Shown one piece after another: positions 1 to 64,000 of a stretch of 64,000 bases of DNA. The stretch spans positions 6,386,001 through 6,450,000 of the forward strand of contig NC_086097.1 in NCBI RefSeq assembly GCF_963921235.1. The letters are read 5' to 3'. This stretch comes from Mobula hypostoma (Eukaryota). The notes beneath the pieces are model-generated. The model was not told the DNA's origin. It ran no database searches and saw nothing but the letters and a program-made list of their open reading frames with translations. The first letter of the stretch is position 1; every line of letters starts with the position of its first letter. The position numbers and the translations under genes are program-made.

Positions 1-435
1 CATAGGGAAAAAAAGAAAAGGGCCCATTCAAATTAAACAGTCAAATGTGCACAAGTTGGAGCTCATCCTGAACTTCTCGGTCACTCGCGTGCTGGGCCCT
101 CGGTCGATGTGAATGCCCACACCACCTTCCGAACGTCGCTCGCAATCCATCTCAAACAAACGGGGCTCCCACCGGATCGTATGCTACGATCGGTTCTCCC
201 CAGCATCTTCTCTCTTCATCTCCTCTCGAATGAAAGCCCCAAGCCCAACCTTAGAGTCCCTCACCAGAGAAAACACCCCTTAATCCGACCATCCTAATTG
301 GATGGCACATATTTCTCCTCTCTCTTATCTTCAGCAGTAACTCAAACATAAACTAAAAACAAGCAGCTCACACAGATAACACAAATTGCAATACAGAACA
401 GGATAACAGTAAAAAATATGAACCAGGGCACTGCA
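1..435 (-). mobile_element. Gypsy-type LTR fragment (cut by window start)
   Basis: Shares gggcccatt..aattaaac.gtcaaatgtgcacaagttggagctc with 51191-51236. The reverse complement of its end (tgcagtgccctggtt) resembles the start of the 56516 LTR (tgtaacaccctggtt). Confidence 0.7.
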
Positions 436-741
436 TATACTTACAGTAATTCACATTTTATTTCTCTATTATTATATATTGCATCATACTGTTTTCACAA
501 AAAACAACATATTTCACAGCATATGCCACTGATATTCACCTGATTCTGATCTCCTGCAGCACATTTTCTATCCACTCGCTGTTAAATTTCAAACAAATCA
601 GCTTTGGTAGACATAACATTATTGAAATTAATAGAATAAACTTAAATCTTCATATTGGATAAATTATGCTTTGACTTATCAATTTCTCTTCTATTAAAGC
701 ACCAATCAAACAGAACAATTGTATATCAGATATTGCATCAC

Positions 742-1547
742 ACGGAGGGCGGGGCAAAGTTAAGATGGCGCTAAACAGTGACTGCTTTGCTTGCATCTTT
801 GGAAACAGATCTACTTCTCTCTTTGATATCTCATTTTTCCCCTTTTCAAGGATTTTTTGCAGACCCGGACATGGAGTTACACTCTGACTTTGGTTCTTTG
901 CGGGAATGGGACCTGCTCTCAGGGCCTCACGACCACCGCTTTTCGTTATGCCAAGGACGTGGCCTGGAAGACTAGCGTGCCTTCAGGGTGCCAGATTTTC
1001 GAGGCTCTGGAAACAGGCTGATTCAAGGCCAGTGCCCCTGACTGAGGCATCAGGGGAGAACTTGGAACATCAGGAGATGTGCATCCAGAGCCAACTCTCT
1101 GGGCGTAGAGCCAGAAAAAAGTGACGCAACAGACTTTTAACATCATAAATCAGCTAGTTGCTTGTTATATCTCCCCTCTTGCTGTGAAATGGGACACCTC
1201 TATTTCCCTTATTAGGGAGAGAGAGAGAGAGAGCCTGTGGTATGTCGAATTACCAGGGCATGAGTAGTCTTTGGGGTACTGCAAGTCTGTGTCTTTATTC
1301 GTGCTTTGCTGTACGCTTGAGTGCTTGCTGGAGGGTGCTGATGCTTTTTGCTGGTGAGGGAGGAAGGGATTCGTTGCGTTGTGTGTGGGTGGGGGGCTGG
1401 GGAAGCTTTGGGGTTCTAAAGTTTAACTGTCATTCATTCTTTGGGACACTCCTCTGTTTTCGTGGATGTTTGCAAAGAAGAAGAATTTTAGGATGTATAT
1501 TGTATATATTTCTCCGACATTAAATGTACCTATTGAACCTATTGAAA
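742..1547 (+). mobile_element. Non-autonomous SINE-like retroelement with AAGATGGCG head
   Basis: GC-rich start followed by aagatggcg at ~762; ends in a tandem tail cctattgaacctattgaa. No credible ORF. Confidence 0.6.
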
Positions 1548-1639
1548 CTAGGTTTCAAGAGCAAAACCAAGAAAGCATACAGGAACGAAGAGAAAAATCG
1601 CAGAACGAGCATGTCAGTTTTGAATTAGAGTTATTGAGT

Positions 1640-2690
1640 CATAGAAGACTAGAGCACATAAAAAGGCCCTTTGGCCCATCTAGTTTGTGCCAAACTGTTA
1701 TTCTGCAGTTCAATCAACTCACACCTGGACCACAGCCTTCTATGCCCCTCCCATCCATGTACTTATCCAAACATAAGACCATAAGATATAGAAGCAGATT
1801 TAGGTCATTTGGCCCATTGAGTCTGCTCTGCCATTTCATTATGACTGATCCATTTTCCTTCTTAGCCCCAATCTCCTGTCTTCTCCCCATATCTCTTCAT
1901 GCCCTCACTATTCAAGAATCTATCAACCTATGCCTTAAATATAACCTATATCTTGGCCTCCACAGCCACCTGTGGCAACAAATTCCACAGATTCACCACT
2001 CTCTTGCTAAAAAAACTCTTCCCCATCTCTGTTCTAAAAGGACATCCCTCTATACTGAAGTTGTGTTCTTTGGTCTTAGACTCTCCCACAAGAGGAAACA
2101 TCCTCTCCGCATTCACTCTTTCAAGGCCTTTCCGATAGGCATTAGCAGTGCCTTATAAAGACGCAACATTGCATCCTTGCTTTTATATTCTAGTCATCTT
2201 AAAATGGGTAAGTTTCAATGATGTCATGACTCATTCTACTGAATTCTAGTGAGTAGAAGACAAGAGATATCGAATGCTCCTCATATGACAAGCCTTTCAA
2301 TCCAGGAATCACTTTCATGTACCTCCTTTCAATTCTCTCCAATGCCAGCACAACCCTTCTAAGATAGCCCAGTTCTGCTCACAACACTCCGATAGGCTTC
2401 ACCAGTGCCTTATAAAGACTCAACATTGCATCCTTGCTTTTATATTCTAGTCATCTCAAAATGAATGCTAACATTACATTTGCCTTCCTCACCTCAGACT
2501 CAACCTGCAAATTAATCTTTGTGGAATCCTGCACAAGGAATCCGAAGATCCCCTTCCAACTCTGATTTTTGAACTTCCTCTCTATTTAGAAAATTGTTTA
2601 TGCTTTTGTTTCTTCGACCAAAGTGCATGACCATGCACTTCAGAACGCAATATTCCATCTGCCACTTATTTGCCACATCTCAAATATTGT
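1640..2690 (-). mobile_element. Degraded CR1 LINE 3' fragments
   Basis: Contains aattccacagattcaccactct and the (cataagac)n tail complement, as in the intact CR1 copies in this window. Confidence 0.85.
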
Positions 2691-3244
2691 TCTCAAATCT
2701 ACATCTACAACTTCCCTTCCACAGTTGCACCACTGAGTGGATAAGCCCCCCCTCAGTTTCCCTTAACTTCACCATTCACTTTAGAATTGATGCTCCAACT
2801 CTTTTTTTGGGGGGAACAGATGATAACTCCAACATAAGTGTGCTTGTGTACAATGTGACTTCAGATTAAAGGAATTAATATGTACGGTATAAGAATCAAA
2901 TGTCTATAAAGAGATGGTTTCATGAATGGCTGATCTACCTCACTATTAGACTATAATTGCCAATTCTTCAACACATGTTTACTCTTCGAAATAAATTAAA
3001 TTGTAAATGAAGCTATTTATCAAAAAGCAGAAGCAGAAGGGAGATAAAGGCATATTTTTCAATGTCCATACGTGTTGCAGTTAGTAAGTTAATTGGTGAT
3101 TTTAAATAGGCTAGGGTTAAATAGATGGGTTGCTGGGTTGTTAGACTGAAAGGGCCTGTTCCACACTGTCTGTCAAAATAAATAAACAATGAGTAATGTG
3201 GTAATGACAGATTGTTTGAAACGCTGTGGAGCGATGCCTCAGAA

Positions 3245-4297
3245 AGGTGATCGCTCTAAGGAGTGCACGTGTGTGCGCGCACACATCTTTTGATCTTTTG
3301 CTACTAGTGCACAAAGGAATTTAAACTGTATACGAAAGATTGTCACCCTCTACCTCATCAGCATTTTAAAAATATTTCATGATCAGACACAATCAATTTC
3401 CTTTTCTGGTTCCTAATGTGGATGGTGTTGACAATGTGAAGTTGCAACGATTTGTCTGCAGATTTTAGAACTGGCTTATTTATAATGTTTTATTGAAGAA
3501 ATTATTGATTCACTATGTTGAATTCCAAAGAAGCATAGGGCGTGAAGTGCAAAATAATTGCTAGTTCATTTAAAGTAAAATGGCTGTTTAAAGTGTCATT
3601 TAGCAAGCAAATCACATATGGTTAGTGTGCGAAAGCTCGAGGGAGAAAATCTTTCATTACCCGCTACAGGCCTGTTGCATATGTTTTGTGAGAGTGCAGA
3701 TGAATGAGAACGAAAACGATCAAACACAGAGGTGATCAAAGTTCTTATTGACATTGTTTTGCTGGCTGTTAAAATGAATACTTCTTTATATAAAATTCAG
3801 TGCACACATGTTGTCACTGGGCAAAAAGTTGTACAGTTTTAAGAGCGATTTTTGGTTTTAGAACATATACATTTAGCAATTGACTTTGGCTACCAGTCTT
3901 CACATCTGAACATGGATTGTGGATTTAATTTGGAGTGCAGCTCTGAACAATGGGTTTCTAAAAGCCCTGAATCTCAGACCAGCTAATGTTGATTAAAATT
4001 CATTTGGATAACTGTGATGTGGATGGGTAAAGGTTGTATGTAGTTTCAAAGAAAGTGTTGTCCATATGTTGTGAATATGGAATTGTCCTTTGATGTTTGG
4101 CACATAAAATATTGAGCCCGCATTGGGCCGGGAGACCGATCCACCAGAAGTGCCTCTATATGATGCCTGTCTATTTTCTCAAACAAAGAAGCATCTTTGT
4201 ATCTACCAGTACTTTTTTCTGGTGACTTGATTCATGCAACAACGCACAACACAATATTTTTGTGCACACTGCTCATTACAAATTAGAGGGAATATTG
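3245..4297. mobile_element. Degraded hAT-like DNA transposon remnant
   Basis: Imperfect terminal inverted repeats: ggtgatcgctctaa (3246-3259) versus ttagagggaatattg (4283-4297), resembling CAATGTTCCCTCTAA-type hAT ends. Subterminal tgtgcgcgcaca/tgtgcaca motifs. No ORF left. Confidence 0.45.
4067..4241 (+). mobile_element. Short solo-LTR-like repeat
   Basis: TGTTG...CAACA ends; shares gaattgtcctttga and ctggtgac with the copy at ~30293-30464. Confidence 0.4.
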
Positions 4298-4299
4298 GG

Positions 4300-4480
4300 G
4301 GCATCCATTATTAAGGACACCTATCCCCCAGGACATGCCCTCTTCTTATTGCTACCACCAAGAAGGAGGTACAGGAGCCTGCAGACACACTCAACAATTT
4401 AGGAACAGTTTCTTGCCCTCTGCTATCAGATTTCTGAATTGACAATGAACCCATGAACACTACCTCACGAATTTTCTTAA
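4300..4480 (+). mobile_element. Rex1/Babar LINE 3' fragment
   Basis: ccaggacatgccctcttc..gaggtacaggagcctg..ggaacag..gaacccatgaacactacctc motif, recurrent in the window. Confidence 0.8.
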
Positions 4481-4502
4481 TTTGAAACTTTAGAAGACTG
4501 TG

Positions 4503-6497
4503 ACATAGAAATATAGAAAATAGGTGCAGGAGTTGGCCATTCAGCCCTTCGAGCCTGCACGTCCATTCAGTATGATCATGGTTGATCATCCAACTCAGAA
4601 CCCTGTACCAGCCTTCTCTCCATACCCCCTGATCCCCGTAGCCACAAGGGCCATATCTAACTCTCTCTTAAATATAGCCAATGAACTGGCCTCAACTGTT
4701 TCCTGTGGCAGAGAATTCCACAGATTCACCACTCTCTGTGTGAAGAAGTTTTTCCTAATCTCGGTCCTAAAAGGCTTCCCCTTTATCCTCAAACTGTGAC
4801 CCCTTGTTCTGGACTTCCCCAGCATCGGGAACAATCTTCCTGCATCTAGCCTGTCCAATCCCTTTAGGGTTTTATACGTTTCAATCAGATCCCCCCTCAA
4901 TCTTCTAAATTCCAACGAGTATAAGCCTCGTTCATCCAGTCTTTCATCATATGAAAGTCCTGCCATCCCAGGAATCAATCTGGTGAACCTTCTTTGTACT
5001 CCCTCTATGGCAAGGTGTCTTTCCTCAGATTAGGGGACCAAAACTGCACACAATACTCCAGGTGTGGTCTCACAAAGACCTTGTACAACAGCAGTAGTAC
5101 CTCCCTGCTCCTGTACTCGAATCCTCTCGCTATAAATGCCAGCATATCATTCACCTTTCTCACCGCCTGCTGTACCTGCATGTCCACTTTCAATGACTGG
5201 TGTATAATGACACCCAGGTCTCGTTGCACCTCCCCTTTTCCTAATCGGCCACCATTCAGATAATAATCTGTTTTCCTGTTTTTGCCACCAAAGTGGATAA
5301 CTTCACATTTATCCACATTAAATTGCATCTGCCATGAATTTGACCACTCACCTAACCTATCCAAGTCACCCTGCATCCTCTTAGCATCCTCCTCACAGCT
5401 AACACTGCCGCCCAGCTTCGTGTCATCCACAAACTTGGAGATGCTGCATTTAATTCCCTCATCCAAGTCATTAATACATATTGTAAACAACTGGGGTCCC
5501 AGCACTGAGCCTTGCGGTACCCCACTAGTCACTGCCTGCCATTCTGAAAAGGTCCCGTTTATTCCCACTCTTTGCTTCCTGTCTGCCAACCAATTCTCTA
5601 TCCACATCAATACCTTACCCCCAATACCGTGTGCTTTAAGTTTGCACACTAATCTCCTGTGTGGGACCTTGTCAAAAGCCTTTTGAAAATCCAAATATAC
5701 CACATCCACTGGTTCTCCCCTATCCACTCTACTAGTTACATCCTCAAAAAATTCTATGAAATTTGTCAGACATGATTTTCCTTTCACAAATCCATGCTGA
5801 CTTTGTCCGATGATTTCACCGCTTTCCAAATGTACTGTTATCACATCTTTGATAACTGACTCTAGCAGTTTCCCCACCACTGATGTTAGGCTAACTGGTC
5901 TATGATTCCCTGGTTTCTCTCTCCCTCCTTTTTTAAAAAGTGGGGTTACATTAGTCACCCTCCAATCCTCAGGAACTAGTCCAGAATCTAAAGAGTTTTG
6001 AAAAATTATCACTAATGCATCCACTATTTCTTGGGCTACTTCCTTAAGCACTCTGGGATGCAGACCATCTGGCCCTGGGGATTTATTTGCCTTTAATCCC
6101 TTCAATTTACCTCACACCACTTCCCTACTAACATGTATTTCCCTCAGTTCCTCCATCTCACTGGACCCTCTGTCCCCTACTATTTCCAGAAGATTATTTA
6201 TGTCCTCCTTAGTGAAGACAGAACCAAAGTAATTATTCAATTGGTCTGCCATGTCCTTGCTCCCCATAATCAATTCACCTGTTTCTGTCCGTAGGGGACC
6301 TACATTTGTCTTAACCAATCTTTTTCTTTTCACATATTTATAAAAGCTTTTACAGTCAGTTTTTATGTTCCCTGCCAGTTTTCTCTCATAATCTTTTTCC
6401 CCTTCCTAATTAAGCCCTTTGTCCTCCTCTGCTGAACTCTGAATTTCTCCCAGTCCTCAGGTGAGCCACTTTTTCTGGCTAATTTGTATGCTTCTTC
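4503..6497 (-). mobile_element. 5'-truncated CR1 LINE; ORF2 reverse transcriptase broken by frameshifts
   Basis: ORFs 6112-6333, 5005-6105 and 4595-4978: KSPGPDG, QHGF..GKSCLTN, YLDFQKAFDKVPH, SGVPQGSVLGP, KFVDDTK, RPHLEYCVQFW, RRLRGDLIE, FFTQRVVNLWNSLP; (ttctat)-type tail. Confidence 0.97.
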
Positions 6498-7019
6498 TGT
6501 TTAGTTTAGTGTTTAGTTTTAAAAAGTGGGCTTTAGTGACTGTTTAGTTACTCAGTATGTTCAAGGCCCAGATTGATAGCTTCTGGACTTTAAAAGATTT
6601 GTTAGAAATGAGAATCAGGAATGTCTGGGGAGAGAAGTGGAATCCAATATTAACTGTCAGCCATGATACTGCACCCAATCACTCTCATTCTTGGCTGGCG
6701 ATTCAATAGAACCTGCTGTGCAGGGATCAGCTCCCCACTCTGATTTCTACACTTGTAGATTGAAATTCAAAAGTCAGACACAAGTCAGAGAGAGGTCCCT
6801 GATGTACCTGATCTCCTACTGTAACATTGAACTCACTGTACTAACCTGTTGCAGACCAAGTCCACTTTACTCCAGGGATAAATACCATGTCCATTTGAGT
6901 TGGAAATTTGACCTTAATTAAAATGCAGGTAAATAATTTGTTTTTATTTACTGTTCTCATACACCATAGATCAGCACTGCACACTGTGCTGGAATTCACT
7001 GGCCGTTAAGAACCAAATA

Positions 7020-8064
7020 GATTCAAAGTACATTTATTCTCAAAGTATGTATGCAGTATACAACCTTGAGATTCAGCTTCCCATGAAACAAAGAAAACCA
7101 TGACACACATTCAAAGAAAACATCAACCCCCCCGCCACACTGTGCAAAAAAATGCACAAATGGCAAAAAAAAAAGAGTGAAAAACACAGGATATAATACA
7201 CCAAACTACAAAAGTTATTGAAAGTGTCCAGGCATATTCAGTTCAACTCAGCTCAGTTCAATCTAGTGCTGTATCGCTTGTCATCTGCTGGCCACTTTGA
7301 TCAAAACACGCTGGAGGAACTCAGCAGGTCGGGCAGCATCCGTGGAAACTATCAGTCAATGTTTCGGGCCAGAACCGAAATGTTGACTGATCGTTTCCAC
7401 GGATGCTGCCCGACCTGCTGAGTTTCTCGAGGGTGTTGTGAGTGTTGCTTTGACCCCAGCATCTGCAGAGTATTTTGTGTTTACGCTTTGATCAAAATTG
7501 CCCAAAATAGCAACAAAAAAAAGGAGTGACCAGAAAGCAGAAACATATCATAATGTGAATTATAGAATGCAATCCACAATCTGTGTCAATTAAACCTTCC
7601 CCAAGACCCAGGACTCCAGCAGAATCCCCCAACAGCATCGAGTGAGATGGAGAGAGAGGCTATTTGAATGCAGTGATGCTGCTCTGGCAGCAGTGAGTGA
7701 GAGGCTGATAGATGTTGCTGAACATCCCCTTGCCTTCCGCTCTCACTTCGATGATTTCAATCTTCCTTGATGCTTCAATTGGTAAGATCATAGAGTAACG
7801 GAGTCGATCATGGATTCACGATCTGTCTCCAAGTTTCTTGGCCTCAAGGCTGCATACTTTGTTTGAGACCACACCCTTGGAGACAGCAAAGCACCAGATC
7901 ACTCAATCGGCCCAAAGACATGACATCAAAATGTAAATTGTGGGCTCCAGCAGTAGCAGAACCACATTTGAAAGAAAACAAAGACAGAAAGTAAGAGAAG
8001 AAAAGCATCATGAACTGTCTGAGGGCTGTCGCCATCGGTCGCGTTGTTCACTGGTGCCATCTTG
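7020..8064 (-). mobile_element. Non-autonomous SINE-like element (CAAGATGGC head, LINE-like tail)
   Basis: gccatcttg at ~8056-8064 reads caagatggc on the minus strand. The tail complement ttcaaagtacatttatt..aaagtatgtatgcagtatacaacc matches the tails at ~12400-12457 and ~33100-33155. Confidence 0.65.
7307..7485. mobile_element. Penelope-derived hairpin mini-insertion
   Basis: About 60-bp inverted arms plus a ccagcatctgcaga tail; flanked by a 12-bp direct repeat ctttgatcaaaa (7295-7306 and 7486-7497). Confidence 0.85.
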
Positions 8065-8888
8065 TCACCCAGGTTAATTAAAGCCAAAGATGTAATGTTA
8101 GAAAGCTCTACCTGTGGACGGATGAAAATGAAGTTTACCAAATTAAAAAAAAATAGAGAACTTGGAAAGCAAGAGAAATGTAGCAAGCTATTAGAAACTA
8201 AAGATGTAAACTGTTAAAAGTGGAATTAGTAGTGAGTATCTATACCTTACTTACTTGAAAACCTCGGGGTGAAACCCCTGGAGGAGAGACAATATTGATA
8301 AAAGATCTATTGAAGCTACAGCTATAAGAAGCAGCAGCTACATCGAGACAATATCGGTAGAGGCAAGTGTCCAAGATCTCTACCGTGTAACTGGAAATCA
8401 GTTTTGTTAAAGCACACCGAAGGATTTGATGAGCTGAAACTTTTACTGTTCTGAGTGTATAATTTATGTGTGAAGTGGTGTTGTAACTGTGAAATGTTTG
8501 TAAATGACAGTGATGTTAAGTTATTTTGAAATAGAAAATAGAATGTGTGTAAAAACTTACAGATTGTAATCCTGCTGTACACAGGTCATTTTTTTTTTTG
8601 TATAAGTTTGTGAATCGACTTTTCGTGGATGATCAATTATTTCATCCAATGAACCAATAGCAAGATGGCAAGCGACCCAAGATCGAAGAACCAGTGCAGC
8701 ATGAAATGCTTAATGGTGTAGATGATTTAATATGGTTGGATGTATAATTTTATTTTCATTTGAAGGAACTGAATTTGATTTTCTTCAAGAACTGATTACT
8801 TTTGCAATAATTTTGATAAGTTACTGCATGAGATTTACTTTGTTTAAAAGTTGTGATGCTGGAGAATTTTTGTGTAAGGAGATAAGCT

Positions 8889-8927
8889 GTGTGTGCGTAT
8901 ATATACATACATATATATATATACACG

Positions 8928-9009
<82 letters not shown>

Positions 9010-9010
9010 T
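8889..9010. repeat. (TA)n/(CA)n compound microsatellite
   Basis: Directly visible. Confidence 0.98.
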
Positions 9011-9759
9011 ATTTTTATTTGAATATGTAGACATATTGACTGGAACTGAAACTGAAGTTAGCCATAATACTTCAGAATAGGAATTCAAATAGTTTTCTAA
9101 CTAACAGAGATAAATAAAATGAAATGTTAGTCTGTAAACTTTTAAATAGAGAATAATACTAGATCTAATTAGTTGGAGAAATTTGAGTAATAAAGGTCAT
9201 TCTAATGAATATAACTGCTTCTAACTAAAAAACAGGAAGTTGGTTTTTGTTTGATATCTGAGATTTGAAACCTAACAGAATGTTGGAATTTTGAAATATT
9301 CTTACTCATGTAAATATTTTGTATATCCATTTTTTTTTAAATAATCAAAACTTACCTCCAGAAGTTTGTGTTTTCTATTCATAGCCTCCTTCCGATACCT
9401 GGAGCTTCTGGTGACTTTCTAGCACCTAGTGTAGTACTATCTGATTTGATTTTTCTCATGAAGAGTGAAGAGATCAGTCACAAGAAATAAGACCAGCACT
9501 ACACAGGTGTTACAAATTTCTTCCTGAATATAATTGGAGATACATGATGCTGGGATATGGAACAACAGATACATATCTGCTGGAAGAACACATACAGAGC
9601 TACAATGAAACACTTGTTGTACATACTATTTATACAGATTATATTATTAAGCATTGCATTAAAATAGAACAAAATCAAACAATAACAATGTGAATAACGT
9701 GTAACAGGAACAGAGAAAGTACAATACAGGTAAACAATAGATGTAAGATTATAAAAACA

Positions 9760-10332
9760 AGAATATAATGTTGAGGCTTTAAAAGACATTGGTAAGAGTT
9801 CACCTGGATTACTGTGAGCAGTTTTGGGCTCCTTATCTAAGAAAGGATGTGCTGACATCAGAGGGGGTTCAAAGGATGTTCATGAAAATGATTCTAGGAT
9901 TGAATGGCTTATCATATGAGGGGCATTTGATGGCTCTGGGCCTGTACTCACTTGATTTCAGAAGAATGAGGGGGTCCTCACTGCAACCTGTTGAAAGGCC
10001 TTGATAGAGTGGATGTGATGTTTTCTATGGTGTAGCTGTCTAAAACCAGAGGACACAGTCTCATAATAGAGGAGCGTCCTTTTAGAATGGAGATGGGGAG
10101 GGATTTCTTTAACCAGAGAGTGGTGAATCTGTGGAATGCATTGCCACCATGGTTATGCAAACCAAGTCATTGGCAGAGGCTGATAGATTCTTGATTAGTG
10201 AGGGCATGAAGGGATACAGGGAGAAGGCAGGGGATTGGGACTGAGAGGGAGATGGATTAAACCATGATGAAATGACAGAGCAGACTTGATGGGCCCAGTG
10301 GCTTAACTTTGCTTCTATATCTTATGGTCTTA
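9760..10332 (+). mobile_element. CR1 LINE 3' fragment
   Basis: RVHLDYCEQFWAPYLRKDV..RRMRG peptide; gtggtgaatctgtggaat; cttatggtctta tail. Confidence 0.9.
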
Positions 10333-10369
10333 TAACAAGTTGGGTTGTGAGGTGTCCATCTTATCATAC

Positions 10370-10690
10370 TCATCATCATCAATATGACGTAGGTGATCAT
10401 AGTCTATCCATGACCATGACTGTTCTCAGCAAATTTTTATATAAAAGTGGTTTGCTACTGCCTTCTTCTGGGTAGAGTCTTTGCAAGATGAATGACCCCA
10501 CTCATTATCAATGTTCGTCAGAGATTGTCTGCCTGATGTCAGTTGTCACATAACCAGGACTTGTGATACGCACCAGCTCCTCATACGGCCATTCACCACC
10601 TGTTCCCATGGCCCAAGGGTGACCTGCAGGCTAGCGGAGGGAGATGCACCTTATACCTCCTTTGGTAGAGACGTATCGCCACCCTGCAAC
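10370..10690 (-). mobile_element. RTE-tailed SINE
   Basis: (GAT)n tail and gaagaaggcagtagcaaaccac on the minus strand; second copy at 38075-38440. Confidence 0.7.
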
Positions 10691-10980
10691 ACCACAGTAA
10701 GTAATATTACTACATACTAATCACTATGCTACTGTAGTACCACAAGAAAAAACACTTGGAGCATATTTTTCATGTATTAGTGACCCATTCAAATGAAGAA
10801 ACCCATTCATTAACCAGTCGTCCTTGGCTCAAGTCTGAGAGCTCGGAACAATATGTATCCATTTACCTTTCCTCAGGAGGTTACTGCTCTGTCCTTGACT
10901 TAATGGTGTGTCCAGGCATGGGATAGAAAATCAAAGACAGAACCATCTGATTGTCTATTCGATTATTGGACTAGACGTAC

Positions 10981-11392
10981 AACATAGAACATAGAATAGT
11001 ACAGGCCCTTCAGCCCACATTGTTGTGCCGACCCTCAAACCCTGCCTCCCATATAACCCCCCTCCACCTTAGATTCCTCCATATACCTGTCTAGCAGTCT
11101 CTTAGAACTCACTAGTGTATCTGCCTCCACCACTGACTCAGGCAGCGCATTCCACGCACAAACCACTCTCTGAGTAAAAAACCTTCCTCTAGTATCCCCC
11201 CTGAACTTCCCACCCCTTACCTTAAAGCCATGTCCCCTTGTACTGAGCAGTGGGGAAGAGGCGCTGGCTGTCCACTTTATCTATTCCTCTTAATATCTTG
11301 TATACCTCTATCACATCTCCTCTCATCTTCCTTCTCTCTAAAGAGTAAAGCCCTAGCTCCCTTAATCTCTGATCATAATCCATACTCTCTAA
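10981..11392 (-). mobile_element. CR1 LINE 3' end
   Basis: aacatagaacatagaa tail complement; same subfamily as 27251-29599. Confidence 0.9.
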
Positions 11393-11613
11393 ACTTCAGA
11401 AGTCTAAGGCGATCTAATGTGTCAATGTTTGATAGCTGATCATTTCCTTTAGAGATATTAGCTACTAAGCAGAAAAATTCTAGTTCAACGTTCAATAGTT
11501 ATCAAAGTACATATATACTTTATATATGTCACCATATGCAACGCTGAGATTAATTTTCTTGCTGGCATTCACAGTAAACATAAAGAAACACAATAGAATT
11601 GAACAATACTCCT

Positions 11614-12457
11614 CAAGATGGCGCCAGCAAACAATGTGACCAACGTGACACCCTTCAAACAGTTCACGTAACTATTTCTTTTACCTCTCCTTTCAAAAAT
11701 ATTTCTTTTATTAAGCTGCATGTGATTTGAATCTGTGAATTACATTTTGATGGTATGTTTTTGAGCTGAATGAATGCTCTGGTGCTTTTCTCTTTCCAAG
11801 GGAATTTGGTGAGGTTGGGAGCAGAGTGTGTGGCCTAGCAGCCTGGAAGACTGGAGGAAGGGCGTGAGCCCATGATCAACTCCACGGCTTCTCTCTGACT
11901 GAGGCATCCGAGCAAGTTTGAAGTTGATAAATACAAAAGTGGAAAAGGGCGGCTGTTTAGCGCTGTCAGTCTGTCCCTCTGCCGGTCGTCCTCTCCTTCT
12001 TGCTTGCTCCTGCCAGAGGAAAGTGCAGGAGCCTTGGGCTCCACGCTGTAAGGATTGATATCTCAGGCTCGTGGCTGTGGACTCGTTTTGGGGGCCATGA
12101 CGTTCATGTTGCATGTGTTTCTGGATCCTGGTTCCTGTTTGTACTGTATTTGAAAGGTTCGATCGGGCGATGAGTGCGGACTGGGTCTCCTCGGGGAAGA
12201 TTGCCTTGGCTTGCAGTGTTGAAATGAACTGGATTGAATACTTCTGGGCTCCTGGATTGATGTTTCTTATTCTATCTGTTGTGTGCTCGCTGTTTTCTGT
12301 TTGTGCAATTTGTTCTTCTATTGGGTATTAGGTGTTTCATGTTTTCTTTGAATGGCTTCCATGACATTTCCTTGTTTTGTGCTGCGTGCTGAAGGACAAT
12401 CTCAGAGTTGTATTCTGAATACATACTTTGATAATAAATGTACTTTGCATCTTTGAA
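11614..12457 (+). mobile_element. Non-autonomous SINE-like element (CAAGATGGCG head)
   Basis: Starts caagatggcgcc and ends atactttgataataaatgtactttg; nested in an older minus-strand element with the same tail type (~11482-11600). Confidence 0.65.
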
Positions 12458-12472
12458 TCAATGAATGACTGC

Positions 12473-12999
12473 ACACTTAGTCCAGCGGTCGTGGAGCATA
12501 CGGATTCCTTCTTTGTAGAAGTGGTCCACAGCAGGGGTAATTGATAAGTTCATGGCCTAAGGTAGAAGGAGATGAGTTATTAACTTCAAACTTTCTGCAT
12601 TATCACTCAAAGGGTTGAACTGCACATGCATGTAACGAGATCGTCTTGGACCTCCAGGTGGTCCACAGCAGGGGTGATTAATAAGTTTGTGGCCTAAGGT
12701 AAAAGGAGATGAGTTATACAGCTCTCATTACATGCACGTACAGTTCAACTCTTTGAGTGAAAATGCAGAAAGTTTGAAGTTTCTCCTCATCTCCTTCTAC
12801 CTTAGGCCACAAACTTATCAATCACCCCTGCTGTAGACCACTTTCTGGAGGTCCAAGACGCCAACTTCTACAAAGAAGGGATCTGCATGCTCCACGACTG
12901 CTGGACTAAGTGTATAAATGTAGGAAAAATAAATGTGCTAGGTTTTCTAAAACTGACTCCTTCTACCTTAGGCCACGAAATTATCAATCGCCCCTCGTA
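12473..12999. mobile_element. Rearranged mariner-derived non-autonomous element (four TIR copies)
   Basis: ~12857-12925 encodes DANFYKEGICMLHDCWTKCINVG, matching the mariner transposase C-terminus. TIR aggggtgattgataagtttgtggcctaaggtagaaggag occurs four times; right end ...cccctcg+TA at 12998-12999. Confidence 0.85.
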
Positions 13000-13249
13000 A
13001 ATAAGTTAAATGTATCGAGAACACGAAATGAAGAGTCCTTGAAAGTGAGACTATATTCTGTCCTGGATATCAGTGATTTTGAATCTTAAAGATCTTCATC
13101 CTTTTTTACTGGTACAAAGTATTGCAGATCAGATGAACAGAAGAACACAGCCTAAGAATGCTAGATATTGACACAAAGATTGTCCATTTATTTGCTTCAC
13201 AATAATACTGAATGTAAGTACTGTGATGTTGTAAACTGACAAGAAAATA

Positions 13250-13592
13250 GAAACAAAAGTAAGTCAACGTTTTGGGCTAAGTCTCTTCGCCAACTCTTCT
13301 TCCTATGGTCCATTCTCCTCTCCTATCAGATTGCTTCCTCTCCAGTCCTTTATCTCTAACACCCACCTGACTTCACCTACCTCCTTCTAGCTATTCTCTT
13401 TCCCCTCCCCGCTCCTTTTTATTCTGGCATCTTCCTCCTTCCTTTCCAGTCCTGATGAAGTGTCTCAGCCCAAGACATCGACTGTTTACTTTTTCCCACA
13501 GATGCTACTTGACCTGCTGAGTTCCTCTAGCATCTTGTGTGCGTGTGTGTGTGTTGCTTGGATTTCCAACATCTGTAGATTTTCTCTTGTTT
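13250..13592 (+). mobile_element. Older Penelope-like terminal repeat with degenerate hammerhead motif
   Basis: cagtcctgatgaagtgtctcagcccaagacatcgactg at 13447-13484, followed by gacctgctgagttcctc and the gatttccaacatctg tail. Confidence 0.8.
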
Positions 13593-13879
13593 ATGAAAAA
13601 TAAAAATAAAAACTGTTAGCAGACAATTTGAAAAAAAAGTATCACTGGAAACCTTAGTGTTGTTTCTCATCTGAAACGGTAACTCCTTTTTTTCCCATTC
13701 ATGCTGGCTGACCTGTGGATTTTTCCAGCAGTTTGATTTATGAAACTGGAAGTTTTGGCAATACATTGCAGGTGAGGGAACATCACTGGAAAAAGAATCA
13801 GAGTTAATGGTTCAAATTAACACCTTATAATAAATTTAGGATCCTTTATTATTGTGTTCCTTCAAAGATCTCATGTCTA

Positions 13880-14640
13880 CATTGGCCATTCAAAACTGCT
13901 CTCAGTAGTCCAAGTGGAATCACCAGCACCTTATAAGGCCTCAGTATTACATACTTACTTTTATATTCTAGTCCTCCTGAAATGAATGCGAACATTGCAC
14001 TTGCCTTCCTCACCACAGACTCAATCTGCAAGTTAACCTTTAGGGAATCCTGCACAAGGTCTCATAAGTCCCTTTGCACCTCGGATTTTTGAATTTTCTC
14101 CTCACTTAGAAAAATGTCTGCTCTTTTATTCCTTTTACCAAAGTGCATGACCAGACATTTCTCGACACTCTATTCCATCTGCCACTACTTTGTCCATTCT
14201 CCTAATCTCTCTAGGTCCTCTGTAGCCTCTCTACTTCCTCAAACTGACATGCACCTCCACCTACTGTCTGCAAACCTGGCCACAAAGACGATAATAATGT
14301 CATCAAAATCATTGACATACAACATAAAAATAAGCGATCCCTACACCGACCTCTGCAGAACCCCACTAAAAATGGCAACCAGCCATAAAAGGCTCCCTAT
14401 ATTCCCACTCTTTGCCTCCTGCCAATCAGCCATTGCTTTATCCATGCTAGAATCTTTCCTGTAATACCGTGGGCTTGTAGCTTGTTAAGCATCCTCATGT
14501 GCAGCACCTCGTCAGAAGCTTTCTGAAAATCCGACTACACAACATTCACCAATTCTCTTTTATCTATCCTCAAAGAATTTCAACAGAAGGAAACTATGCT
14601 GACTTTGGGCTATTTTATCATGTGCCTCCAATTACCCTGA
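13880..14640 (-). mobile_element. Degraded CR1 LINE fragment
   Basis: SLKVNLQIESVVRKASAMFAFISGGLEYKS peptide (ORF 13849-14055). Confidence 0.9.
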
Positions 14641-14959
14641 AATCCTTTATCTCTGAAACCTTTCTAGTAAAACTATTGTCATCACAGGAAATAGTCTATT
14701 AAGTGCACTTACTCCGTTGCAACTGTTTACGACATTTGAGATCAAAACTTGCCATACTATTCCAAATGTGATGTCTCAGTAAAACTCTTTCCATCTGCAG
14801 GAGGATTTCCTTATTCCTGAACCCCTTTCAATAAAAAACAGCATCTAGTTTACCATTCCAATTGCCAACTATCCCTGTTATTAACTTGATTCATCATCAC
14901 TGATACTTAATATTTTGGAAAATCCTGTTTTTATATTTTTTCCTACTAAATTATTGGAA

Positions 14960-15405
14960 GCTCTATGTAGAGTGGATGTGGAGAGGATATTTTCTGTAGT
15001 GAGAGAGTCTGGGACCAGAGGGCTTAGGAAAAGAATGGAGGGATGTCCACTTACAACAGAGATAAGGAGGGTCTCGGCCTGAAACGTTGACTGCACCTCT
15101 TCCTAGAGATGCTGCCTGGCCTGCTGCATTCACCAGCAACTTTTATGTGTGTTGCAGAGATAAGGAGGAACTTCTTTAGCCAGAGTGTGGTGAATTTGTG
15201 GAATCCATTGCCCTGTATGACTGTGGAGGCTGCCATTGGGTATATTTAAAGTGGAGGTTGATAGGTTCTCAATTAGTCGTGGCATCAAAGATTAGAGGGA
15301 GAAGGCAAGCGAATGGGGTTGAGAAGGATAATGAATCGGTAATGATAGAACGGTGGAGCAGACTTCATGGGCTGAATGGCCTAATTCTGCTCCTAAGGTC
15401 CTAAA
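14960..15405 (+). mobile_element. CR1 3' fragment interrupted by a Penelope repeat piece (15071-15154)
   Basis: CR1 3' motifs; the insert is flanked by 14-bp cagagataaggagg (15057-15070 and 15155-15168). Confidence 0.88.
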
Positions 15406-15787
15406 TTGAATGACTTCACAATTGTCCACATCATAGAAATACATCTTTTAGAAGCAAAAAGAGAACAAATAGACTTAAGCAGCTGAAAGATCTGCGCCAG
15501 AGCTTGAAGTAATGAAATCCTGTGAATATTGTGCACTGATTATATTAGAAAAGGTAAATAGATTACATTACTATGTTTTGCAATTTAATTAATGTACAAA
15601 TTATTCTCTATAAAATTGATTAAACAGACAACTGTTTCCGTTATCTCTCTGGTGCTTGCATGCTGTTCGTGAATGTGTGCCGACCTTTAATTCCATGCGG
15701 TAACAAAGCGATCACAGATTACTGTTATTTATTCTGAAGAATGGTTTGTATAAAGTGAACATAAAAAAGCAGAGGGTAGCATTAATA

Positions 15788-16500
15788 TCATCATCATCAT
15801 CATCATCATTAGGTGCCGTGCCCAGTTTGAGCTTTGACTGCCATGGCCCACACACTCCTGTTTCTGGTCAAGTGGATCAATTCATTGGTATTCATTTCCA
15901 ATTCTCTGGCTGCTGTCTCCATCATCATTTGTCTTTGTCTTCCTCTTGCTTTCTTCCCTTCAATCTTTCCCATAATTACTGTGCATTCTAACACTTCTTT
16001 CCTAATCGCATGTCCAATGAAGTTATGTTGCCTTTTCATGATCTCATACATTATTTCTCTTTTTGTGCTTGCTCTGTTCATGACATCCTCATTAGATATT
16101 TGTTTTGTCCATGATATTCTTTGCATCCTCCTCAAAAACCGCACCTCTGCTGCTTCAATTCTATTCCTCATGTTATGAGATATTGTCCAACATTCTGAGC
16201 CATATAACATAACTGGATAAACGTGACATTTCAGTACTCTGAGGGGGGTTGTCATGCCTAGTTTAGTGTTGGTCAGTATACTCTTCATTCAACACACAAA
16301 AGGTGTGTTTTGCCATCCCTATTCTTCTTTTGATGTCTGCGTCGCACCTGCCATCTGATGTCACCAGCTTCCTAAGTAGCAAAAGTTCTGTACTTGTTTT
16401 ATGTCTTCCCCGTTTATTCTCAGCCTGCAGATAGGATTCTCCTTCTTTTTGGATATCACCACACATTCTGTCTTTTTGCAATTGATAGATAGACCCATTT
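15788..16500 (-). mobile_element. RTE-clade LINE 3' fragment
   Basis: ORF 15809-16288: LLYG-like MLYGSECWTI, IEAAEVRFLRRM..ISWT, GKIEGKKARGRQR; (GAT)n tail. Confidence 0.93.
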
Positions 16501-16749
16501 TTACACTAATTAATATAAATAGTCAAATTATTTTGTTGATTTATTGTAACAGGCTGGATTCATCCTAATTCTCTTACTGAAGTAAACTGGCCAATTTTCT
16601 GAGAGAAGGCAGGAGAATAAGTTTAAGAGGGAAATGAATAAGCCATGATGAAATGGTGGGACAGACTTGATGGGCTGAAAGGCCTATTTCTATGACTTTG
16701 TTGGCTATAAAGAACAAAGATCAGTGAACAAGAATGGGGGTGGCCATTT

Positions 16750-17408
16750 TGTAGGACTGCCCTTGCAGACCCCATTGTGAGAGCTCTTTAATGAACTGAT
16801 TCTTGCTCTGGGGTAACTTAATCAGAGCAATTAAATGTGGACACAAGGAGTTTCAGCTAATGGCTTGCTAAACCTGAGACCATTCTCAGGCAAGCAGCTA
16901 TGTATTATGTAAAGTACCTGTGTCTCCTGATTTGAACCAGTCAGAGTTGAAAAAGACAAAGAAATGAGGCTAAGGGCAGAGACCATAGAACAATACTGGT
17001 TGTAGCCATGGACCAGAGCCAATAAGAAGATGAACCAGGTTGGTCAGATGACCTTGAGCCAATGGGATGGAGATACATCATTTGAACTAATGAGGAATAC
17101 TATAAGAGTAGGGAGCTTCAAATGCAAAGTATTGACACTCTCCAAAGATCAACCATCCTGTGAAGGACCTAATGGACACCTGGAGATTGGAGCAGGACCA
17201 TGAGTAATACCTAGGCTCCTTTCTCAGGTAATATCTTTTTTCTTCATTAACTGTTTTTGAGGATCAGGGAATCCTAATTAGTGTGTGCACGCAGTTAATT
17301 TGTGAACTCACATGCTTTTTAGTTGAAACAACAAAAAGGTTACTTGTTAGTAAATACAGATCCTTTCTGTGTCTGCCTGGTGATTATTACTAAGAGGTAG
17401 ATCCTGAT
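16750..17408 (+). mobile_element. Possible solo LTR
   Basis: Starts tgtagga and ends tcctgata; two CCAAT boxes, tataag at 17101 and agtaaa near the 3' end. No TSD seen. Confidence 0.35.
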
Positions 17409-18399
17409 AAAATCTTATAGTCTAATGATCTATTTTCATTCTATGATTCTACTTGCCTGTGTTCTATACCCATACACTGTGTCAAATTTAGATTTTAAGA
17501 CATTCTAAACCATTTTCAAAATCAAATAAGTGATTAAACATTGGTAGGGGCTTCCTAATGTTGAGAATAAAGTATCTGTCTAATCTCCTTCATTCCAGAT
17601 GTCAGAGAACAAAGAGACCTATGATTTGATTTTATGATGGTTATTTTAGAAATTATGTTGTTTGCTTTACAAGCTATATATTGTCTTTCAGAGTTATCAG
17701 CAAAAATTCAATGCAAACCGTTCACTTTCATCCTGGGTTTGTCACACTGTGAAATGTGTTTTCAACTAATCACCAAGTCTTCTTTAAAGCTTTCAAGTTC
17801 TACATCCAGAAGGTAAAGAATAGGCTTCATTCCAAATTACATGCCAGTCTCAGTTCTCCTCTCCCTTCACTGACATGGGTCAAGAGCCTGTCCGACAGTA
17901 CTGTTGAAGTGATTTTTGCCACAATGGAAGCTTGCCGGCACCTCAGAAACACAACAGTAGTACAGCACAAAAATAGGCCTTTTGTCCCATCTAATCCATG
18001 TCAAAGTTTTATTTTGCCTCGTCCCATCAATCTGCACCTGGACCATCACCTTCCACACCCTTTCTATGCACCTGTCCTAAACTTCCCTTAAAAGTTGACA
18101 TCAAACCACACGTACTGCTACCAGTGACAGCTCATTTCACACTCACACCATCTTCTGATTGAAAAAAGTATCCCCTCAGGTTCCCCTTCTCAAAGTGAAT
18201 TAGACAAAGGCAATGAAAGTTGGGGCTTGCCAGCTATGCCAACAATCCACGGAATTATTATGAAAATGTAAGGAAGTTCATACCTTTTCATGAAGCTCTT
18301 TATCACTATAAATGCATAAGGCTACATATTTTGGTTATAACTAATAAAAACTGAAAACATAACAGACAATCTAACCTGGACCCACAATGTCTTCCCATG

Positions 18400-18900
18400 T
18401 GTTAGTAGGCACAGCAGTGTCCACACTTACTGAGGAGACTGAGGCACACAAGGCTCCGCACCCCCATTCCAAAAACTGTCTACAGGAGCCTCATCGATAG
18501 TGTCCTGTCTGATTACCTCATTGCGTGGTAAGAAGCTACTACTGCCCTCTACTGTGCCTATTGTCTTGTTTATTATTTATTGACTTGGCTTGACAAGGCA
18601 TTGGACCACAAGACCCCTCAGGGGATAGTAAATGCTACTGAGAGGAACAGTGGGTCTCCCTCCTCCCTGTTTGTGACTTTTACAGAAGCATTGCATACCA
18701 AGGGCCTGAAGCATTGTTGAGGATCCCTGATACCCATCCCAGAATCTCTTTGACCCACTACCATCAGGAAAGAGGTACAGGAGCATCAGGACTTGGATTG
18801 AGAGACTGGGTAACAGCTTCTTCCCTCAGGTTGTGAGACTAATGAACGCCTTGCAACCACCAAGATTGCTTCACTAGGGCAGCAAGCTGTTTACTATTTA
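18400..18900 (+). mobile_element. Degraded Rex1/Babar LINE fragment
   Basis: ctaccatcaggaaagaggtacaggagcatc..aacagcttcttccctcagg motif (LPSGKRYRS..NSFFP). Confidence 0.75.
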
Positions 18901-18962
18901 TTACTTAACTTATTTATGGTAATATTTTGTTTAACAGTACTCCACAAAGTCGAAAGTGCATA

Positions 18963-19336
18963 CAATGCATATAAAAGGATTCACCCCCTCGGAAGTTTTC
19001 ATGTTTTACAGCATTGAATCACAATGGATTTAATTTGGCTTTTATTGACATTAATCAACAAAAAAGTTACTTTTGTGTCAAAATGAAAACATGTCTCTAC
19101 AAAGTGATCAAAATTAATTACAAATATAAAACACAAAATAATTGATTGCGTAAGTATTCACCCCCTTTAACTTAGATCATTTCGTAGAGATTTGTTTTCA
19201 TTCTGACACGAAAGAGTCTTTTTCTGTCGATTTGTGACAAAAAAGCCAGATTAAATCCACTGTGATTCAATGTTGTAAAATAATAAAACATGAAAACTTC
19301 TACGGGTGGTGAATGGTGAATACTGGTTAGACACTG
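18963..19336. mobile_element. Internally deleted Tc1-like element (MITE)
   Basis: TA-caatg...cactg-TA ends; long imperfect inverted repeats; outer and inner aagtattcacccc-type direct repeats (~18975 and ~19152). Confidence 0.85.
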
Positions 19337-20574
19337 TATGTATAGCAATGGTTTAATTTTAAGTATCACGCTGCAGAATAAAGCATATTTCATAAAAAAT
19401 GTCAGTTATTATAAACCTGATTCTGATATGGGTCTCTATTGTAGACTGTGAGTGGGAAGGGGGAAGGGAGAGGGGAGGGGTGTGGGAACCAGAGAGACAT
19501 TCTGTAATGATCAATGAACCAATTCTTTGGAATCAAATAATCTTGCTTGAGTGTGGCTGCACCCATACCACCCCACTTCTCTGGCATTCCTTCTCCGTTA
19601 CCTGTTCCACACCCCTCCATTGCACCCCACTCTTGCCATTTTCAATATCGTTTCCTACTGCCAGATTTACAAACTCTCTCTCTGCTCTTCCTTGACAAAT
19701 ACAGCACTGTGTAAACATCTTATGCACCCTAGCTATATATATATGAACCTAAGACTTTTGCACAGTACTGTATGTGCTGTGTGCGATATGCTTTCTAGTC
19801 CAGAGGAACATTGTTTCATTTGTTTGTATATTTGTACAGCCAGAGGGCAATAAATTTGAACTTGAACTTGAATTTTAAAAGAAAACACTCATGAACTTGC
19901 ATGAATTTTAAAAAATATTTTCTCTGATAAAATTACTAATTTATGATCAATGGAACCTCAGAATTTATTCCAAATATGCAAATGGACAAAGGTTCCATGC
20001 AATTTGCCAGAGGAATGAGATATAGGAGCAGAATTAGGCCATTTGACCCTTGAGTCTGTTACCCCATTTCATCATGGCTGATCCATTTTCCCTCTCAGCC
20101 GGAATCTTCTGCCTTCCCTCCATATCACTTTCATGCCTTGAACTAATCAAGACTCATTCAAAATGGAAGGAATGGAATATAAGTGGAACTGAGGTTGAAA
20201 AAGAAAGATGGTCTGATTTATCTGAAACCTCTCATGCTGAAGGGCTGACCATGGAACAGGAATTTTGTGAATAGATTACAAACCAAACAAGTGACAGCCT
20301 CAGTAAAACCACTGAGAAATTGTGACTGACAGGATAAATTTTGTGCTCAGCTCATTCACGGTCGGATACATCAACCTCCGTGTGCGTTTGAGTGACAATA
20401 TCCACCATTTCCTTAGAAGAAGCATCGATCACCATCCCTACCGAGTGACAAGTTCCTGTTTTCTATATACAAGGAAAATAGTATACAGAATTTATTTAAT
20501 ATAGATGAGATTCATTTTTTTGTGGGCAACCACAATAAACAAAAGAATACTAAGGAATTTAGTAAGAATTTAGT

Positions 20575-22266
20575 AATTTACTAAGGAAACTGGCATGGAG
20601 TCAATGGAAATAAGGCAAACAAGTAGTGAGGTCATGGAACCTATACAGATTGAGGAGGAGGAGGTGCTTGCTATCTTGAGGCAAATCAGAGTAGATAAAT
20701 CCCCAGGACCTGACAGGGTATTCCCTTGCACCTTGAAGGAGACTAGTGTTGAAATTGCGGGGGCCCTGGCAGATATATTTAAAATGTCGGTGTCTACAGG
20801 TGAGGTGCCGGAGGATTGGAGGATAGCTCATGTTGTTCCGTTGTTTAAAAAAGGCTCTAAAAGTATTCCGAGAAATTATAGGCCGGTAAGTTTGACGTCG
20901 GTAGTAGGTAAATTATTGGAAGGAGTACTGAGAGATGGGATCTACAAGTATTTGGATAGACAGGGACTTATTTGATAGAGTTAACATGGCTTTGTGCGTG
21001 GTAGGTCATGTTTAACCAATCTGTTAGAGTTTTTTGAGGAGGTTACCAAGAAAGTGGATGAAGGGAAGGCAGTGGATGTTGTCTACATGGACTTTGGTAA
21101 GGCCTTTGACAAGGTCCCATATGGGAGGTTAGTTAGGAAAATTCAGTCGCTAGGTATACATGGAGGGGTAGTAAATTGGATTAGACAATGGCTAAATGGA
21201 AGAAGCCAAAGAGTGGTGGTAGAGAATTGCTTCTCTGAGTGGAGGCCTGTGACTAGTGGTGTGCCACAGGGATCAGTGCTGGGTCCATTGTTATTTGTCA
21301 TCTATATCAATGATCTGGATGATAACGTGGTAAATTGGATCAGCAAATTTGCTGATGATACAAAGACTGGAGGTGTAGTAGACAGTGGGGAAGGTTTTCA
21401 GAGCCTGCAGAGGGACTTGGACCAGCTGGAAAAATGGGCTGAAAAATGGCAGATGGAGTTTAATACAGACAAGTGTGAGGTATTGCACGTTGGAAGGACA
21501 AACCAAGGTAGAACATACAGGGTTAATGGTAAGGCACTGAGGAGTGCAGTGGAACAGAGGGATCTGGGAATACAGATACAAAATTCCCTGAAAGTGGCGT
21601 CACAAGTGGTCGTAAAGAGAGCTTTTGGTACATTGGCGTTTATTAATCAAAGTATTGAGTGTAAGAGCTGGAATGTTGTGATGAGGTTGTATAAGGCATT
21701 GATGAGGCCGAATCTGGAGTACTGTGTACAGTTTTGGTCACCAAATTACAGGAAGGATATTAATAAGGTTGAAAGAGTGCAGAGAAGAAGGTTTAAAAGA
21801 ATGTTGCTGGGACTTGAGAAACTCAGTTACAGAGAAAGGTTGAATATGTTAGGACTTTGTTCCCTGGAGCGTAGAAGAATGAGGGGAGATTTGATAGAGG
21901 TATATAAAATTATGATGGGTATAGACAGAGTGAATGCAAGCAGGCTTTTTCCACTGAGGCAAGGGGAGAAAAGAAACAAGAGGACTTGGGTTAGGGGTGA
22001 AGGGGGAAAAGTTTAAAGGGAATATTAGGGGGGACATCTTCACACAGAGAGTGGTGGGAGTGTGGAATGAGCTGCCAGATGAGGTAGTAAATATGGGCTC
22101 ACTTTTAACATTTAAGAAAAACCTGGACAGGTACATGGATGAGTGGTGTATGAAGGGATATCGTCGAGGTGCAGGTCAGTGAAACTAGGTAGAAATATGG
22201 TTCGGCACAGCCAAGAAGGGCCAAAAGGCCTGTTTCTGTGCTGTAATATTCAATGGTTCTATGGTT
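20575..22266 (+). mobile_element. 5'-truncated CR1 LINE
   Basis: ORFs 20595-20975, 20994-22016 and 21997-22182 with YMDFGKAFDKV, GVPQGSVLGP, KFADDTK; (atggttct)n tail. Confidence 0.97.
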
Positions 22267-22378
22267 AATACAATATAATCAATGAAAAACTACATACAGT
22301 CTGACAAGCAACCAACATGCTGAAGAAGACAAACTGCAATAATAATAAATATATTTATTGAATAATAAACAAAAGGGA

Positions 22379-23390
22379 TATAGAAACATAGAAACATTGA
22401 AAATAGGGGCAGGAGTAGGCCATTCGGCCGAGTTTGAACCGCCATTCAGTATGATCATGGCTAATCATCCAACTCAGAACCCTGTACCTGCCTTCTCTCC
22501 ATACCCCCTGATCCCTTTAGCGACAAGGGCCATATCTAACTCCCTCTTAAATATAGCCAATGAACTGGCCTCAACTGTTTCCTGTGGCAGAGAATTCCAC
22601 AGATTCACCACTCTCTGTGTGAAGAAGTTTTTCCTAATCTCGGTGCTAAAAGGCTTCCCCTTTATCCTCAAACTGTGACCCCTCGCTCTGGAACAATCTT
22701 CCTGCATCTAGCCTGTCCAATCCCATTAGGATTTTATACTTTTCAATAAGATCCCCCCTCAATCTTCTAAATTCCAACGAGTATAAGCCTAGTTGATCCA
22801 GTCTTTCATCATATGAATGTCCTGCCATCCCAGGAATCAACCTAGTGAACCTTCTTTGTACTCCCTCTATGGCAAGAATGGCTTTCCTCAGATTAGGGGA
22901 CCAAAACTGCACACAATACTCCAGGTGTGGTCTCACCAAGGCCTTGTACAACTGCAGTAGTACCTCCCTGCTCCTGTACTCGAATTCTCTTGCTATGAAT
23001 GCCAGCATACCATTCGCCTTTTTCACCACCTGCTGTACCTGCATGTCCACTTTCAATGACTGGTGTATAATGACACCCAGGTCTCGTTGCACCTCCCCTT
23101 TTCCTAATCGGCCACCATTCAGATAATAATCTGTTTTCCTGTTTTTGCCACCAAAGTGGATAACCTCACATTTATCCACATTAAATTGCATCTGCCATGA
23201 ATTTGCCCACTCACTTAACCTATCCAAGTCACCCTGCATCCTCTTGGCATCCTCCTCACAGCTAACACTGCCACCCAGTTTCGTGTCATCCGCAAACTTG
23301 GAGATGCTGCATTTAATTCCCTCATCTAAGTCATTAATATATATTGTAAACAACTGGGGTCCCAGCACTGAGCCTTGCGGTACCCCACTG
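22379..23390 (-). mobile_element. 5'-truncated CR1 LINE (same subfamily as 4503-6497)
   Basis: ORF 22646-23368 KFADDTKLGG..RPHLEYCVQFW; near-identical to 4503-5527, with a short deletion near 22690. Confidence 0.97.
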
Positions 23391-23428
23391 GTACCCCACA
23401 GTTACTGGGAATATGAGTTGTAGCGTAC

Positions 23429-23958
23429 TTAGATTATGAAGACATGCAGTCCTCTTTTAATGTCATTTAGCAATGCATGCATTATGATATAATACATTAT
23501 TTCCTCCGGTGTAATATCACAAAACACAGGACAAACCAAGACTGAAAAAACTGACAAAACCACATAATTATAACATATAGTTACAAACAGTGTAACAATA
23601 CCATAACTTGATGAAGAAGTCCATGAGCACAGTAAAGTTTAAAGTTTCTCAAATGTCCCACATCTCACGCAGACGGGAGGAGGAAGAAAAACTCTCCCTG
23701 CCATGCCGACCACAATCCGACTCTGAGTCATCCGAAAACTTCGAGCTCTGATTAGCCTTCTGACACCGAATACTGAGCGGCATCTCTGTCCGAACGATTC
23801 GACCTCCTTCTCGGTCACCAAAAGCAGGCAAGGCCGGGGATTTTGACGCCTACCCTCTGAAAGATTCACGACCACATAGTAACGACAGCAGCGGATGGGT
23901 GTTTCAGAAATTTCTCCAGATGTTCTGCTGTGCTTTCACATCCATTCTGCATCAAATC
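23429..23958 (-). mobile_element. Young SINE-like element, copy 1 (5'-truncated)
   Basis: Nearly identical to 34440-34970; on the minus strand the tail is gcatgcatt..tgaca.taaaagaggactg..tcataatctaa. Confidence 0.85.
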
Positions 23959-24038
23959 AGGTCTCAGCCCGAAACGTCGACTGTACCTCTTCCTAGAGAT
24001 GCAGCCTGGCCTGCTGCGTTCACCAGCAACTTTTATGT
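23959..24038 (+). mobile_element. Penelope terminal-repeat fragment (3' half of hammerhead)
   Basis: ggtctcagcccgaaacgtcgactgtacctcttcctagagatgc matches 44009-44051. Confidence 0.85.
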
Positions 24039-24039
24039 C

Positions 24040-24270
24040 TGGTACCTGAGGTGAGTGACGTTCAGCAGCCTGATGGTTGAAGGGTAATAATGTTTCCTAA
24101 ACCTGGTGGTGTGGGACCTGAGGACTCTATACCTTCTTCCTGATGGTAGCAGCAAGAAGAGAGCATGGCCTTGATGATGGGTGCTACTTTCCTGTGGCAG
24201 CATACCATGTAGCTGTGCTTAATTCAGGGGAGGGCTTTATCTGTGATGGACGGGGCAATGTCCACTACTA
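24040..24270 (-). mobile_element. Rex1/Babar fragment
   Basis: cctgatggtagcagcaagaagagagcatggcc is the complement of the GHALFLLLPSG motif. Confidence 0.75.
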
Positions 24271-25676
24271 CTTGTCGACAATATTCTGCAGCAAATGTGT
24301 ATGTTAACTTTCTAAAGGAGCTTCAAATTGTAGACAGTTCCACTGGACACTGCTTCTAAATTCTTGGACAAATATAACGCTCGGTCTCCAGTTTATTTCT
24401 TAATTGGTTGTGGGTGTTCCTCTCGGGACCTGCAATTACTCAAGTGCCCCTGAATGGAATGTCTGGCTAAATGTGTTCAGAGCACATAGGACATAGAACA
24501 ATAAAGCACAGCATCATTCCCTTCAGCACACAATGTTGTGCTGAACCAGCTAAAATCCCCAAAAACTAATTCCTCCTCCAACAAAATGTCCATAGTTAAA
24601 AACTAACCACATTGATAAAACTAAAGGACAACTAACTGTAAACTCAATTGACTTTTTGAAATTTCACCATTATTAATATTACCAATTTATTTCAAATTTT
24701 GTTTCATCATAAAGTTGAGTATTCCAGCTGCCCTTGTGGAATTGGGACCTATATCTCTGAATTAAAGATCTCTGTGTACTTGATAATTCTAGTTCTCATT
24801 CTCGAGGAGAAATTATTTCTCTCCAACGTTGATATCAAATTTTTGATTTACATTAAATTTATACACCTTGAATACTTTAATTGTGTTACCCCTTAATTTT
24901 CCACATGCAAGCTGCTTTCTCACAAAAGTGACTTAAAAATTTGAACAACTTTGTTCCAGATACATTTGTTGAAAATGTGTTGAAAACTCTTCCAACTCCA
25001 ACATATTCCTTTTAGTGTCAAGATTGAATACCATATTCTGAATAGTATCTAATCAAAATTTTCTTCCATTGTAACTCTATTCCTTTGTATTCAGGCTCTC
25101 TTGGGATAAAGGGAAATCATTTATTACTTTATTAACATATTTTTGCAGGACCACTACTTTTTACAGATTTCTGTAAATGAGTTTCTTTGTTTGTCCTATC
25201 TTTTTATTTCTCCAAAGCTCCTAACAGTTTGCAGAACAGACTTCAATGTAAATTTTTAATCTGGCTAATTAAAATTACAATAGTCAGTTGAAAGGTTGTA
25301 CCTCTTATTACAGGGCTTAATCCAGCAAATCAATTATTAGTATATTGTACAATTTTAATCCCTTATCTCAACAGCCTGACAGCTATATCTCACTCAGATT
25401 GTCCTCCAGTGCTGAGAGGGAACATCCTTTCAATATTTATTTGAGATTAGCAGCCTTGTTAAAATAGTTTCAATTTTTCCTTGCTGTAGGCACTTCCCTA
25501 CTCACTCGTCTTCTTTCCCACATTACAAAAAGACAAACAAGGGCAAGGTTTTAATGTTTGATGAGAAAGCAGTCCAGGTGGAGATGTTTTCTTTTATGCA
25601 GCTCTTCTTGTTTGGCTCCCTTTCTCTGATGTATAAATTTGATCAAGAAATATAGTGGCAAGAAGTAAGATATAAA

Positions 25677-26210
25677 GTTCAAAGTTTAATGTATTTATAC
25701 CATATACAAACTTGAGATTTATCTCCTTACATGCAGCCACAAAACAAAAATCCCAAAAGAACCCATTAAAAAGAACATTAAACACCCAATTCGCAGGGAC
25801 AGACACGCAGACAAAAAGTAAGCAAATAGCATTCAGAACTGGAATTCTACGAAAGCCAAGCACTACTGCAGCTGGTGAAGGCAACAGCCATGGTTCATCA
25901 AAGTCAAGTAAACGTTGCAAAGCCACCGATGAAACCAGGCATCGTTGCAGCCGGCTCTGCATTTCAGCGTAAAGCTGAGTAAATATCATGGAGCAGCGAG
26001 CAGAACTGGTCCTTGCCTTGCCTCAGGACCTGACATCCTGGTCCTTTCAATCTAGCCCAGCGCTTAAAACATCCAACCATCGGGCTGTTCCTCACTCTTG
26101 GACCATTCTGCAGCCAGGATCCTGCTGCCATGATTCAGCCCATCCCTTACCTTTCCAACTCAGCCTGGCGGTTCAAATGATCAGACGTTGAGAGTTTCCT
26201 CACTCTCGGG
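25677..26210 (-). mobile_element. SINE-like element with LINE-type tail
   Basis: gttcaaagtttaatgtatttataccatatacaaacttgagatt..cttacatgcagccac tail complement. Confidence 0.55.
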
Positions 26211-26522
26211 GAAAGCAAGAAAGGCTGGTGGTATTGGTGGGCAGATGGCAATTGAAGTACGATGCAAATAAGTGTTACGTTTTGGAGGATGAGAATAAGA
26301 GGATAAACTACAATGTTAAAAGGGATTCGAGAACTGAGAGTTCTGGATTTAAATGCATCTGAATCAATGGAAATAGCAGGGCAAGTTAATAGACTTTTTA
26401 AAAAAAAAAAGCAGGATCTTGTCCTTTATAATATACAAGAGTACAAGACATCAAATTGGCCTTCATTGCTTCAGTAGGTTTCAACAGTAAGGCCACATCA
26501 TTTGTATACCTGATGCCACACT

Positions 26523-27045
26523 CAGAATCAGATTTATTATCACCGGCATGTGTCATGAAATTTGTTAATTTAGCACCAGCAGTTCAATGCAATACATAAT
26601 TTAGAAGAAAAAAATATAATAATAATAAATGAGTAAATCAATTACAGTATATGGATGTTGAATAGATTAAAAATCATGAAAAACCAAAGATAATATATAT
26701 TAAACAAGTGAGGTAGTGTCCAAGGTTTCACGTCCATTCAGGAATCGGATGACACGGGAAGAAGCTATTCCTGAATTGCTGAGTGTGTACCTTCAGGCTT
26801 CTGTACCTCCTTACCTGATGGTAACAATGAGAAAAAGGCCTGCCCTGGGTGCTGGAGGTCCTTAATAATGGACGCTGACTTTCTGAGACACCACTCCTTG
26901 AAGATATCCTGGGTACTTTGTAGGCTAGTACCCAAGATGGAGTTTACAACCCTCTGTAGCTTCTTTCAGTCCAGTACTGTAGCCCCACCCCCGCCCCCTC
27001 CATACCAGACAGTGATGCAGCCTGTCAGAATGCCCTCCACAGTTC
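26523..27045 (-). mobile_element. Rex1/Babar LINE 3' end
   Basis: tcagaatcag tail complement; near-identical family to 31961-32720. Confidence 0.85.
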
Positions 27046-27124
27046 ATCTACCTATGGTTCCCAACCTATGGACTCCTTGCTTAATGGCATTTGTCCAAGG
27101 CATAAACAGGATTGGAAATCCCTC

Positions 27125-29849
27125 GTCTATTCTGAGCTCCATCATTGGAACAGATAACAAGGCACTCAGAGGAAAATCTTGCAAAGCCATTCTCAGAGCC
27201 TTCTTGAAAACTTGCAACATCCCCACTGACTCAGAGGAGTCCTTGTTCCAGGGCGGATTCTTGTCACAGTATGTGGACAGGCCGACTAGGGGGAATGCCA
27301 TACTAGATCTAGTACTAGGTAATGAACCGGGGCAGGTCACAGATCTCTGTGGGTGAGCATCTGGGGGACAGTCCCTGGCCTTTAGCACTATCATGGAAAA
27401 GGACAGAATCAGAGAGGACAGGAAAATTTTTAATTGGGGAAGGGAAAATTATGAGGCTATAAGGCTAGAACTTGCGAGTGTGAATTGGGATGATGTTTTT
27501 CCAGGGAAATGTACTATGGACATATGATTGATGTTTAGAGATCTCTTGCAGGATGTTAGGGATAAATTTGTCCAGGTGAGGAAGATAAAGAATGGTAGGG
27601 TGAAGGAACCATGGGTGACAAGTAAGGTGGAAAATCTAGTCAGGTGGAAGAAGGCAGCATACATGAGGTTTAGGAAGCAAGGATCAGATGGGTCTATTGA
27701 GGAATATAGGGAAGCAAGAAAGGAGCTTAAGAAGGGGCTGAGAAGAGCAAGAAGGGGGCATGAGAAGGCCTTGGTGAGTAGGGTAAAGGAAAACCCCAAG
27801 GCATTCTTCAATTATGTGAAGAAAAAAAGCATGACGGGAGTGAAGGTAGGACCGTTTAGAGGTAAAGGTGGTAATATGTGCCTGGAGGCTGTGGAAGTGA
27901 GCGAGGTCCTCAATGAATACTTCTCTTCGGTATTCACCAATGAGAGGGAACTTGATGATGGTGAGGACAATATGAGTGAGGTTGATGTTCTGGAGCATGT
28001 TGATATTAAGGGAGAGGAGGTGCTGGAGTTGTTAAAATACATTAGGACGGATAAGTCCCTGGGGCCTGATGGAATATTCCCCAGGCTGCTCCACGAGGCG
28101 AGGGAAGAGATTGCTGAGCCTCTGGCTAGGATCTTTATGTCCTTGTTGTCCACGGGAATGGTACCGGAGGATTGGAGAGAGGCGAATGTTGTCCCCTTGT
28201 TCAAAAAAGGTAGTAGGGATAGTCCGGGTAATTATAGATCAGTGAGCCTTGCGTCTGTGGTGGGAAAGCTGTTGGAAAAGATTCTTAGAGATGGAATCTC
28301 TGGGCATTTAGAGAATCATGGTCTGATCAGGGACAGTCAGCATGGCTTTGTGAAGGGCAGATCGTGACTAACAAGGCTGATAGAGTTCTTTGAGGAGGTT
28401 ACCAGGCATATAGATGAGGGTAGTGCAGTGGATGTGATCTATATGGATTTTAGTAAGGCATTTGACAAGGTTCCACATGGTAGGCTTATTCAGAAAGTCA
28501 GAAGGCATGGGATCCAGGGAAGTTTGGCCAGGTGGATTCAGAATTGGCTTGCCTGCAGAAGGCAGCGGGTCGTGGTGGAGGGAGTACATTCAGACTGGAG
28601 GATTTTGACTAGTGGTGTCCCACAAGGATCTGTTCTGGGACCTCTACTTTTCATGATTTTTATTAACGACCTGGAAGTTGGGGTAGAAGGGTGGGTTGGC
28701 AAGTTTGCAGACGACACAAAGGTTGGTGGTGTTGTAGATAGTGTAGGGGATTGTCGAAGATTGCAGAGAGACATTGATAGGATGCAGAAGTGGGCTGAAA
28801 AGTGGCAGATGGAGTTCAACCCAGAGAAGTGTGAGGTGGTACACTTTGGAAGGACAAACTCCAAGGCAGAGTACAAAGTAACTGGCCGGATACTTGGTAG
28901 TGTGGAGGAGCAGAGGGATCTGGGGGTACATGTCCACAGATCCCTGAAAGTTGCCTCACAGGTGGATAGGGTAGTTAAGAAAGCTTATGGGGTGTTAGCT
29001 TTCATAAGTCGAGGGATAGAGTTTAAGAGTCGTGATGTAATGATGCAGCTCTATAAAACTCTGGTTAGGCCACACTTGGAGTACTGTGTCCAGTTCTGGT
29101 CGCCTCACTATAGAAAGGATGTGGAAGCATTGGAAAGGGTACAGAGGAGATTTACCAGGATGCTGCCTGGTTCAGAGATTATGCATTATGATCAGAGATT
29201 AAGGGAGCTACGGCTTTACTCTTTGGAGAGAAGGAGGATGAGAGAAGACATGATAGAGGTATACAAGATAATAAGAGGAATAGATAGAGTGGATAGCCAG
29301 CGCCTCTTCCCCAGGGCACCACTGCTCAATACAAGAGGACATGGCTTTAAGGTAAGGGGTGGGAATTTCAAGGGGGATATTAGAGGAAGGTTTTTTACTC
29401 AGAGTGGTTGGTGTGTGGAATGCACTGCCTGAGTCATTGGTGGAGGCAGATAAACTAGTGAAGTTTAAGAGACTACTAGACAGGTATATGGAGGAATTTA
29501 AGGTGGCGGCTTATATGGGAGGCAGGGTTTGAGGGTCGGCACAACATTGTGGGCCGAAGGGCCTGTACTGTGCTGTACTATTCTATGTTCTATGTTCTAT
29601 GTTCCATAAGGACTCAGATCGGAAATACACACTCCAAAGGGAATCAAGAAGCTCGAGTCTACGAGGCAGAATCCTTGGAAAGCTCACCACAAGCAGTGGA
29701 AGGAATACAACATCATAATCCCATCAAGCATCCAGGGTGGAAACTATAGGTTCTAATCTGATTATGTCAGTCACCTCAAAACCCACAGAACAGGAGTGCA
29801 AGAAAATCAGCCATAATCCCAATGGACAGAAGAAGAAAAAGAAGAAGAA
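27125..29849 (+). mobile_element. RTE/BovB-like 3' remnant split by the CR1 insertion
   Basis: GKSCKAILRAFLKTCNIPTDS resembles the RTE C-terminus; resumes at 29607 and ends in a (GAA)n tail at 29828-29849. Confidence 0.55.
27251..29599 (+). mobile_element. Young 5'-truncated CR1 LINE (end of endonuclease plus RT)
   Basis: QYVDRPTRGNAILDLVL (APE end). ORFs 27528-28367 and 28428-29432 are in the same frame, separated by one TGA; KFADDTK; (ttctatg)n tail; flanking tgttcca at 27244-27250 and 29600-29606. Confidence 0.97.
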
Positions 29850-30292
29850 TTAACTTTATTCATAATAAAAAACATATTTACAGGAATAAACCATTCAATA
29901 CTTTTTCATCCTTTACATTCGTAGTCAATTCATATTTCATTCCTACACATCAATATCACTGCTGACAATCAATTGTCTCTCTGGGGTGGTATACTGCTAA
30001 AGTAACCACTGATCTTCACCCGGTCCGGCCCCTCCCTCACTGTTAGGGCATATTCTAGAATGAGGGTATGGAGCATACACTAACTTCAGCAACCAATCTT
30101 TAGACCTGGACCTGGATTCTTGATTAAATTTAAAATCTATTCAGAGGAATATATTTTTCCTGGAGCTGTGGACAGCAGTTAATTGAACAACCAGAAAATG
30201 GTGATTAGCATTTATTTTGGATGTCTGGAGAATGAAGAAGGAAGTGTGAAAGTTACGTGTAATTTGAAAGGAGCTTTGTAGATACACTGTAC

Positions 30293-30464
30293 TGTAGAAT
30301 TGTCCTTTGACCTTTAGCATCTAAAATGCCATGTAATATTGGGTTGAACAAGCCTCTTCCTCCGAAAGGGTCTCATTATGATACCTGCTGCTCGCTTTTG
30401 TTGAATAAAACACTTCTATCTCCACTATCTTCAGTGTCTCTCTGGTGACCTTGTCCATATTACA
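30293..30464 (+). mobile_element. Short solo-LTR-like repeat
   Basis: TGTA...TACA ends, AATAAA at ~30404, related to 4067-4241. Confidence 0.45.
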
Positions 30465-30809
30465 ATACACAGCCTGAGGAAAAGGACCCTACACTGTGGT
30501 CCTACCCACTGAGCTCTGGTAGTGGCTGAACCTTGCCTCAGTGTGTCTCTCAGCACGTACTCCTGCAGCCCGGAATGTGCCTGAGAGTTTAGCTTCATTT
30601 GTATATGGAGACCCCTACAGCATAGAAACAGGCCTTTAGAGCAACCAAGTACTTTTCCAACATCAAACACCCCTTTGACATTAATCCTATTTATCCTATT
30701 TTGACTTTCAAGACAATTCTCCCTAGATTCCCTCACTCTCATGCACACTAGGGATAATTTTCAATGGCCAATTTGATTGCACTTAGAGTATTGTCATTAG
30801 TTTTGCACC

Positions 30810-31310
30810 TGTTATCTAAGAAAAGATGTGTTGGCATTGGAGAGGTTCTATAACCTGTTCACAAGAATGATTCTGGGAATGAAAGGATTAATATACAAGG
30901 AGCATTTGAAGCCCTGTACTCACTGGAGTTGAGAAGAACGAGGGGTATTCTCCTTGAAATCTATCGGGATATTGAAATGCCTAGATAGAGTAGATGTGGA
31001 GAGGATGTTTCTTATAGAGGGGGAGTCAGGAACCAGAGGACACAGCCTCAGAATAGAGAAATGTCTATTTAGAACATAAATGAGGAGTAATTTCTTTAGA
31101 CAGAGATTAGTGAATCTGTGAAATTCATTGCCACAGGTGGCTGTGGAGCTCAAATCATTGAGTCTGTTAAAAGCAAAGCTTGATAGGTTTGTGATTAGAC
31201 AGGGTTTCAAAGGTTATAGGGAGAAGTCCAGAGAACAGGATTGAGAGGAATAATAAATCAGCTACAATTGAATGGTGGAGCAGACTCAATGGGCCAAATG
31301 GCTCTGGGCC
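30810..31310 (+). mobile_element. CR1 3' fragment
   Basis: ctgtactcactggagtt.agaagaa.gagggg; accagaggacacagcctcagaat; gtgaatctgtg motifs. Confidence 0.88.
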
Positions 31311-31719
31311 TGTACTCCAGTGATTTTAGGCCCACAGCCATCAAACTCTCCTCGTATGGTCACCCTTTTATTCCCAGAAACGCTCAACTCCGCTGGATCA
31401 ATTGATTAACTGGCCATTGTAAACTGTCCTTAGTGTAATTTCATGGTCTATAGTTAGTCCTTAGTTTCATGGTCTATGACCAGCATGTGTTTGGATAGCA
31501 GACTATCATCAGGTAAAAGTGCAAATTCTGTACATGCAGCACTATAGACCAGAACAAAACCCAGGTCTGTGAGGCTGTGAGCAAACATCACTATCTGCTC
31601 TACCGCTCTACCAGATCTCTTCAAATCTACAACTACCTTCCTCAGTTTGAATCGCTCTTCAAAAGTTATTTCCATTTTGGGCACACTTTGAGTTCACTCT
31701 GCCCCAGCATGATGCGGCA

Positions 31720-32720
31720 ATCAGAATCTAAATCAGGTTTCATATCACTGGTATGTTGCAAAATTTCTAGTTCTGTGAGAACAGAATATTGCAATACATA
31801 ACAATAAAAAAACAATAAATTACAATAAGAAATACATTTTTAAAAAATACTTAAATAACTAGTACAAAGAAAATAAGGTAGTGTACCTGGGTCTACTGTC
31901 CATTCAGAAATCTGATGGTGGAGAGGAAGAGCTATTACTGAATTGTTGAGTGTGTATCTTCAGAATCAGAATCAGGTTTATTATCACCAGCATGTGACAT
32001 AAAATTTGTTAACTTAGCAGCAGCAGCAGTTCAATGCAATACATAATCTAGAAGAGAATAAAAAACAATAGATATAATAATAAATAAACAAGAAAATCAA
32101 TTGCAGTGTACATATATTGAATAGATTAAGAAAAACCATGCACAAAACAGAAATACTGTATATATTTTTTTAAAGTGAGGTAGTGTCCAAGGATTCAATG
32201 TCTATCCAGGAATCAGATGGCAGAGGGGAAGAAGCTGTTCCTGAATCGCTGAGTGTGTGCCCCCAGTCCTCTGCACCTCCTACGTGATGGCAACAGTGAG
32301 AAAAGGGCATGCCCTGGGTGCTGGGGGTCCTTAATAATGGATGTTCTCCTTCTGAGACAACGCTCCCTGAAGACATCCCAGGCATCCTCCAGGCCAGTAC
32401 CCAAGATGGAGCTGACCAGATTTACAACACTCTGCAGCTTCTTTTGGTCCTGTGCAGTAGATCCCCCTGCCCCCAACCAGACAGCGACATAGCCTGTCGG
32501 AATCCTCTCCACAGTACAACGACAGAAGTTTTTGAGTGTATTTGTTGACATGTCAAATCTCCCCAACCCCTAATGAAGCACAGCCACTGTCCTGCCTTCT
32601 TTATGACTGCATCGATATGTTAGGACCAGGTTAGATCCTCAGAGATCTTGACACCCAGAAATTTGAATCTGCTCAGTCTCTCCACTTCTGCTCAGTCTCT
32701 CCTCTATTGAGGAGGATTGG
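31720..32720 (-). mobile_element. Rex1/Babar LINE 3' fragments (two adjacent tails)
   Basis: ORF 32213-32566: TLKNFCRCTVE..W..KKLQSVV..IIKDPQHPGHALFSLLPS.RR..RFRNSFFPSAI; (ATTCTG)n tails. Confidence 0.92.
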
Positions 32721-34039
32721 TATGTCAGAATTGGACACGATTCAAGGCGGCAGAACTGAGGCGAGACAGGGTCAGGGCAGCAGGACCTTGGCCCAAGAGA
32801 GAGGAACAAGCTGATATTTGACTGATTTAAGCTTCGAGCTGGATTGAAAAGGCCAGGGTATTGGTTTTTGGTCTCTGTGCTGTACTAAGGCTGTGGCCTG
32901 CAACTAATGGGCTCCTGGATTGGATGTGACTGGCTTCATGGCTGGGGACTCACTTTTGTGAACTTCAGTTCTGAAAGCTACTTGCTTACTTTTATAGTTT
33001 GTATGTTTTGTTTTGTTTTGTTGCACATTCGGTGTTTGATGGTCTTTTTTCATGAGTTCTATTGGATTTCTTTGTTTTGTAGCTGACTGTTAGAAGATGA
33101 ATCTAAAGGGTGTATGTAGTATGCATACTTTGATAATAAGTGTACGTTGAACTTTGGAGAAGTCCTAGATGCTGGGACGGCTCGTGCCCTTGATGGAACT
33201 TTCAACTTTCTGTGTTTTTTTTCCAATCTTGTGCAGTCGTCCCCTCCATATCTCCATGATGCAACCAGTTGGAATGTTCTCCATTCTTTATCTGTTGAAA
33301 ATTGTGAGGGTTTTTGGTGTCATACCAAGTCTTCTCAAACTCCGAATGAAATGTAGCCGCTGTCATGGCATCTTTGTAATTGCATCAATATCTCAATATG
33401 TTTGGCCCAGGATAGATCTTCAGGGATCGACAGAGAAGATTGGAAACAAAAAAAAAACTACAGGCACATGCTTCACTTCAAATTTCAGAGAATGCAGTGG
33501 CCTTGACATAAATCTCAGTATGATTTCCTAGATACCCATGAAAGATCCTTTGAAATGGAATGGAAAGTTTTTCCATATTGATACCTCGATCATTCTCACT
33601 GAATTAATTATCTGGTCATTATCATATTTCCTTTTGCGGGAGCACGCCATGTGCAGATTGGCTTATGTCCTTCCTTCTCACAGTGACTGCACTTCAAATG
33701 AATTTCACTGGCTGTGAAGTAACAATGGTTGTTCTGAAATGCATGCGAAAAATGCAAATCTTTCTTCTCCCAAAAACACAAGGGAAATTTTTCATAATTA
33801 CTTCAGCATTCATGCAGGAATCTGTGTGCCCGAGGCCAGTTATCCTATAGCTTATTTTGTTCATTAGTAAGTACACGAAACAAAGAGAAGTAGAACATAG
33901 CTATAGAATAATGTGAAGTTAGAGTAATTTTTTATTGATTATATACACATTATAATTTCGCAAATGATTGCTTTTGCACTGTAATGCTACCGTAAAATCA
34001 GAGGCCAGTAAATCAAAAGACATCTGTCCATCACTTTGC

Positions 34040-34439
34040 TGTAGAAGCTTCCTGTGTGAAAAGTCCATCATGGGCACCAGCCACCACTCCCCAGCATCGT
34101 GGAAGTCTTCAAAAGGTAATGCCTCAAAAGGACGACATCCATCATGATGGGTTTCCATCACCCAGGCCATACTGTCTTTTCATTGCCACCATCAAAATGG
34201 AAGTACAGGAGCCTAAAGAAACACACTCAATGTTTCAGGAACAGCTTCATCCACCCCACCACTAGATTTCTGAATACACAATGGACCCATGAACAATTTT
34301 TCTACCTCTCTTTTCACTATTTACTTAATTTTGTATATACTATGTACATATTTCTTATTGCAATTAATATATTTTTAAACATTGCATTGCACTGTATTGC
34401 TGCAACAAATTTCACAGCATATGTCATATGTTAGTGATA
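34040..34439 (+). mobile_element. Rex1/Babar 3' fragment
   Basis: HPGHTVFSLPPS..YRSLK..FRNSF peptide; its tail continues at ~35073 (aacctgattctgattct) after a nested insertion. Confidence 0.85.
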
Positions 34440-35070
34440 TTAGATTATGAAGACACGCAGTCCTCTTTTATTGTCATTTAGTAATGCATGCATTAAGAAA
34501 TGATACATTATTTCCTCCAGTCTGATATCACAAAACACAGGACACACCAAGACTGAAAAACTAACAAAACCACATAATTATAACATATAGTTACAACAGT
34601 GCAACAATACCATAACTTGATGAAGAAGTCCATGAGCACAGTAAAAAGTTCAAAATCTCTCAAATATCCCACATCTCACGCAGACGGGAGAAGGAAGAAA
34701 AACTCTCCCTGCCATACCCGACCACGGTCTGACTCCGAGTCATCGGAAAGCTTTGAGCTCTGATCAGCTCTCCGACACCGAGTACTGAGCGCCATCTCTG
34801 TCCGGGCGATTCGACCTCCTTCTCGGTCGCCAACAGCAGGCAAAGCCGGGGATTTTGAGGCCTTCCCTCCGAAAGATTCCCGACTGCGCAGTAATGACAG
34901 CAGCAAACGAGCGTTTCAGAAATTTCTCCAGATGTTCCTCTGTGCTTTCACGTCCATCTCCATCAAATCGGAATTGTCCATGGTCTCTATTTAATGGATA
35001 CAATAACATTTTTCACCGGAGGGCTGCGCACGCGCGGCGCACTGCTTCTCTCTCCTCCCGCCGATTCCGA
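34440..35070 (-). mobile_element. Young SINE-like element, copy 2 (apparently full length)
   Basis: CpG-rich head (gggaggagagagaagcagtgcgccgcgcgtgcgcagc on the minus strand); inserted into the Rex1 tail. Confidence 0.85.
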
Positions 35071-36184
35071 TGGAACCTGATTCTGATTCTTGCTTTTTCT
35101 TTCTTGAAAATGGATGAATTCTTCTTTTGTTAACCTATCCCCATCTTCAAAAGATTCTTAACTCTATTTCTTTATTGCTCTCCTTGTATATTTTATTATT
35201 TGTAAAACATAAAACTAATTAAAAGAAAAACACAGGAGCCAAGGATAACTGTTGTATGTTTAGTTTTACTTTTAGTAAGATGCTCACATATGATCTGGTG
35301 GAGTAATCACGTATGCTATTTACATACTTTTACATATAACCCATAATAAATTATGTAAGCTACAAAGAATCCTTGATCAAACAAAATATTTGCAATATTA
35401 CTTAAATATTACTGAAATATTAAATACATGGCAGTGTATACAATATATATGGTCCAAGGGCAATCCTTTACTAATATTCAATGTTTATATCAATATGGCA
35501 TCTTCATTAATATTTTCTACCAAATGCAGTACCATGAAATAGAGCCAATGTTCTTTAATTTTTGTAGACGAGTGTGTTTTCTGTTCTGTGTTGGACATAT
35601 TGCAGTTATAAAATATTAATGGGGAAGGGACCAATAGAAATCATCTCCTCTGCTTTCCTATGGCATTAACAGTGAACAGAAAGCAAATCCTAATAACTAT
35701 TACATTTCCTAATCCACTGGACTTCATTAATTATATCCTGTTCCCCAAATGTGCACCGGTGAAGAATATAAACATCATTATTAGCAGGGTGAGCTTGCAT
35801 TCTGCTGTGTTAACACAGTTTGTAATACTGATGTGGTTTCATTTACCCCAACAGAGCTTTCATCTCTTTTACTAACACCAATTGCCTCCACAGGTATTTT
35901 ATGGAAGGAGAATTTTAATAGTGCATGGTTATTAAGTAGTGCAGGGAGTATTCAAAGCAAGTATCCTGCTATTACGGTGGAGAACAGCTACAATAATTAT
36001 GAGAGTATAAGGGAAATGAAGAGGAAGCAGGATTGCAAGACCCTGTTGGACATTAGTAATTGGAATTCTGCAAGTCCGGTTTACATGTTCATTGGTGAGA
36101 CTGACAGCAGCGATACTAAATGGCCTCGGTTGAGAGTGAACCAGGCTCTCGTGCTGCATTGTCGCCTGTTGCAGCCTTCCAGGG

Positions 36185-36582
36185 GAGGAGATGTTGGAGG
36201 CAGTGGGGCATAATGGGGGTACGAGCCATGTTGGCGGCTGGCGCCTCCCATTGGTGCTGCTCTCCAGTGTTCGCTCGGCGGAAGACAAGCTGGATTGCTG
36301 CTGTATTACTGCATGATGATCGAGCTGCTGAGGGTTTGTTCTTGCTGACAACTCCCTTGCATTTTCAATCTACAGCATCACACTCAGGGACTTGGCCTAT
36401 ATTGTGAATTTTCTTTCGTTGTCTGTATGTTTACTACTATCTTGCATGTGCTATCTGTGCATTTTGCTGTGTATAACTGTCGGTACTGTGTTTTGCACCT
36501 TGGCCCCAGAGTAATGCTGTTTCATTCCGTTGTATTCATGGTCATTCAAGTATGTGTGAATGACTATTAAACTTGAACTTGA
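36185..36582 (+). mobile_element. SINE-like element with (CTTGAA)n tail
   Basis: cccattggtgctgc.ctccagtgtt..ggaagacaag is also at 59370-59412; the tail resembles 19790-19872 and 62210-62322. Confidence 0.55.
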
Positions 36583-36961
36583 CCATAGAGCTCTCCAGTG
36601 TACCTGTAGCTGCCGACCTATGTGCTAAAATGGCCCAGTCATCTCCATTGCCCCTGTAGTCCTCAACCATTTTGAGATTCAGGCTGATCAAGGACCTGTG
36701 ATTTTGGTGTGCAGTTGCAGACTGGATTTAGCCGAGTCCTGTGATGAGTAAACGCAGCCTCGCTGATTAATTCTTCAAAGTATTGATGGCAAGGATTGAG
36801 ACTGGAAGGACCAAACACAGCAATGTGATGCTACATTGAATTTAACTGATGTTAAATTCCTGAATCCTACGAGTGAGTAGTAAGAGTGATGGGTTTCCAC
36901 AAAGGCTCTGATTTCTACAGACAATGGAAAAAAACGTGCTGTTTAATGACATTCTCAATAT

Positions 36962-37480
36962 AAAACCATAAAACATAAGAGCAGAATTAGGTCATTCAAT
37001 CTATCAAGCCGCTTTACCTTAGATCTTGGCTGATCTTTTGCATTTTGTTGTTTGATTGTTTGTGGTTTCTGTATTGCTATATTTACGCTCTATTCTTGGT
37101 TGGTGCAGCTGTAACGAAACCCAATTTCCCTCGGGATCAATAAAGTATATCTATCTATCTACCTATTTATTAGCCCTCTCCACCTCATTCTCCTGCCTTC
37201 TCCCCACAACCTTTGACACACTGAATCTATCAACCTCAGCTATGATGTAGCCTCCACAGCCACCAGTGGTAACGAATTCCACAGATTTCCCAACCTCTGG
37301 CTAAAGAAATTCCTTCTCATCTTTGTTCTAAATGGACATCTTTCTAATCTAAGTTTGTGCTCTCTTGTCCTAGACTCATGCATCATAGAAAACATCCTCT
37401 CCACATTTACTCTACCTAGGCCTTTCAATATCTGATAGGTTTCACTGAGATCCTCCCTCATTCTTCTAAACCCCAGACAC
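36962..37480 (-). mobile_element. CR1 3' fragment with a nested LINE tail (~37037-37160)
   Basis: ORF 37240-37494 FRRMREDL.ETY..RNFFSQR.GNLWNSLP; nested piece ends gggatcaataaagta(tcta)n. Confidence 0.85.
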
Positions 37481-38074
37481 CTGATACTGGTCAAACATCT
37501 CTTTTCTTAAGGTAAGTTTCAGGTTGAAGTGTCCCAGACAAATTCTAAGGGGTGCTAATTGATTTGAAAACGAAATCAGTTCAATGTAAAGCCAGGATAA
37601 ATGATAGCATGCTTGATTTTTGCTCAGAAAATGTGAGCAGATGGTCAGAATTTTAGCAGAAAAGGCAAAATATAAGCTCAAGACAAACAGGAGTAACTTC
37701 GGGGGGAAAAAAAAGATTTAGTTAATCAGGTGCTGTTTTCACAAACCATCTCTTCTAAACCAACCTTCAGATGCTTACTGCATTCTAAATCTCTACTTAT
37801 CCATGAGTTTGATCTACAATTTTCCTGATGCATCCTGGGACATTATGTTCTGTTGATGAGATATGTAAATACAATAAACTTTTTGCAGGGGAGACATTCT
37901 AGAAAGTTTTGCAAAATCCAAAAATCTTAGGTATCCTTTTAAATTAAGTATGGAAGCCAAAACAATGGTTAATTGTACTGATTTATTAATGTCACCTGTA
38001 TCAATATACAGAAGAAAAACTTGTCTTACATTTTGCTTTAACAGATCAGATCATTGCACTATGCATTGAGGGTC

Positions 38075-38440
38075 ATTCATTATGCACTGTGTCATATGAC
38101 ATGGGTGACAATGGTCTTTCCGTGACTTTGATTGTTCTTGGCAATTTTTTCTACAGAAGAGATTTGTCATTGCCTTCTTCTGGGCAGTGATTTTACAAGA
38201 TAGGTGACCCCAGCCAGTATCAATACTCTTCAGAGATTGTCTGCCTGGTGTCAGTGGTTGCATAGCCAGGACTTGTGATGTGCACCAGCTGCTCAAACAA
38301 CCATCCACCACCTGCTCCTATAGCTTCACATGATCCTGATTTGTCTAAGCAGGTGCTACACCTTGTCCATGGGTGACCTGCAGGCTAAGAGAGGGAAAGA
38401 AGTCTTACATCTCCTTTGGTAGAGACAATTCTCCACCCCA
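38075..38440 (-). mobile_element. RTE-tailed SINE (copy 2)
   Basis: tgccttcttctggg..cagagattgtctgcctg..ccaggacttgtgat..ggtgacctgcaggcta..cctttggtagagac is shared with 10370-10690. Confidence 0.75.
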
Positions 38441-38489
38441 CAACCACAATGAGGTGGAACTAGGTAAATCAATAACAATGCAGAATAAA

Positions 38490-39060
38490 CTTCTAGAGAT
38501 GTATGGTGGAAAGTATATTGACTGGTTGCATCATGGTCTGGTATGGAAACACCAAAGCCCTTGAATGGAAATGTGAACAAAAAGTAGTGGAAACAGCCCA
38601 GTGAATTATGGGTATAGCCCTCCCCACCATTGAGCACATCCAGACGGAGCAATGTTGCAGGAGAACAGAAAGCAGCGGCAAGGACCCCCAGCACTCAGAC
38701 CGTGCTGCTTCTCACCACTGCATTTAGAAAAAGATACAAGAGTCTCAGGACGCACACCACCAGGTTTAGGAATAGCTGTTAGCCCTCAACAATCAGGCTT
38801 TTGAACCAAAGGGAATAACTTCACTCACCCTATCACTAAACTGTTCACACATGGAATCACTTTCAAGTACTCTTCATCTCATGTTCTCGACATTTACAGG
38901 TTTTTCTTTGTTCTTTTGTATTTGTACTATTCATTTTTTGCACACTGGTTGTTTGTCCATTCTGTTAGGTGCAGTCTTTCATTGATCCTATTGTGTTTCT
39001 TGGATTTTACTGTGTATTCCCACAAGAAAATGAAACTCAGAGTTATATATAGTGACATAT
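38490..39060 (+). mobile_element. Rex1/Babar 3' fragment
   Basis: ctggttgcatcatggtctggtatgg..caccaccaggtttaggaatagc motifs. Confidence 0.75.
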
Positions 39061-39061
39061 A

Positions 39062-39493
39062 TAGAGCCATAGAACCATAGAACATTACAGCACAGAAACA
39101 GGCCTTTTGGTCGTTCTTGGCTGTGCCAAACCATTTCTCTGCCTAGTCCAACTGACCTGCACCTGGACCATATCCCTCCATACACCTCTCATCCATGTAC
39201 CTGTCCAAGTTTTTCTTAAATGTTAAAAGTGAGCCCGCGTTTACCACTTCATCTGGCAGCTCATTCCACACTCCCACCACTCTCTGTGTGAAGAAGCCCC
39301 CCCACTAATGTTCCCTTTAAATTTTTCCCCCCTCACCCTTAACTCATGTCTTCTGGTTTTTTTCTCCCCTTGCCTCAGTGGAAAAAGCCTGCTTGCATTC
39401 ACACTATCTATACCCATCACCATTTTATATACCTCTATCAAATCTCCCCTCATTCTTCCACACTCCAGGGAATAAAGTGCTAACCTATTCAAC
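39062..39493 (-). mobile_element. CR1 3' end (subfamily of 20575-22266)
   Basis: ORF 39241-39492 RMRGDLIEVYK..VNASRLFPLRQGEKK. Confidence 0.93.
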
Positions 39494-39704
39494 TTTTTTC
39501 TGTGCTTGATAACAAATTTACTTTGAAATTTGAACTAAACTAATCCCTTCTGCCTACACAATATGCAGGTCCTTTCATTTTCCTCACATTCACATGCCTA
39601 TCTGAATGTCTCGTAAAAGTCTCTAACGTCTCTGCCTCTACCAGCACCCCAGCCTCACATTCCAGACACCCACCCCTATCAGCATAAAAAAAAATTGCCT
39701 TGTC

Positions 39705-40005
39705 TTTCTTCCCAGACCTCCTGTCCCATGATCCTCTCATATCCCTTTTGCCAATCACCTGTCCAGCTCTTGGCTCCATCCCTCCCCCTCATGTCTTCTC
39801 CTATCATTTTGGATCTCCCCCTCCCCCTCCAACTTTCAAATCTCTTACTCACTCTTCCTTCAGTTAGTCCTGACGAAGGGTCTCGGCCTGAAACGTCGAC
39901 TGCACCTCTTCCTAGAGATGCTGCCTGGCCTGCTGCGTTCACCAGCAACTTTGATGTGTGTTGCTTGAATTTCCAGCATCTGCAGAATTCCTGTTTTTCG
40001 CGTTT
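39705..40005 (+). mobile_element. Solo Penelope-like terminal repeat (pLTR)
   Basis: Near-identical to 43845-44097, which lies downstream of the GIY-YIG ORF. Confidence 0.92.
39866..39901 (+). ncRNA. Minimal type I hammerhead ribozyme motif
   Basis: AGTC CTGACGA A GGGTCTCGGCCT GAAA CGTC GACT: both core boxes, stem I AGUC/GACU, GUC triplet; predicted cut after 39897. Confidence 0.8.
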
Positions 40006-40038
40006 AATATACATCTACTGGTAATGTGGAGTAAATGG

Positions 40039-40480
40039 GGTGTCCAGTGAGGGGTAACACCTCTGGTAAAGGGCTTGTCTTGTCTGTTCTGGGGCAGCTC
40101 ACTCACCTTTTGTCCCAACCAGACACTCAGCTCTCATCTGTGGTTCCAAGTAGGTGTTTGCACGTGACGGTGACCACACCCCAGTACACCACTTTAACAG
40201 GTGAATTAAACCAGGTGAGGGTAGCCAGCAGCCTCATACCCCAGTGAATTGGGGAAATAGCTCTCACAGCATGACAAGCTGGTGGAAAGGGCAGATGAGA
40301 TCTACAGTGAGAGCTAGTGACCAGCAAGGCTCTGTGCAGAGCAAAGTGCGTGACAAGGCACAGAAGACATCATGGTCATCCACTGCAACCAAGGAAGACC
40401 CCTGTTTGTGGCTCCTGTTCATACTTCTGGACCAGGACTTCTGAGGGCAAGAGAGTGGAACTACCCCAGTGCAATGGCTG
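40039..40480 (+). mobile_element. Probable RTE-related SINE/5'UTR remnant
   Basis: taaaccaggtgagggtagcc..cctcataccccagtga resembles RTE-type 5' UTR motifs (recalled, not aligned). Confidence 0.35.
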
Positions 40481-40918
40481 GGAGTCCTTGTGCAGGGTTC
40501 CATTAAGGTTAACTTGCAGGTTGAGTCTGTGGTGAAGAAGGAAAATGCAATGTTTGCATTCCCATTTCAAGTGTACCAGAATATAAAAGTTGATCGTGTG
40601 GATAGTCAGAGATTTCTTCCCAGGGCTGAAATGGGTAGCACGAGAGGGCACAGTTTTAAGGTGCTTGGAGGTAGGTACAGAGGAGATGTCAGGAGTAAGT
40701 TTTTTATGCAGAGAGTGGTGCGTGCGTGGAATGGGCTGCCGGCAACGGTGGTAGAGGTGGATACGATAGGGTCTTTTAAGAGACTCCTGGATAGGTACAT
40801 GGAGCTTAGAAAAATAGATGGCTAAGGGTAACCCTAGCTAATTTCTAAACTAAGTACATGTTCGGCACAGCATTGTGAGCTGAATGTCTGTATTGTGTAG
40901 GTTTTCTATGTTTTTATG
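40480..40918 (+). mobile_element. CR1 3' fragment
   Basis: [34 protein letters not shown] peptide. Confidence 0.9.
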
Positions 40919-41978
40919 TTTCACTTTAAAAACTCTCCCGCACAGGTTTCCTGTCATCATCAGGTACAATGGACAGCCACCACTGGTAATATAACTATTA
41001 TGATCATAGATTTTGGAGTAGTGGAGGTATAATTTGTCCATCTGTGCTGATCACCCCATCCTTGACTAAGCTGTTCCACCGTGAACATGATCTGTTATGA
41101 GTCAACATGATGCTTTCAGATCAGGTCATGCACAGCACAGACCTCCGCCGCACTGCTCAGGTGTGTTTCTGGGGTACAGGGGCTAGCGACCCTTGTGCCT
41201 GTTCTGTGTTCTATGCTGAGCAGCAGTGAACCATCTGATTGGCCTATCAGAGTTCTCTTTGGGAACTAGTTGACTTGATCAGCATTTCTGATCTGGCCAT
41301 TGTTCACCATTGCACTTAATAAAAAAGAAAGTTTGTACTGGTAACTTTGCTGTTTGCTGCTTCGGCTATGAGCATCTAGCTATGATGGATGATGAGAAAA
41401 CCACTTTCTCCCAATTTAAATAGCTTATTTTACTTTGAATGGGAATGGGAAACAGGTACCACCATCAACTGCCTGAACTACAGTTTTATTCCATTATATT
41501 AATTGAGACAAGTGTACAGTGTTGCAATTTGGGAGGACACCATCCAGGGTAGGACTTACACAGTGAGTGGTCTGGAAACGAGGAGTGCGGTAGAACAGAG
41601 AGATCTGGGAATACAGATCTGTAATTCATTGAAAGTGGCGTATTGGCTTTCATAAATCAATGTATTGAGTACAAGATTTGGAATGTTATGCTGAATTTGT
41701 ATAAGCTGTTGGTGAAGCCTAATTTGGAGTATTGTGTATTGAGTATTTCACACACATCTGCTCTCACTCCATCCTCCCACCACCCCACTAGGAATAGGGT
41801 TCCCCTGGTCCTCACCTACCACCCCACCAGCCTCCGGGTCCAACATATTATTCTCCGTAACTTCCGCCACCTCCAACGGGATCCCACCACTAAGCACATC
41901 TTTCCCTCCCACCCCCCGCTTTCCACAAGGATCACTCCCTATGCAACTCCCTTGTCCATTCGTCCCCCACCATCCCTC

Positions 41979-43249
41979 TGTCACAATGGTGGGGCATTGG
42001 AAGCAAGGGTGGACCCAAATGCAAGACACATCTTGTGAGGTTACGGTTTGGACTCCGAGCCCGAGACTGGGCAAGGACACAGTACCTGGGTCTTGCCTCG
42101 GGCTCGGACCCCAGAACCAGGCATGGACAAGACATGGGCTAGGGAGAGGAGGAACATGGAAAAACAGAGGCTCGATCTCGGGAAAGCAGGTACATGGAAC
42201 CATGGACACATACACAGAACACAGAGTCCGGACCCCTCCTTGGAAACAGGACTTAGGGCCGGGACTCACACACAGAACAGAGAGCCGGGACCCCTCCATG
42301 GGAACAGAACATAGGGCCGGGACTTATGACTTCCCCCTCCCCCCCACCGCGGGGCAACAGCAAGACGGCCTGACTTACCCCACGGAGGTGAGAACAAGAC
42401 AAGATAAGACATGACCCCCTGCCGAGCAACGGCAAGACAGCCTGACTTACCCCACGGAGGCGAGGACAAGACAAGACAAGACATGACCCCCCCATAGAGC
42501 AACAGCAAGACGGCCTGACTTACCCCACGGAGGCGAGGACAAGACAAGACAAACACCAAAGAACAACACAGTTCCTATCTAGCTCCAGCCATAGAACAAG
42601 ACCAAGGTGCAGGCGAGGGCTACAGACGAGGGATGGAGGCGAGGGGGCAGAGAAGGGACTCAGACACGGGAGTAGGACAGGAATCACAGACCGCCAGGGC
42701 CAGGACTTGACTAGCTACTCAGATGCCACTAGGGCCAGGACGTGACTTGGTACTCGGATCCCGCCAGGACCAGGACTTGACTTGGACGTGGTACTTGGAT
42801 GCCACCAGAGCCAGGACCTGGATGTGGTGCTTGGAACCGCCGGGTAGTGGCGAGCTCTAGACTCAGCCCAGGAACAGTAGACAGCGGCTCCTGATTCTCT
42901 CCGGCAGGTTAACCGACGGACCCACCTTGATGAGGAAACCTTGCAGGCTCGCTTCGGCGAGGTAACTGGACAGGGTTGCTCCGGTGAGGAAAGGCGAATT
43001 ACCGGGACTCGCTTCGGCAGAGACTAGGCTTGCTCCGGCCAGATGACATCGGCACACCGTACCTTTGATGACTTTGCAGACGCTCCCGCCCGAACAGCTG
43101 AAAGCCGAAGACTATAAACTACCAGTTCAGCCGAGCATTAATTGCCTCTATTCACCAAAGCCGAGGGACACGGGAAAACAGGGAATCAACGGTCCAGATC
43201 GTAACATGAACAAGGTAAATTTAAAGGGACCCCGATCCAGACCATGACA
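41979..43249 (-). mobile_element. Solo LTR with internal minisatellites
   Basis: TGTCA...TGACA ends and 5-bp TSD ccctc (41974-41978 and 43250-43254); interrupts the Penelope ORF. Strand is inferred. Confidence 0.9.
42205..42845. repeat. Three tandem arrays (~59, ~72 and ~37-40 bp units) inside the LTR
   Basis: cacagaaca.agag.ccgg.acccctcc x2; gcaagacggcctgacttaccccacggagg.gag.acaagacaagac x3; gccagggccaggac.tgac x4. Confidence 0.85.
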
Positions 43250-43995
43250 CCCTCCCCACCCATCTCCCTCCTGGCACTTATCCTTGTAAGCGGAACAAGT
43301 GCTACACATGCCCTTACACTTCCTCCCTCACCACCATTCAGGGCCCCAGACAGTCCTTCCAGGTGAGGCGACACTTCACCTGTGAGTCGGCAGGGGTGAT
43401 ATACTGCGTCCGGTGCTCCCGATGTGGCCTTTTATATATTGGCGAGACCTGACGCAGACTGGGAGATCGTTTTGCTGAACACCTACGCTCTGTCCGCCAG
43501 AGAAAGCAGGATCTCCCAGTGGCCACACATTTTAATTCCATGTCCCATGTCCCATTCTCATTCTGATATGTCTATCCACGGCCTCCTCTACTGTAAAGAT
43601 GAAGCCACACTCAGGTTGGAGGAACAACACCTTATATTCTGTCTGGGTAGCCTCCAACCTGATAGCATGAGCATTGACTTCTCAAACTTCCGCTAATGCC
43701 CCATCTCCCCCTCGTACCCCATCCATTATTTATTTATATACACACATTCTCTTTCTCTCTCTCTCCTTTTTCTCCCTCTGTCCCTCACTATACCCCTTGC
43801 CCATCCTCTGGGTTTTCCCCCCTCCCCCTTTTCTTTCTCCCTGGGCCTCCTGTCCCATGATCCTTTCATATCCCTTTTGCCAATCACCTGTCCAGCTCTT
43901 GGCTCCATCCCTCCCCCTCCTGTCTTCTCCTATCATTTTGGATCTCCCCCCTCCCCCTCCCACTTTCAAATCTCTTACTCACTCTTCCTTCAGTT

Positions 43996-44031
43996 AGTCC
44001 TGACGAATGGTCTCGGCCCGAAATGTCGACT
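43996..44031 (+). ncRNA. Minimal hammerhead ribozyme motif (partly mutated)
   Basis: AGTC CTGACGA A TGGTCTCGGCCC GAAA TGTC GACT; the stem II closing pair and the ACGU palindrome are altered. Confidence 0.65.
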
Positions 44032-44789
44032 GTACCTCTTCCTAGAGATGCTGCCTGGCCTGCTGCGTTCACCAGCAACTTTGATGTGTGTTGCTTGGAG
44101 TGTATTGTGTATAGTTCTGTTCACTGACCTTCAGGAAAGGTATCAATAGGATTAAAAAAGTACACAGAAAATTTACAAAGATGTTGCCAGGACTTGCAGA
44201 CCTGAGTAATTGGGAAATGTTGAATAGGTTAGGTCTTTTTCCCTACAGCATAGGAGAATGAGGGGAGATTTGTTAGAGCTATACACAATTTATGAGAAGT
44301 ATAGGTAAGGTAAGGTTGTGATGGAAATTCAGATGAAGAGTAGGCTGAAGAGCCTGTTTCTGTACTGTATGACTCCATCATTTTATGAATCAGATTTGGA
44401 CCAATTAGATCTCTGAACCATCTCCAAATAAAGATTGCCTGTTCACATCTTGGCCTGGATAATTGAATTGCAGTTTTATTTAATTTGCAATTAATCAAAC
44501 CTTGAACATGATTGGTGAGTGCAAAAATGCCCAGCTACTGAATCATGAATTAAAAATTTGTCTTGTCAGATTAATAATGTATTGAATGAATGGGCATTGA
44601 CACTGATAAAATGATACGTAATGGTCATTCTTGTCAACAATGTACATAAAGTATAAATCTTTAAAAATAGGAACTGACTTCTTCCCTTAACTTCTAATTC
44701 TTCTATTACATTAAATAAGAAAAGGAATGACATTTAGTAGATATGGATAAATGTGATAATATATTGATTTATCTCTGCAAATTAAACAA

Positions 44790-45235
44790 ATGCCACTACG
44801 CAGGATTGGAAAAAGCTGCAGAGGGTTGTAATCTTAGCCAGCTCTATGGGCACTAGCCTCCCCAGCATCGAGGGCACCTTCAAAAGATGATACCTCAAAA
44901 AGATGGCATCCATCAGTAAGAACCTTCATCAGCCAGGATTTGCCCTCTTCTCATTGCTACCATCAAGGAGAAGGTACAAGAGCCTGAAGGCACACATTCG
45001 ATGCTTTAGGAACAGCTTCTTCACCCTCCCCGTCAGGTTTCTGAGTGGACAATGAACTCAAGAACACTACCTCACAGTTTTATTTGGCTCTCTTTTGTAC
45101 AACTTATTTAATTTAATTATATGTAAATGTCTAATTGAAATTTATAGTTTTCATTATTATGTATTGCAATGAACTGCTGCTGCAAAACAACAGGTTTCAC
45201 AACAAATGCCAGTGATATCAAATCTGATTCTGATT
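44790..45235 (+). mobile_element. Rex1/Babar 3' end
   Basis: caggattggaaaaagctgcag..tgccctcttctcattgctaccatc..ggaacagcttctt..ctgattctgatt tail. Confidence 0.88.
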
Positions 45236-45628
45236 TGGGAAATTCACCAGTGTAAAATTGGGACAGTCATTGTAATTCTGTGAGAGAGGCCTGACAGTAT
45301 TTTGTGATTCACTTTACTCTGGTTGCGACCATTGAATTCTCACTGCTGTGAACCTTTGTAGAAGATTTGGAAGCTGAGTGATAAGAGACTGAAGAGTAAG
45401 ATAGACATGTTTGTCTCAGGGGCTGTCATTGAATCTGTAGAGCTTATAGTATTCCGCCATTGCTGGATACCAAAGAGAATGTCCCACAGCTCTAAACCAT
45501 GATCTCTCTGCAGAAACTTCCGATCAGTTTTCTACCCTGTCCATGTCCCCTGATTGCAGCTCAAACAATTCTACGCAGAAGGCATATCCAGAACATATCA
45601 CTGAATACAAGCCCACAACTGCAGATTA

Positions 45629-45849
45629 TGGTAACACACACAAAACGCTGGAGGAATTCAGCAGGTCAGGCATCTATGGACATGAATAAAGAATCAACAC
45701 TTCAATTCAAGACTGAAGAAGGGTTTCAGGCCAAAAAGTCAACTGTTCATTCATGTCGATAAATGGTGCCTGACCTGCTGAGTTCCTACAACATTTTGTG
45801 TGTGTTACTCTCGATTTCCAGCTTCTGCACAATTTCTCATGTTATATGT
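45629..45849. mobile_element. Penelope-derived hairpin mini-insertion (degenerate)
   Basis: Inverted arms aacacacacaaaa..tcagcaggtcaggca / tgcctgacctgctga..ttttgtgtgtgtt; TSD tgcagatta (45620-45628 and 45850-45858). Confidence 0.8.
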
Positions 45850-46019
45850 TGCAGATTAAGCTCTTCACTTTACTAAAGCCTCATCAAAAAGGAGAGAGTG
45901 ATATCAGGACCTTCAGCATTATCTTTAAGGGGACTTTCACTTTCTCTCCCTCACTGCAGGTGACATTTTGGAACATCTTTGCGATTGTTCTCTCTTCAGT
46001 TGCCTCTCCTCATAACTAC

Positions 46020-46400
46020 TGACCATAAGACCGTAGACCATAAGGTATAAGAGCAGATTGAGGCCATTTGGCCCATTGAGTCTGTTCTGCCATTTCATCA
46101 TAGAAACATAGAAAACATACAGCACAATACAGGCCCTTCAGTCTACAAAGCTGTGCTGAACATGTCCCTACCTTAGAACTACCTAGGGTTACCCATAGCC
46201 CTCTATTTTACTAAGCTCCATGTAGCCATCCAGGAGTCTCTTAAAATATCCTATCGTTTCCGCCTCCACCACCGCCGCCGGCAGCCCATTCCACAGACTC
46301 ACCACTCTCTGCGTAAAAAAACTTGCCCCCGACATCTCTTCTGTACCTACTTCCAAGCACCTTAAACCTGTGCCCTCTTGTGGCAGCCATTTCAGCCATT
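46020..46400 (-). mobile_element. CR1 3' ends (two tails)
   Basis: FFTQRVVSLWNGLP..FKRLLDGYM peptide; catagaaacatagaaa tail complement. Confidence 0.9.
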
Positions 46401-46680
46401 TCAATCGGATGGCAGAGAGTAAGAAGCCATTCCAGAGTCATTGACTGTGTGTCTTCAGGCTCCTGTACCTCCTCCTTGATGGTAGCAATGAGAAGAGGGC
46501 ATGTCCTGGGTGATGGGGATCCTTGATGACAGGTGCTGCCTTCTTGAGGCATCCCTCTTTGAAGATGTCCTGGATGCTGGGGAGTTCTAGTGGCCATGAT
46601 GGAACTGGCTATGGTCACAAACTGTCTGCAGCTTATAGTATATCGATCCTGTGCAGTGCACACCTCCCATACAGGCATTA
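46400..46680 (-). mobile_element. Rex1/Babar fragment
   Basis: gatggtagcaatgagaagagggcatgtcctgggtgatgggg. Confidence 0.85.
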
Positions 46681-47052
46681 ACTATGAATAGTTTTTCGGG
46701 AGTCATCTAAATTAATTGGCACACTCTTTGTCCTCGCAACATCATTTACAATTTAACAGATTTGATTCAACAATTTCCTTCAAGGTGACATTCTTTAGTC
46801 AGTTTATCAATGCAAATCCCACAGTAAAATTGCCTGTGCAGAATTCTGACCAGTGATTCAAGTCCATTAGAACAAGATTATTTCACACTGTTTGACTTTT
46901 CATCAGAGTGTTGAAGGAGCAACCAAATAAAATAATGCAACATGTGGTAAAACAAAAATTTCTTATTAGCTGTTTAGCAGGATGTGCCTATTCTCATTGC
47001 TACCATCAAGAAGGAGGTGCAGGAGCCTCCTACACACACACACACACATATA

Positions 47053-47087
<35 letters not shown>

Positions 47088-47206
47088 CGCATGTATCTGT
47101 GTCTATATACACATTTAAAAATATATTTCTTATTGTAATTTTTTGTTTTTTATTATGTATTGCAATGTACTGCTGCCATAAAACAAACATATTTTATGAC
47201 GTGCCA

Positions 47207-47360
47207 GGATGGCACGTTAGCATAGTGGTTAGCACAATGCTTTACAGTACAGGCGCCACAGGTTCAATTGCCACTGCTGCCTGTAAGGGTTTTGTAGGTT
47301 CTCCCAGTGATCTTGTGGGTTTCCTCCGAGTGCTCGGGTTTCCTCCCACAGTCCAAAGAC
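47207..47360 (+). mobile_element. tRNA-derived V-SINE (3'-truncated)
   Basis: A-box-like tagcatagtggttagc, B-box ggttcaattgcc, and V-domain tgggtttcctccg.gtgctc.ggtttcctcccacagtccaaagac. Confidence 0.85.
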
Positions 47361-48034
47361 CTGGTTCCTGACCCTGATTCTTATTCTATATTGTAAGCAG
47401 AGTAAAATGGCTTTGTGGGCTCCCAAAAGAGACTGAAGGTTCCCTTGATGGTAAAGTTTTTTTGCAGCAGTATTGTCCTCTCCTTGTGCTCTTGGCTGCT
47501 GTTGGTCTGTGGAGTGTGTAAGCAGTCAATCAGCATTCCATTAAGAAAGCACTCAAGGGCTTTAAAACAAAGTGCTCTTCATTGCTCAGTGCATTCATAT
47601 CGCAATGAGTCTTATTTCCAATTACTATTCACATCTGAAATTTGGAGTGACACCATGACAGTTTAATAAAGAGAACATATGTGCTGAAGATTATATGAGA
47701 ACTACAGGCAATGATGTGCTGTAATAACAAATGTCTTACAAATGAAAGAACAAAATATAGAGAGCAGAAATTTGTCTTTGATTACTCTTACAAAATGTCT
47801 GATGTTGTCCTCCTTGATCAATACTAAGAAAATTAAAGGTTATATTATGGACATTTGAAGACACACTCTATGTTTTGGGAGCAGCTTCTTCCCGTTTGCC
47901 ATCAGATTTCTGAATAGACAATGAACTCATGTATACTAATTCACATTTAATTTTCTTCTTGCTCTCTTTTTGCACTACTTACTTTACTTTCTATAAATGT
48001 TATTTCTATTTAAATGTATATTATAGACCACTGT

Positions 48035-48580
48035 AAGTCAGGGTGTTGTGTCCTAGCTGTCTCGGTACGTAATCCTGGGCAGTACGATATGGAGAACAAG
48101 CTGCTGCCCATGTAGCAAGCTCCCCGTCTTCACGCATCTGATGAACCCAGAGGAACAGCAGAGACCACTGCAGTTTGCCACCAGCAGCATCGCAGGTCTT
48201 GCTTTCAGTGTTGAACTCAACATTGGTCTGATATGGGGAGTCCAGATCCAGATATTTCTCTTGAGGTTTATTCCTGAAGCTTTCCCCATGAGTGGGTATA
48301 TCCACAAGGCAGTGGAGGTTTGAGATCAGAGATTTTCTTCACCTAATTGAGCTGCCAGCCAAGGCTGATGAGTGCCATCTGCAAAAGGTGACTGGTTTTA
48401 AGGTGCCTGTATCCTGCCTTTGCCCCTTCTCCTATCAATAGAAATGACTCCACCAGGCTTAGTAGCTAAGCCACATGTGAAGGCCAGGAGCTAGACTTGG
48501 TTGTCAGGGGCTACTTGAGGCACACACTATTGGGAGCATTTAGTAGGTAGTGGGAGTTAATCCCCTCTACCCTGCCCCCA
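48035..48580 (-). mobile_element. RTE/Vingi-related SINE-like element
   Basis: G-rich 5' end and the cacaaggcagtggaggtttga.atcagag..ttttc motif typical of such SINEs (recalled, not aligned). Confidence 0.5.
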
Positions 48581-49347
48581 GCTATTAAACTTAGTTTTGA
48601 TTCTGATTTTCCTTTATAGTGGAATTTTAAATTATGAGGAATAGCTTCAGAGTAAGAAATCTCTGAATTAAGGCAGAGTTGAGGAGGAATATTTTCTACA
48701 TTGAATCTTTGAAATTTTACCCAAGGGAGCTGTGGAAATACATTCAGGACTTACAGCAGGTAGGCAATCTTCTGATGAACATTGCCTTATTGAATGGCAG
48801 ATCAAGCTCTGTCTGTATGAATCTTGCTACTACTTCACGTGTACTTATGTATCAGAAACAGAACTTCTCTTTATAGACTCCTGAAAAATATAATTCTGAT
48901 CAGAAAGCACTGAGGATTAGAGTGAACAATATCTACTTTTTGACTAACAGCAAAGACAGGGGATTTCTCGGAGGGAAAAACTGAAAGAAGTTTTCTGACT
49001 GTTGTCATTGGTGTCCTTGAGAAGAAACCCAATTGTAACTAAACTGCGGTTATAAACACAAGAGATTCTGCATGTGCTGGAGATCCAGAGTAACGCACAC
49101 AGAAACACGAGGAAATCTGCAGATGCTGGAATTTCAAGCAACACACATAAAAGTTGCTGGTGAACACAGCAGGCCAGGCAGCATCTCTAGGAAGAGGTAC
49201 AGTCGACGTTTCAGGCTGAGACCCTTCGGTCAGGGCTAACTGAAAGAAGAGCTAGTAAGAGATTTGAAAGTGGGAGGTGGAGGAAGAGATCCGAAATGAT
49301 AGGAGAAGACACCAATTTCAAATCTCTTACTAGCTCTTCTTTCAGTT

Positions 49348-49383
49348 AGTCCTGATGAAGGGTCTCGGCCCGAAACGTCGATT
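49348..49383 (+). ncRNA. Minimal type I hammerhead ribozyme motif
   Basis: AGTC CTGATGA A GGGT-CTCG-GCCC GAAA CGTC GATT; predicted cut after 49379. Confidence 0.82.
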
Positions 49384-49504
49384 GTACCTCTTCCTAGAGA
49401 TGCTGCCTGGCCTGCTGCGTTCACCAGCACTTTTTATGTGTGTAACACACACAGAATGCTGGAGGGATTCAGCAGGTCAGGCAGTATCTATTGAAATGAA
49501 TAAA

Positions 49505-49542
49505 CAGTCAACGTTTCGGGCTGAGACCCTTCATCAGGACTG
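49505..49542 (-). ncRNA. Minimal type I hammerhead ribozyme motif
   Basis: Minus strand reads CAGTC CTGATGA A GGGT-CTCA-GCCC GAAA CGTT GACTG; 5-bp stem I and a GUU triplet. Confidence 0.8.
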
Positions 49543-50944
49543 GGAAGAAAAGGAATAAGAAGGTGGGGGTGAGGAGAAGGAGTTGATTGATGAAACCAGG
49601 TGGGTGGAGAAGGGGCTGAAGCTTGGAGGTGATAGGTGAAAAAGGTAAAAGGCTGGAGAGGAAGGAATCTGTTAGGAGAGGAGCGGACCATGGGATAAGG
49701 GGAAGAAGGAGGGGCATCATGGGAGGTGATAGGCAGATGAGGAGAAGAGGAGAGGTGTGAGGGAAGCCAGAATGGGGAATTGCAGAGATGGGAAGAGGGA
49801 GGGGAAAAATGACCAGAAGTTAGAGAAATTGATACTCATGCCATCACGTTGGAGGCTACTCAGACAGAATAAGAGCTGTTGATCTTCCAAGCCGGGAATG
49901 GCCACATTGTGGCAGTAAAGGAGGATATAAACTGACATACCTTCTTACTTTGTTCCGCCTCCCCCCCCCCCAACACCCACCTGGCTTCACATATCATCTT
50001 TTAGCTTCTGATCCTTCCCCTCTCCCCACCTTCTTATTTTAGCTTATTCCCCTTCCTTTGCAGTGCTAATGAAGGGACTCAGCCCAAAATGTTGACTGTT
50101 CATTCATTTCCATAGATGCTACCTGACCTGCTGAGTTCCTCCAACGTTCTGTGTGAACAGCAGTTGTGGATTATTTATCTCAACTCTGCCGGAGGGAGAA
50201 GGCCTGGGAATTTCCTCAGAGCAGCTCATTGTGTTGTTTCTTCAGTGGATTAGGAGAAGCTCCAGGGAAATATTCTGACCTGAGAGCTTTCTGTCAGAAC
50301 AAAAACAACATAGAGACGATTATATATCTTGGAACCACCAAGGGACTTTCCTATTATTCTCCCTGAATCAGCACTCTGGTGGCTCAGTTTAAATTTAGGT
50401 GGTTTTAATTCCAGCCTCCCCAGAACTTTCTATCAAAGATCCAAAACAAGATAAAAGAAATGTTGGGTTGTAATTACTGCAGGATGCTTGCTCCCACTAC
50501 GGAATGATGTGGCATTCAGTTAACAATGTGCAGGCACCAAACGTTATAGAATAGCATTCGAACCACATTCCTACTCAGAAGGTAAACATAATCCTCTGAG
50601 AATAAGCCTAGATTAAAGGTATTCTTTGTATATGCTAACACTGAATTACTCCGCTACAATGACAGGTCCATGTTTTTTGACCACAAGGAATACCTCTTCA
50701 TATGTTTCAGCTTTTAGGCTGACAGAAGCAATCATACTCTCAATTAGTGTACATGTTACAGAACTGCATATTATAAGCAAACGAGCTTTACTTTTGACAA
50801 AGGTTGCAAGCCCACTTGTTTCAAAGCAAATGCTGAAGGAGCAAAATTTGCCTTTGGGCTCCAGCACTGAATTGGTGTCTGGACATTGCTGGTTTCAGTC
50901 CCCCCTTGGTCCCAAAAAGGATTGCACAAAAAAGAAGAAAGGAA

Positions 50945-51508
50945 GTAAACTCCCACTGGGTTCTTTGGCTGCGTACATCTAGGGAATACACACTCCAGTC
51001 CCGGCAAACCATTGAGATTGAGATGGCTCTCCCACTCCAAATCCCAGTTTGTGTGAATACAGTGTAATTTGCAACCCCGTTACAACTCAGTGCCAAGTAT
51101 TAACAGACAGTACATTGCATAAGATTAAAGGAATTATATTTATCAATCTTAACTAAAGGGTTAGTAAAGAAAAGAAAGAAAAAAACAAAAAGGGCCCATT
51201 ATAATTAAACTGTCAAATGTGCACAAGTTGGAGCTCAACTCTTCCAAAAATTCATTTTCACCGATCCTCAATCTCAGCACCTGGCTCCACCGGGTCAAAT
51301 CCTATGACCGTTTTTCTCCAGCGTCTTCTCCCTTCATCTCTCATCGCACAAAAAAAAAGCCCAAGGCCAACCTTCCTAATTGGATGTCACACATTCCTTA
51401 TCATCCCTTATTTTAAACAATAACCTGAACAGGCTGAAAACAGAAGAGACTGCTCTCACAGAACTGCTAAATGAAATACATACAGAGTAGCATTAAAATT
51501 GTGTTACA
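50945..51508 (-). mobile_element. Gypsy-type solo LTR
   Basis: Minus strand starts tgtaacac and shares atttcatttag.ag and gagctc.aac..tgtgcaca..t.gac motifs with 56516-57306. Left boundary approximate. Confidence 0.75.
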
Positions 51509-54500
51509 AAAGAAAGAAAGGAAGAGCAAGAATGTGATGCTGACGCTTCATAAGTTACAGGGCAGATCACATTAGGAATATTGCAAGCAGTTTTGGGACC
51601 CTTATCTGAAAAAACCTGTGAAGGGCGTGCAGTCATGATTGCTTTAAGCATTTCAATGTCTCAGAAGACATACCCTCCTCCCTCATTTGTTGAGCTAATC
51701 AGAGAACGTGATGGAGGAGCGGAAGGCCTCCGTCAGCAGGGCAAAGTCCTCAGCAGGAGCGTTTGTTGCTGAAGCCACCCCCTGATACCACACAAGCGGG
51801 GTTTTGTAGGATGTGGTGAAAAACCTGCAAGCCCAGGTGTCTTGGTTGATGTCAGCTCATCCTGCCACCAAGTGTGACAAGTCTGATAGGAAACTGAACC
51901 CAGAGGGATGCTACTGACAGGAGTCTCTTAACAAGCAAAGCAACCAGTGTTTTCTGTTACAACTGTGGAGAGGATGGATATTTCAAGTAGGAGTGTGAAG
52001 GACAGGAAAACCTTCGGAAAGCAACCCAATGGTTTCTTACAAAGTCAGGAAATTTTGGAAAGACCCAGTAAAGGGAATGGCCTGGCATTTCGGGGTAACA
52101 TATTAAAATCAACGTATCAAGGAATATACTAAAGTGCAAAACCCTATTCCTGAAGGCTCAGAGGGGCCGAGCTCCAGTGTATCTATACAGATTGAAGGTA
52201 TTTATGCGACAGCCATACTTGACATGGGCCCTCAGGTTTACTCAATTGTACCAATCCTTTTACAACCGGTATCTGACGCATTTACCAATGATACCACTCA
52301 GTGCCCTAGTGCTCCGGGGCCTTATTACTGATGACTACTTGTATGATGGCTACTCGTTGAAGCTGGAGTTTTTGGGAGAAGATGTTAAAGTTCGATGATG
52401 CCTTTTCTACTGATGAGTTCGATGTAGGTTGTTCCAAGAGTAGTCGCCGCACAATGCAAGTGACAAAGGACACCCCTTTCAGAGAAAGGTCTTGACAGTT
52501 AGCACCGGCAGCGGTGGAAGGTATTCAGCAGCACCTGCTGAAACTGAAGGAAACTGGAATTATCACTGAGTCAAGGTGTCCTTTCGTGTCACCCATGGTG
52601 GTGGTGAGGAAGAAGAATGGGAAGGTACGAATATGTGTTGACTATTGAACAGTTCCCAGCCAATATACTGTTCCATAGATCAAGAATTCTCTGACCTGTC
52701 TGAGTGGAGCAAGTGTGCTGGACCTGAGGAGTGGGTGTTATCAGATACCCATGAACAAAGCTGACAAAGAGAAGACTGCATTCATATGTCCACTTGGATT
52801 CTTTCAGTGTGAAAGAATGCCCCAGGGTGTACCAGAAGCACCAGTTATTTTCCAACATGTCATGGAGAAGACTGTTGGGGACATGAACTTGCTTGAAGTA
52901 CTGGTGTACTTGGATGATCCACAGTGCTCTGGTCTACAATGGAGGAGTACGAGGTGAGGCTACTGAAGGTGCTAGACTTCCTGAAAGCTGAAGAATTCAA
53001 ACTGTCACTGGACAAGCGCCAGTTCTGTAAGATGTCAATCAACTATGTCAGGCACAGAGTCTCACAGAATGGAATAGCTACAGATCCATCCAAGATAGTG
53101 ATGTTGACCCCATGGCCAAGGCCCAAGAATGTGAGTGCTCCAAGCTTGTTCCTTGGATTCTGTGGGTACTACCAGAGATTTGTGAAGTTCTACTCCAAAG
53201 TAAAGCATGCTTTGAATCAGCTGCTGTGTGGGTACCCTTCCTTGGGGAAGGAAGGAAGGAGAAGAAGGTCAAGTTTATCTTAGCTCTTTGGAGCCTTTTA
53301 AGAAAATATGGGATGCAAAATGTGAAGAAGTCCTTCAGCAACAGAAAGAGTTGCCGACTAAAGCACCTGTGTTGGCATTTTCAAACCACCAATTGCCATA
53401 TGTACTGCATGTTGACAGCAGCAATGAGGGTTTAGGGGGTATTCTATATCAGGACCAGGACAGAGGATTGAGACCTGTTGTTTTCATCACCCAGAGTCTG
53501 TCACCCTCAGAATGAAACTACACTACACACAAATTGGAGTTTCCTGCATTGAAATGGGCTGTGATGGATAAGTTAAATAACAAGGGGAGGACTGACAACA
53601 ATCCATTGACTTATATCCTGATCTTGGCGAAGTTGGATGCATCAGGCCATCGTTCGTTGGCGGTAATGTCTGCTTATGATTTCAGCCTGAATTATCTGCC
53701 GGGGAGCCAGAACATTGATGCAATGTATTGTTCCGACATTCGCATGAGGTGCTGGAAATGGACGGAGACTGGGAGAACCTTTCTGCCTCTGGTGTTAAAG
53801 CAATGTGTCAGCTTTCCACCATGGGGTAATAAGAGGCAAGGCTGTGGCAGGATAGAGCTATGGATTATTTGCGAGCTTCTGCACCATTCCACAAACTTAC
53901 TGAACTTGACTGCTCTGGATATGAAGCAGTTGCCTGCCCTGAATCCTGAGGAATTGGCAGCAGTACAAGGAGATGATCCTTGTATAGGTGCCATTTGGTC
54001 ACCTGTTGCAAAAGGGGATATGGCCTGAGTTGAAAAGGCGAATCACCCTACAATACCCCTACTGACAAGAGGATGGAACAGACTGGAGTTGAGGAACCAG
54101 GTTCTATACCGGGTCTTGTCCTCTTCAGACAAGCCTCAGCGTTCTCAGTTGATTTTGCCTGAGAAGTATCAGAGGATTGTGTTGAAGTCACTTCATGATA
54201 ATTCAGATCATTTGGTGTTTGACAAGACCTACAGATTGGTCTGAGATGTTCTATTGGCCCTGAATGAAACCTGAGGTTGAAGAGTACTGGAAGTCGTACA
54301 TTTGATGTATTTGGACGGAGACGTTGCCTATCAGAGTTGCTGCATTATCCCATTTACAGAGTGTGGAGCCACTTGATTTAGTGTGTTTGGATTTCCTCTC
54401 CATAGAGGAGATGTGAATATCTTGATCATCACTGATCACTACACCAGAAAAAGCTCAAGGATCAGAGAGCATCCACAGTCACCAAAGTGTTATGGGAGAA

Positions 54501-54945
54501 GTATTTTGTTCATTATGGCCTCCCAAGAAGGATACACAGTGATCAGGGAAGGGATTTTGAGAATTGGCTCATACTGAGGATGCTTGGCATCGAGAAGTAA
54601 ATGGTCACGCCTTATCACCCTCAGGGTGATCCCCAGCCTGAAAGGTTCAGCCAGACATTGTTAGACACGCTTGGAATTCTGGAAATCAGCAAAAAATAAC
54701 AAGTGGTGCCAGCATATTGAACATTTGGTCCACTGCACAGTTATACACAGAATGAGGCCACCAGATACTCGCCATACTACTTGATGTTTAAGCGAGAAGT
54801 GAAATTCTGTAGATCTCTCTTTTAGAGCCAGTGGGGAAGACTTGCTACTGAGTGTGTGTCTGACATGAGGAAAGAACTGTAGAAGGCTTATGAGCTAGCA
54901 GATGTCTTTGCTACCAGGCAAAATCATGGAAACACAAGGAGATAT

Positions 54946-55629
54946 TGGATTATGAGGACACTCAGTCCTTGTTTATTGTCATTCAGAAATGCATGCATTA
55001 AAAAATGATACAACGTTCCTCCAGAATAATAGCACAAGAAAACACAGGACAAACCAAGACTAAAACTGACAAAACCACATAATTATAACATATAGATACA
55101 ACAGTGCAAAGCAATACCATAATTTGATAAAGAGCAGACCATGGGCACGGTAAAAAATGTCTCAAAGTCCCGATAGACTCATCAACTCATGCAGGCGGCA
55201 GAAGGGAGGAACTCTCCCTGCCATGAACCTCCAAGTGCCGCCAACTTGCCGATGCAGCACCATTGGAAGCACCCGACCTCAGTGGACTCTGAGTCCGTCC
55301 GAAAACGTCAAGCCTCTGACCAACCCCTCCAACACAGCCTCTCCGAGCACCATCCTCTGCCGAGCGCTTTAACCCCGCCTCAGCCACCGAGCAACAAACA
55401 AAGCTGTGGACTCGGGGCCTTCTCCTCCAGAGATTCCGGATCACACAGTAGCAGCAGCAGCGAAGGAGGCATTTCAGAAGTTTCACCGGATGTTCCTCCA
55501 TGCTCTCACATCCATCTCCATCAAATCAGGATTGTGCACGGCACCCTACTTGACAAATAGCAGGCATCACCACTGGAGTGGCCGCTGTGAGCTGCGCCAT
55601 GCCACCATCTTCTCCTCCCGATCACTGGC
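54946..55629 (-). mobile_element. SINE-like element (relative of 23429 and 34440) inserted in the Gypsy integrase
   Basis: Same ~200-bp tail but a diverged body; head gggaggagaagatggtggc on the minus strand; gatat flanks both sides. Confidence 0.85.
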
Positions 55630-56502
55630 GGATATGATTAAAAGATTAGATTCTCTCAACTGATAACCGGAGACAGCATTTTAATAAGAAATTTGGGGCT
55701 ACCAGAGAAGCATAAGTTAGCTGACCACAAGGTGTCTGTGCACTGTGGAGTGCAGAGTCAGATGCCAAATGTGGCAGTTTTCTAGGTGAAACCAGAAGAT
55801 GCAAATGGACCTGTCAAAATTCTCCTTCGGAATCACTTTTTAACCCTAGGGCATGAAGTACGTGCTGACTCAGAGCTTGGTATGGCACCTACACCAAGTT
55901 GGAGAACTTTGTGCAGAAGGAGGAGAACAGAAAGGCAAATAGCGGAAAGACCAGAATAGGAGCCAACCACTGAATGCTGTATGGATTCAAGAGTGTGAGA
56001 AATGAGGGTGAGGTATACGTTACCCTAAGCAAACTCCCCAAACATTGATGAAGAGATTCCTGGCTCTCCCAACACAGGCTCAGATGTAACACAAGGAGGA
56101 GGGGAACAGCAGTGGACAGGCAGACGCGACACTAGACAGTGAAGGGAAATTGGGCTGTAATGTAATTTGGGAAGAAGCTGGGCTCAGTCAGGTGACAGGG
56201 GGACCTGAGTTGCCGGAAGACATGAGTAATCGGCAGTGGGCAGCATCCCCAAGTGAACAGGGAAGGTCTCGAGGAGTGTCTGAGGCTGCAGAAGCTGAAG
56301 ATGAAATAAGAAGGTGTGAGAGAATTGGGAAACCTTTAGATAGGGTGGCGTATGATGCACCAGGGAAGCAGAGTGTTGCGTCCATCCCCATAATGGGATA
56401 TGTTCCTGCCATTTACAAATGGCTTGGAAGTCTTGAAATCATGAAATTTATTTGAATACTGTGCTATTAATATTGGCTTGATAAATTTCATGACTTATTT
56501 TT

Positions 56503-56515
56503 GATGGGGGGAGAA
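56503..56515 (+). other. Polypurine tract
   Basis: gatggggggagaa lies immediately before the LTR TG. Confidence 0.85.
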
Positions 56516-57306
56516 TGTAACACCCTGGTTAAGATTTCTACTGCTATGCTGTAGGGCATTTCATTTAGTAGCTTCCTGTAAAAGCAGATGGTGCTGCTAA
56601 TAGAATGTTTTGGTTTCAACAAAAGATAAGGGGCTACGATGTTCAAATTAAGAATTTTTTGTCAGTTAATCAAGATGGTGGAATTGGGTAAAGGTTCTAG
56701 AGAGAACTGGGTGGAGAGAAATTTGTGACAGACACTGGTGTGTTTCATGGTCTTTTGGTGGGAGATGCGGGGAAGAGAAATTCAGGAGAGACAGCCATAG
56801 GATTTGATCCAACGGGAAGACGCGATTGCAAGTGGTGTCACGAGACAAAGGAGTTCAAGATGGGATGTTCTACTGGTGATTGGTGATGAGTGAGTAATGG
56901 TTATACCCAGCTTTTGGACAATAGGAGCTCTAACGATGTGCACACTTAGACTGGTTTAAGTGTAATGAGCCCAATTTTTTTTTTCTTTTTTTCTCCTTAG
57001 TAATTGTTTGACAAAGCTAAAATTAGTAAATACACTTTCTGTATAACTGTAATAACTGTATGCGTTGTACAATGCCATTTCTTGCCAATAGATAATTGTG
57101 TATGGGCAGTATTTACACAGCATTCACTCAAATCCAAGTTCTGTTAATCGAAACATCCCATCTTTCCTGTTTGGTTCCACCCAAATCATCCCGACCCTGG
57201 ACATATATTGTTTGAGAAAGGTGGCCTGCTCACCGCTGAGTCATGTGACTGTTAGCAGGGCTGGCTAACGAGCCAAGTTTGCATACAAGCCTGGTGAGGG
57301 GTTACA
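56516..57306 (+). mobile_element. Gypsy 3' LTR
   Basis: TGTAAC...GTTACA inverted termini directly after the PPT. Confidence 0.92.
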
Positions 57307-57964
57307 ATATTTATGATGTTTCTTTATTATTGTTGCATTCTATATTTTATTGTGTTTTTTTTGTGCTGCGTCGAAACTGGAATGAGAATTATTCTGTTCT
57401 CCCTTACACTTCTGTACTAGAAATTACATTAAGTAAGCTTGAATCCTGTAGCCTTTTCATTAATGCTATAGACATCAAATGGACAACAAAAATAAATTAT
57501 AGAGTCTTATTAAAAGGATTAAATATTGTACACACCTATTACTTAGACAGCTCTCTGCATGGTCACTGAAATCCCTTTATTGTCTCAAAATCAGTTATAA
57601 GCATCATAGCACATCAAATGGGATTCCAGATTGGTTTGTTCTATTGATCCAGGGAAAGGATGGTAGGGTGAAAGTGCCATACTTGTCAAGAGAGGCAGAT
57701 TCAATGTTCAAGATTCAAGATTGTTTAATGTTATTTCCAGGACACAAGTGTAAAGTGGAACAAAATAATTGTTACTCTGGGTCTGATACAGTGCAAAAAA
57801 AACATAATAAGATAAAGAATGCAATATTGAAAAAAAACAACCTTATATACAGTACATAGATTGACTGTATGTCCATAAGTTGGCGCTAAGTACAGGAGTG
57901 TGTATTAAGGTGACTCTGACAGGAAATGATAAATTAGTGTTGGTGGGGTGAGTTAGTAGGTTAT

Positions 57965-58215
57965 TCCTTCTTCTTCTTCCTCTTCTTCTTCTTGGCCCTT
58001 CTCTCCCATTGGAGCAGAATCAGAATCAGTAGGCCATCGATCGTCCAAAGTTGATGGTATAGTTGGAGTTCATCAATGCTTCTGTAATCATTTGTATCCT
58101 TTGTACTGGGGATGCTCTATACAGGTTCACCAGAGCTCTGTTAGTCGACCTTACCTGTTTCCACCTCTCAAGATGCAGACCCTGAAGTCTGAACTTTGAG
58201 AGGCTGTGGATTATT
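57965..58215 (-). mobile_element. Short repeat with (AAG)n tail; second copy ~62948-63135
   Basis: Shared ccattggagca..aggccatcgat..ttctgtaatc..ttcaccagagc..actttgagag. Confidence 0.55.
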
Positions 58216-58310
58216 TAGCCTCTTCGCCTTCTACACCTTATGAAATAAACCATAAAAAAATCCAAAACCTTGGTGTGTAACTGTTTCAATGTGCTTTCTC
58301 TCATAACATT

Positions 58311-59140
58311 CATAGAAACATAGAAAACCTACAGCACAATACAGGCCCTTTGGCCCACAAAATTGTGCCAAGCATGTCCCTACCTTAGAAATTACTAGGC
58401 TTACCCATAGCCCTCTGTTTTTCTAAGCTCCATGTACTTATCCAAAAGTCTCTTAAAAGACCCTATCGTTTCTGCGTCCACCACCGTTGCCAGCAGCCCA
58501 TTCCATGTACTCACCACTGTCTGCGTAAAAAACTTATCCCTGACATCTCCACTCCAAAGCACTTTAAACTTGTGCCCTCTTGTGGCAGCCATTGCAGCCC
58601 TGGGAAAAAGCGTCTGACTATCCACACGATCAATGCCTCTCATCATCTTATACACCTCTATCAGGTCACCTCTCATCCTCCTTCACTCCAAGGAATAAAG
58701 GCAGAGCTCACTCAACCTGTCTTCATAAGGCCTGCTCCCCAATCCAGGAAACATCCTTGTAAATTTCCTCTGCATCCTTTCTATGGTTTCCACATCCTTC
58801 CTGTAGTGAGGCGACCAGAACTGAGCACAGTACTCCAAGTGGGGTCTGACCAGGGTCCTATATAGCTGCAACATTACCTTCTGGCTTCTAAATTCAGTTC
58901 CACGATTGATGAAGGCCAATACACCGTAGGCTTTCTTAACCACAGAGTCAACCTGTGCAGCTTCTTTGAACGTCCTATGGACTCAGACTCCAAGATCCCT
59001 CTGATCCACCACACTGCCAAGAGTCTTACCATTAATACTACATTCTACCATCATATTTGACCTACCAAAACGAACCACTTCACACTTACCTGGGTTGAAC
59101 TCCATCTGCCACTTCTCAGCCGAGTTTTGCATCCTATCAA
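58311..59140 (-). mobile_element. CR1 3' fragment
   Basis: ORFs 58683-58943 and 58401-58676 (RPHLEYCAQFWSPHYRKD; MRGDLIEVYK). Confidence 0.95.
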
Positions 59141-59439
59141 TCTACTTTCTGTCTACTTTCTGTTTTATAAGTTGAATCATTCATAGTAAATCACTGGGAA
59201 TGATGACAGCTATGATATCAGAATCCAAAATCCAGTTGTAATGTTAGGAACAATACTGTTCAGCTCATGTAAGAAATGTAATGTTTACTTAGCTAAAGGT
59301 CTGTCTCGGGAGAGGTGACACCAGAGGTGGTGTGGTGCATTATCCATGCTCAATTGGGAGTTGGTCCCTCCCATTGGTGCTGCCCTCCAGTGTTTGTTTG
59401 GTGGAAGACAAGTTTGAGGAGAGAGTAGGTCACCAAAGA

Positions 59440-59946
59440 CTCACAAGTTTCTACAGATGAACTGTGGAGAGCATTCTAACTGGCTGCATCTCCGCCTGGT
59501 ATGGAGGGACCTCTGCACAGGATTGGAAAAAGCTGCAGCCAGATATAAACTCAGTCAGCTCTATCATGGGCACTAACCTTCCCAGCATTGAGGAGATCTT
59601 CAAAAGGCAATGATTTAAAAAGGTGGCATCTATCATTAAGTGGCTCCATCGCCCAGGACATGCCCTCTTCTCATTGCTACCATCAGGGCAGAGGTACAGG
59701 AGAGTCAACATTTCAGGATCAACTTCTTCCCCTTTGCTATCAGATTACTGAATGAAGGATGAGCCCATGTACATTACCTCATTTTTTTTAGCTCTCCTTT
59801 CGCACTACTTGACCAATTTAATTCTTTTATGTATTTCTTCTTATAATTTATATTTTTTAAATTATTTTGTATTGCAATGTACTGCTACTGCAAAACAACA
59901 AATTTCACAACATATGCCAATGATATAAAACCTGATTCTGATTCTG
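59440..59946 (+). mobile_element. Rex1/Babar 3' end
   Basis: ttctacagatg.actgtggagagcattctaactggctgcatc; (cctgattctgattctga) tail. Confidence 0.88.
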
Positions 59947-60754
59947 ACCACATATGAAAAGGTTAGTGTGTAGAATCGCTAAAGTCTAAGCCAATTGAAG
60001 ACATAATTCTGTTTGTGTCATCAGAACAGCACATTATCATGTGGTTTAATGCTGCTGAATCTTTTTACCTCTGTTCTTCGAAACTCCTGTAATTAAATTA
60101 AATTTCAAATGGAGAGCAGATTTTCTGCTGTGAGCTATTGTGTCCACTATGCATCATTTATAAAAAGTTATTTTACTTGTGTCAAACTTCGACATATTAC
60201 ACATCACCCACAGAAAAATAATAGATTAGATGGCCAGACAGGCAGATAATTCAATTGGAGAGTGATGAGAAATATTTTATATTAAAAAAGTTTGGAAAAA
60301 CTAATAACATCATTACTCATTCCATTAGATCACTGGTTCAGTGAAACAGAATCATAATCTATTTTAAATTTAGAAAATGTTGGTTGAATGAATTAAATGA
60401 ACAATTAAAAAACAACCAGATCATATATTCAAGGTTATTGCAATTGTGGAGAATAATTAATTCATATTAATACTTGCTATGTACTTATATGGGGAAAGCA
60501 TGTAATTGTCATGAGCCCCTGTGCACCTGTATTTGCTAATTGTTTTCTTATCTAGAGATGCTAAGCCCATAAGCTTTCTGTTTAATCTTGTCAAGCTTAT
60601 TATGACTGGTGCAAGTTTTCCATACTGTGATTATTTAAAGTGGACTCCCAATTAACACTGATCTTGGGTACAGGGTTTTTTTTATAGAATATGACGAATA
60701 AACAGGAATAGGATACTAGGATGGTCAAAGATGGGAGGGTGAAGTGTAGGTTTG

Positions 60755-60822
<68 letters not shown>

Positions 60823-60830
60823 CGTGCGTG
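60755..60830. repeat. (TA)n(TG)n microsatellite
   Basis: Directly visible. Confidence 0.97.
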
Positions 60831-61129
60831 ATTGGGTGAAGGGATTTAGAATGTATGTCTAGTGCACATTCTGGAGCAGAGGGTGGCGGTAATGCACCAT
60901 TAAGCTGGATGCCAACCGCCGTAAAACAAGATACAGACAGACAGAACGCTGATCTTGCAGTCCTTGTGTTTTGAGAAAAATTGGTCCCACGGTTTCACTT
61001 GGTCAAGCCATCAATGTTCTGTTGGAAGTCCAATGAATAATCTCTTGTCTCTGTTTCTACATGGTTGTCTGTCATTCCTCTGCAACTGGTTTCAGTTGTT
61101 GTCAGTGCACACCGTGACAGTATTGTACC

Positions 61130-62145
61130 ATAAATCTACAGGCCAGGCCAGAGAGAGGCTTTCAACTTGGGCAGTAAGGGACACCTCAGGGATGTGTGCT
61201 TAGCCCACTGCTCTACTCACTCTACAGCCATGACTCTGTGTGTAGGCACAGCTCAAGTGCCATCTATAAATTTGCTGACAATGCAAATATTAGTGAAGTT
61301 TCAGATGTTGACAAAAGGGCATACAGGAGTGAGATTTATCAGCTAATTGAGTGGTGTTCCAGCAGCACCCACTGCCCTCAGCATCAGTAAGACCAAAAAA
61401 CTGATTGTAGATTTCCGAAGGGGTAAAATGAGGAAACACACACCAGTTCTCACAGTGGGATCAAAAGTGGGAAGAGTGAACAATTTCAAGTTCCTGGATG
61501 CCAATATCTTTGGGAGTCTATCCTGGACCCAACATATCAAAGCAGCTACATAGAAGTCATGACAGTGGCTATAATTCATTAGGAGTTTGAGGACATTTGG
61601 AATGTCATCAAAGGCACTTGGAAATTTTTACACATGAACTGTGGAGAGCATTCTAACTAACTGCATCATTGTCTAGTCTGGGTGGCTACTGCACAGGATG
61701 CAAATAAGCTGCAGAGCACTGTAAACTTAGGCACACAAAATGCTGGAGGAACTCAGCAGGCCAGGCAGCATCTGTGAAAAAGCGTGAACAGTTGATGTTT
61801 CAGGCTGAGACCCTTCATCAGGTCTTTGGTGGGTGCTGCTTTTGATTTCCAGCATCTGCAGATTTTCTTGTGTTTATAAACTTTGTCAGCTACATCATGG
61901 GAACTAGTCTCCATAGTATTCAGAACATCTTCAAGGAGTAATTCTTCAAAAACCCCATCACCCAGGTCATGCCTTGTTCTCATTGCTACCATCAGGAAGG
62001 AGGTACAAAAGCCTGAAGGCACAGACTCAACGATTCAGGAACAGCTTCTCCCCTCTGCTATCCGAGTTCTGAATGGACAATGAATCCATGAACACTACTG
62101 CATTACTTTTTTATCTGTATTTTTGTGCTACTTACTTATTTTAAG

Positions 62146-62187
<42 letters not shown>

Positions 62188-62325
62188 GGCTATTGCAACT
62201 ATCCATGCTATCAGTGCTCTCTGTGACTACTGGTATCGTACCGTGGCCCTGGAGGAGCCTTGTTTTGTTTGGCTGTATTCATGTGTATGGTTGAATGACA
62301 GTTAAACCTGAGTTTGAACTTGATG
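61130..62325 (+). mobile_element. Rex1/Babar LINE RT fragment with nested Penelope hairpin (61729-61876)
   Basis: G.PQGCVLSPLLYSLY.HD..IYKFAD; SKTKKLIVDFRR; FKFL. Nested insert flanked by taaactt (61722-61728 and 61877-61883). Confidence 0.9.
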
Positions 62326-63627
62326 TGTTTCCAGAGTAAACATGGTTCAGTGATGCGATTCCATCACCGTCTGCTCTGTATCAGCAGTTTCCACCAGCTA
62401 TAGACTCATGCAAATCCACCCAACAATTATCCCTCTCTTTTCCTCCTCATACAGATTCTTATTGACAGAACTGTGAAGAAAGGACTGGATGCGTGGCACT
62501 AATTGAATGAGGTAAAGGATAAGGCAAAGGTCCAGATAATCCGATTTTCCACAAACTCTCGTTATTGATTTAGATTAGCTAACGTGTGAAACTTTACTGC
62601 TTCTCGGGATGTGCACAGGAGTTGAAGGACAAGAAAAACACAACCAATACTCCCAATAATCTGAGGATGTGCATCTGAACACACAAATGCTGAATAGCAT
62701 TAAGAGCGCATGCACACCTCCCTGAAAGGTCAACAAAGGTACTTTTCTGTTCTTGCCCTGACTTCTTCCCTTCTCTCCTTAAGATGAAACCATAATGTCT
62801 TCACCAAAAATTGATAAACATTTTTGACAAAAAATTGTAAAGCTCAGATTGTCGAAACATGAAGGGACTGTATGTTTATAGACAGATCCAATCACGCCAA
62901 TATTTGGTGCCTTTTACTCTGTGTATTGCAGGGTGTGATGGATTTGTCTTCTTCTTCTTTTTCTTGAGCCCTTAGGTACCATTGGAGCAAAGGCCATCGA
63001 TGACCTCCTTTTTTGGAGTCATCAGTGTTTCTGTAATCCACATACATCTTCACCAGAGCCCTATGGGCCAGCCCTACCCATTTCCTGCTCTAACGATAGG
63101 GATATAGGGTTGGACTTTGAGAGCTGTGATGGATTTGTACATGGATTGAATTATAAACTAATTACTTAAACTTGTTAAGCTTCACAATTGATGCAGCTTG
63201 CAAATGGTGATGAAGAAAAGCAAAGAATGCAGTCCATCCTTAGACATAACAGTGATTGTGACAAGTACTCAGAAGGAGACAGAGAGACCTCCATTCTGGA
63301 AATAGGGGTTGGATCACCTGCGTGTAAGTGACATGAACCCTTCTTCCAGATATAATAGCAACAGTTCTGCAAGAACCTGTTGCTGTATAGAGCCTGAGTT
63401 CTATATAGAGTATAGCAGAAGAAACGGCAGATAGCAATTGCATGTAGATCCAAATATAGACTAAGATTAACAATGCAATACCCTTCTGAGAGAGAAGAGA
63501 ACAGTGAACAAAAGTCTGGCTGACATCAAGACTGATGCAGTGAATGTGAAATTTATTTTGTACATCATTTGTGTCGTGAGCAGACATGGCATGGAGCCGT
63601 GAATGCTTAAATTCGTAGTGCTGACCA

Positions 63628-63855
63628 ATGGCAAATTTTGTGGAATTTGTTGCCATAAGCAGCTGTGGAGGCCAAGTCACTGGATGTATTTAAGGCAGAG
63701 ATAGATAGGTTCTTGATTAGCTAGGGCATCAAAGGGTATGGGGAGAAGGCAGAGGAGTGGGATGACTGGAAGAATTGGATCAGCCCATGATTGAATGGGG
63801 GAGCAGACTCAATGGGCCGTATGGCCTACATCTGCTCCTATATCTTATGGTCTAA
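63628..63855 (+). mobile_element. CR1 3' end
   Basis: gtggaatttgttgcc..gtggaggccaagtca..cttatggtcta tail. Confidence 0.88.
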
Positions 63856-64000
63856 ATAGTTAGTAAGGCAGATTAATAAAGACTGATTTATTTATTTGGA
63901 GTGGTGATACACCAATATATTCAGTTCCCTTCTTTTAAAAGAATTTAGTCTGTTTTAAGACTTCCTCTAGGAAAGTTTTGAATACACTGGGGAAAATGCA

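What the first reader, a model, noticed from the sequence alone, without database searches (positions are those of the whole stretch)
7295..61883. ORF-less Penelope mini-insertions with hairpin architecture and their own TSDs
Seen: 85-340 bp inserts made only of pLTR sequence, most as an inverted partial copy followed by a direct copy, each flanked by a direct repeat. Examples: 7307-7485 (ctttgatcaaaa), 15071-15154 (cagagataaggagg; no inverted arm), 45629-45849 (tgcagatta), 49105-49447 (cacacagaa) and 61729-61876 (taaactt). Several junctions fall inside or next to the hammerhead (7362-7376, 15071, 61822). Inference: these may be a non-autonomous, retrozyme-like or MITE-mimicking class formed by self-primed or template-switched reverse transcription of short ribozyme-containing RNAs.
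Basis: partly seen in the sequence, partly recalled or inferred. Interest (0 to 1): 0.7.

Follow-up and report, generated by a model that had tools for sequence, protein, structure and literature searches.

The report
Stub-sized Penelope retrotransposon hairpin insertions
The small hairpin-shaped inserts are real, but they look like very short, separately made insertions of a known jumping gene (a Penelope-like retrotransposon), not a new self-spreading class; their one open point is that copying often seems to stop inside the element's ribozyme, never at its cut site.

Summary
All five inserts and their flanking duplications (7-14 bp) are confirmed. They are 3' ends of Penelope-like elements (PLEs) with a minimal hammerhead. 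A longer copy of one family in the window carries the broken end of a Neptune/Nematis-type GIY-YIG ORF, so the stubs grade into ordinary 5'-truncated copies. All 5 hairpins are head-to-head, with one arm ending in the 35-40 nt PLE 'tail' and one stopping short of it; this pattern is published for PLEs. No two centres match, so there is no sign of a master mini-element. Retrozyme and MITE membership tests fail. Of 15 arms, 7 start inside the hammerhead (-36 to -6) and 0 at the predicted cut. The clustering is only suggestive (scan-corrected p 0.012 by arm, 0.06-0.34 by insertion). Best model (inferred): the PLE protein nicks both target strands, primes cDNA from both nicks at two fixed start sites, both cDNAs stop early, and their ends are joined. 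The scan noted similar fold-back stubs before on shark DNA (AI notes, not checked here).

The parts
7295..7306 (.). left target-site duplication (12 bp) of hairpin 1; right copy 7486-7497
7307..7376 (-). hairpin 1 inverted arm, family C, short terminus; 5' end about -18 from the predicted cut (stem II 5' arm), 2-4 nt shared with the other arm
7375..7485 (+). hairpin 1 direct arm with tail; starts at -9
13301..13596 (+). family B direct arm with tail, starts about -178; a weak inverted relic lies beside it at 13249-13297
15071..15154 (+). family A single-arm stub, -17 to short terminus, in a LINE fragment; 14-bp TSD 15057-15070/15155-15168; 3-nt microhomology (AGG) with the TSD at its 5' join
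39698..40003 (+). family A truncated copy with tail, starts about -199, no TSD found; used as reference
39866..39902 (+). minimal type I hammerhead motif (stem I, CUGANGA, stem II, GAAA, CG palindrome, predicted cut after 39897)
   Evidence: PMC4209133 for the motif class
41740..44101 (+). longer 5'-truncated family A copy with broken ORF end (CX4CxxC, GIY-YIG with CxxC), 332-nt spacer, hammerhead, short terminus; 11-bp TSD 41729-41739/44102-44112; interrupted by a nested insertion at 41979-43249
45629..45702 (-). hairpin 2 inverted arm, family B, short terminus; 5' end about -6; TSD 45620-45628/45850-45858
45700..45849 (+). hairpin 2 direct arm with tail; starts about -31 to -41 (old copy, edge uncertain)
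49052..49945 (-). host hairpin, inverted arm of family B with tail, reaching the ORF end (about -430); interrupted by hairpin 3
49105..49311 (-). hairpin 3 inverted arm, family A, with tail; 5' end about -105; TSD 49096-49104/49448-49456
49312..49447 (+). hairpin 3 direct arm, short terminus; starts about -67; intact hammerhead motif 49348-49384
49972..50155 (+). host hairpin direct arm, family B, short terminus, starts about -125; possible decayed 10-bp TSD (2 mismatches) 49042-49051/50156-50165
61729..61825 (-). hairpin 4 inverted arm, B-like, short terminus; 5' end -28 to -31 (stem I 5' arm); TSD 61722-61728/61877-61883
61824..61876 (+). hairpin 4 direct arm, almost only the tail (starts about +52); barely overlaps the other arm in element coordinates

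Best explanation
Each stub is a one-off, dead-on-arrival insertion made by the protein of an autonomous EN+ Penelope-like element (Neptune/Nematis type). Steps: (1) the GIY-YIG endonuclease nicks both target strands 7-14 nt apart (TSD shown; enzyme inferred). (2) Each free 3'-OH primes reverse transcription on the element RNA, one at the tail end (about +100 from the hammerhead cut) and one at the short terminus (about +62). The two termini are shown; use of both nicks in one event is inferred. (3) Both cDNAs stop early and independently, often while crossing the folded hammerhead (positions shown; preference suggestive; cause inferred). (4) The two cDNA ends are joined with little or no microhomology, giving TSD - inverted arm - direct arm - TSD with the tail on one side (inferred). 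If only one nick is extended, a single-arm stub results (15071, 23960). Ribozyme cleavage is not needed.
For: Exact TSDs of varying length, and clean empty sites in paralogues. The same termini sit on a long copy with a broken GIY-YIG ORF: Pfam GIY-YIG E 1.9e-4, 22.1 bits against a cut-off of 22.6; CX4CxxC upstream and CxxC inside the core, the Neptune/Nematis marks in PMC8557442; 80-95% identical pieces in ray gene models. 5 of 5 hairpins are head-to-head with exactly one tail arm (0.03 if each arm chose freely). The tail arm reaches further 5' in 3 of 5 hairpins and the short arm in 2 of 5, so the arms end independently. 61729 has almost non-overlapping arms, like an L1 twin-priming product. 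In vitro, an Anolis PLE protein nicks and extends both strands, starts at two internal sites that bound the tail, is predicted to be a dimer, and does not need ribozyme cleavage (PMC11167929). In contigs of 4 of 4 runs, long loose ends lie behind 39992, the tail end (455, 441, 108 and 61 contigs). The opposite-strand joints listed are in 1-3 contigs of depth 22-54, not high-copy.
Against: Use of both nicks in one event has not been shown in vivo, and the in vitro work is on another clade (Poseidon). With 5 hairpins, a snap-back followed by trimming of one arm can give the same products. The hammerhead clustering is weak when counted per insertion (p 0.06-0.34). 2 of the 10 insertions examined have no TSD (23960, 39698) and 2 have only weak or decayed candidates (13301, 49052 host). 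The joint table showed 15 rows and hid 71, and counts were incomplete for X1 and X5, so a master hairpin is not excluded. The Pfam score is just under the curated cut-off.
Confidence: 0.65

Rival explanations
1. Short-route initiation: reverse transcription starts at the copy of the two start sites that lies near the 5' end of a full-length transcript and runs off at an RNA 5' end (transcription start or splice boundary) in or just before the hammerhead. The stubs are then a programmed short product, not random drop-off. Compatible with double priming.
For: In the Anolis element the start sites lie 111-118 nt into the ORF, near the 5' end of the message, and product length follows the template's 5' end (PMC11167929). 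7 of 7 window copies that have the upstream sequence show a pyrimidine tract ending in YAG at the 5' edge of stem I; in Drosophila virilis Penelope the intron ends at the 5' end of helix I (PMC4209133). Three arms from two families start at -17/-18.
Against: 5' ends are spread from -6 to -36 rather than at one base. The 45629 direct arm seems to include the YAG and upstream bases, so its template was unspliced. No transcript 5'-end data were available.
Confidence: 0.2
2. Fold-back (snap-back or self-priming): the first cDNA folds back on the hammerhead stems and copies itself; the endonuclease later trims one arm at the short terminus.
For: The 7307 centre is a perfect small hairpin using the stem II arms with 2-nt overlap. 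Self-priming on an antisense template was proposed for PLE palindromes (PMC3846280), and EN-mediated resolution for the tail (PMC8557442).
Against: At 49105 and 61729 the centres show 0-1 nt of overlap. In 7307 and 61729 the would-be copied arm holds tail sequence absent from the first arm, so an extra trimming step must be assumed. The model does not use the both-strand priming seen in vitro.
Confidence: 0.2
3. A separate non-autonomous class: hairpin mini-elements are transcribed and re-mobilised as units, retrozyme- or MITE-like.
For: ORF-less, own TSDs, narrow size range. PLE-derived non-autonomous elements exist (Chlamys MRC1 in PMC8557442; non-LTR retrozymes in bioRxiv 10.64898/2026.07.22.740005). 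One opposite-strand joint (39867 to 39955) is listed in 1 contig of X1 and 3 of X5.
Against: 5 of 5 centres differ and come from at least 3 families; family A arms of different insertions are 92-97% alike, no closer than to the long copies; longer copies of the same families carry ORF; no tandem direct units; several stubs lack the catalytic core; listed inversion joints have single-copy depth.
Confidence: 0.07
4. Templates are ribozyme-cut RNAs, so stubs begin at the cleavage site.
For: An intact minimal hammerhead motif is present in several copies. An earlier AI note reports one such case elsewhere in this genome (e1-7790562; not checked here).
Against: 0 of 15 arms start within -3 to +5 and 0 within +1 to +31, although planted arms there were recovered in 22-25 of 25 trials at +1 to +20 and 16-25 of 25 at +30. 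Arms include sequence upstream of the cut. Cleavage was dispensable in vitro (PMC11167929).
Confidence: 0.03

Closest known systems
Complex insertions of canonical EN+ Penelope-like elements: inverted 5'-truncated copy, 30-40 bp tail at one end, variable TSD (PMC8557442 passages; PMC3846280 passages)
   Same: Head-to-head inverted copy, tail on one side only, 7-14 bp TSD, heavy 5' truncation, hammerhead in the terminal repeat, C-terminal GIY-YIG partner.
   Different: Here both arms are so short that no ORF is left. The published examples I read mostly flank an ORF or a captured sequence, although PMC4209133 notes hammerhead pairs 100-700 bp apart on opposite strands and ascribes dispersed motifs to truncated PLEs.
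Anolis Poseidon (PAc) in vitro insertion (PMC11167929, main text and part of methods read)
   Same: Two internal start sites that bound a tail; both strands nicked and extended; insertion into its own terminal repeat (49105 sits in a family B repeat); cleavage not required.
   Different: Different clade (Poseidon lacks the extra Zn-finger-like motif). The paper's scenario does not explain inverted products or where cDNAs stop.
LINE-1 5'-inverted insertions by twin priming (bioRxiv 10.1101/2024.12.14.628481 passages; original model recalled)
   Same: Two cDNAs primed from the two target ends and joined head-to-head, with a TSD. 61729 fits closely.
   Different: In L1 the second priming site is variable and the arms barely overlap; here it is a fixed site and 4 of 5 hairpins have overlapping arms.
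Metazoan non-LTR retrozymes (PMC7761336 passages; bioRxiv 10.64898/2026.07.22.740005 parts 1-3 of 5)
   Same: ORF-less, derived from the PLE terminal repeat, type I hammerhead, 150-300 bp scale.
   Different: Retrozymes are head-to-tail tandems with a complete ribozyme in each unit and give circular RNAs; these are inverted, single and often lack the core.
MITEs (recalled definition)
   Same: Short, ORF-less, inverted repeat, TSD.
   Different: TSD length varies, the two ends are unequal (tail), sizes and centres all differ, and the partner is a retroelement.

Membership tests
EN+ Penelope-like element insertions (Neptune/Nematis type) | Same termini attached to an ORF with C-terminal GIY-YIG carrying the CCHH cysteines | tested here: met
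   41740-44101 copy: VIY-CxxC-YIG core; Pfam GIY-YIG E 1.9e-4, 0.5 bit under cut-off; family B arm also reaches the same ORF end. Family C (7307) has no ORF-linked copy in the window.
EN+ Penelope-like element insertions (Neptune/Nematis type) | CX2-5CxxC motif upstream of the endonuclease | tested here: met
   CX4CxxC at 43252-43330; diagnostic per PMC8557442
EN+ Penelope-like element insertions (Neptune/Nematis type) | Telomerase-like RT in the same ORF; clade placement by RT tree | not testable with these tools
   No copy in the window reaches the RT; no genome held; homologues showed no RT domain in their listed Pfam entries
EN+ Penelope-like element insertions (Neptune/Nematis type) | Minimal type I hammerhead in the terminal repeat | tested here: met
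   Motif matches at 39870, 44000, 49352, 49537(-), 61821(-); no Rfam hit; cleavage not tested
EN+ Penelope-like element insertions (Neptune/Nematis type) | 30-40 bp tail at one end; inverted 5'-truncated copy; variable TSD | tested here: met
   5 of 5 hairpins, one tail arm each; TSD 7-14 bp
Non-LTR retrozymes | At least two head-to-tail units, each with a complete hammerhead | tested here: not met
   All paired arms are inverted; 7307, 15071, 23960 lack CUGANGA
Non-LTR retrozymes | Self-cleavage and circular RNA | not testable with these tools
   Only assembled contigs were on offer
MITE | Fixed-length TSD, symmetric terminal inverted repeats, uniform size | tested here: not met
   TSD 7, 9, 9, 12, 14 bp; ends differ by the tail; sizes 84-343 bp
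Non-autonomous family copied from a master element | Copies share the same internal junction | tested here: inconclusive
   0 shared among 5 window centres; listed joints single-copy in depth, but 71 rows hidden and counts incomplete

The most novel reading that the evidence does not exclude
The stubs are a programmed short product of the PLE cycle: one RNA is primed twice, from the two target nicks, at two fixed start sites, and the hammerhead region (its fold, or an RNA 5' end or splice boundary beside it) sets where reverse transcription stops without the ribozyme cutting. Ray and shark genomes would then hold a very large fossil record that can test how Penelope elements make inverted ends and what the hammerhead does.
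Probability: 0.3. Interest if true: 0.6.

Novelty: new member of a known kind. Interest (0 to 1): 0.3.

Why it matters
As a class of element it is ordinary: the inverted copy, tail and TSD are described for Penelope-like elements. Its use is as a test bed. How PLEs make inverted ends and what their hammerhead does in vivo are open questions in the papers read (PMC8557442, PMC7761336, PMC11167929). Short TSD-bounded stubs keep both start sites and both stop sites of one event in under 350 bp, so a genome-wide table of them could separate double priming from snap-back and show whether the ribozyme region stops the enzyme. They also matter for annotation, since they can be mistaken for MITEs or retrozymes.

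Tried and rejected
No whole genome is held, so the genome-wide breakpoint table and orthologous empty sites could not be made. A degenerate motif from the repeat's 3' part found 0 loci in viral, metagenome and prokaryote collections, as expected for a vertebrate repeat. Rfam: 0 matches. Unconstrained folding of four intact copies gave a full hammerhead-like fold in only one (49052 host arm) and other folds in three; not used as evidence. PDB search of the ORF piece: only chance-level matches; Pfam on five unjoined fragments: no relevant family. Contig depth on 39689-40018 is flat over 39744-39853, about 2-fold higher below the hammerhead in the three DNA-like runs (2.27, 2.35, 1.87), 9.4-fold in the run guessed to be RNA, and shows no rise at the cut. 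This fits the in-window picture but is NOT counted: the tool states that contig depth cannot rank parts of a stretch, a filter removes records unseen, and other families share the hammerhead. Loose ends before 39866-39867 (515; 465+204; 348; 61 contigs) mix family B upstream sequence with flanks and cannot be split; the cut site is not among the 24 rows shown, but 1294 rows were hidden. 'Goes back 35' joints at 39900-39866 were set aside as probably two family B repeats aligned only at the hammerhead. No RNA holder was listed on record. Three decayed relics (13249-13297, 13671-13735, 13768-13826; nhmmer E 3e-4, 7.5e-6, 0.069) were dropped before the count of 15 arms. The uniform-null p value used n=12 by a miscount; (n=13, scan-corrected) replaces it. 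The empty-site offset for 49105 was 2 nt off; one search replaces it. Arm-versus-arm identity (87-94%) could not tell one template from two. Paper searches for a described ORF-less hairpin PLE class found none, but the library lacks most subscription papers, including the older PLE structure papers, and supplements were not read.
Full report
Setting. The window is repeat-rich vertebrate DNA with many LINE fragments. The ORF piece used below is 80-95% identical to pieces of ray gene models, so the source is probably a ray; I did not identify it further. No whole genome is held, so most evidence comes from the 64 kb itself.

Observation. Random point pairs give repeats this long in 0.1%, 0.03%, 0.4%, 0.4% and 2.5% of 3000 trials. 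Three sit in repeats with paralogues in the window. Removing the insert and one repeat copy restores the host without a net indel in 4 of 4, 2 of 3 and 2 of 5 paralogues for 15071, 49105 and 61729; the other paralogues carry their own small indels. These are true target-site duplications. 7307 and 45629 could not be tested this way.

What the sequence is. A profile search found 15 clear arms in 10 insertions; three decayed relics were dropped. They belong to at least three families: A (arms 92-97% alike), B, and the family of 7307. All share a minimal type I hammerhead with a CG palindrome in place of helix III, the kind described in PLE terminal repeats (PMC4209133, parts 1-2 of 4 read). Family A also occurs as a 5'-truncated copy at 41740-44101 with an 11-bp TSD. 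It carries the broken end of an ORF with CX4CxxC followed by a GIY-YIG core holding CxxC. These are the marks of Neptune/Nematis-type PLE endonucleases (PMC8557442, passages). A family B arm at 49052-49945 also reaches the ORF end. So the stubs are the short end of a series whose 5' ends run from +52 to about -1000 relative to the predicted cut.

The two 3' ends. Arms end either about 62 nt or about 100-105 nt below the cut. The 35-40 nt difference is the PLE 'tail'. In all 5 hairpins (the four cited plus the host of 49105) the arms are head-to-head and exactly one has the tail. In contigs of all four runs laid on 39689-40018, long loose ends lie behind the tail end, so that terminus recurs across organisms A, B and C. 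An inverted 5'-truncated copy, a tail at one end and a variable TSD are published PLE features (PMC8557442 and PMC3846280, passages). The tail ends match two internal start sites of reverse transcription in vitro (PMC11167929, parts 1-2 of 4).

The 5' ends. Relative to the cut: -18 and -9 (7307), -17 (15071), -18 (23960), -6 and about -35 (45629), about -30 and +52 (61729), -105 and -67 (49105), about -430 and -125 (host), -178, -199 and about -1000 (old copies read partly by eye). 7 of 15 fall in -36 to -6; 0 fall at the cut or within +1 to +31. Missing short arms is not a detection failure: planted arms starting at +1 to +20 were found in 22-25 of 25 trials and at +30 in 16-25 of 25. The clustering is p = 0.012 for 13 arms after correcting for the choice of window, but only 0.06-0.34 when each insertion counts once. 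It is suggestive, not established. Contig depth pointed the same way but cannot be used (see Tried and rejected).

Mechanism. Sense-RNA self-priming predicts tail-to-tail repeats (PMC3846280) and is out. Plain cDNA snap-back predicts that the copied arm is contained in the first arm, which fails for 7307 and 61729. Centres show 2-4 nt of overlap at 7307, 0-1 nt at 49105 and 61729, and are unclear at 45629 and the host. The simplest account of all five is double priming: both nicks are extended, one from each start site; each cDNA stops on its own; the ends are joined. If the two start sites lie on one RNA, one arm always has the tail, and a stalled follower gives the tail-only arm of 61729. 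Why stops lean to the hammerhead is open: a pause at its fold, or run-off at a nearby RNA 5' end. A pyrimidine tract and YAG abut stem I in 7 of 7 copies that have that stretch, as does the intron end in Drosophila virilis Penelope (PMC4209133).

Is it a new class? No. Retrozymes need head-to-tail units with whole ribozymes (PMC7761336 passages; bioRxiv 10.64898/2026.07.22.740005 parts 1-3 of 5); these are inverted and often lack the core. MITE features fail. No centre recurs in the window, and the inversion joints listed have single-copy depth, although that table was cut. Five paper searches showed no paper devoted to ORF-less hairpin stubs, but PMC4209133 already notes opposite-strand hammerhead pairs 100-700 bp apart and ascribes dispersed motifs to truncated PLEs. 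Earlier AI notes of this scan describe like stubs in shark windows and the same repeat elsewhere in this genome; I had reached my reading before seeing them and do not count them as support.

Verdict. Real, correctly described, and mostly explained: very short de novo insertions of a known retrotransposon class. The leftover of value is a testable hint about how PLEs make inverted ends and where copying stops. Interest 0.3.

Noticed in passing
41979-43249: A 1271-bp insertion starting TG and ending CA, with a 5-bp duplication, interrupts the long family A copy. It holds short internal tandem repeats; it looks like a solo LTR or internally deleted LTR element.
   Followed up: partly
39835-39867, 43965-43997, 49317-49349, 13417-13449: A pyrimidine tract ending in YAG abuts the 5' edge of hammerhead stem I in 7 of 7 copies with that stretch: a possible 3' splice site, as in D. 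virilis Penelope.
   Followed up: partly
49096-49456: A family A hairpin sits inside a family B terminal repeat, at that repeat's short terminus: a possible case of insertion into its own kind of end.
   Followed up: partly
13249-13297, 13671-13735, 13768-13826: Three decayed relics of the same repeat type; the first may be the inverted partner of the 13301 arm.
   Followed up: no
52918-56455: Broken reading frames that resemble the RT/RNase H region of a Ty3/Gypsy-type retrotransposon (recalled resemblance; two pieces gave no Pfam hit).
   Followed up: no
4503-5982, 20791-22264, 22386-23392, 28147-29602: Long LINE fragments with RT frames of 250-370 codons (RVT_1 E 8e-33 for 5008-6111); 15071 and the 41740 copy are inserted in such fragments.
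   Followed up: no
15809-16288 (- strand): A 159-aa frame resembling the C-terminal end of an RTE-type LINE (recalled resemblance; no relevant Pfam hit).
   Followed up: no
43252-43548 homologues: Several ray gene models named as host genes (mucin-2, divergent protein kinase domain 1C, chitinase domain protein, NLRP3-like) contain this retrotransposon endonuclease piece: mis-annotation or exonisation.
   Followed up: no

Follow-up and report, generated by a model that had tools for sequence, protein, structure and literature searches.

The window analysed here, a 64-kb stretch of Mobula hypostoma DNA, was found to contain 13 copies of a repeat of ~190 nt (nhmmer, E<1e-4), which carries a minimal hammerhead motif, together with remnants of the ORF of an endonuclease-bearing Penelope-like element (PLE). 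The features are collected in Table 1. Neighbouring copies were dispersed or inverted, and four of them formed a cluster at 49133-50155.

Table 1. Repeat copies, hammerhead motifs and PLE remnants in the window
Feature	Coordinates	Strand	Evidence and remarks
Two inverted tail copies fused inside stem II	7304..7448		nhmmer 7376-7304 (-), 7371-7448 (+); alignment
Decayed copy, G12>A and ACAU	13447..13561	+	17.1 bits; nhmmer, alignment
Copy 5'-truncated within hammerhead, begins at stem II	15065..15157	+	Model positions 15-33; nhmmer
Copy 5'-truncated within hammerhead, begins at stem II	23960..24048	+	Model positions 15-34; nhmmer
Copy c39, PLE 3' module, 5'-truncated, without ORF remnant	39698..39992	+	nhmmer E 1.4e-65; alignment to 43700-44100 copy
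Minimal hammerhead	39866..39901	+	Intact core, GUC, ACGU; 48.9 bits; predicted cut 39897/39898
PLE ORF remnant, linker between RT and endonuclease	41736..41978	+	tblastn P0002 residues 148-225, 79%; three-frame reading
Foreign insertion of ~1.26 kb splitting the PLE ORF	41979..43242	+	tblastn gap between residues 225 and 224; junction sequences
Broken GIY-YIG endonuclease end of PLE ORF	43243..43696	+	In-frame TGA at 43450; frameshift near 43548
3' untranslated module of ORF-bearing PLE copy, short 3' end form	43697..44097	+	Alignment, nhmmer, contig comparison
Minimal hammerhead 300 nt past ORF stop	43996..44031	+	Two private changes: U at 10.1, AUGU; 48 bits
Strongly decayed copy	45712..45810	+	10.9 bits; nhmmer, alignment
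PLE 3' module copy c49a	49133..49312	-	nhmmer E 6.6e-56; alignment
PLE 3' module copy c49b, head-to-head with c49a	49306..49449	+	nhmmer, alignment
Best hammerhead copy, consensus at all core/stem positions	49348..49383	+	50 bits; predicted cut 49379/49380
Second-subfamily PLE copy, 5'-truncated, tail-to-tail with c49b	49439..49944	-	tblastn P0002 residues 327-368; nhmmer; alignment
Hammerhead, intact core, G-C at 10.1-11.1, ACGU, GUU triplet	49506..49541	-	43.4 bits
Decayed second-subfamily copy	49976..50155	+	Hammerhead 50062-50097 with G5>A, G12>A; nhmmer, alignment
Copy with intact core boxes	61733..61825	-	37.4 bits; helix III ACAU and broken stem I, both CpG transitions

Architecture and detection of the hammerhead motif

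Direct reading revealed the 36-nt motif AGTC-CTGAYGA-A-(12-nt stem-loop)-GAAA-YGTY-GAYT at the four hammerheads of Table 1 (39866+, 43996+, 49348+ and 49541-). The motif opens with stem I (4-5 bp) and the CUGAYGA box, followed by a bulged A, a stem II of 4 bp with a 4-nt loop, and GAAA; helix III is shrunk to the palindrome ACGU, and the predicted cleavage site follows GUC or GUU. The core boxes C3-U4-G5-A6-N7-G8-A9 and G12-A13-A14 were intact in the copies at 39866, 43996, 49348, 49541- and 61825- and broken in those at 49199-, 13448, 50062 and 45709, while the bulged A before stem II was present in every copy. The cleavage triplet (U16.1, H17 not G), with the stem I strand 3' of it, was GUC in 39866, 43996 and 49348 and GUU in 49541-. 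The 10.1-11.1 pair was G-C in 49348 and 49541-, G-U in 39866 (a CpG C>T change) and U/C in 43996, and the helix III tetrad was ACGU in 39866, 49348 and 49541-, AUGU in 43996 and ACAU in 61825-. Of the copies, only 49348+ and 49541- agreed with the consensus of the family throughout core and stems. At the two private changes of the 43996 copy, public contigs carried G instead of T at 44008 in 99% of the depth and C instead of T at 44024 in 73-93%.

The pattern CTGAYGA-N13-GAAAYGTY gave four exact matches in the window and eight when up to 2 mismatches were allowed, compared with a mean of 0.79 over 100 shuffles, none of which reached eight. The excess reflects common descent within one repeat family, and the motifs do not count as independent occurrences. 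A stricter structural descriptor, which required ≥4 bp in stem I, ≥3 bp in stem II, a palindrome at 15.1-16.1 and any base except G at H17, matched the window three times (39865, 49347 and 49542-) and gave no match in any of 20 shuffles of 252,591 nt; the 43996 copy failed because of the U at 10.1 and AUGU in place of ACGU. A covariance model built in this analysis and run with filters off gave 33 matches at E≤10. The six strong ones, five of which had been in the training set of the model, started at 49346+ (50 bits), 39864+ (48.9), 43994+ (48), 49504- (43.4), 49199- (38.4) and 61788- (37.4). Weaker matches lay at 13446+ and 45707+, with partial ones at 15069+ and 23959+, and the 50062 copy was detected only by the pattern search (2 mismatches) and nhmmer. 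The four near-complete motifs of the initial annotation were thus recovered by direct reading, pattern search and covariance model, and three of them by the descriptor as well. Core, stem I, extra A and triplet held for each motif as described there, and the ACGU tetrad did not hold at 43996. Every site given there for degenerate or partial copies (~13448, 15071, 23960, 45712, 49201-, 50062 and 61790-) also exists, by pattern search, nhmmer and covariance model; the inverted pair at 7304-7448, where just the 3' part of the hammerhead (half of it) is left, is an addition to that list.

The Rfam hammerhead families gave no match at the gathering score and none at E≤10 across the whole window, nor any at E≤10 in the 91 nt around the best copy at 49348. 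As a control, Rfam RF00163 found the canonical motif of metagenome locus L019 at 56 bits and missed the minimal motifs of L002, L008 and L026; the Rfam type I model is built around a longer helix III, which accounts for the Rfam negative. The control explains this negative result without removing it as a point against the motif. The Infernal type I search that had been proposed, here run within the window, was positive with our own model and negative with those of Rfam.

The Penelope-like element and its truncated copies

The ORF-bearing copy begins abruptly at 41736, which therefore marks its 5' truncation point. Its coding sequence is split by an insertion that contains tandem arrays with periods of 58, 73, 35 and 27 (TRF) and carries an imperfect direct repeat on both flanks. 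Pfam GIY-YIG matched 43225-43563 with an E-value of 2.4e-4 and 21.8 bits, slightly under the cutoff of 22.6, and the closest proteins to this remnant, from Hypanus sabinus and Mobula hypostoma, showed 91-93% identity. The homologues P0007 and P0021 pass the GIY-YIG cutoff, and P0007 combines in a single chain RVT_1 (22.7 bits, under the cutoff of 29.6) and GIY-YIG (23.2 bits). The second-subfamily copy retains the last ~40 codons of the GIY-YIG ORF (49816-49944), and ORF remnants are attached to only these two of the 13 repeat copies. The RT part was sought in the window by tblastn with P0002, P0005 and P0007 and none was found, so that the copies are 5'-truncated.

Measured from the stop of the GIY-YIG ORF, the motif is found 250-300 nt downstream, and past the predicted cut site the insertion runs on for another ~70 nt in the short form or ~95 nt in the long form. 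The placement of the 43996 copy ~300 nt downstream of a GIY-YIG ORF was borne out by Pfam and tblastn, the ORF being broken. Copy c39 has the long form, with the TTCCAGCATCTGCAGA extension, the motif of which is at 39971; its region also shows an inverted match of 95% to 49110-49228. The segments 39817-39967 and 43947-44097 are direct repeats with 97% identity, and we considered the 39866 copy as the upstream pLTR of the 43996 element. This was rejected: 39993-41735 contains other repeats and no PLE coding sequence, and the two are separate insertions. Of the Penelope terminal-repeat origin first proposed, the PLE identity was upheld by the GIY-YIG remnants and by published features of minimal hammerheads, whereas no complete terminal-repeat/ORF/terminal-repeat unit was found within the 64-kb window, where the motifs sit in a 3'-terminal module.

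Conservation, covariation and decay

In 12 pairs across the two subfamilies of the window, the 36-nt motif was 82% identical, while the 36 nt upstream showed 59% identity, the next 18 nt 60% and the tail block 74%. Public contigs of other subfamilies part from the sequence precisely where the motif starts on its 5' side, at 43996-43998, and the summed contig depth climbed stepwise toward the 3' end of the element. We also compared a distant set of 80 metagenome loci with PLE ORFs of 35-50% identity. The core-only pattern found 34 motifs with equal spacing there, and the covariance model found 66 matches at E≤0.01 (51 sense and 15 antisense); of the 57 loci that extend 250 nt or more past the projected ORF end, 46 had a sense-strand motif, at a median distance of 101 nt. 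The bulged A, the 12-nt stem-loop II and the ACGU helix III recurred in these distant PLE loci.

In an alignment of 32 distinct rows, chosen without any use of the stems, the inner three pairs of stem I changed on both sides (UA/AU/CG; CG/GC/UA/UG; GC/CG/GU/UA). Cells were paired in 79.5% of cases, compared with at most 45% for slid partners, and the covariation score was 0.319 versus 0.154 in shuffles, a value reached by none of 500 shuffles; the set comprises about four sequence families and hence few independent events. The inner helix III pair was C-G in 25 of the 32 rows.

Most copies were altered at family-conserved positions. Transitions at three CpG sites made up 13 of the 33 substitutions in eight window copies. 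The three CpG dinucleotides of the motif fall on C11.1/G12, C15.2/G16.2 and C17/G1.1, and methylation-driven transitions therefore strike these positions in many copies. Additionally, the hammerhead of c49a (49199-49239) carries a one-base insertion inside the CUGAYGA box, and the copy at 15065 begins at stem II, so that its ribozyme cannot form. Judged from the sequence, the majority of the window copies appear to be inactivated, largely because catalytic positions have undergone CpG decay. When the 40-nt motifs were folded thermodynamically, four of five copies retained stems I and II; the folds also gained a competing pairing, 4 bp long, between the GAYG box and CGUC. Copies c49a and c49b together form a predicted hairpin of ~130 bp (-243.9 kcal/mol, z -28), in which the best copy at 49348 is predicted to be sequestered.

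Interpretation and comparison with known hammerheads

The window copies are very probably, for the most part, 5'-truncated 3'-terminal modules of an endonuclease-bearing PLE, each with one minimal type I hammerhead. The finding agrees with Cervera and De la Pena (2014) and with later work, and it is real but ordinary. Judging from published work, a single motif would be unable to close helix III, and two copies, in one transcript of tandem elements or in two RNAs, would pair their ACGU tetrads into a double hammerhead. Cleavage, probably aided by the element's own protein, would free the element RNA from longer transcripts and leave 5'-OH and 2',3'-cyclic phosphate ends. No selection acts on the inserted copies, which decay, with methylation-driven CpG transitions.

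We regard it as unlikely that the motif is kept mainly as a site for binding or folding by the PLE protein, for example in template recognition, with RNA cleavage incidental or vestigial. According to PMC11167929, the ribozyme of PAc, the Poseidon element of Anolis carolinensis and the one PLE with a biochemical characterisation, cleaved only with the element's protein present, catalytic mutants left insertion in vitro unaffected, and no RNA-seq ends were observed at the cut site; the bulged A and the 13-nt box spacing common to the ray and metagenome families (39 of 39 matches, the spacing being fixed by the pattern itself) would also fit such a role. However, it is the catalytic-core positions that stay invariant, and the covariation of the stems is what a hammerhead needs; in fungi and plants, the PLE hammerheads at this location are fully active or canonical (PMC4209133). 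It is quite unlikely that the copies lacking ORF remnants represent a non-autonomous element, either a non-LTR retrozyme or SINE-like, which has its tail and hammerhead in common with the PLE and relies on PLE proteins for its mobility. The scarcity of ORF remnants among the copies favours it, and a 2026 preprint (10.64898/2026.07.22.740005) describes vertebrate non-LTR retrozymes derived from PLE terminal repeats, including in its one sampled cartilaginous fish. Yet the window holds no head-to-tail tandem array of the unit, TRF over 39000-51000 gives only four unrelated arrays, and over ~300 nt c39 follows the ORF-bearing copy in its 3' untranslated region; the stepwise contig depth is what variable 5' truncation of a single element is expected to give.

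A chance resemblance to a hammerhead within an unrelated repeat is hardly credible and already contradicted by the distant-locus and covariation results. Although the Rfam negative speaks for it and the number of copies, all descended from one repeat, lends no independent support to the ribozyme, the architecture recurs with different stems in those distant loci, at a constant location past the GIY-YIG ORF, the descriptor was silent in shuffled sequence, and stem I covaries. The suggestion that intact copies could cleave any transcript that reads through them is a weak one, given that published single motifs showed no detectable cleavage (PMC4209133), that PAc is protein-dependent, and that the best copy lies in a predicted hairpin. 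In vitro, minimal PLE hammerheads cleave poorly even when dimeric (PMC4209133). We consider it very unlikely that very many hammerheads have been spread through the genome by a young PLE lineage of batoid rays that may still be active, and that two near-intact sense copies within a single host transcript, for example from the cluster at 49133-50155, might pair through ACGU and cut that transcript, with CpG methylation switching copies off. If true, ribozyme-dependent host RNA processing would be a side effect of PLE load, and CpG methylation would act as its clock.

Upon comparison with known systems, animal non-LTR retrozymes (PMC7229834; 10.64898/2026.07.22.740005) were similar in their PLE-related type I hammerheads and mostly noncoding copies, but they form head-to-tail tandem arrays yielding circular RNAs, an arrangement that the window unit lacks. 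PAc (PMC11167929) likewise has a terminal-repeat hammerhead borne by a PLE, and its insertions end at an internal 'tail' site and not at the ribozyme cut, a trait it shares with the window copies, which show two alternative 3' ends. In PAc the ORF begins within the ribozyme, at stem II, whereas the window motif lies 250-300 nt past the ORF stop of truncated copies. The canonical type I RF00163, as in L019, shares the CUGAnGA and GAAA boxes, the GUC cut site and a 4-bp stem II. The differences are the 6-bp stem I, the lack of a bulge before stem II and the 8-nt helix III palindrome of that consensus; in the window motif stem I has 4-5 bp, an A is bulged and the palindrome is 4 nt long. The window motif shows all the published sequence features of the minimal hammerhead of metazoan PLEs (Cervera and De la Pena 2014, PMC4209133). 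Stem II has 4 bp and a 4-nt loop in the window motif versus 7-8 bp in the Schistosoma families, and the host here is a cartilaginous fish, whereas among the hosts named there are bony fishes, coelacanth, Xenopus and reptiles. Otherwise the two agree in type I topology, a short stem I of 4-5 bp, the unpaired nucleotide bulged between A9 and 10.1, G10.1-C11.1, a palindromic helix III (15.2-16.2), location in the PLE terminal region, and numerous dispersed single motifs from truncated elements, with opposite-strand pairs 100-700 bp apart.

Hammerhead motifs and their repeat family

Direct reading of the window revealed a 36-nt block common to 39866 (+), 43996 (+), 49348 (+) and 49541 (-), the four sites at which the initial annotation had placed near-complete minimal hammerhead motifs. 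The block consisted of AGUC, a CUGAYGA box, one A, a 12-nt stem-loop (GGGU, a 4-nt loop and GCCC), GAAA, CGU, C or U, and GAYU; the two core boxes, stem I and the extra A before stem II were thus read at all four sites, as had been described. In standard hammerhead numbering, the core extended from C3 to A9 and was followed by the unpaired A, stem II closed by G10.1-C11.1, and G12-A13-A14, with A15.1 and U16.1 flanking CG ahead of H17. In the copy alignment, stem I comprised 4 bp plus a fifth pair whose bases differed between the subfamilies (U-G in one, C-G in the other). The CGU step read UGU in one of the four copies; the palindromic ACGU reported previously is a property of the motif family but not of the 43996 copy.

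A core-pattern search found 4 exact and 8 near matches in the window compared with a shuffle mean of 0.79, and a structural descriptor found 3 matches compared with none across 20 shuffles of 252,591 nt. With its filters off, our covariance model recovered every previously listed site except 50062, which was picked up by both the core pattern and an nhmmer profile; all of the degenerate or partial copies were accordingly present. The same profile, built from three copies, identified 13 copies in the window at E<1e-4, and their alignment revealed three groups, namely a young subfamily, an older subfamily and a palindromic pair (table). Since the motifs are copies of one repeat family, their number reflects transposition and not independent origin.

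Abundance was sampled in the contigs of four public runs, of unknown or probably DNA origin. Records matching 43700-44100 numbered 4,590, 5,317, 8 and 25,858, which indicated that the tail family of this Penelope-like element (PLE) is very abundant in at least three coded organisms. The summed contig depth climbed toward the 3' end, as expected of 5'-truncated retroelement copies. Copy counts of this kind run far above the number of ribozymes that could be active.

Three Rfam searches returned no match to a hammerhead family in the window, including the region of the best copy (49348). As a control, Rfam Hammerhead_1 scored a canonical type I hammerhead in the metagenome locus L019 at 56 bits and missed the minimal motifs of three other such loci (L002, L008 and L026). 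The L019 contig also encodes a PLE ORF, and its canonical hammerhead lies on the antisense strand, at 1992-2036 (-). In the consensus of the Rfam model, stem I is 6 bp long, stem II follows without a bulge and the helix III palindrome spans 8 nt; the window motif has a stem I of 4-5 bp, a bulge and a palindrome of 4 nt. The Rfam hammerhead models miss the minimal class completely, so annotation calls for a purpose-built model, of which the covariance model built here is an example.

Coordinates of hammerhead motifs, PLE copies, ORF remnants and neighbouring repeats in the window
Feature	Position (strand)	Remark
Motif	49348 (+)	predicted cut 49379/80
Motif	49541 (-)	predicted cut 49510/49509
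Motif	39866 (+)	predicted cut 39897/8; G-U at 10.1-11.1
Motif	43996 (+)	predicted cut 44027/8; U at 10.1, AUGU
Motif	49199 (-)	additional base in first box
Young subfamily copies	39782, 43911, 49312 (-), 49312 (+)	
Young subfamily copies	15065, 23960	begin only at stem II, without 5' half of motif
Older subfamily copies	49542 (-), 61825 (-), 13447, 49976, 45712	
Palindromic pair	7304-7448	two inverted PLE tails joined inside hammerhead stem II, forming a hairpin; Rfam mir-1791 below threshold (49.5 bits, gathering score 75, E 1.7e-7)
GIY-YIG frame	43225-43563	
ORF damage, in-frame TGA	43450	
ORF damage, frameshift	near 43548	
ORF damage, 1.26-kb insertion	41979-43242	largely tandem arrays, periods 58, 73, 35 and 27 nt
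ORF damage, 5' truncation	about 41736	abuts another repeat
ORF end, second subfamily	49816-49944 (-)	last 40 or so codons
FF.QRVV..WN.LP fragments	40445-40825 (+), 46189-46437 (-), 39241-39534 (-), 37240-37506 (-), 41450-41735 (+)	no Pfam match
Direct repeats, about 750 nt	4550-5315, 22429-23178	94-96% identity, 17.9 kb apart

Element identity, 3' ends and decay of the copies

The frame upstream of the 43996 motif encoded a cysteine-rich linker followed by GIY and YIG motifs. Its Pfam GIY-YIG match (E 2.4e-4, slightly below cutoff) emerged only when the correct frame was chosen and TGA was read as X, and Pfam found no match on six raw stop-to-stop ORFs of the window. The GIY-YIG ORF that had been noted ahead of this motif was confirmed, in broken form, and the motif lies 250-300 nt past the ORF in the ray copies. 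The copy in the second subfamily retains its ORF end about 275 nt ahead of its hammerhead. The nearest proteins, predicted from Hypanus sabinus and Mobula hypostoma and uncharacterised, were 91-93% identical, so a batoid ray is the probable source of the window. A whale-shark homologue combined RVT_1 and GIY-YIG in one chain, an architecture specific to PLEs. A tblastn search of the whole window detected no RT sequence.

The initial annotation referred to Penelope-like terminal repeats. The sequence is a PLE tail, and the term is right for the family as published, but no such repeat was seen in the window. We considered 39866 and 43996 as the two terminal repeats of one element and rejected this reading, as 39866 belongs to a separate 295-nt truncated insertion. 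A PLE intron was set aside as the source of the 1.26-kb ORF interruption, which has an imperfect C-rich direct repeat at its flanks and tandem arrays inside. Another abundant repeat family, seen as ORF-like fragments with an FF.QRVV..WN.LP motif, was also present, and one of its fragments adjoins the truncated PLE copy.

Two forms of 3' end were observed. Short-form copies ended at a short TG run about 70 nt past the cut site, and long-form copies ran about 25 nt further, through TTCCAGCATCTGCAGA; both forms were present in public contigs (loose ends at 44093-44097). Because both lie past the cut, insertions end downstream of the ribozyme site and not at it, which fits the internal reverse-transcription start outlined for an Anolis PLE (PMC11167929).

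All core and stem positions were kept only in 49348 (+) and 49541 (-). Compared with the majority line of 8 ungapped copies, we counted 33 substitutions, among which 13 were CpG transitions, all at the only three CpGs of the motif (C11.1/G12, C15.2/G16.2 and C17/G1.1). These positions are essential for catalysis and pairing, which offers a straightforward explanation for the rapid death of dispersed copies in vertebrates. The best copy stands head-to-head with a sister copy, and the 323-nt region 49130-49452 is predicted to fold into an almost perfect hairpin of about 130 bp (-243.9 kcal/mol, z -28). According to this fold, the hairpin would keep the 49348 motif in duplex in any read-through RNA. 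Weak Rfam matches to plant and animal miRNA precursors in this region (MIR844 and mir-3156), all below threshold, simply reflect the hairpin.

Conservation in the ray family and in distant elements

Mean identity over 12 copy pairs from the two window subfamilies was 82% in the 36-nt motif (92% for the two least decayed copies), compared with 59% in the 36 nt upstream, 60% in the next 18 nt and 74% in a tail block about 22-57 nt past the cut site (44050-44085 and equivalents). For this conserved tail block, no consensus structure was predicted (0 pairs); a role in template recognition would be our guess. In contig records from other subfamilies, similarity broke off precisely at the motif's 5' edge. 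Within the young subfamily, we found at least four variable sites in the motif, at least four in the 36 nt upstream and at least six in the 36 nt downstream, sites being counted as variable when their share reached 10% in any run of the public contigs. These counts indicate no clear protection of the motif among inserted copies. Two of the variable motif sites were private changes of the window copy, at which the contig majority restores G10.1 (99%) and ACGU (73-93%).

A contig scan with an alignment of 16 homologues identified 80 metagenome loci with 35-50% identical ORFs, and a pattern constrained by nothing but the two core boxes and the distance between them found 34 motifs in these loci, which formed about four sequence families. 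The stems of these motifs differed from those of the ray, whereas the bulged A, the 12-nt stem-loop II, ACGU and GUC were identical. In an ungapped alignment of 32 distinct rows, picked without regard to stems, 79.5% of stem cells were paired compared with at most 45% when partners were slid. All three inner stem I pairs changed on both sides, and the covariation score was reached by 0 of 500 shuffles; the stems thus covary, with few independent events since the rows are related.

The covariance model, built from these rows, matched the 80 loci 66 times, 51 times on the sense strand and 15 times on the antisense strand; 34 of these matches belonged to its training set. In 57 loci the sequence reached 250 nt or more past the projected ORF end, and a sense motif was present in 46 of them and absent in 11. 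The distance from ORF end to motif had a median of 101 nt, with three values of -1, where the ORF matches read on, and outliers of 493 and 878; the motif therefore follows the GIY-YIG ORF by about 100 nt in the distant loci and by more in the ray. Both its spacing and its place shortly after the ORF are kept from the ray to 35-50% identical elements, and this comparison newly supports the view that PLEs require the motif. The 15 matches opposite the PLE ORF strand (L003, L006, L022, L030, L035, L046, L050, L056, L057, L058, L069, L070, L071, L072 and L074) suggest inverted partner copies beside many elements.

Mode of action and comparison with known hammerheads

With the motif, its location in PLEs and its conservation established here, we infer the working mode from the literature. 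In a single motif, helix III would be unable to close, and the palindromes of two copies could pair to form a double hammerhead, as outlined in PMC4209133 and PMC6765202. Cutting of transcripts from tandem elements would then yield unit-length RNA, perhaps circularised. In published work, cleavage in vitro is low and may depend on the protein of the element (PMC11167929). When dimers were folded with ViennaRNA, nothing beyond trivial strand-swapped duplexes emerged, which is uninformative on the double hammerhead.

The finding of the initial annotation is real, rightly interpreted and ordinary. It adds little new biology: the association of this ribozyme with retrotransposons was described in 2014, and the ray lineage is a further host. 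Among the papers found on PLE hammerheads and on Chondrichthyes PLEs, none dealt with rays or skates, judging by titles and abstract openings; the supplementary species lists of PMC4209133 and of a 2026 preprint may already include such hosts. The preprint samples one cartilaginous fish; it reports retrozymes for cartilaginous fishes, and PLEs for five classes of vertebrates. Compared with the minimal hammerheads of metazoan PLEs as outlined in PMC4209133, the ray motif matched every feature; two small differences are its stem II, shorter than in the Schistosoma families described there, and its cartilaginous fish host.
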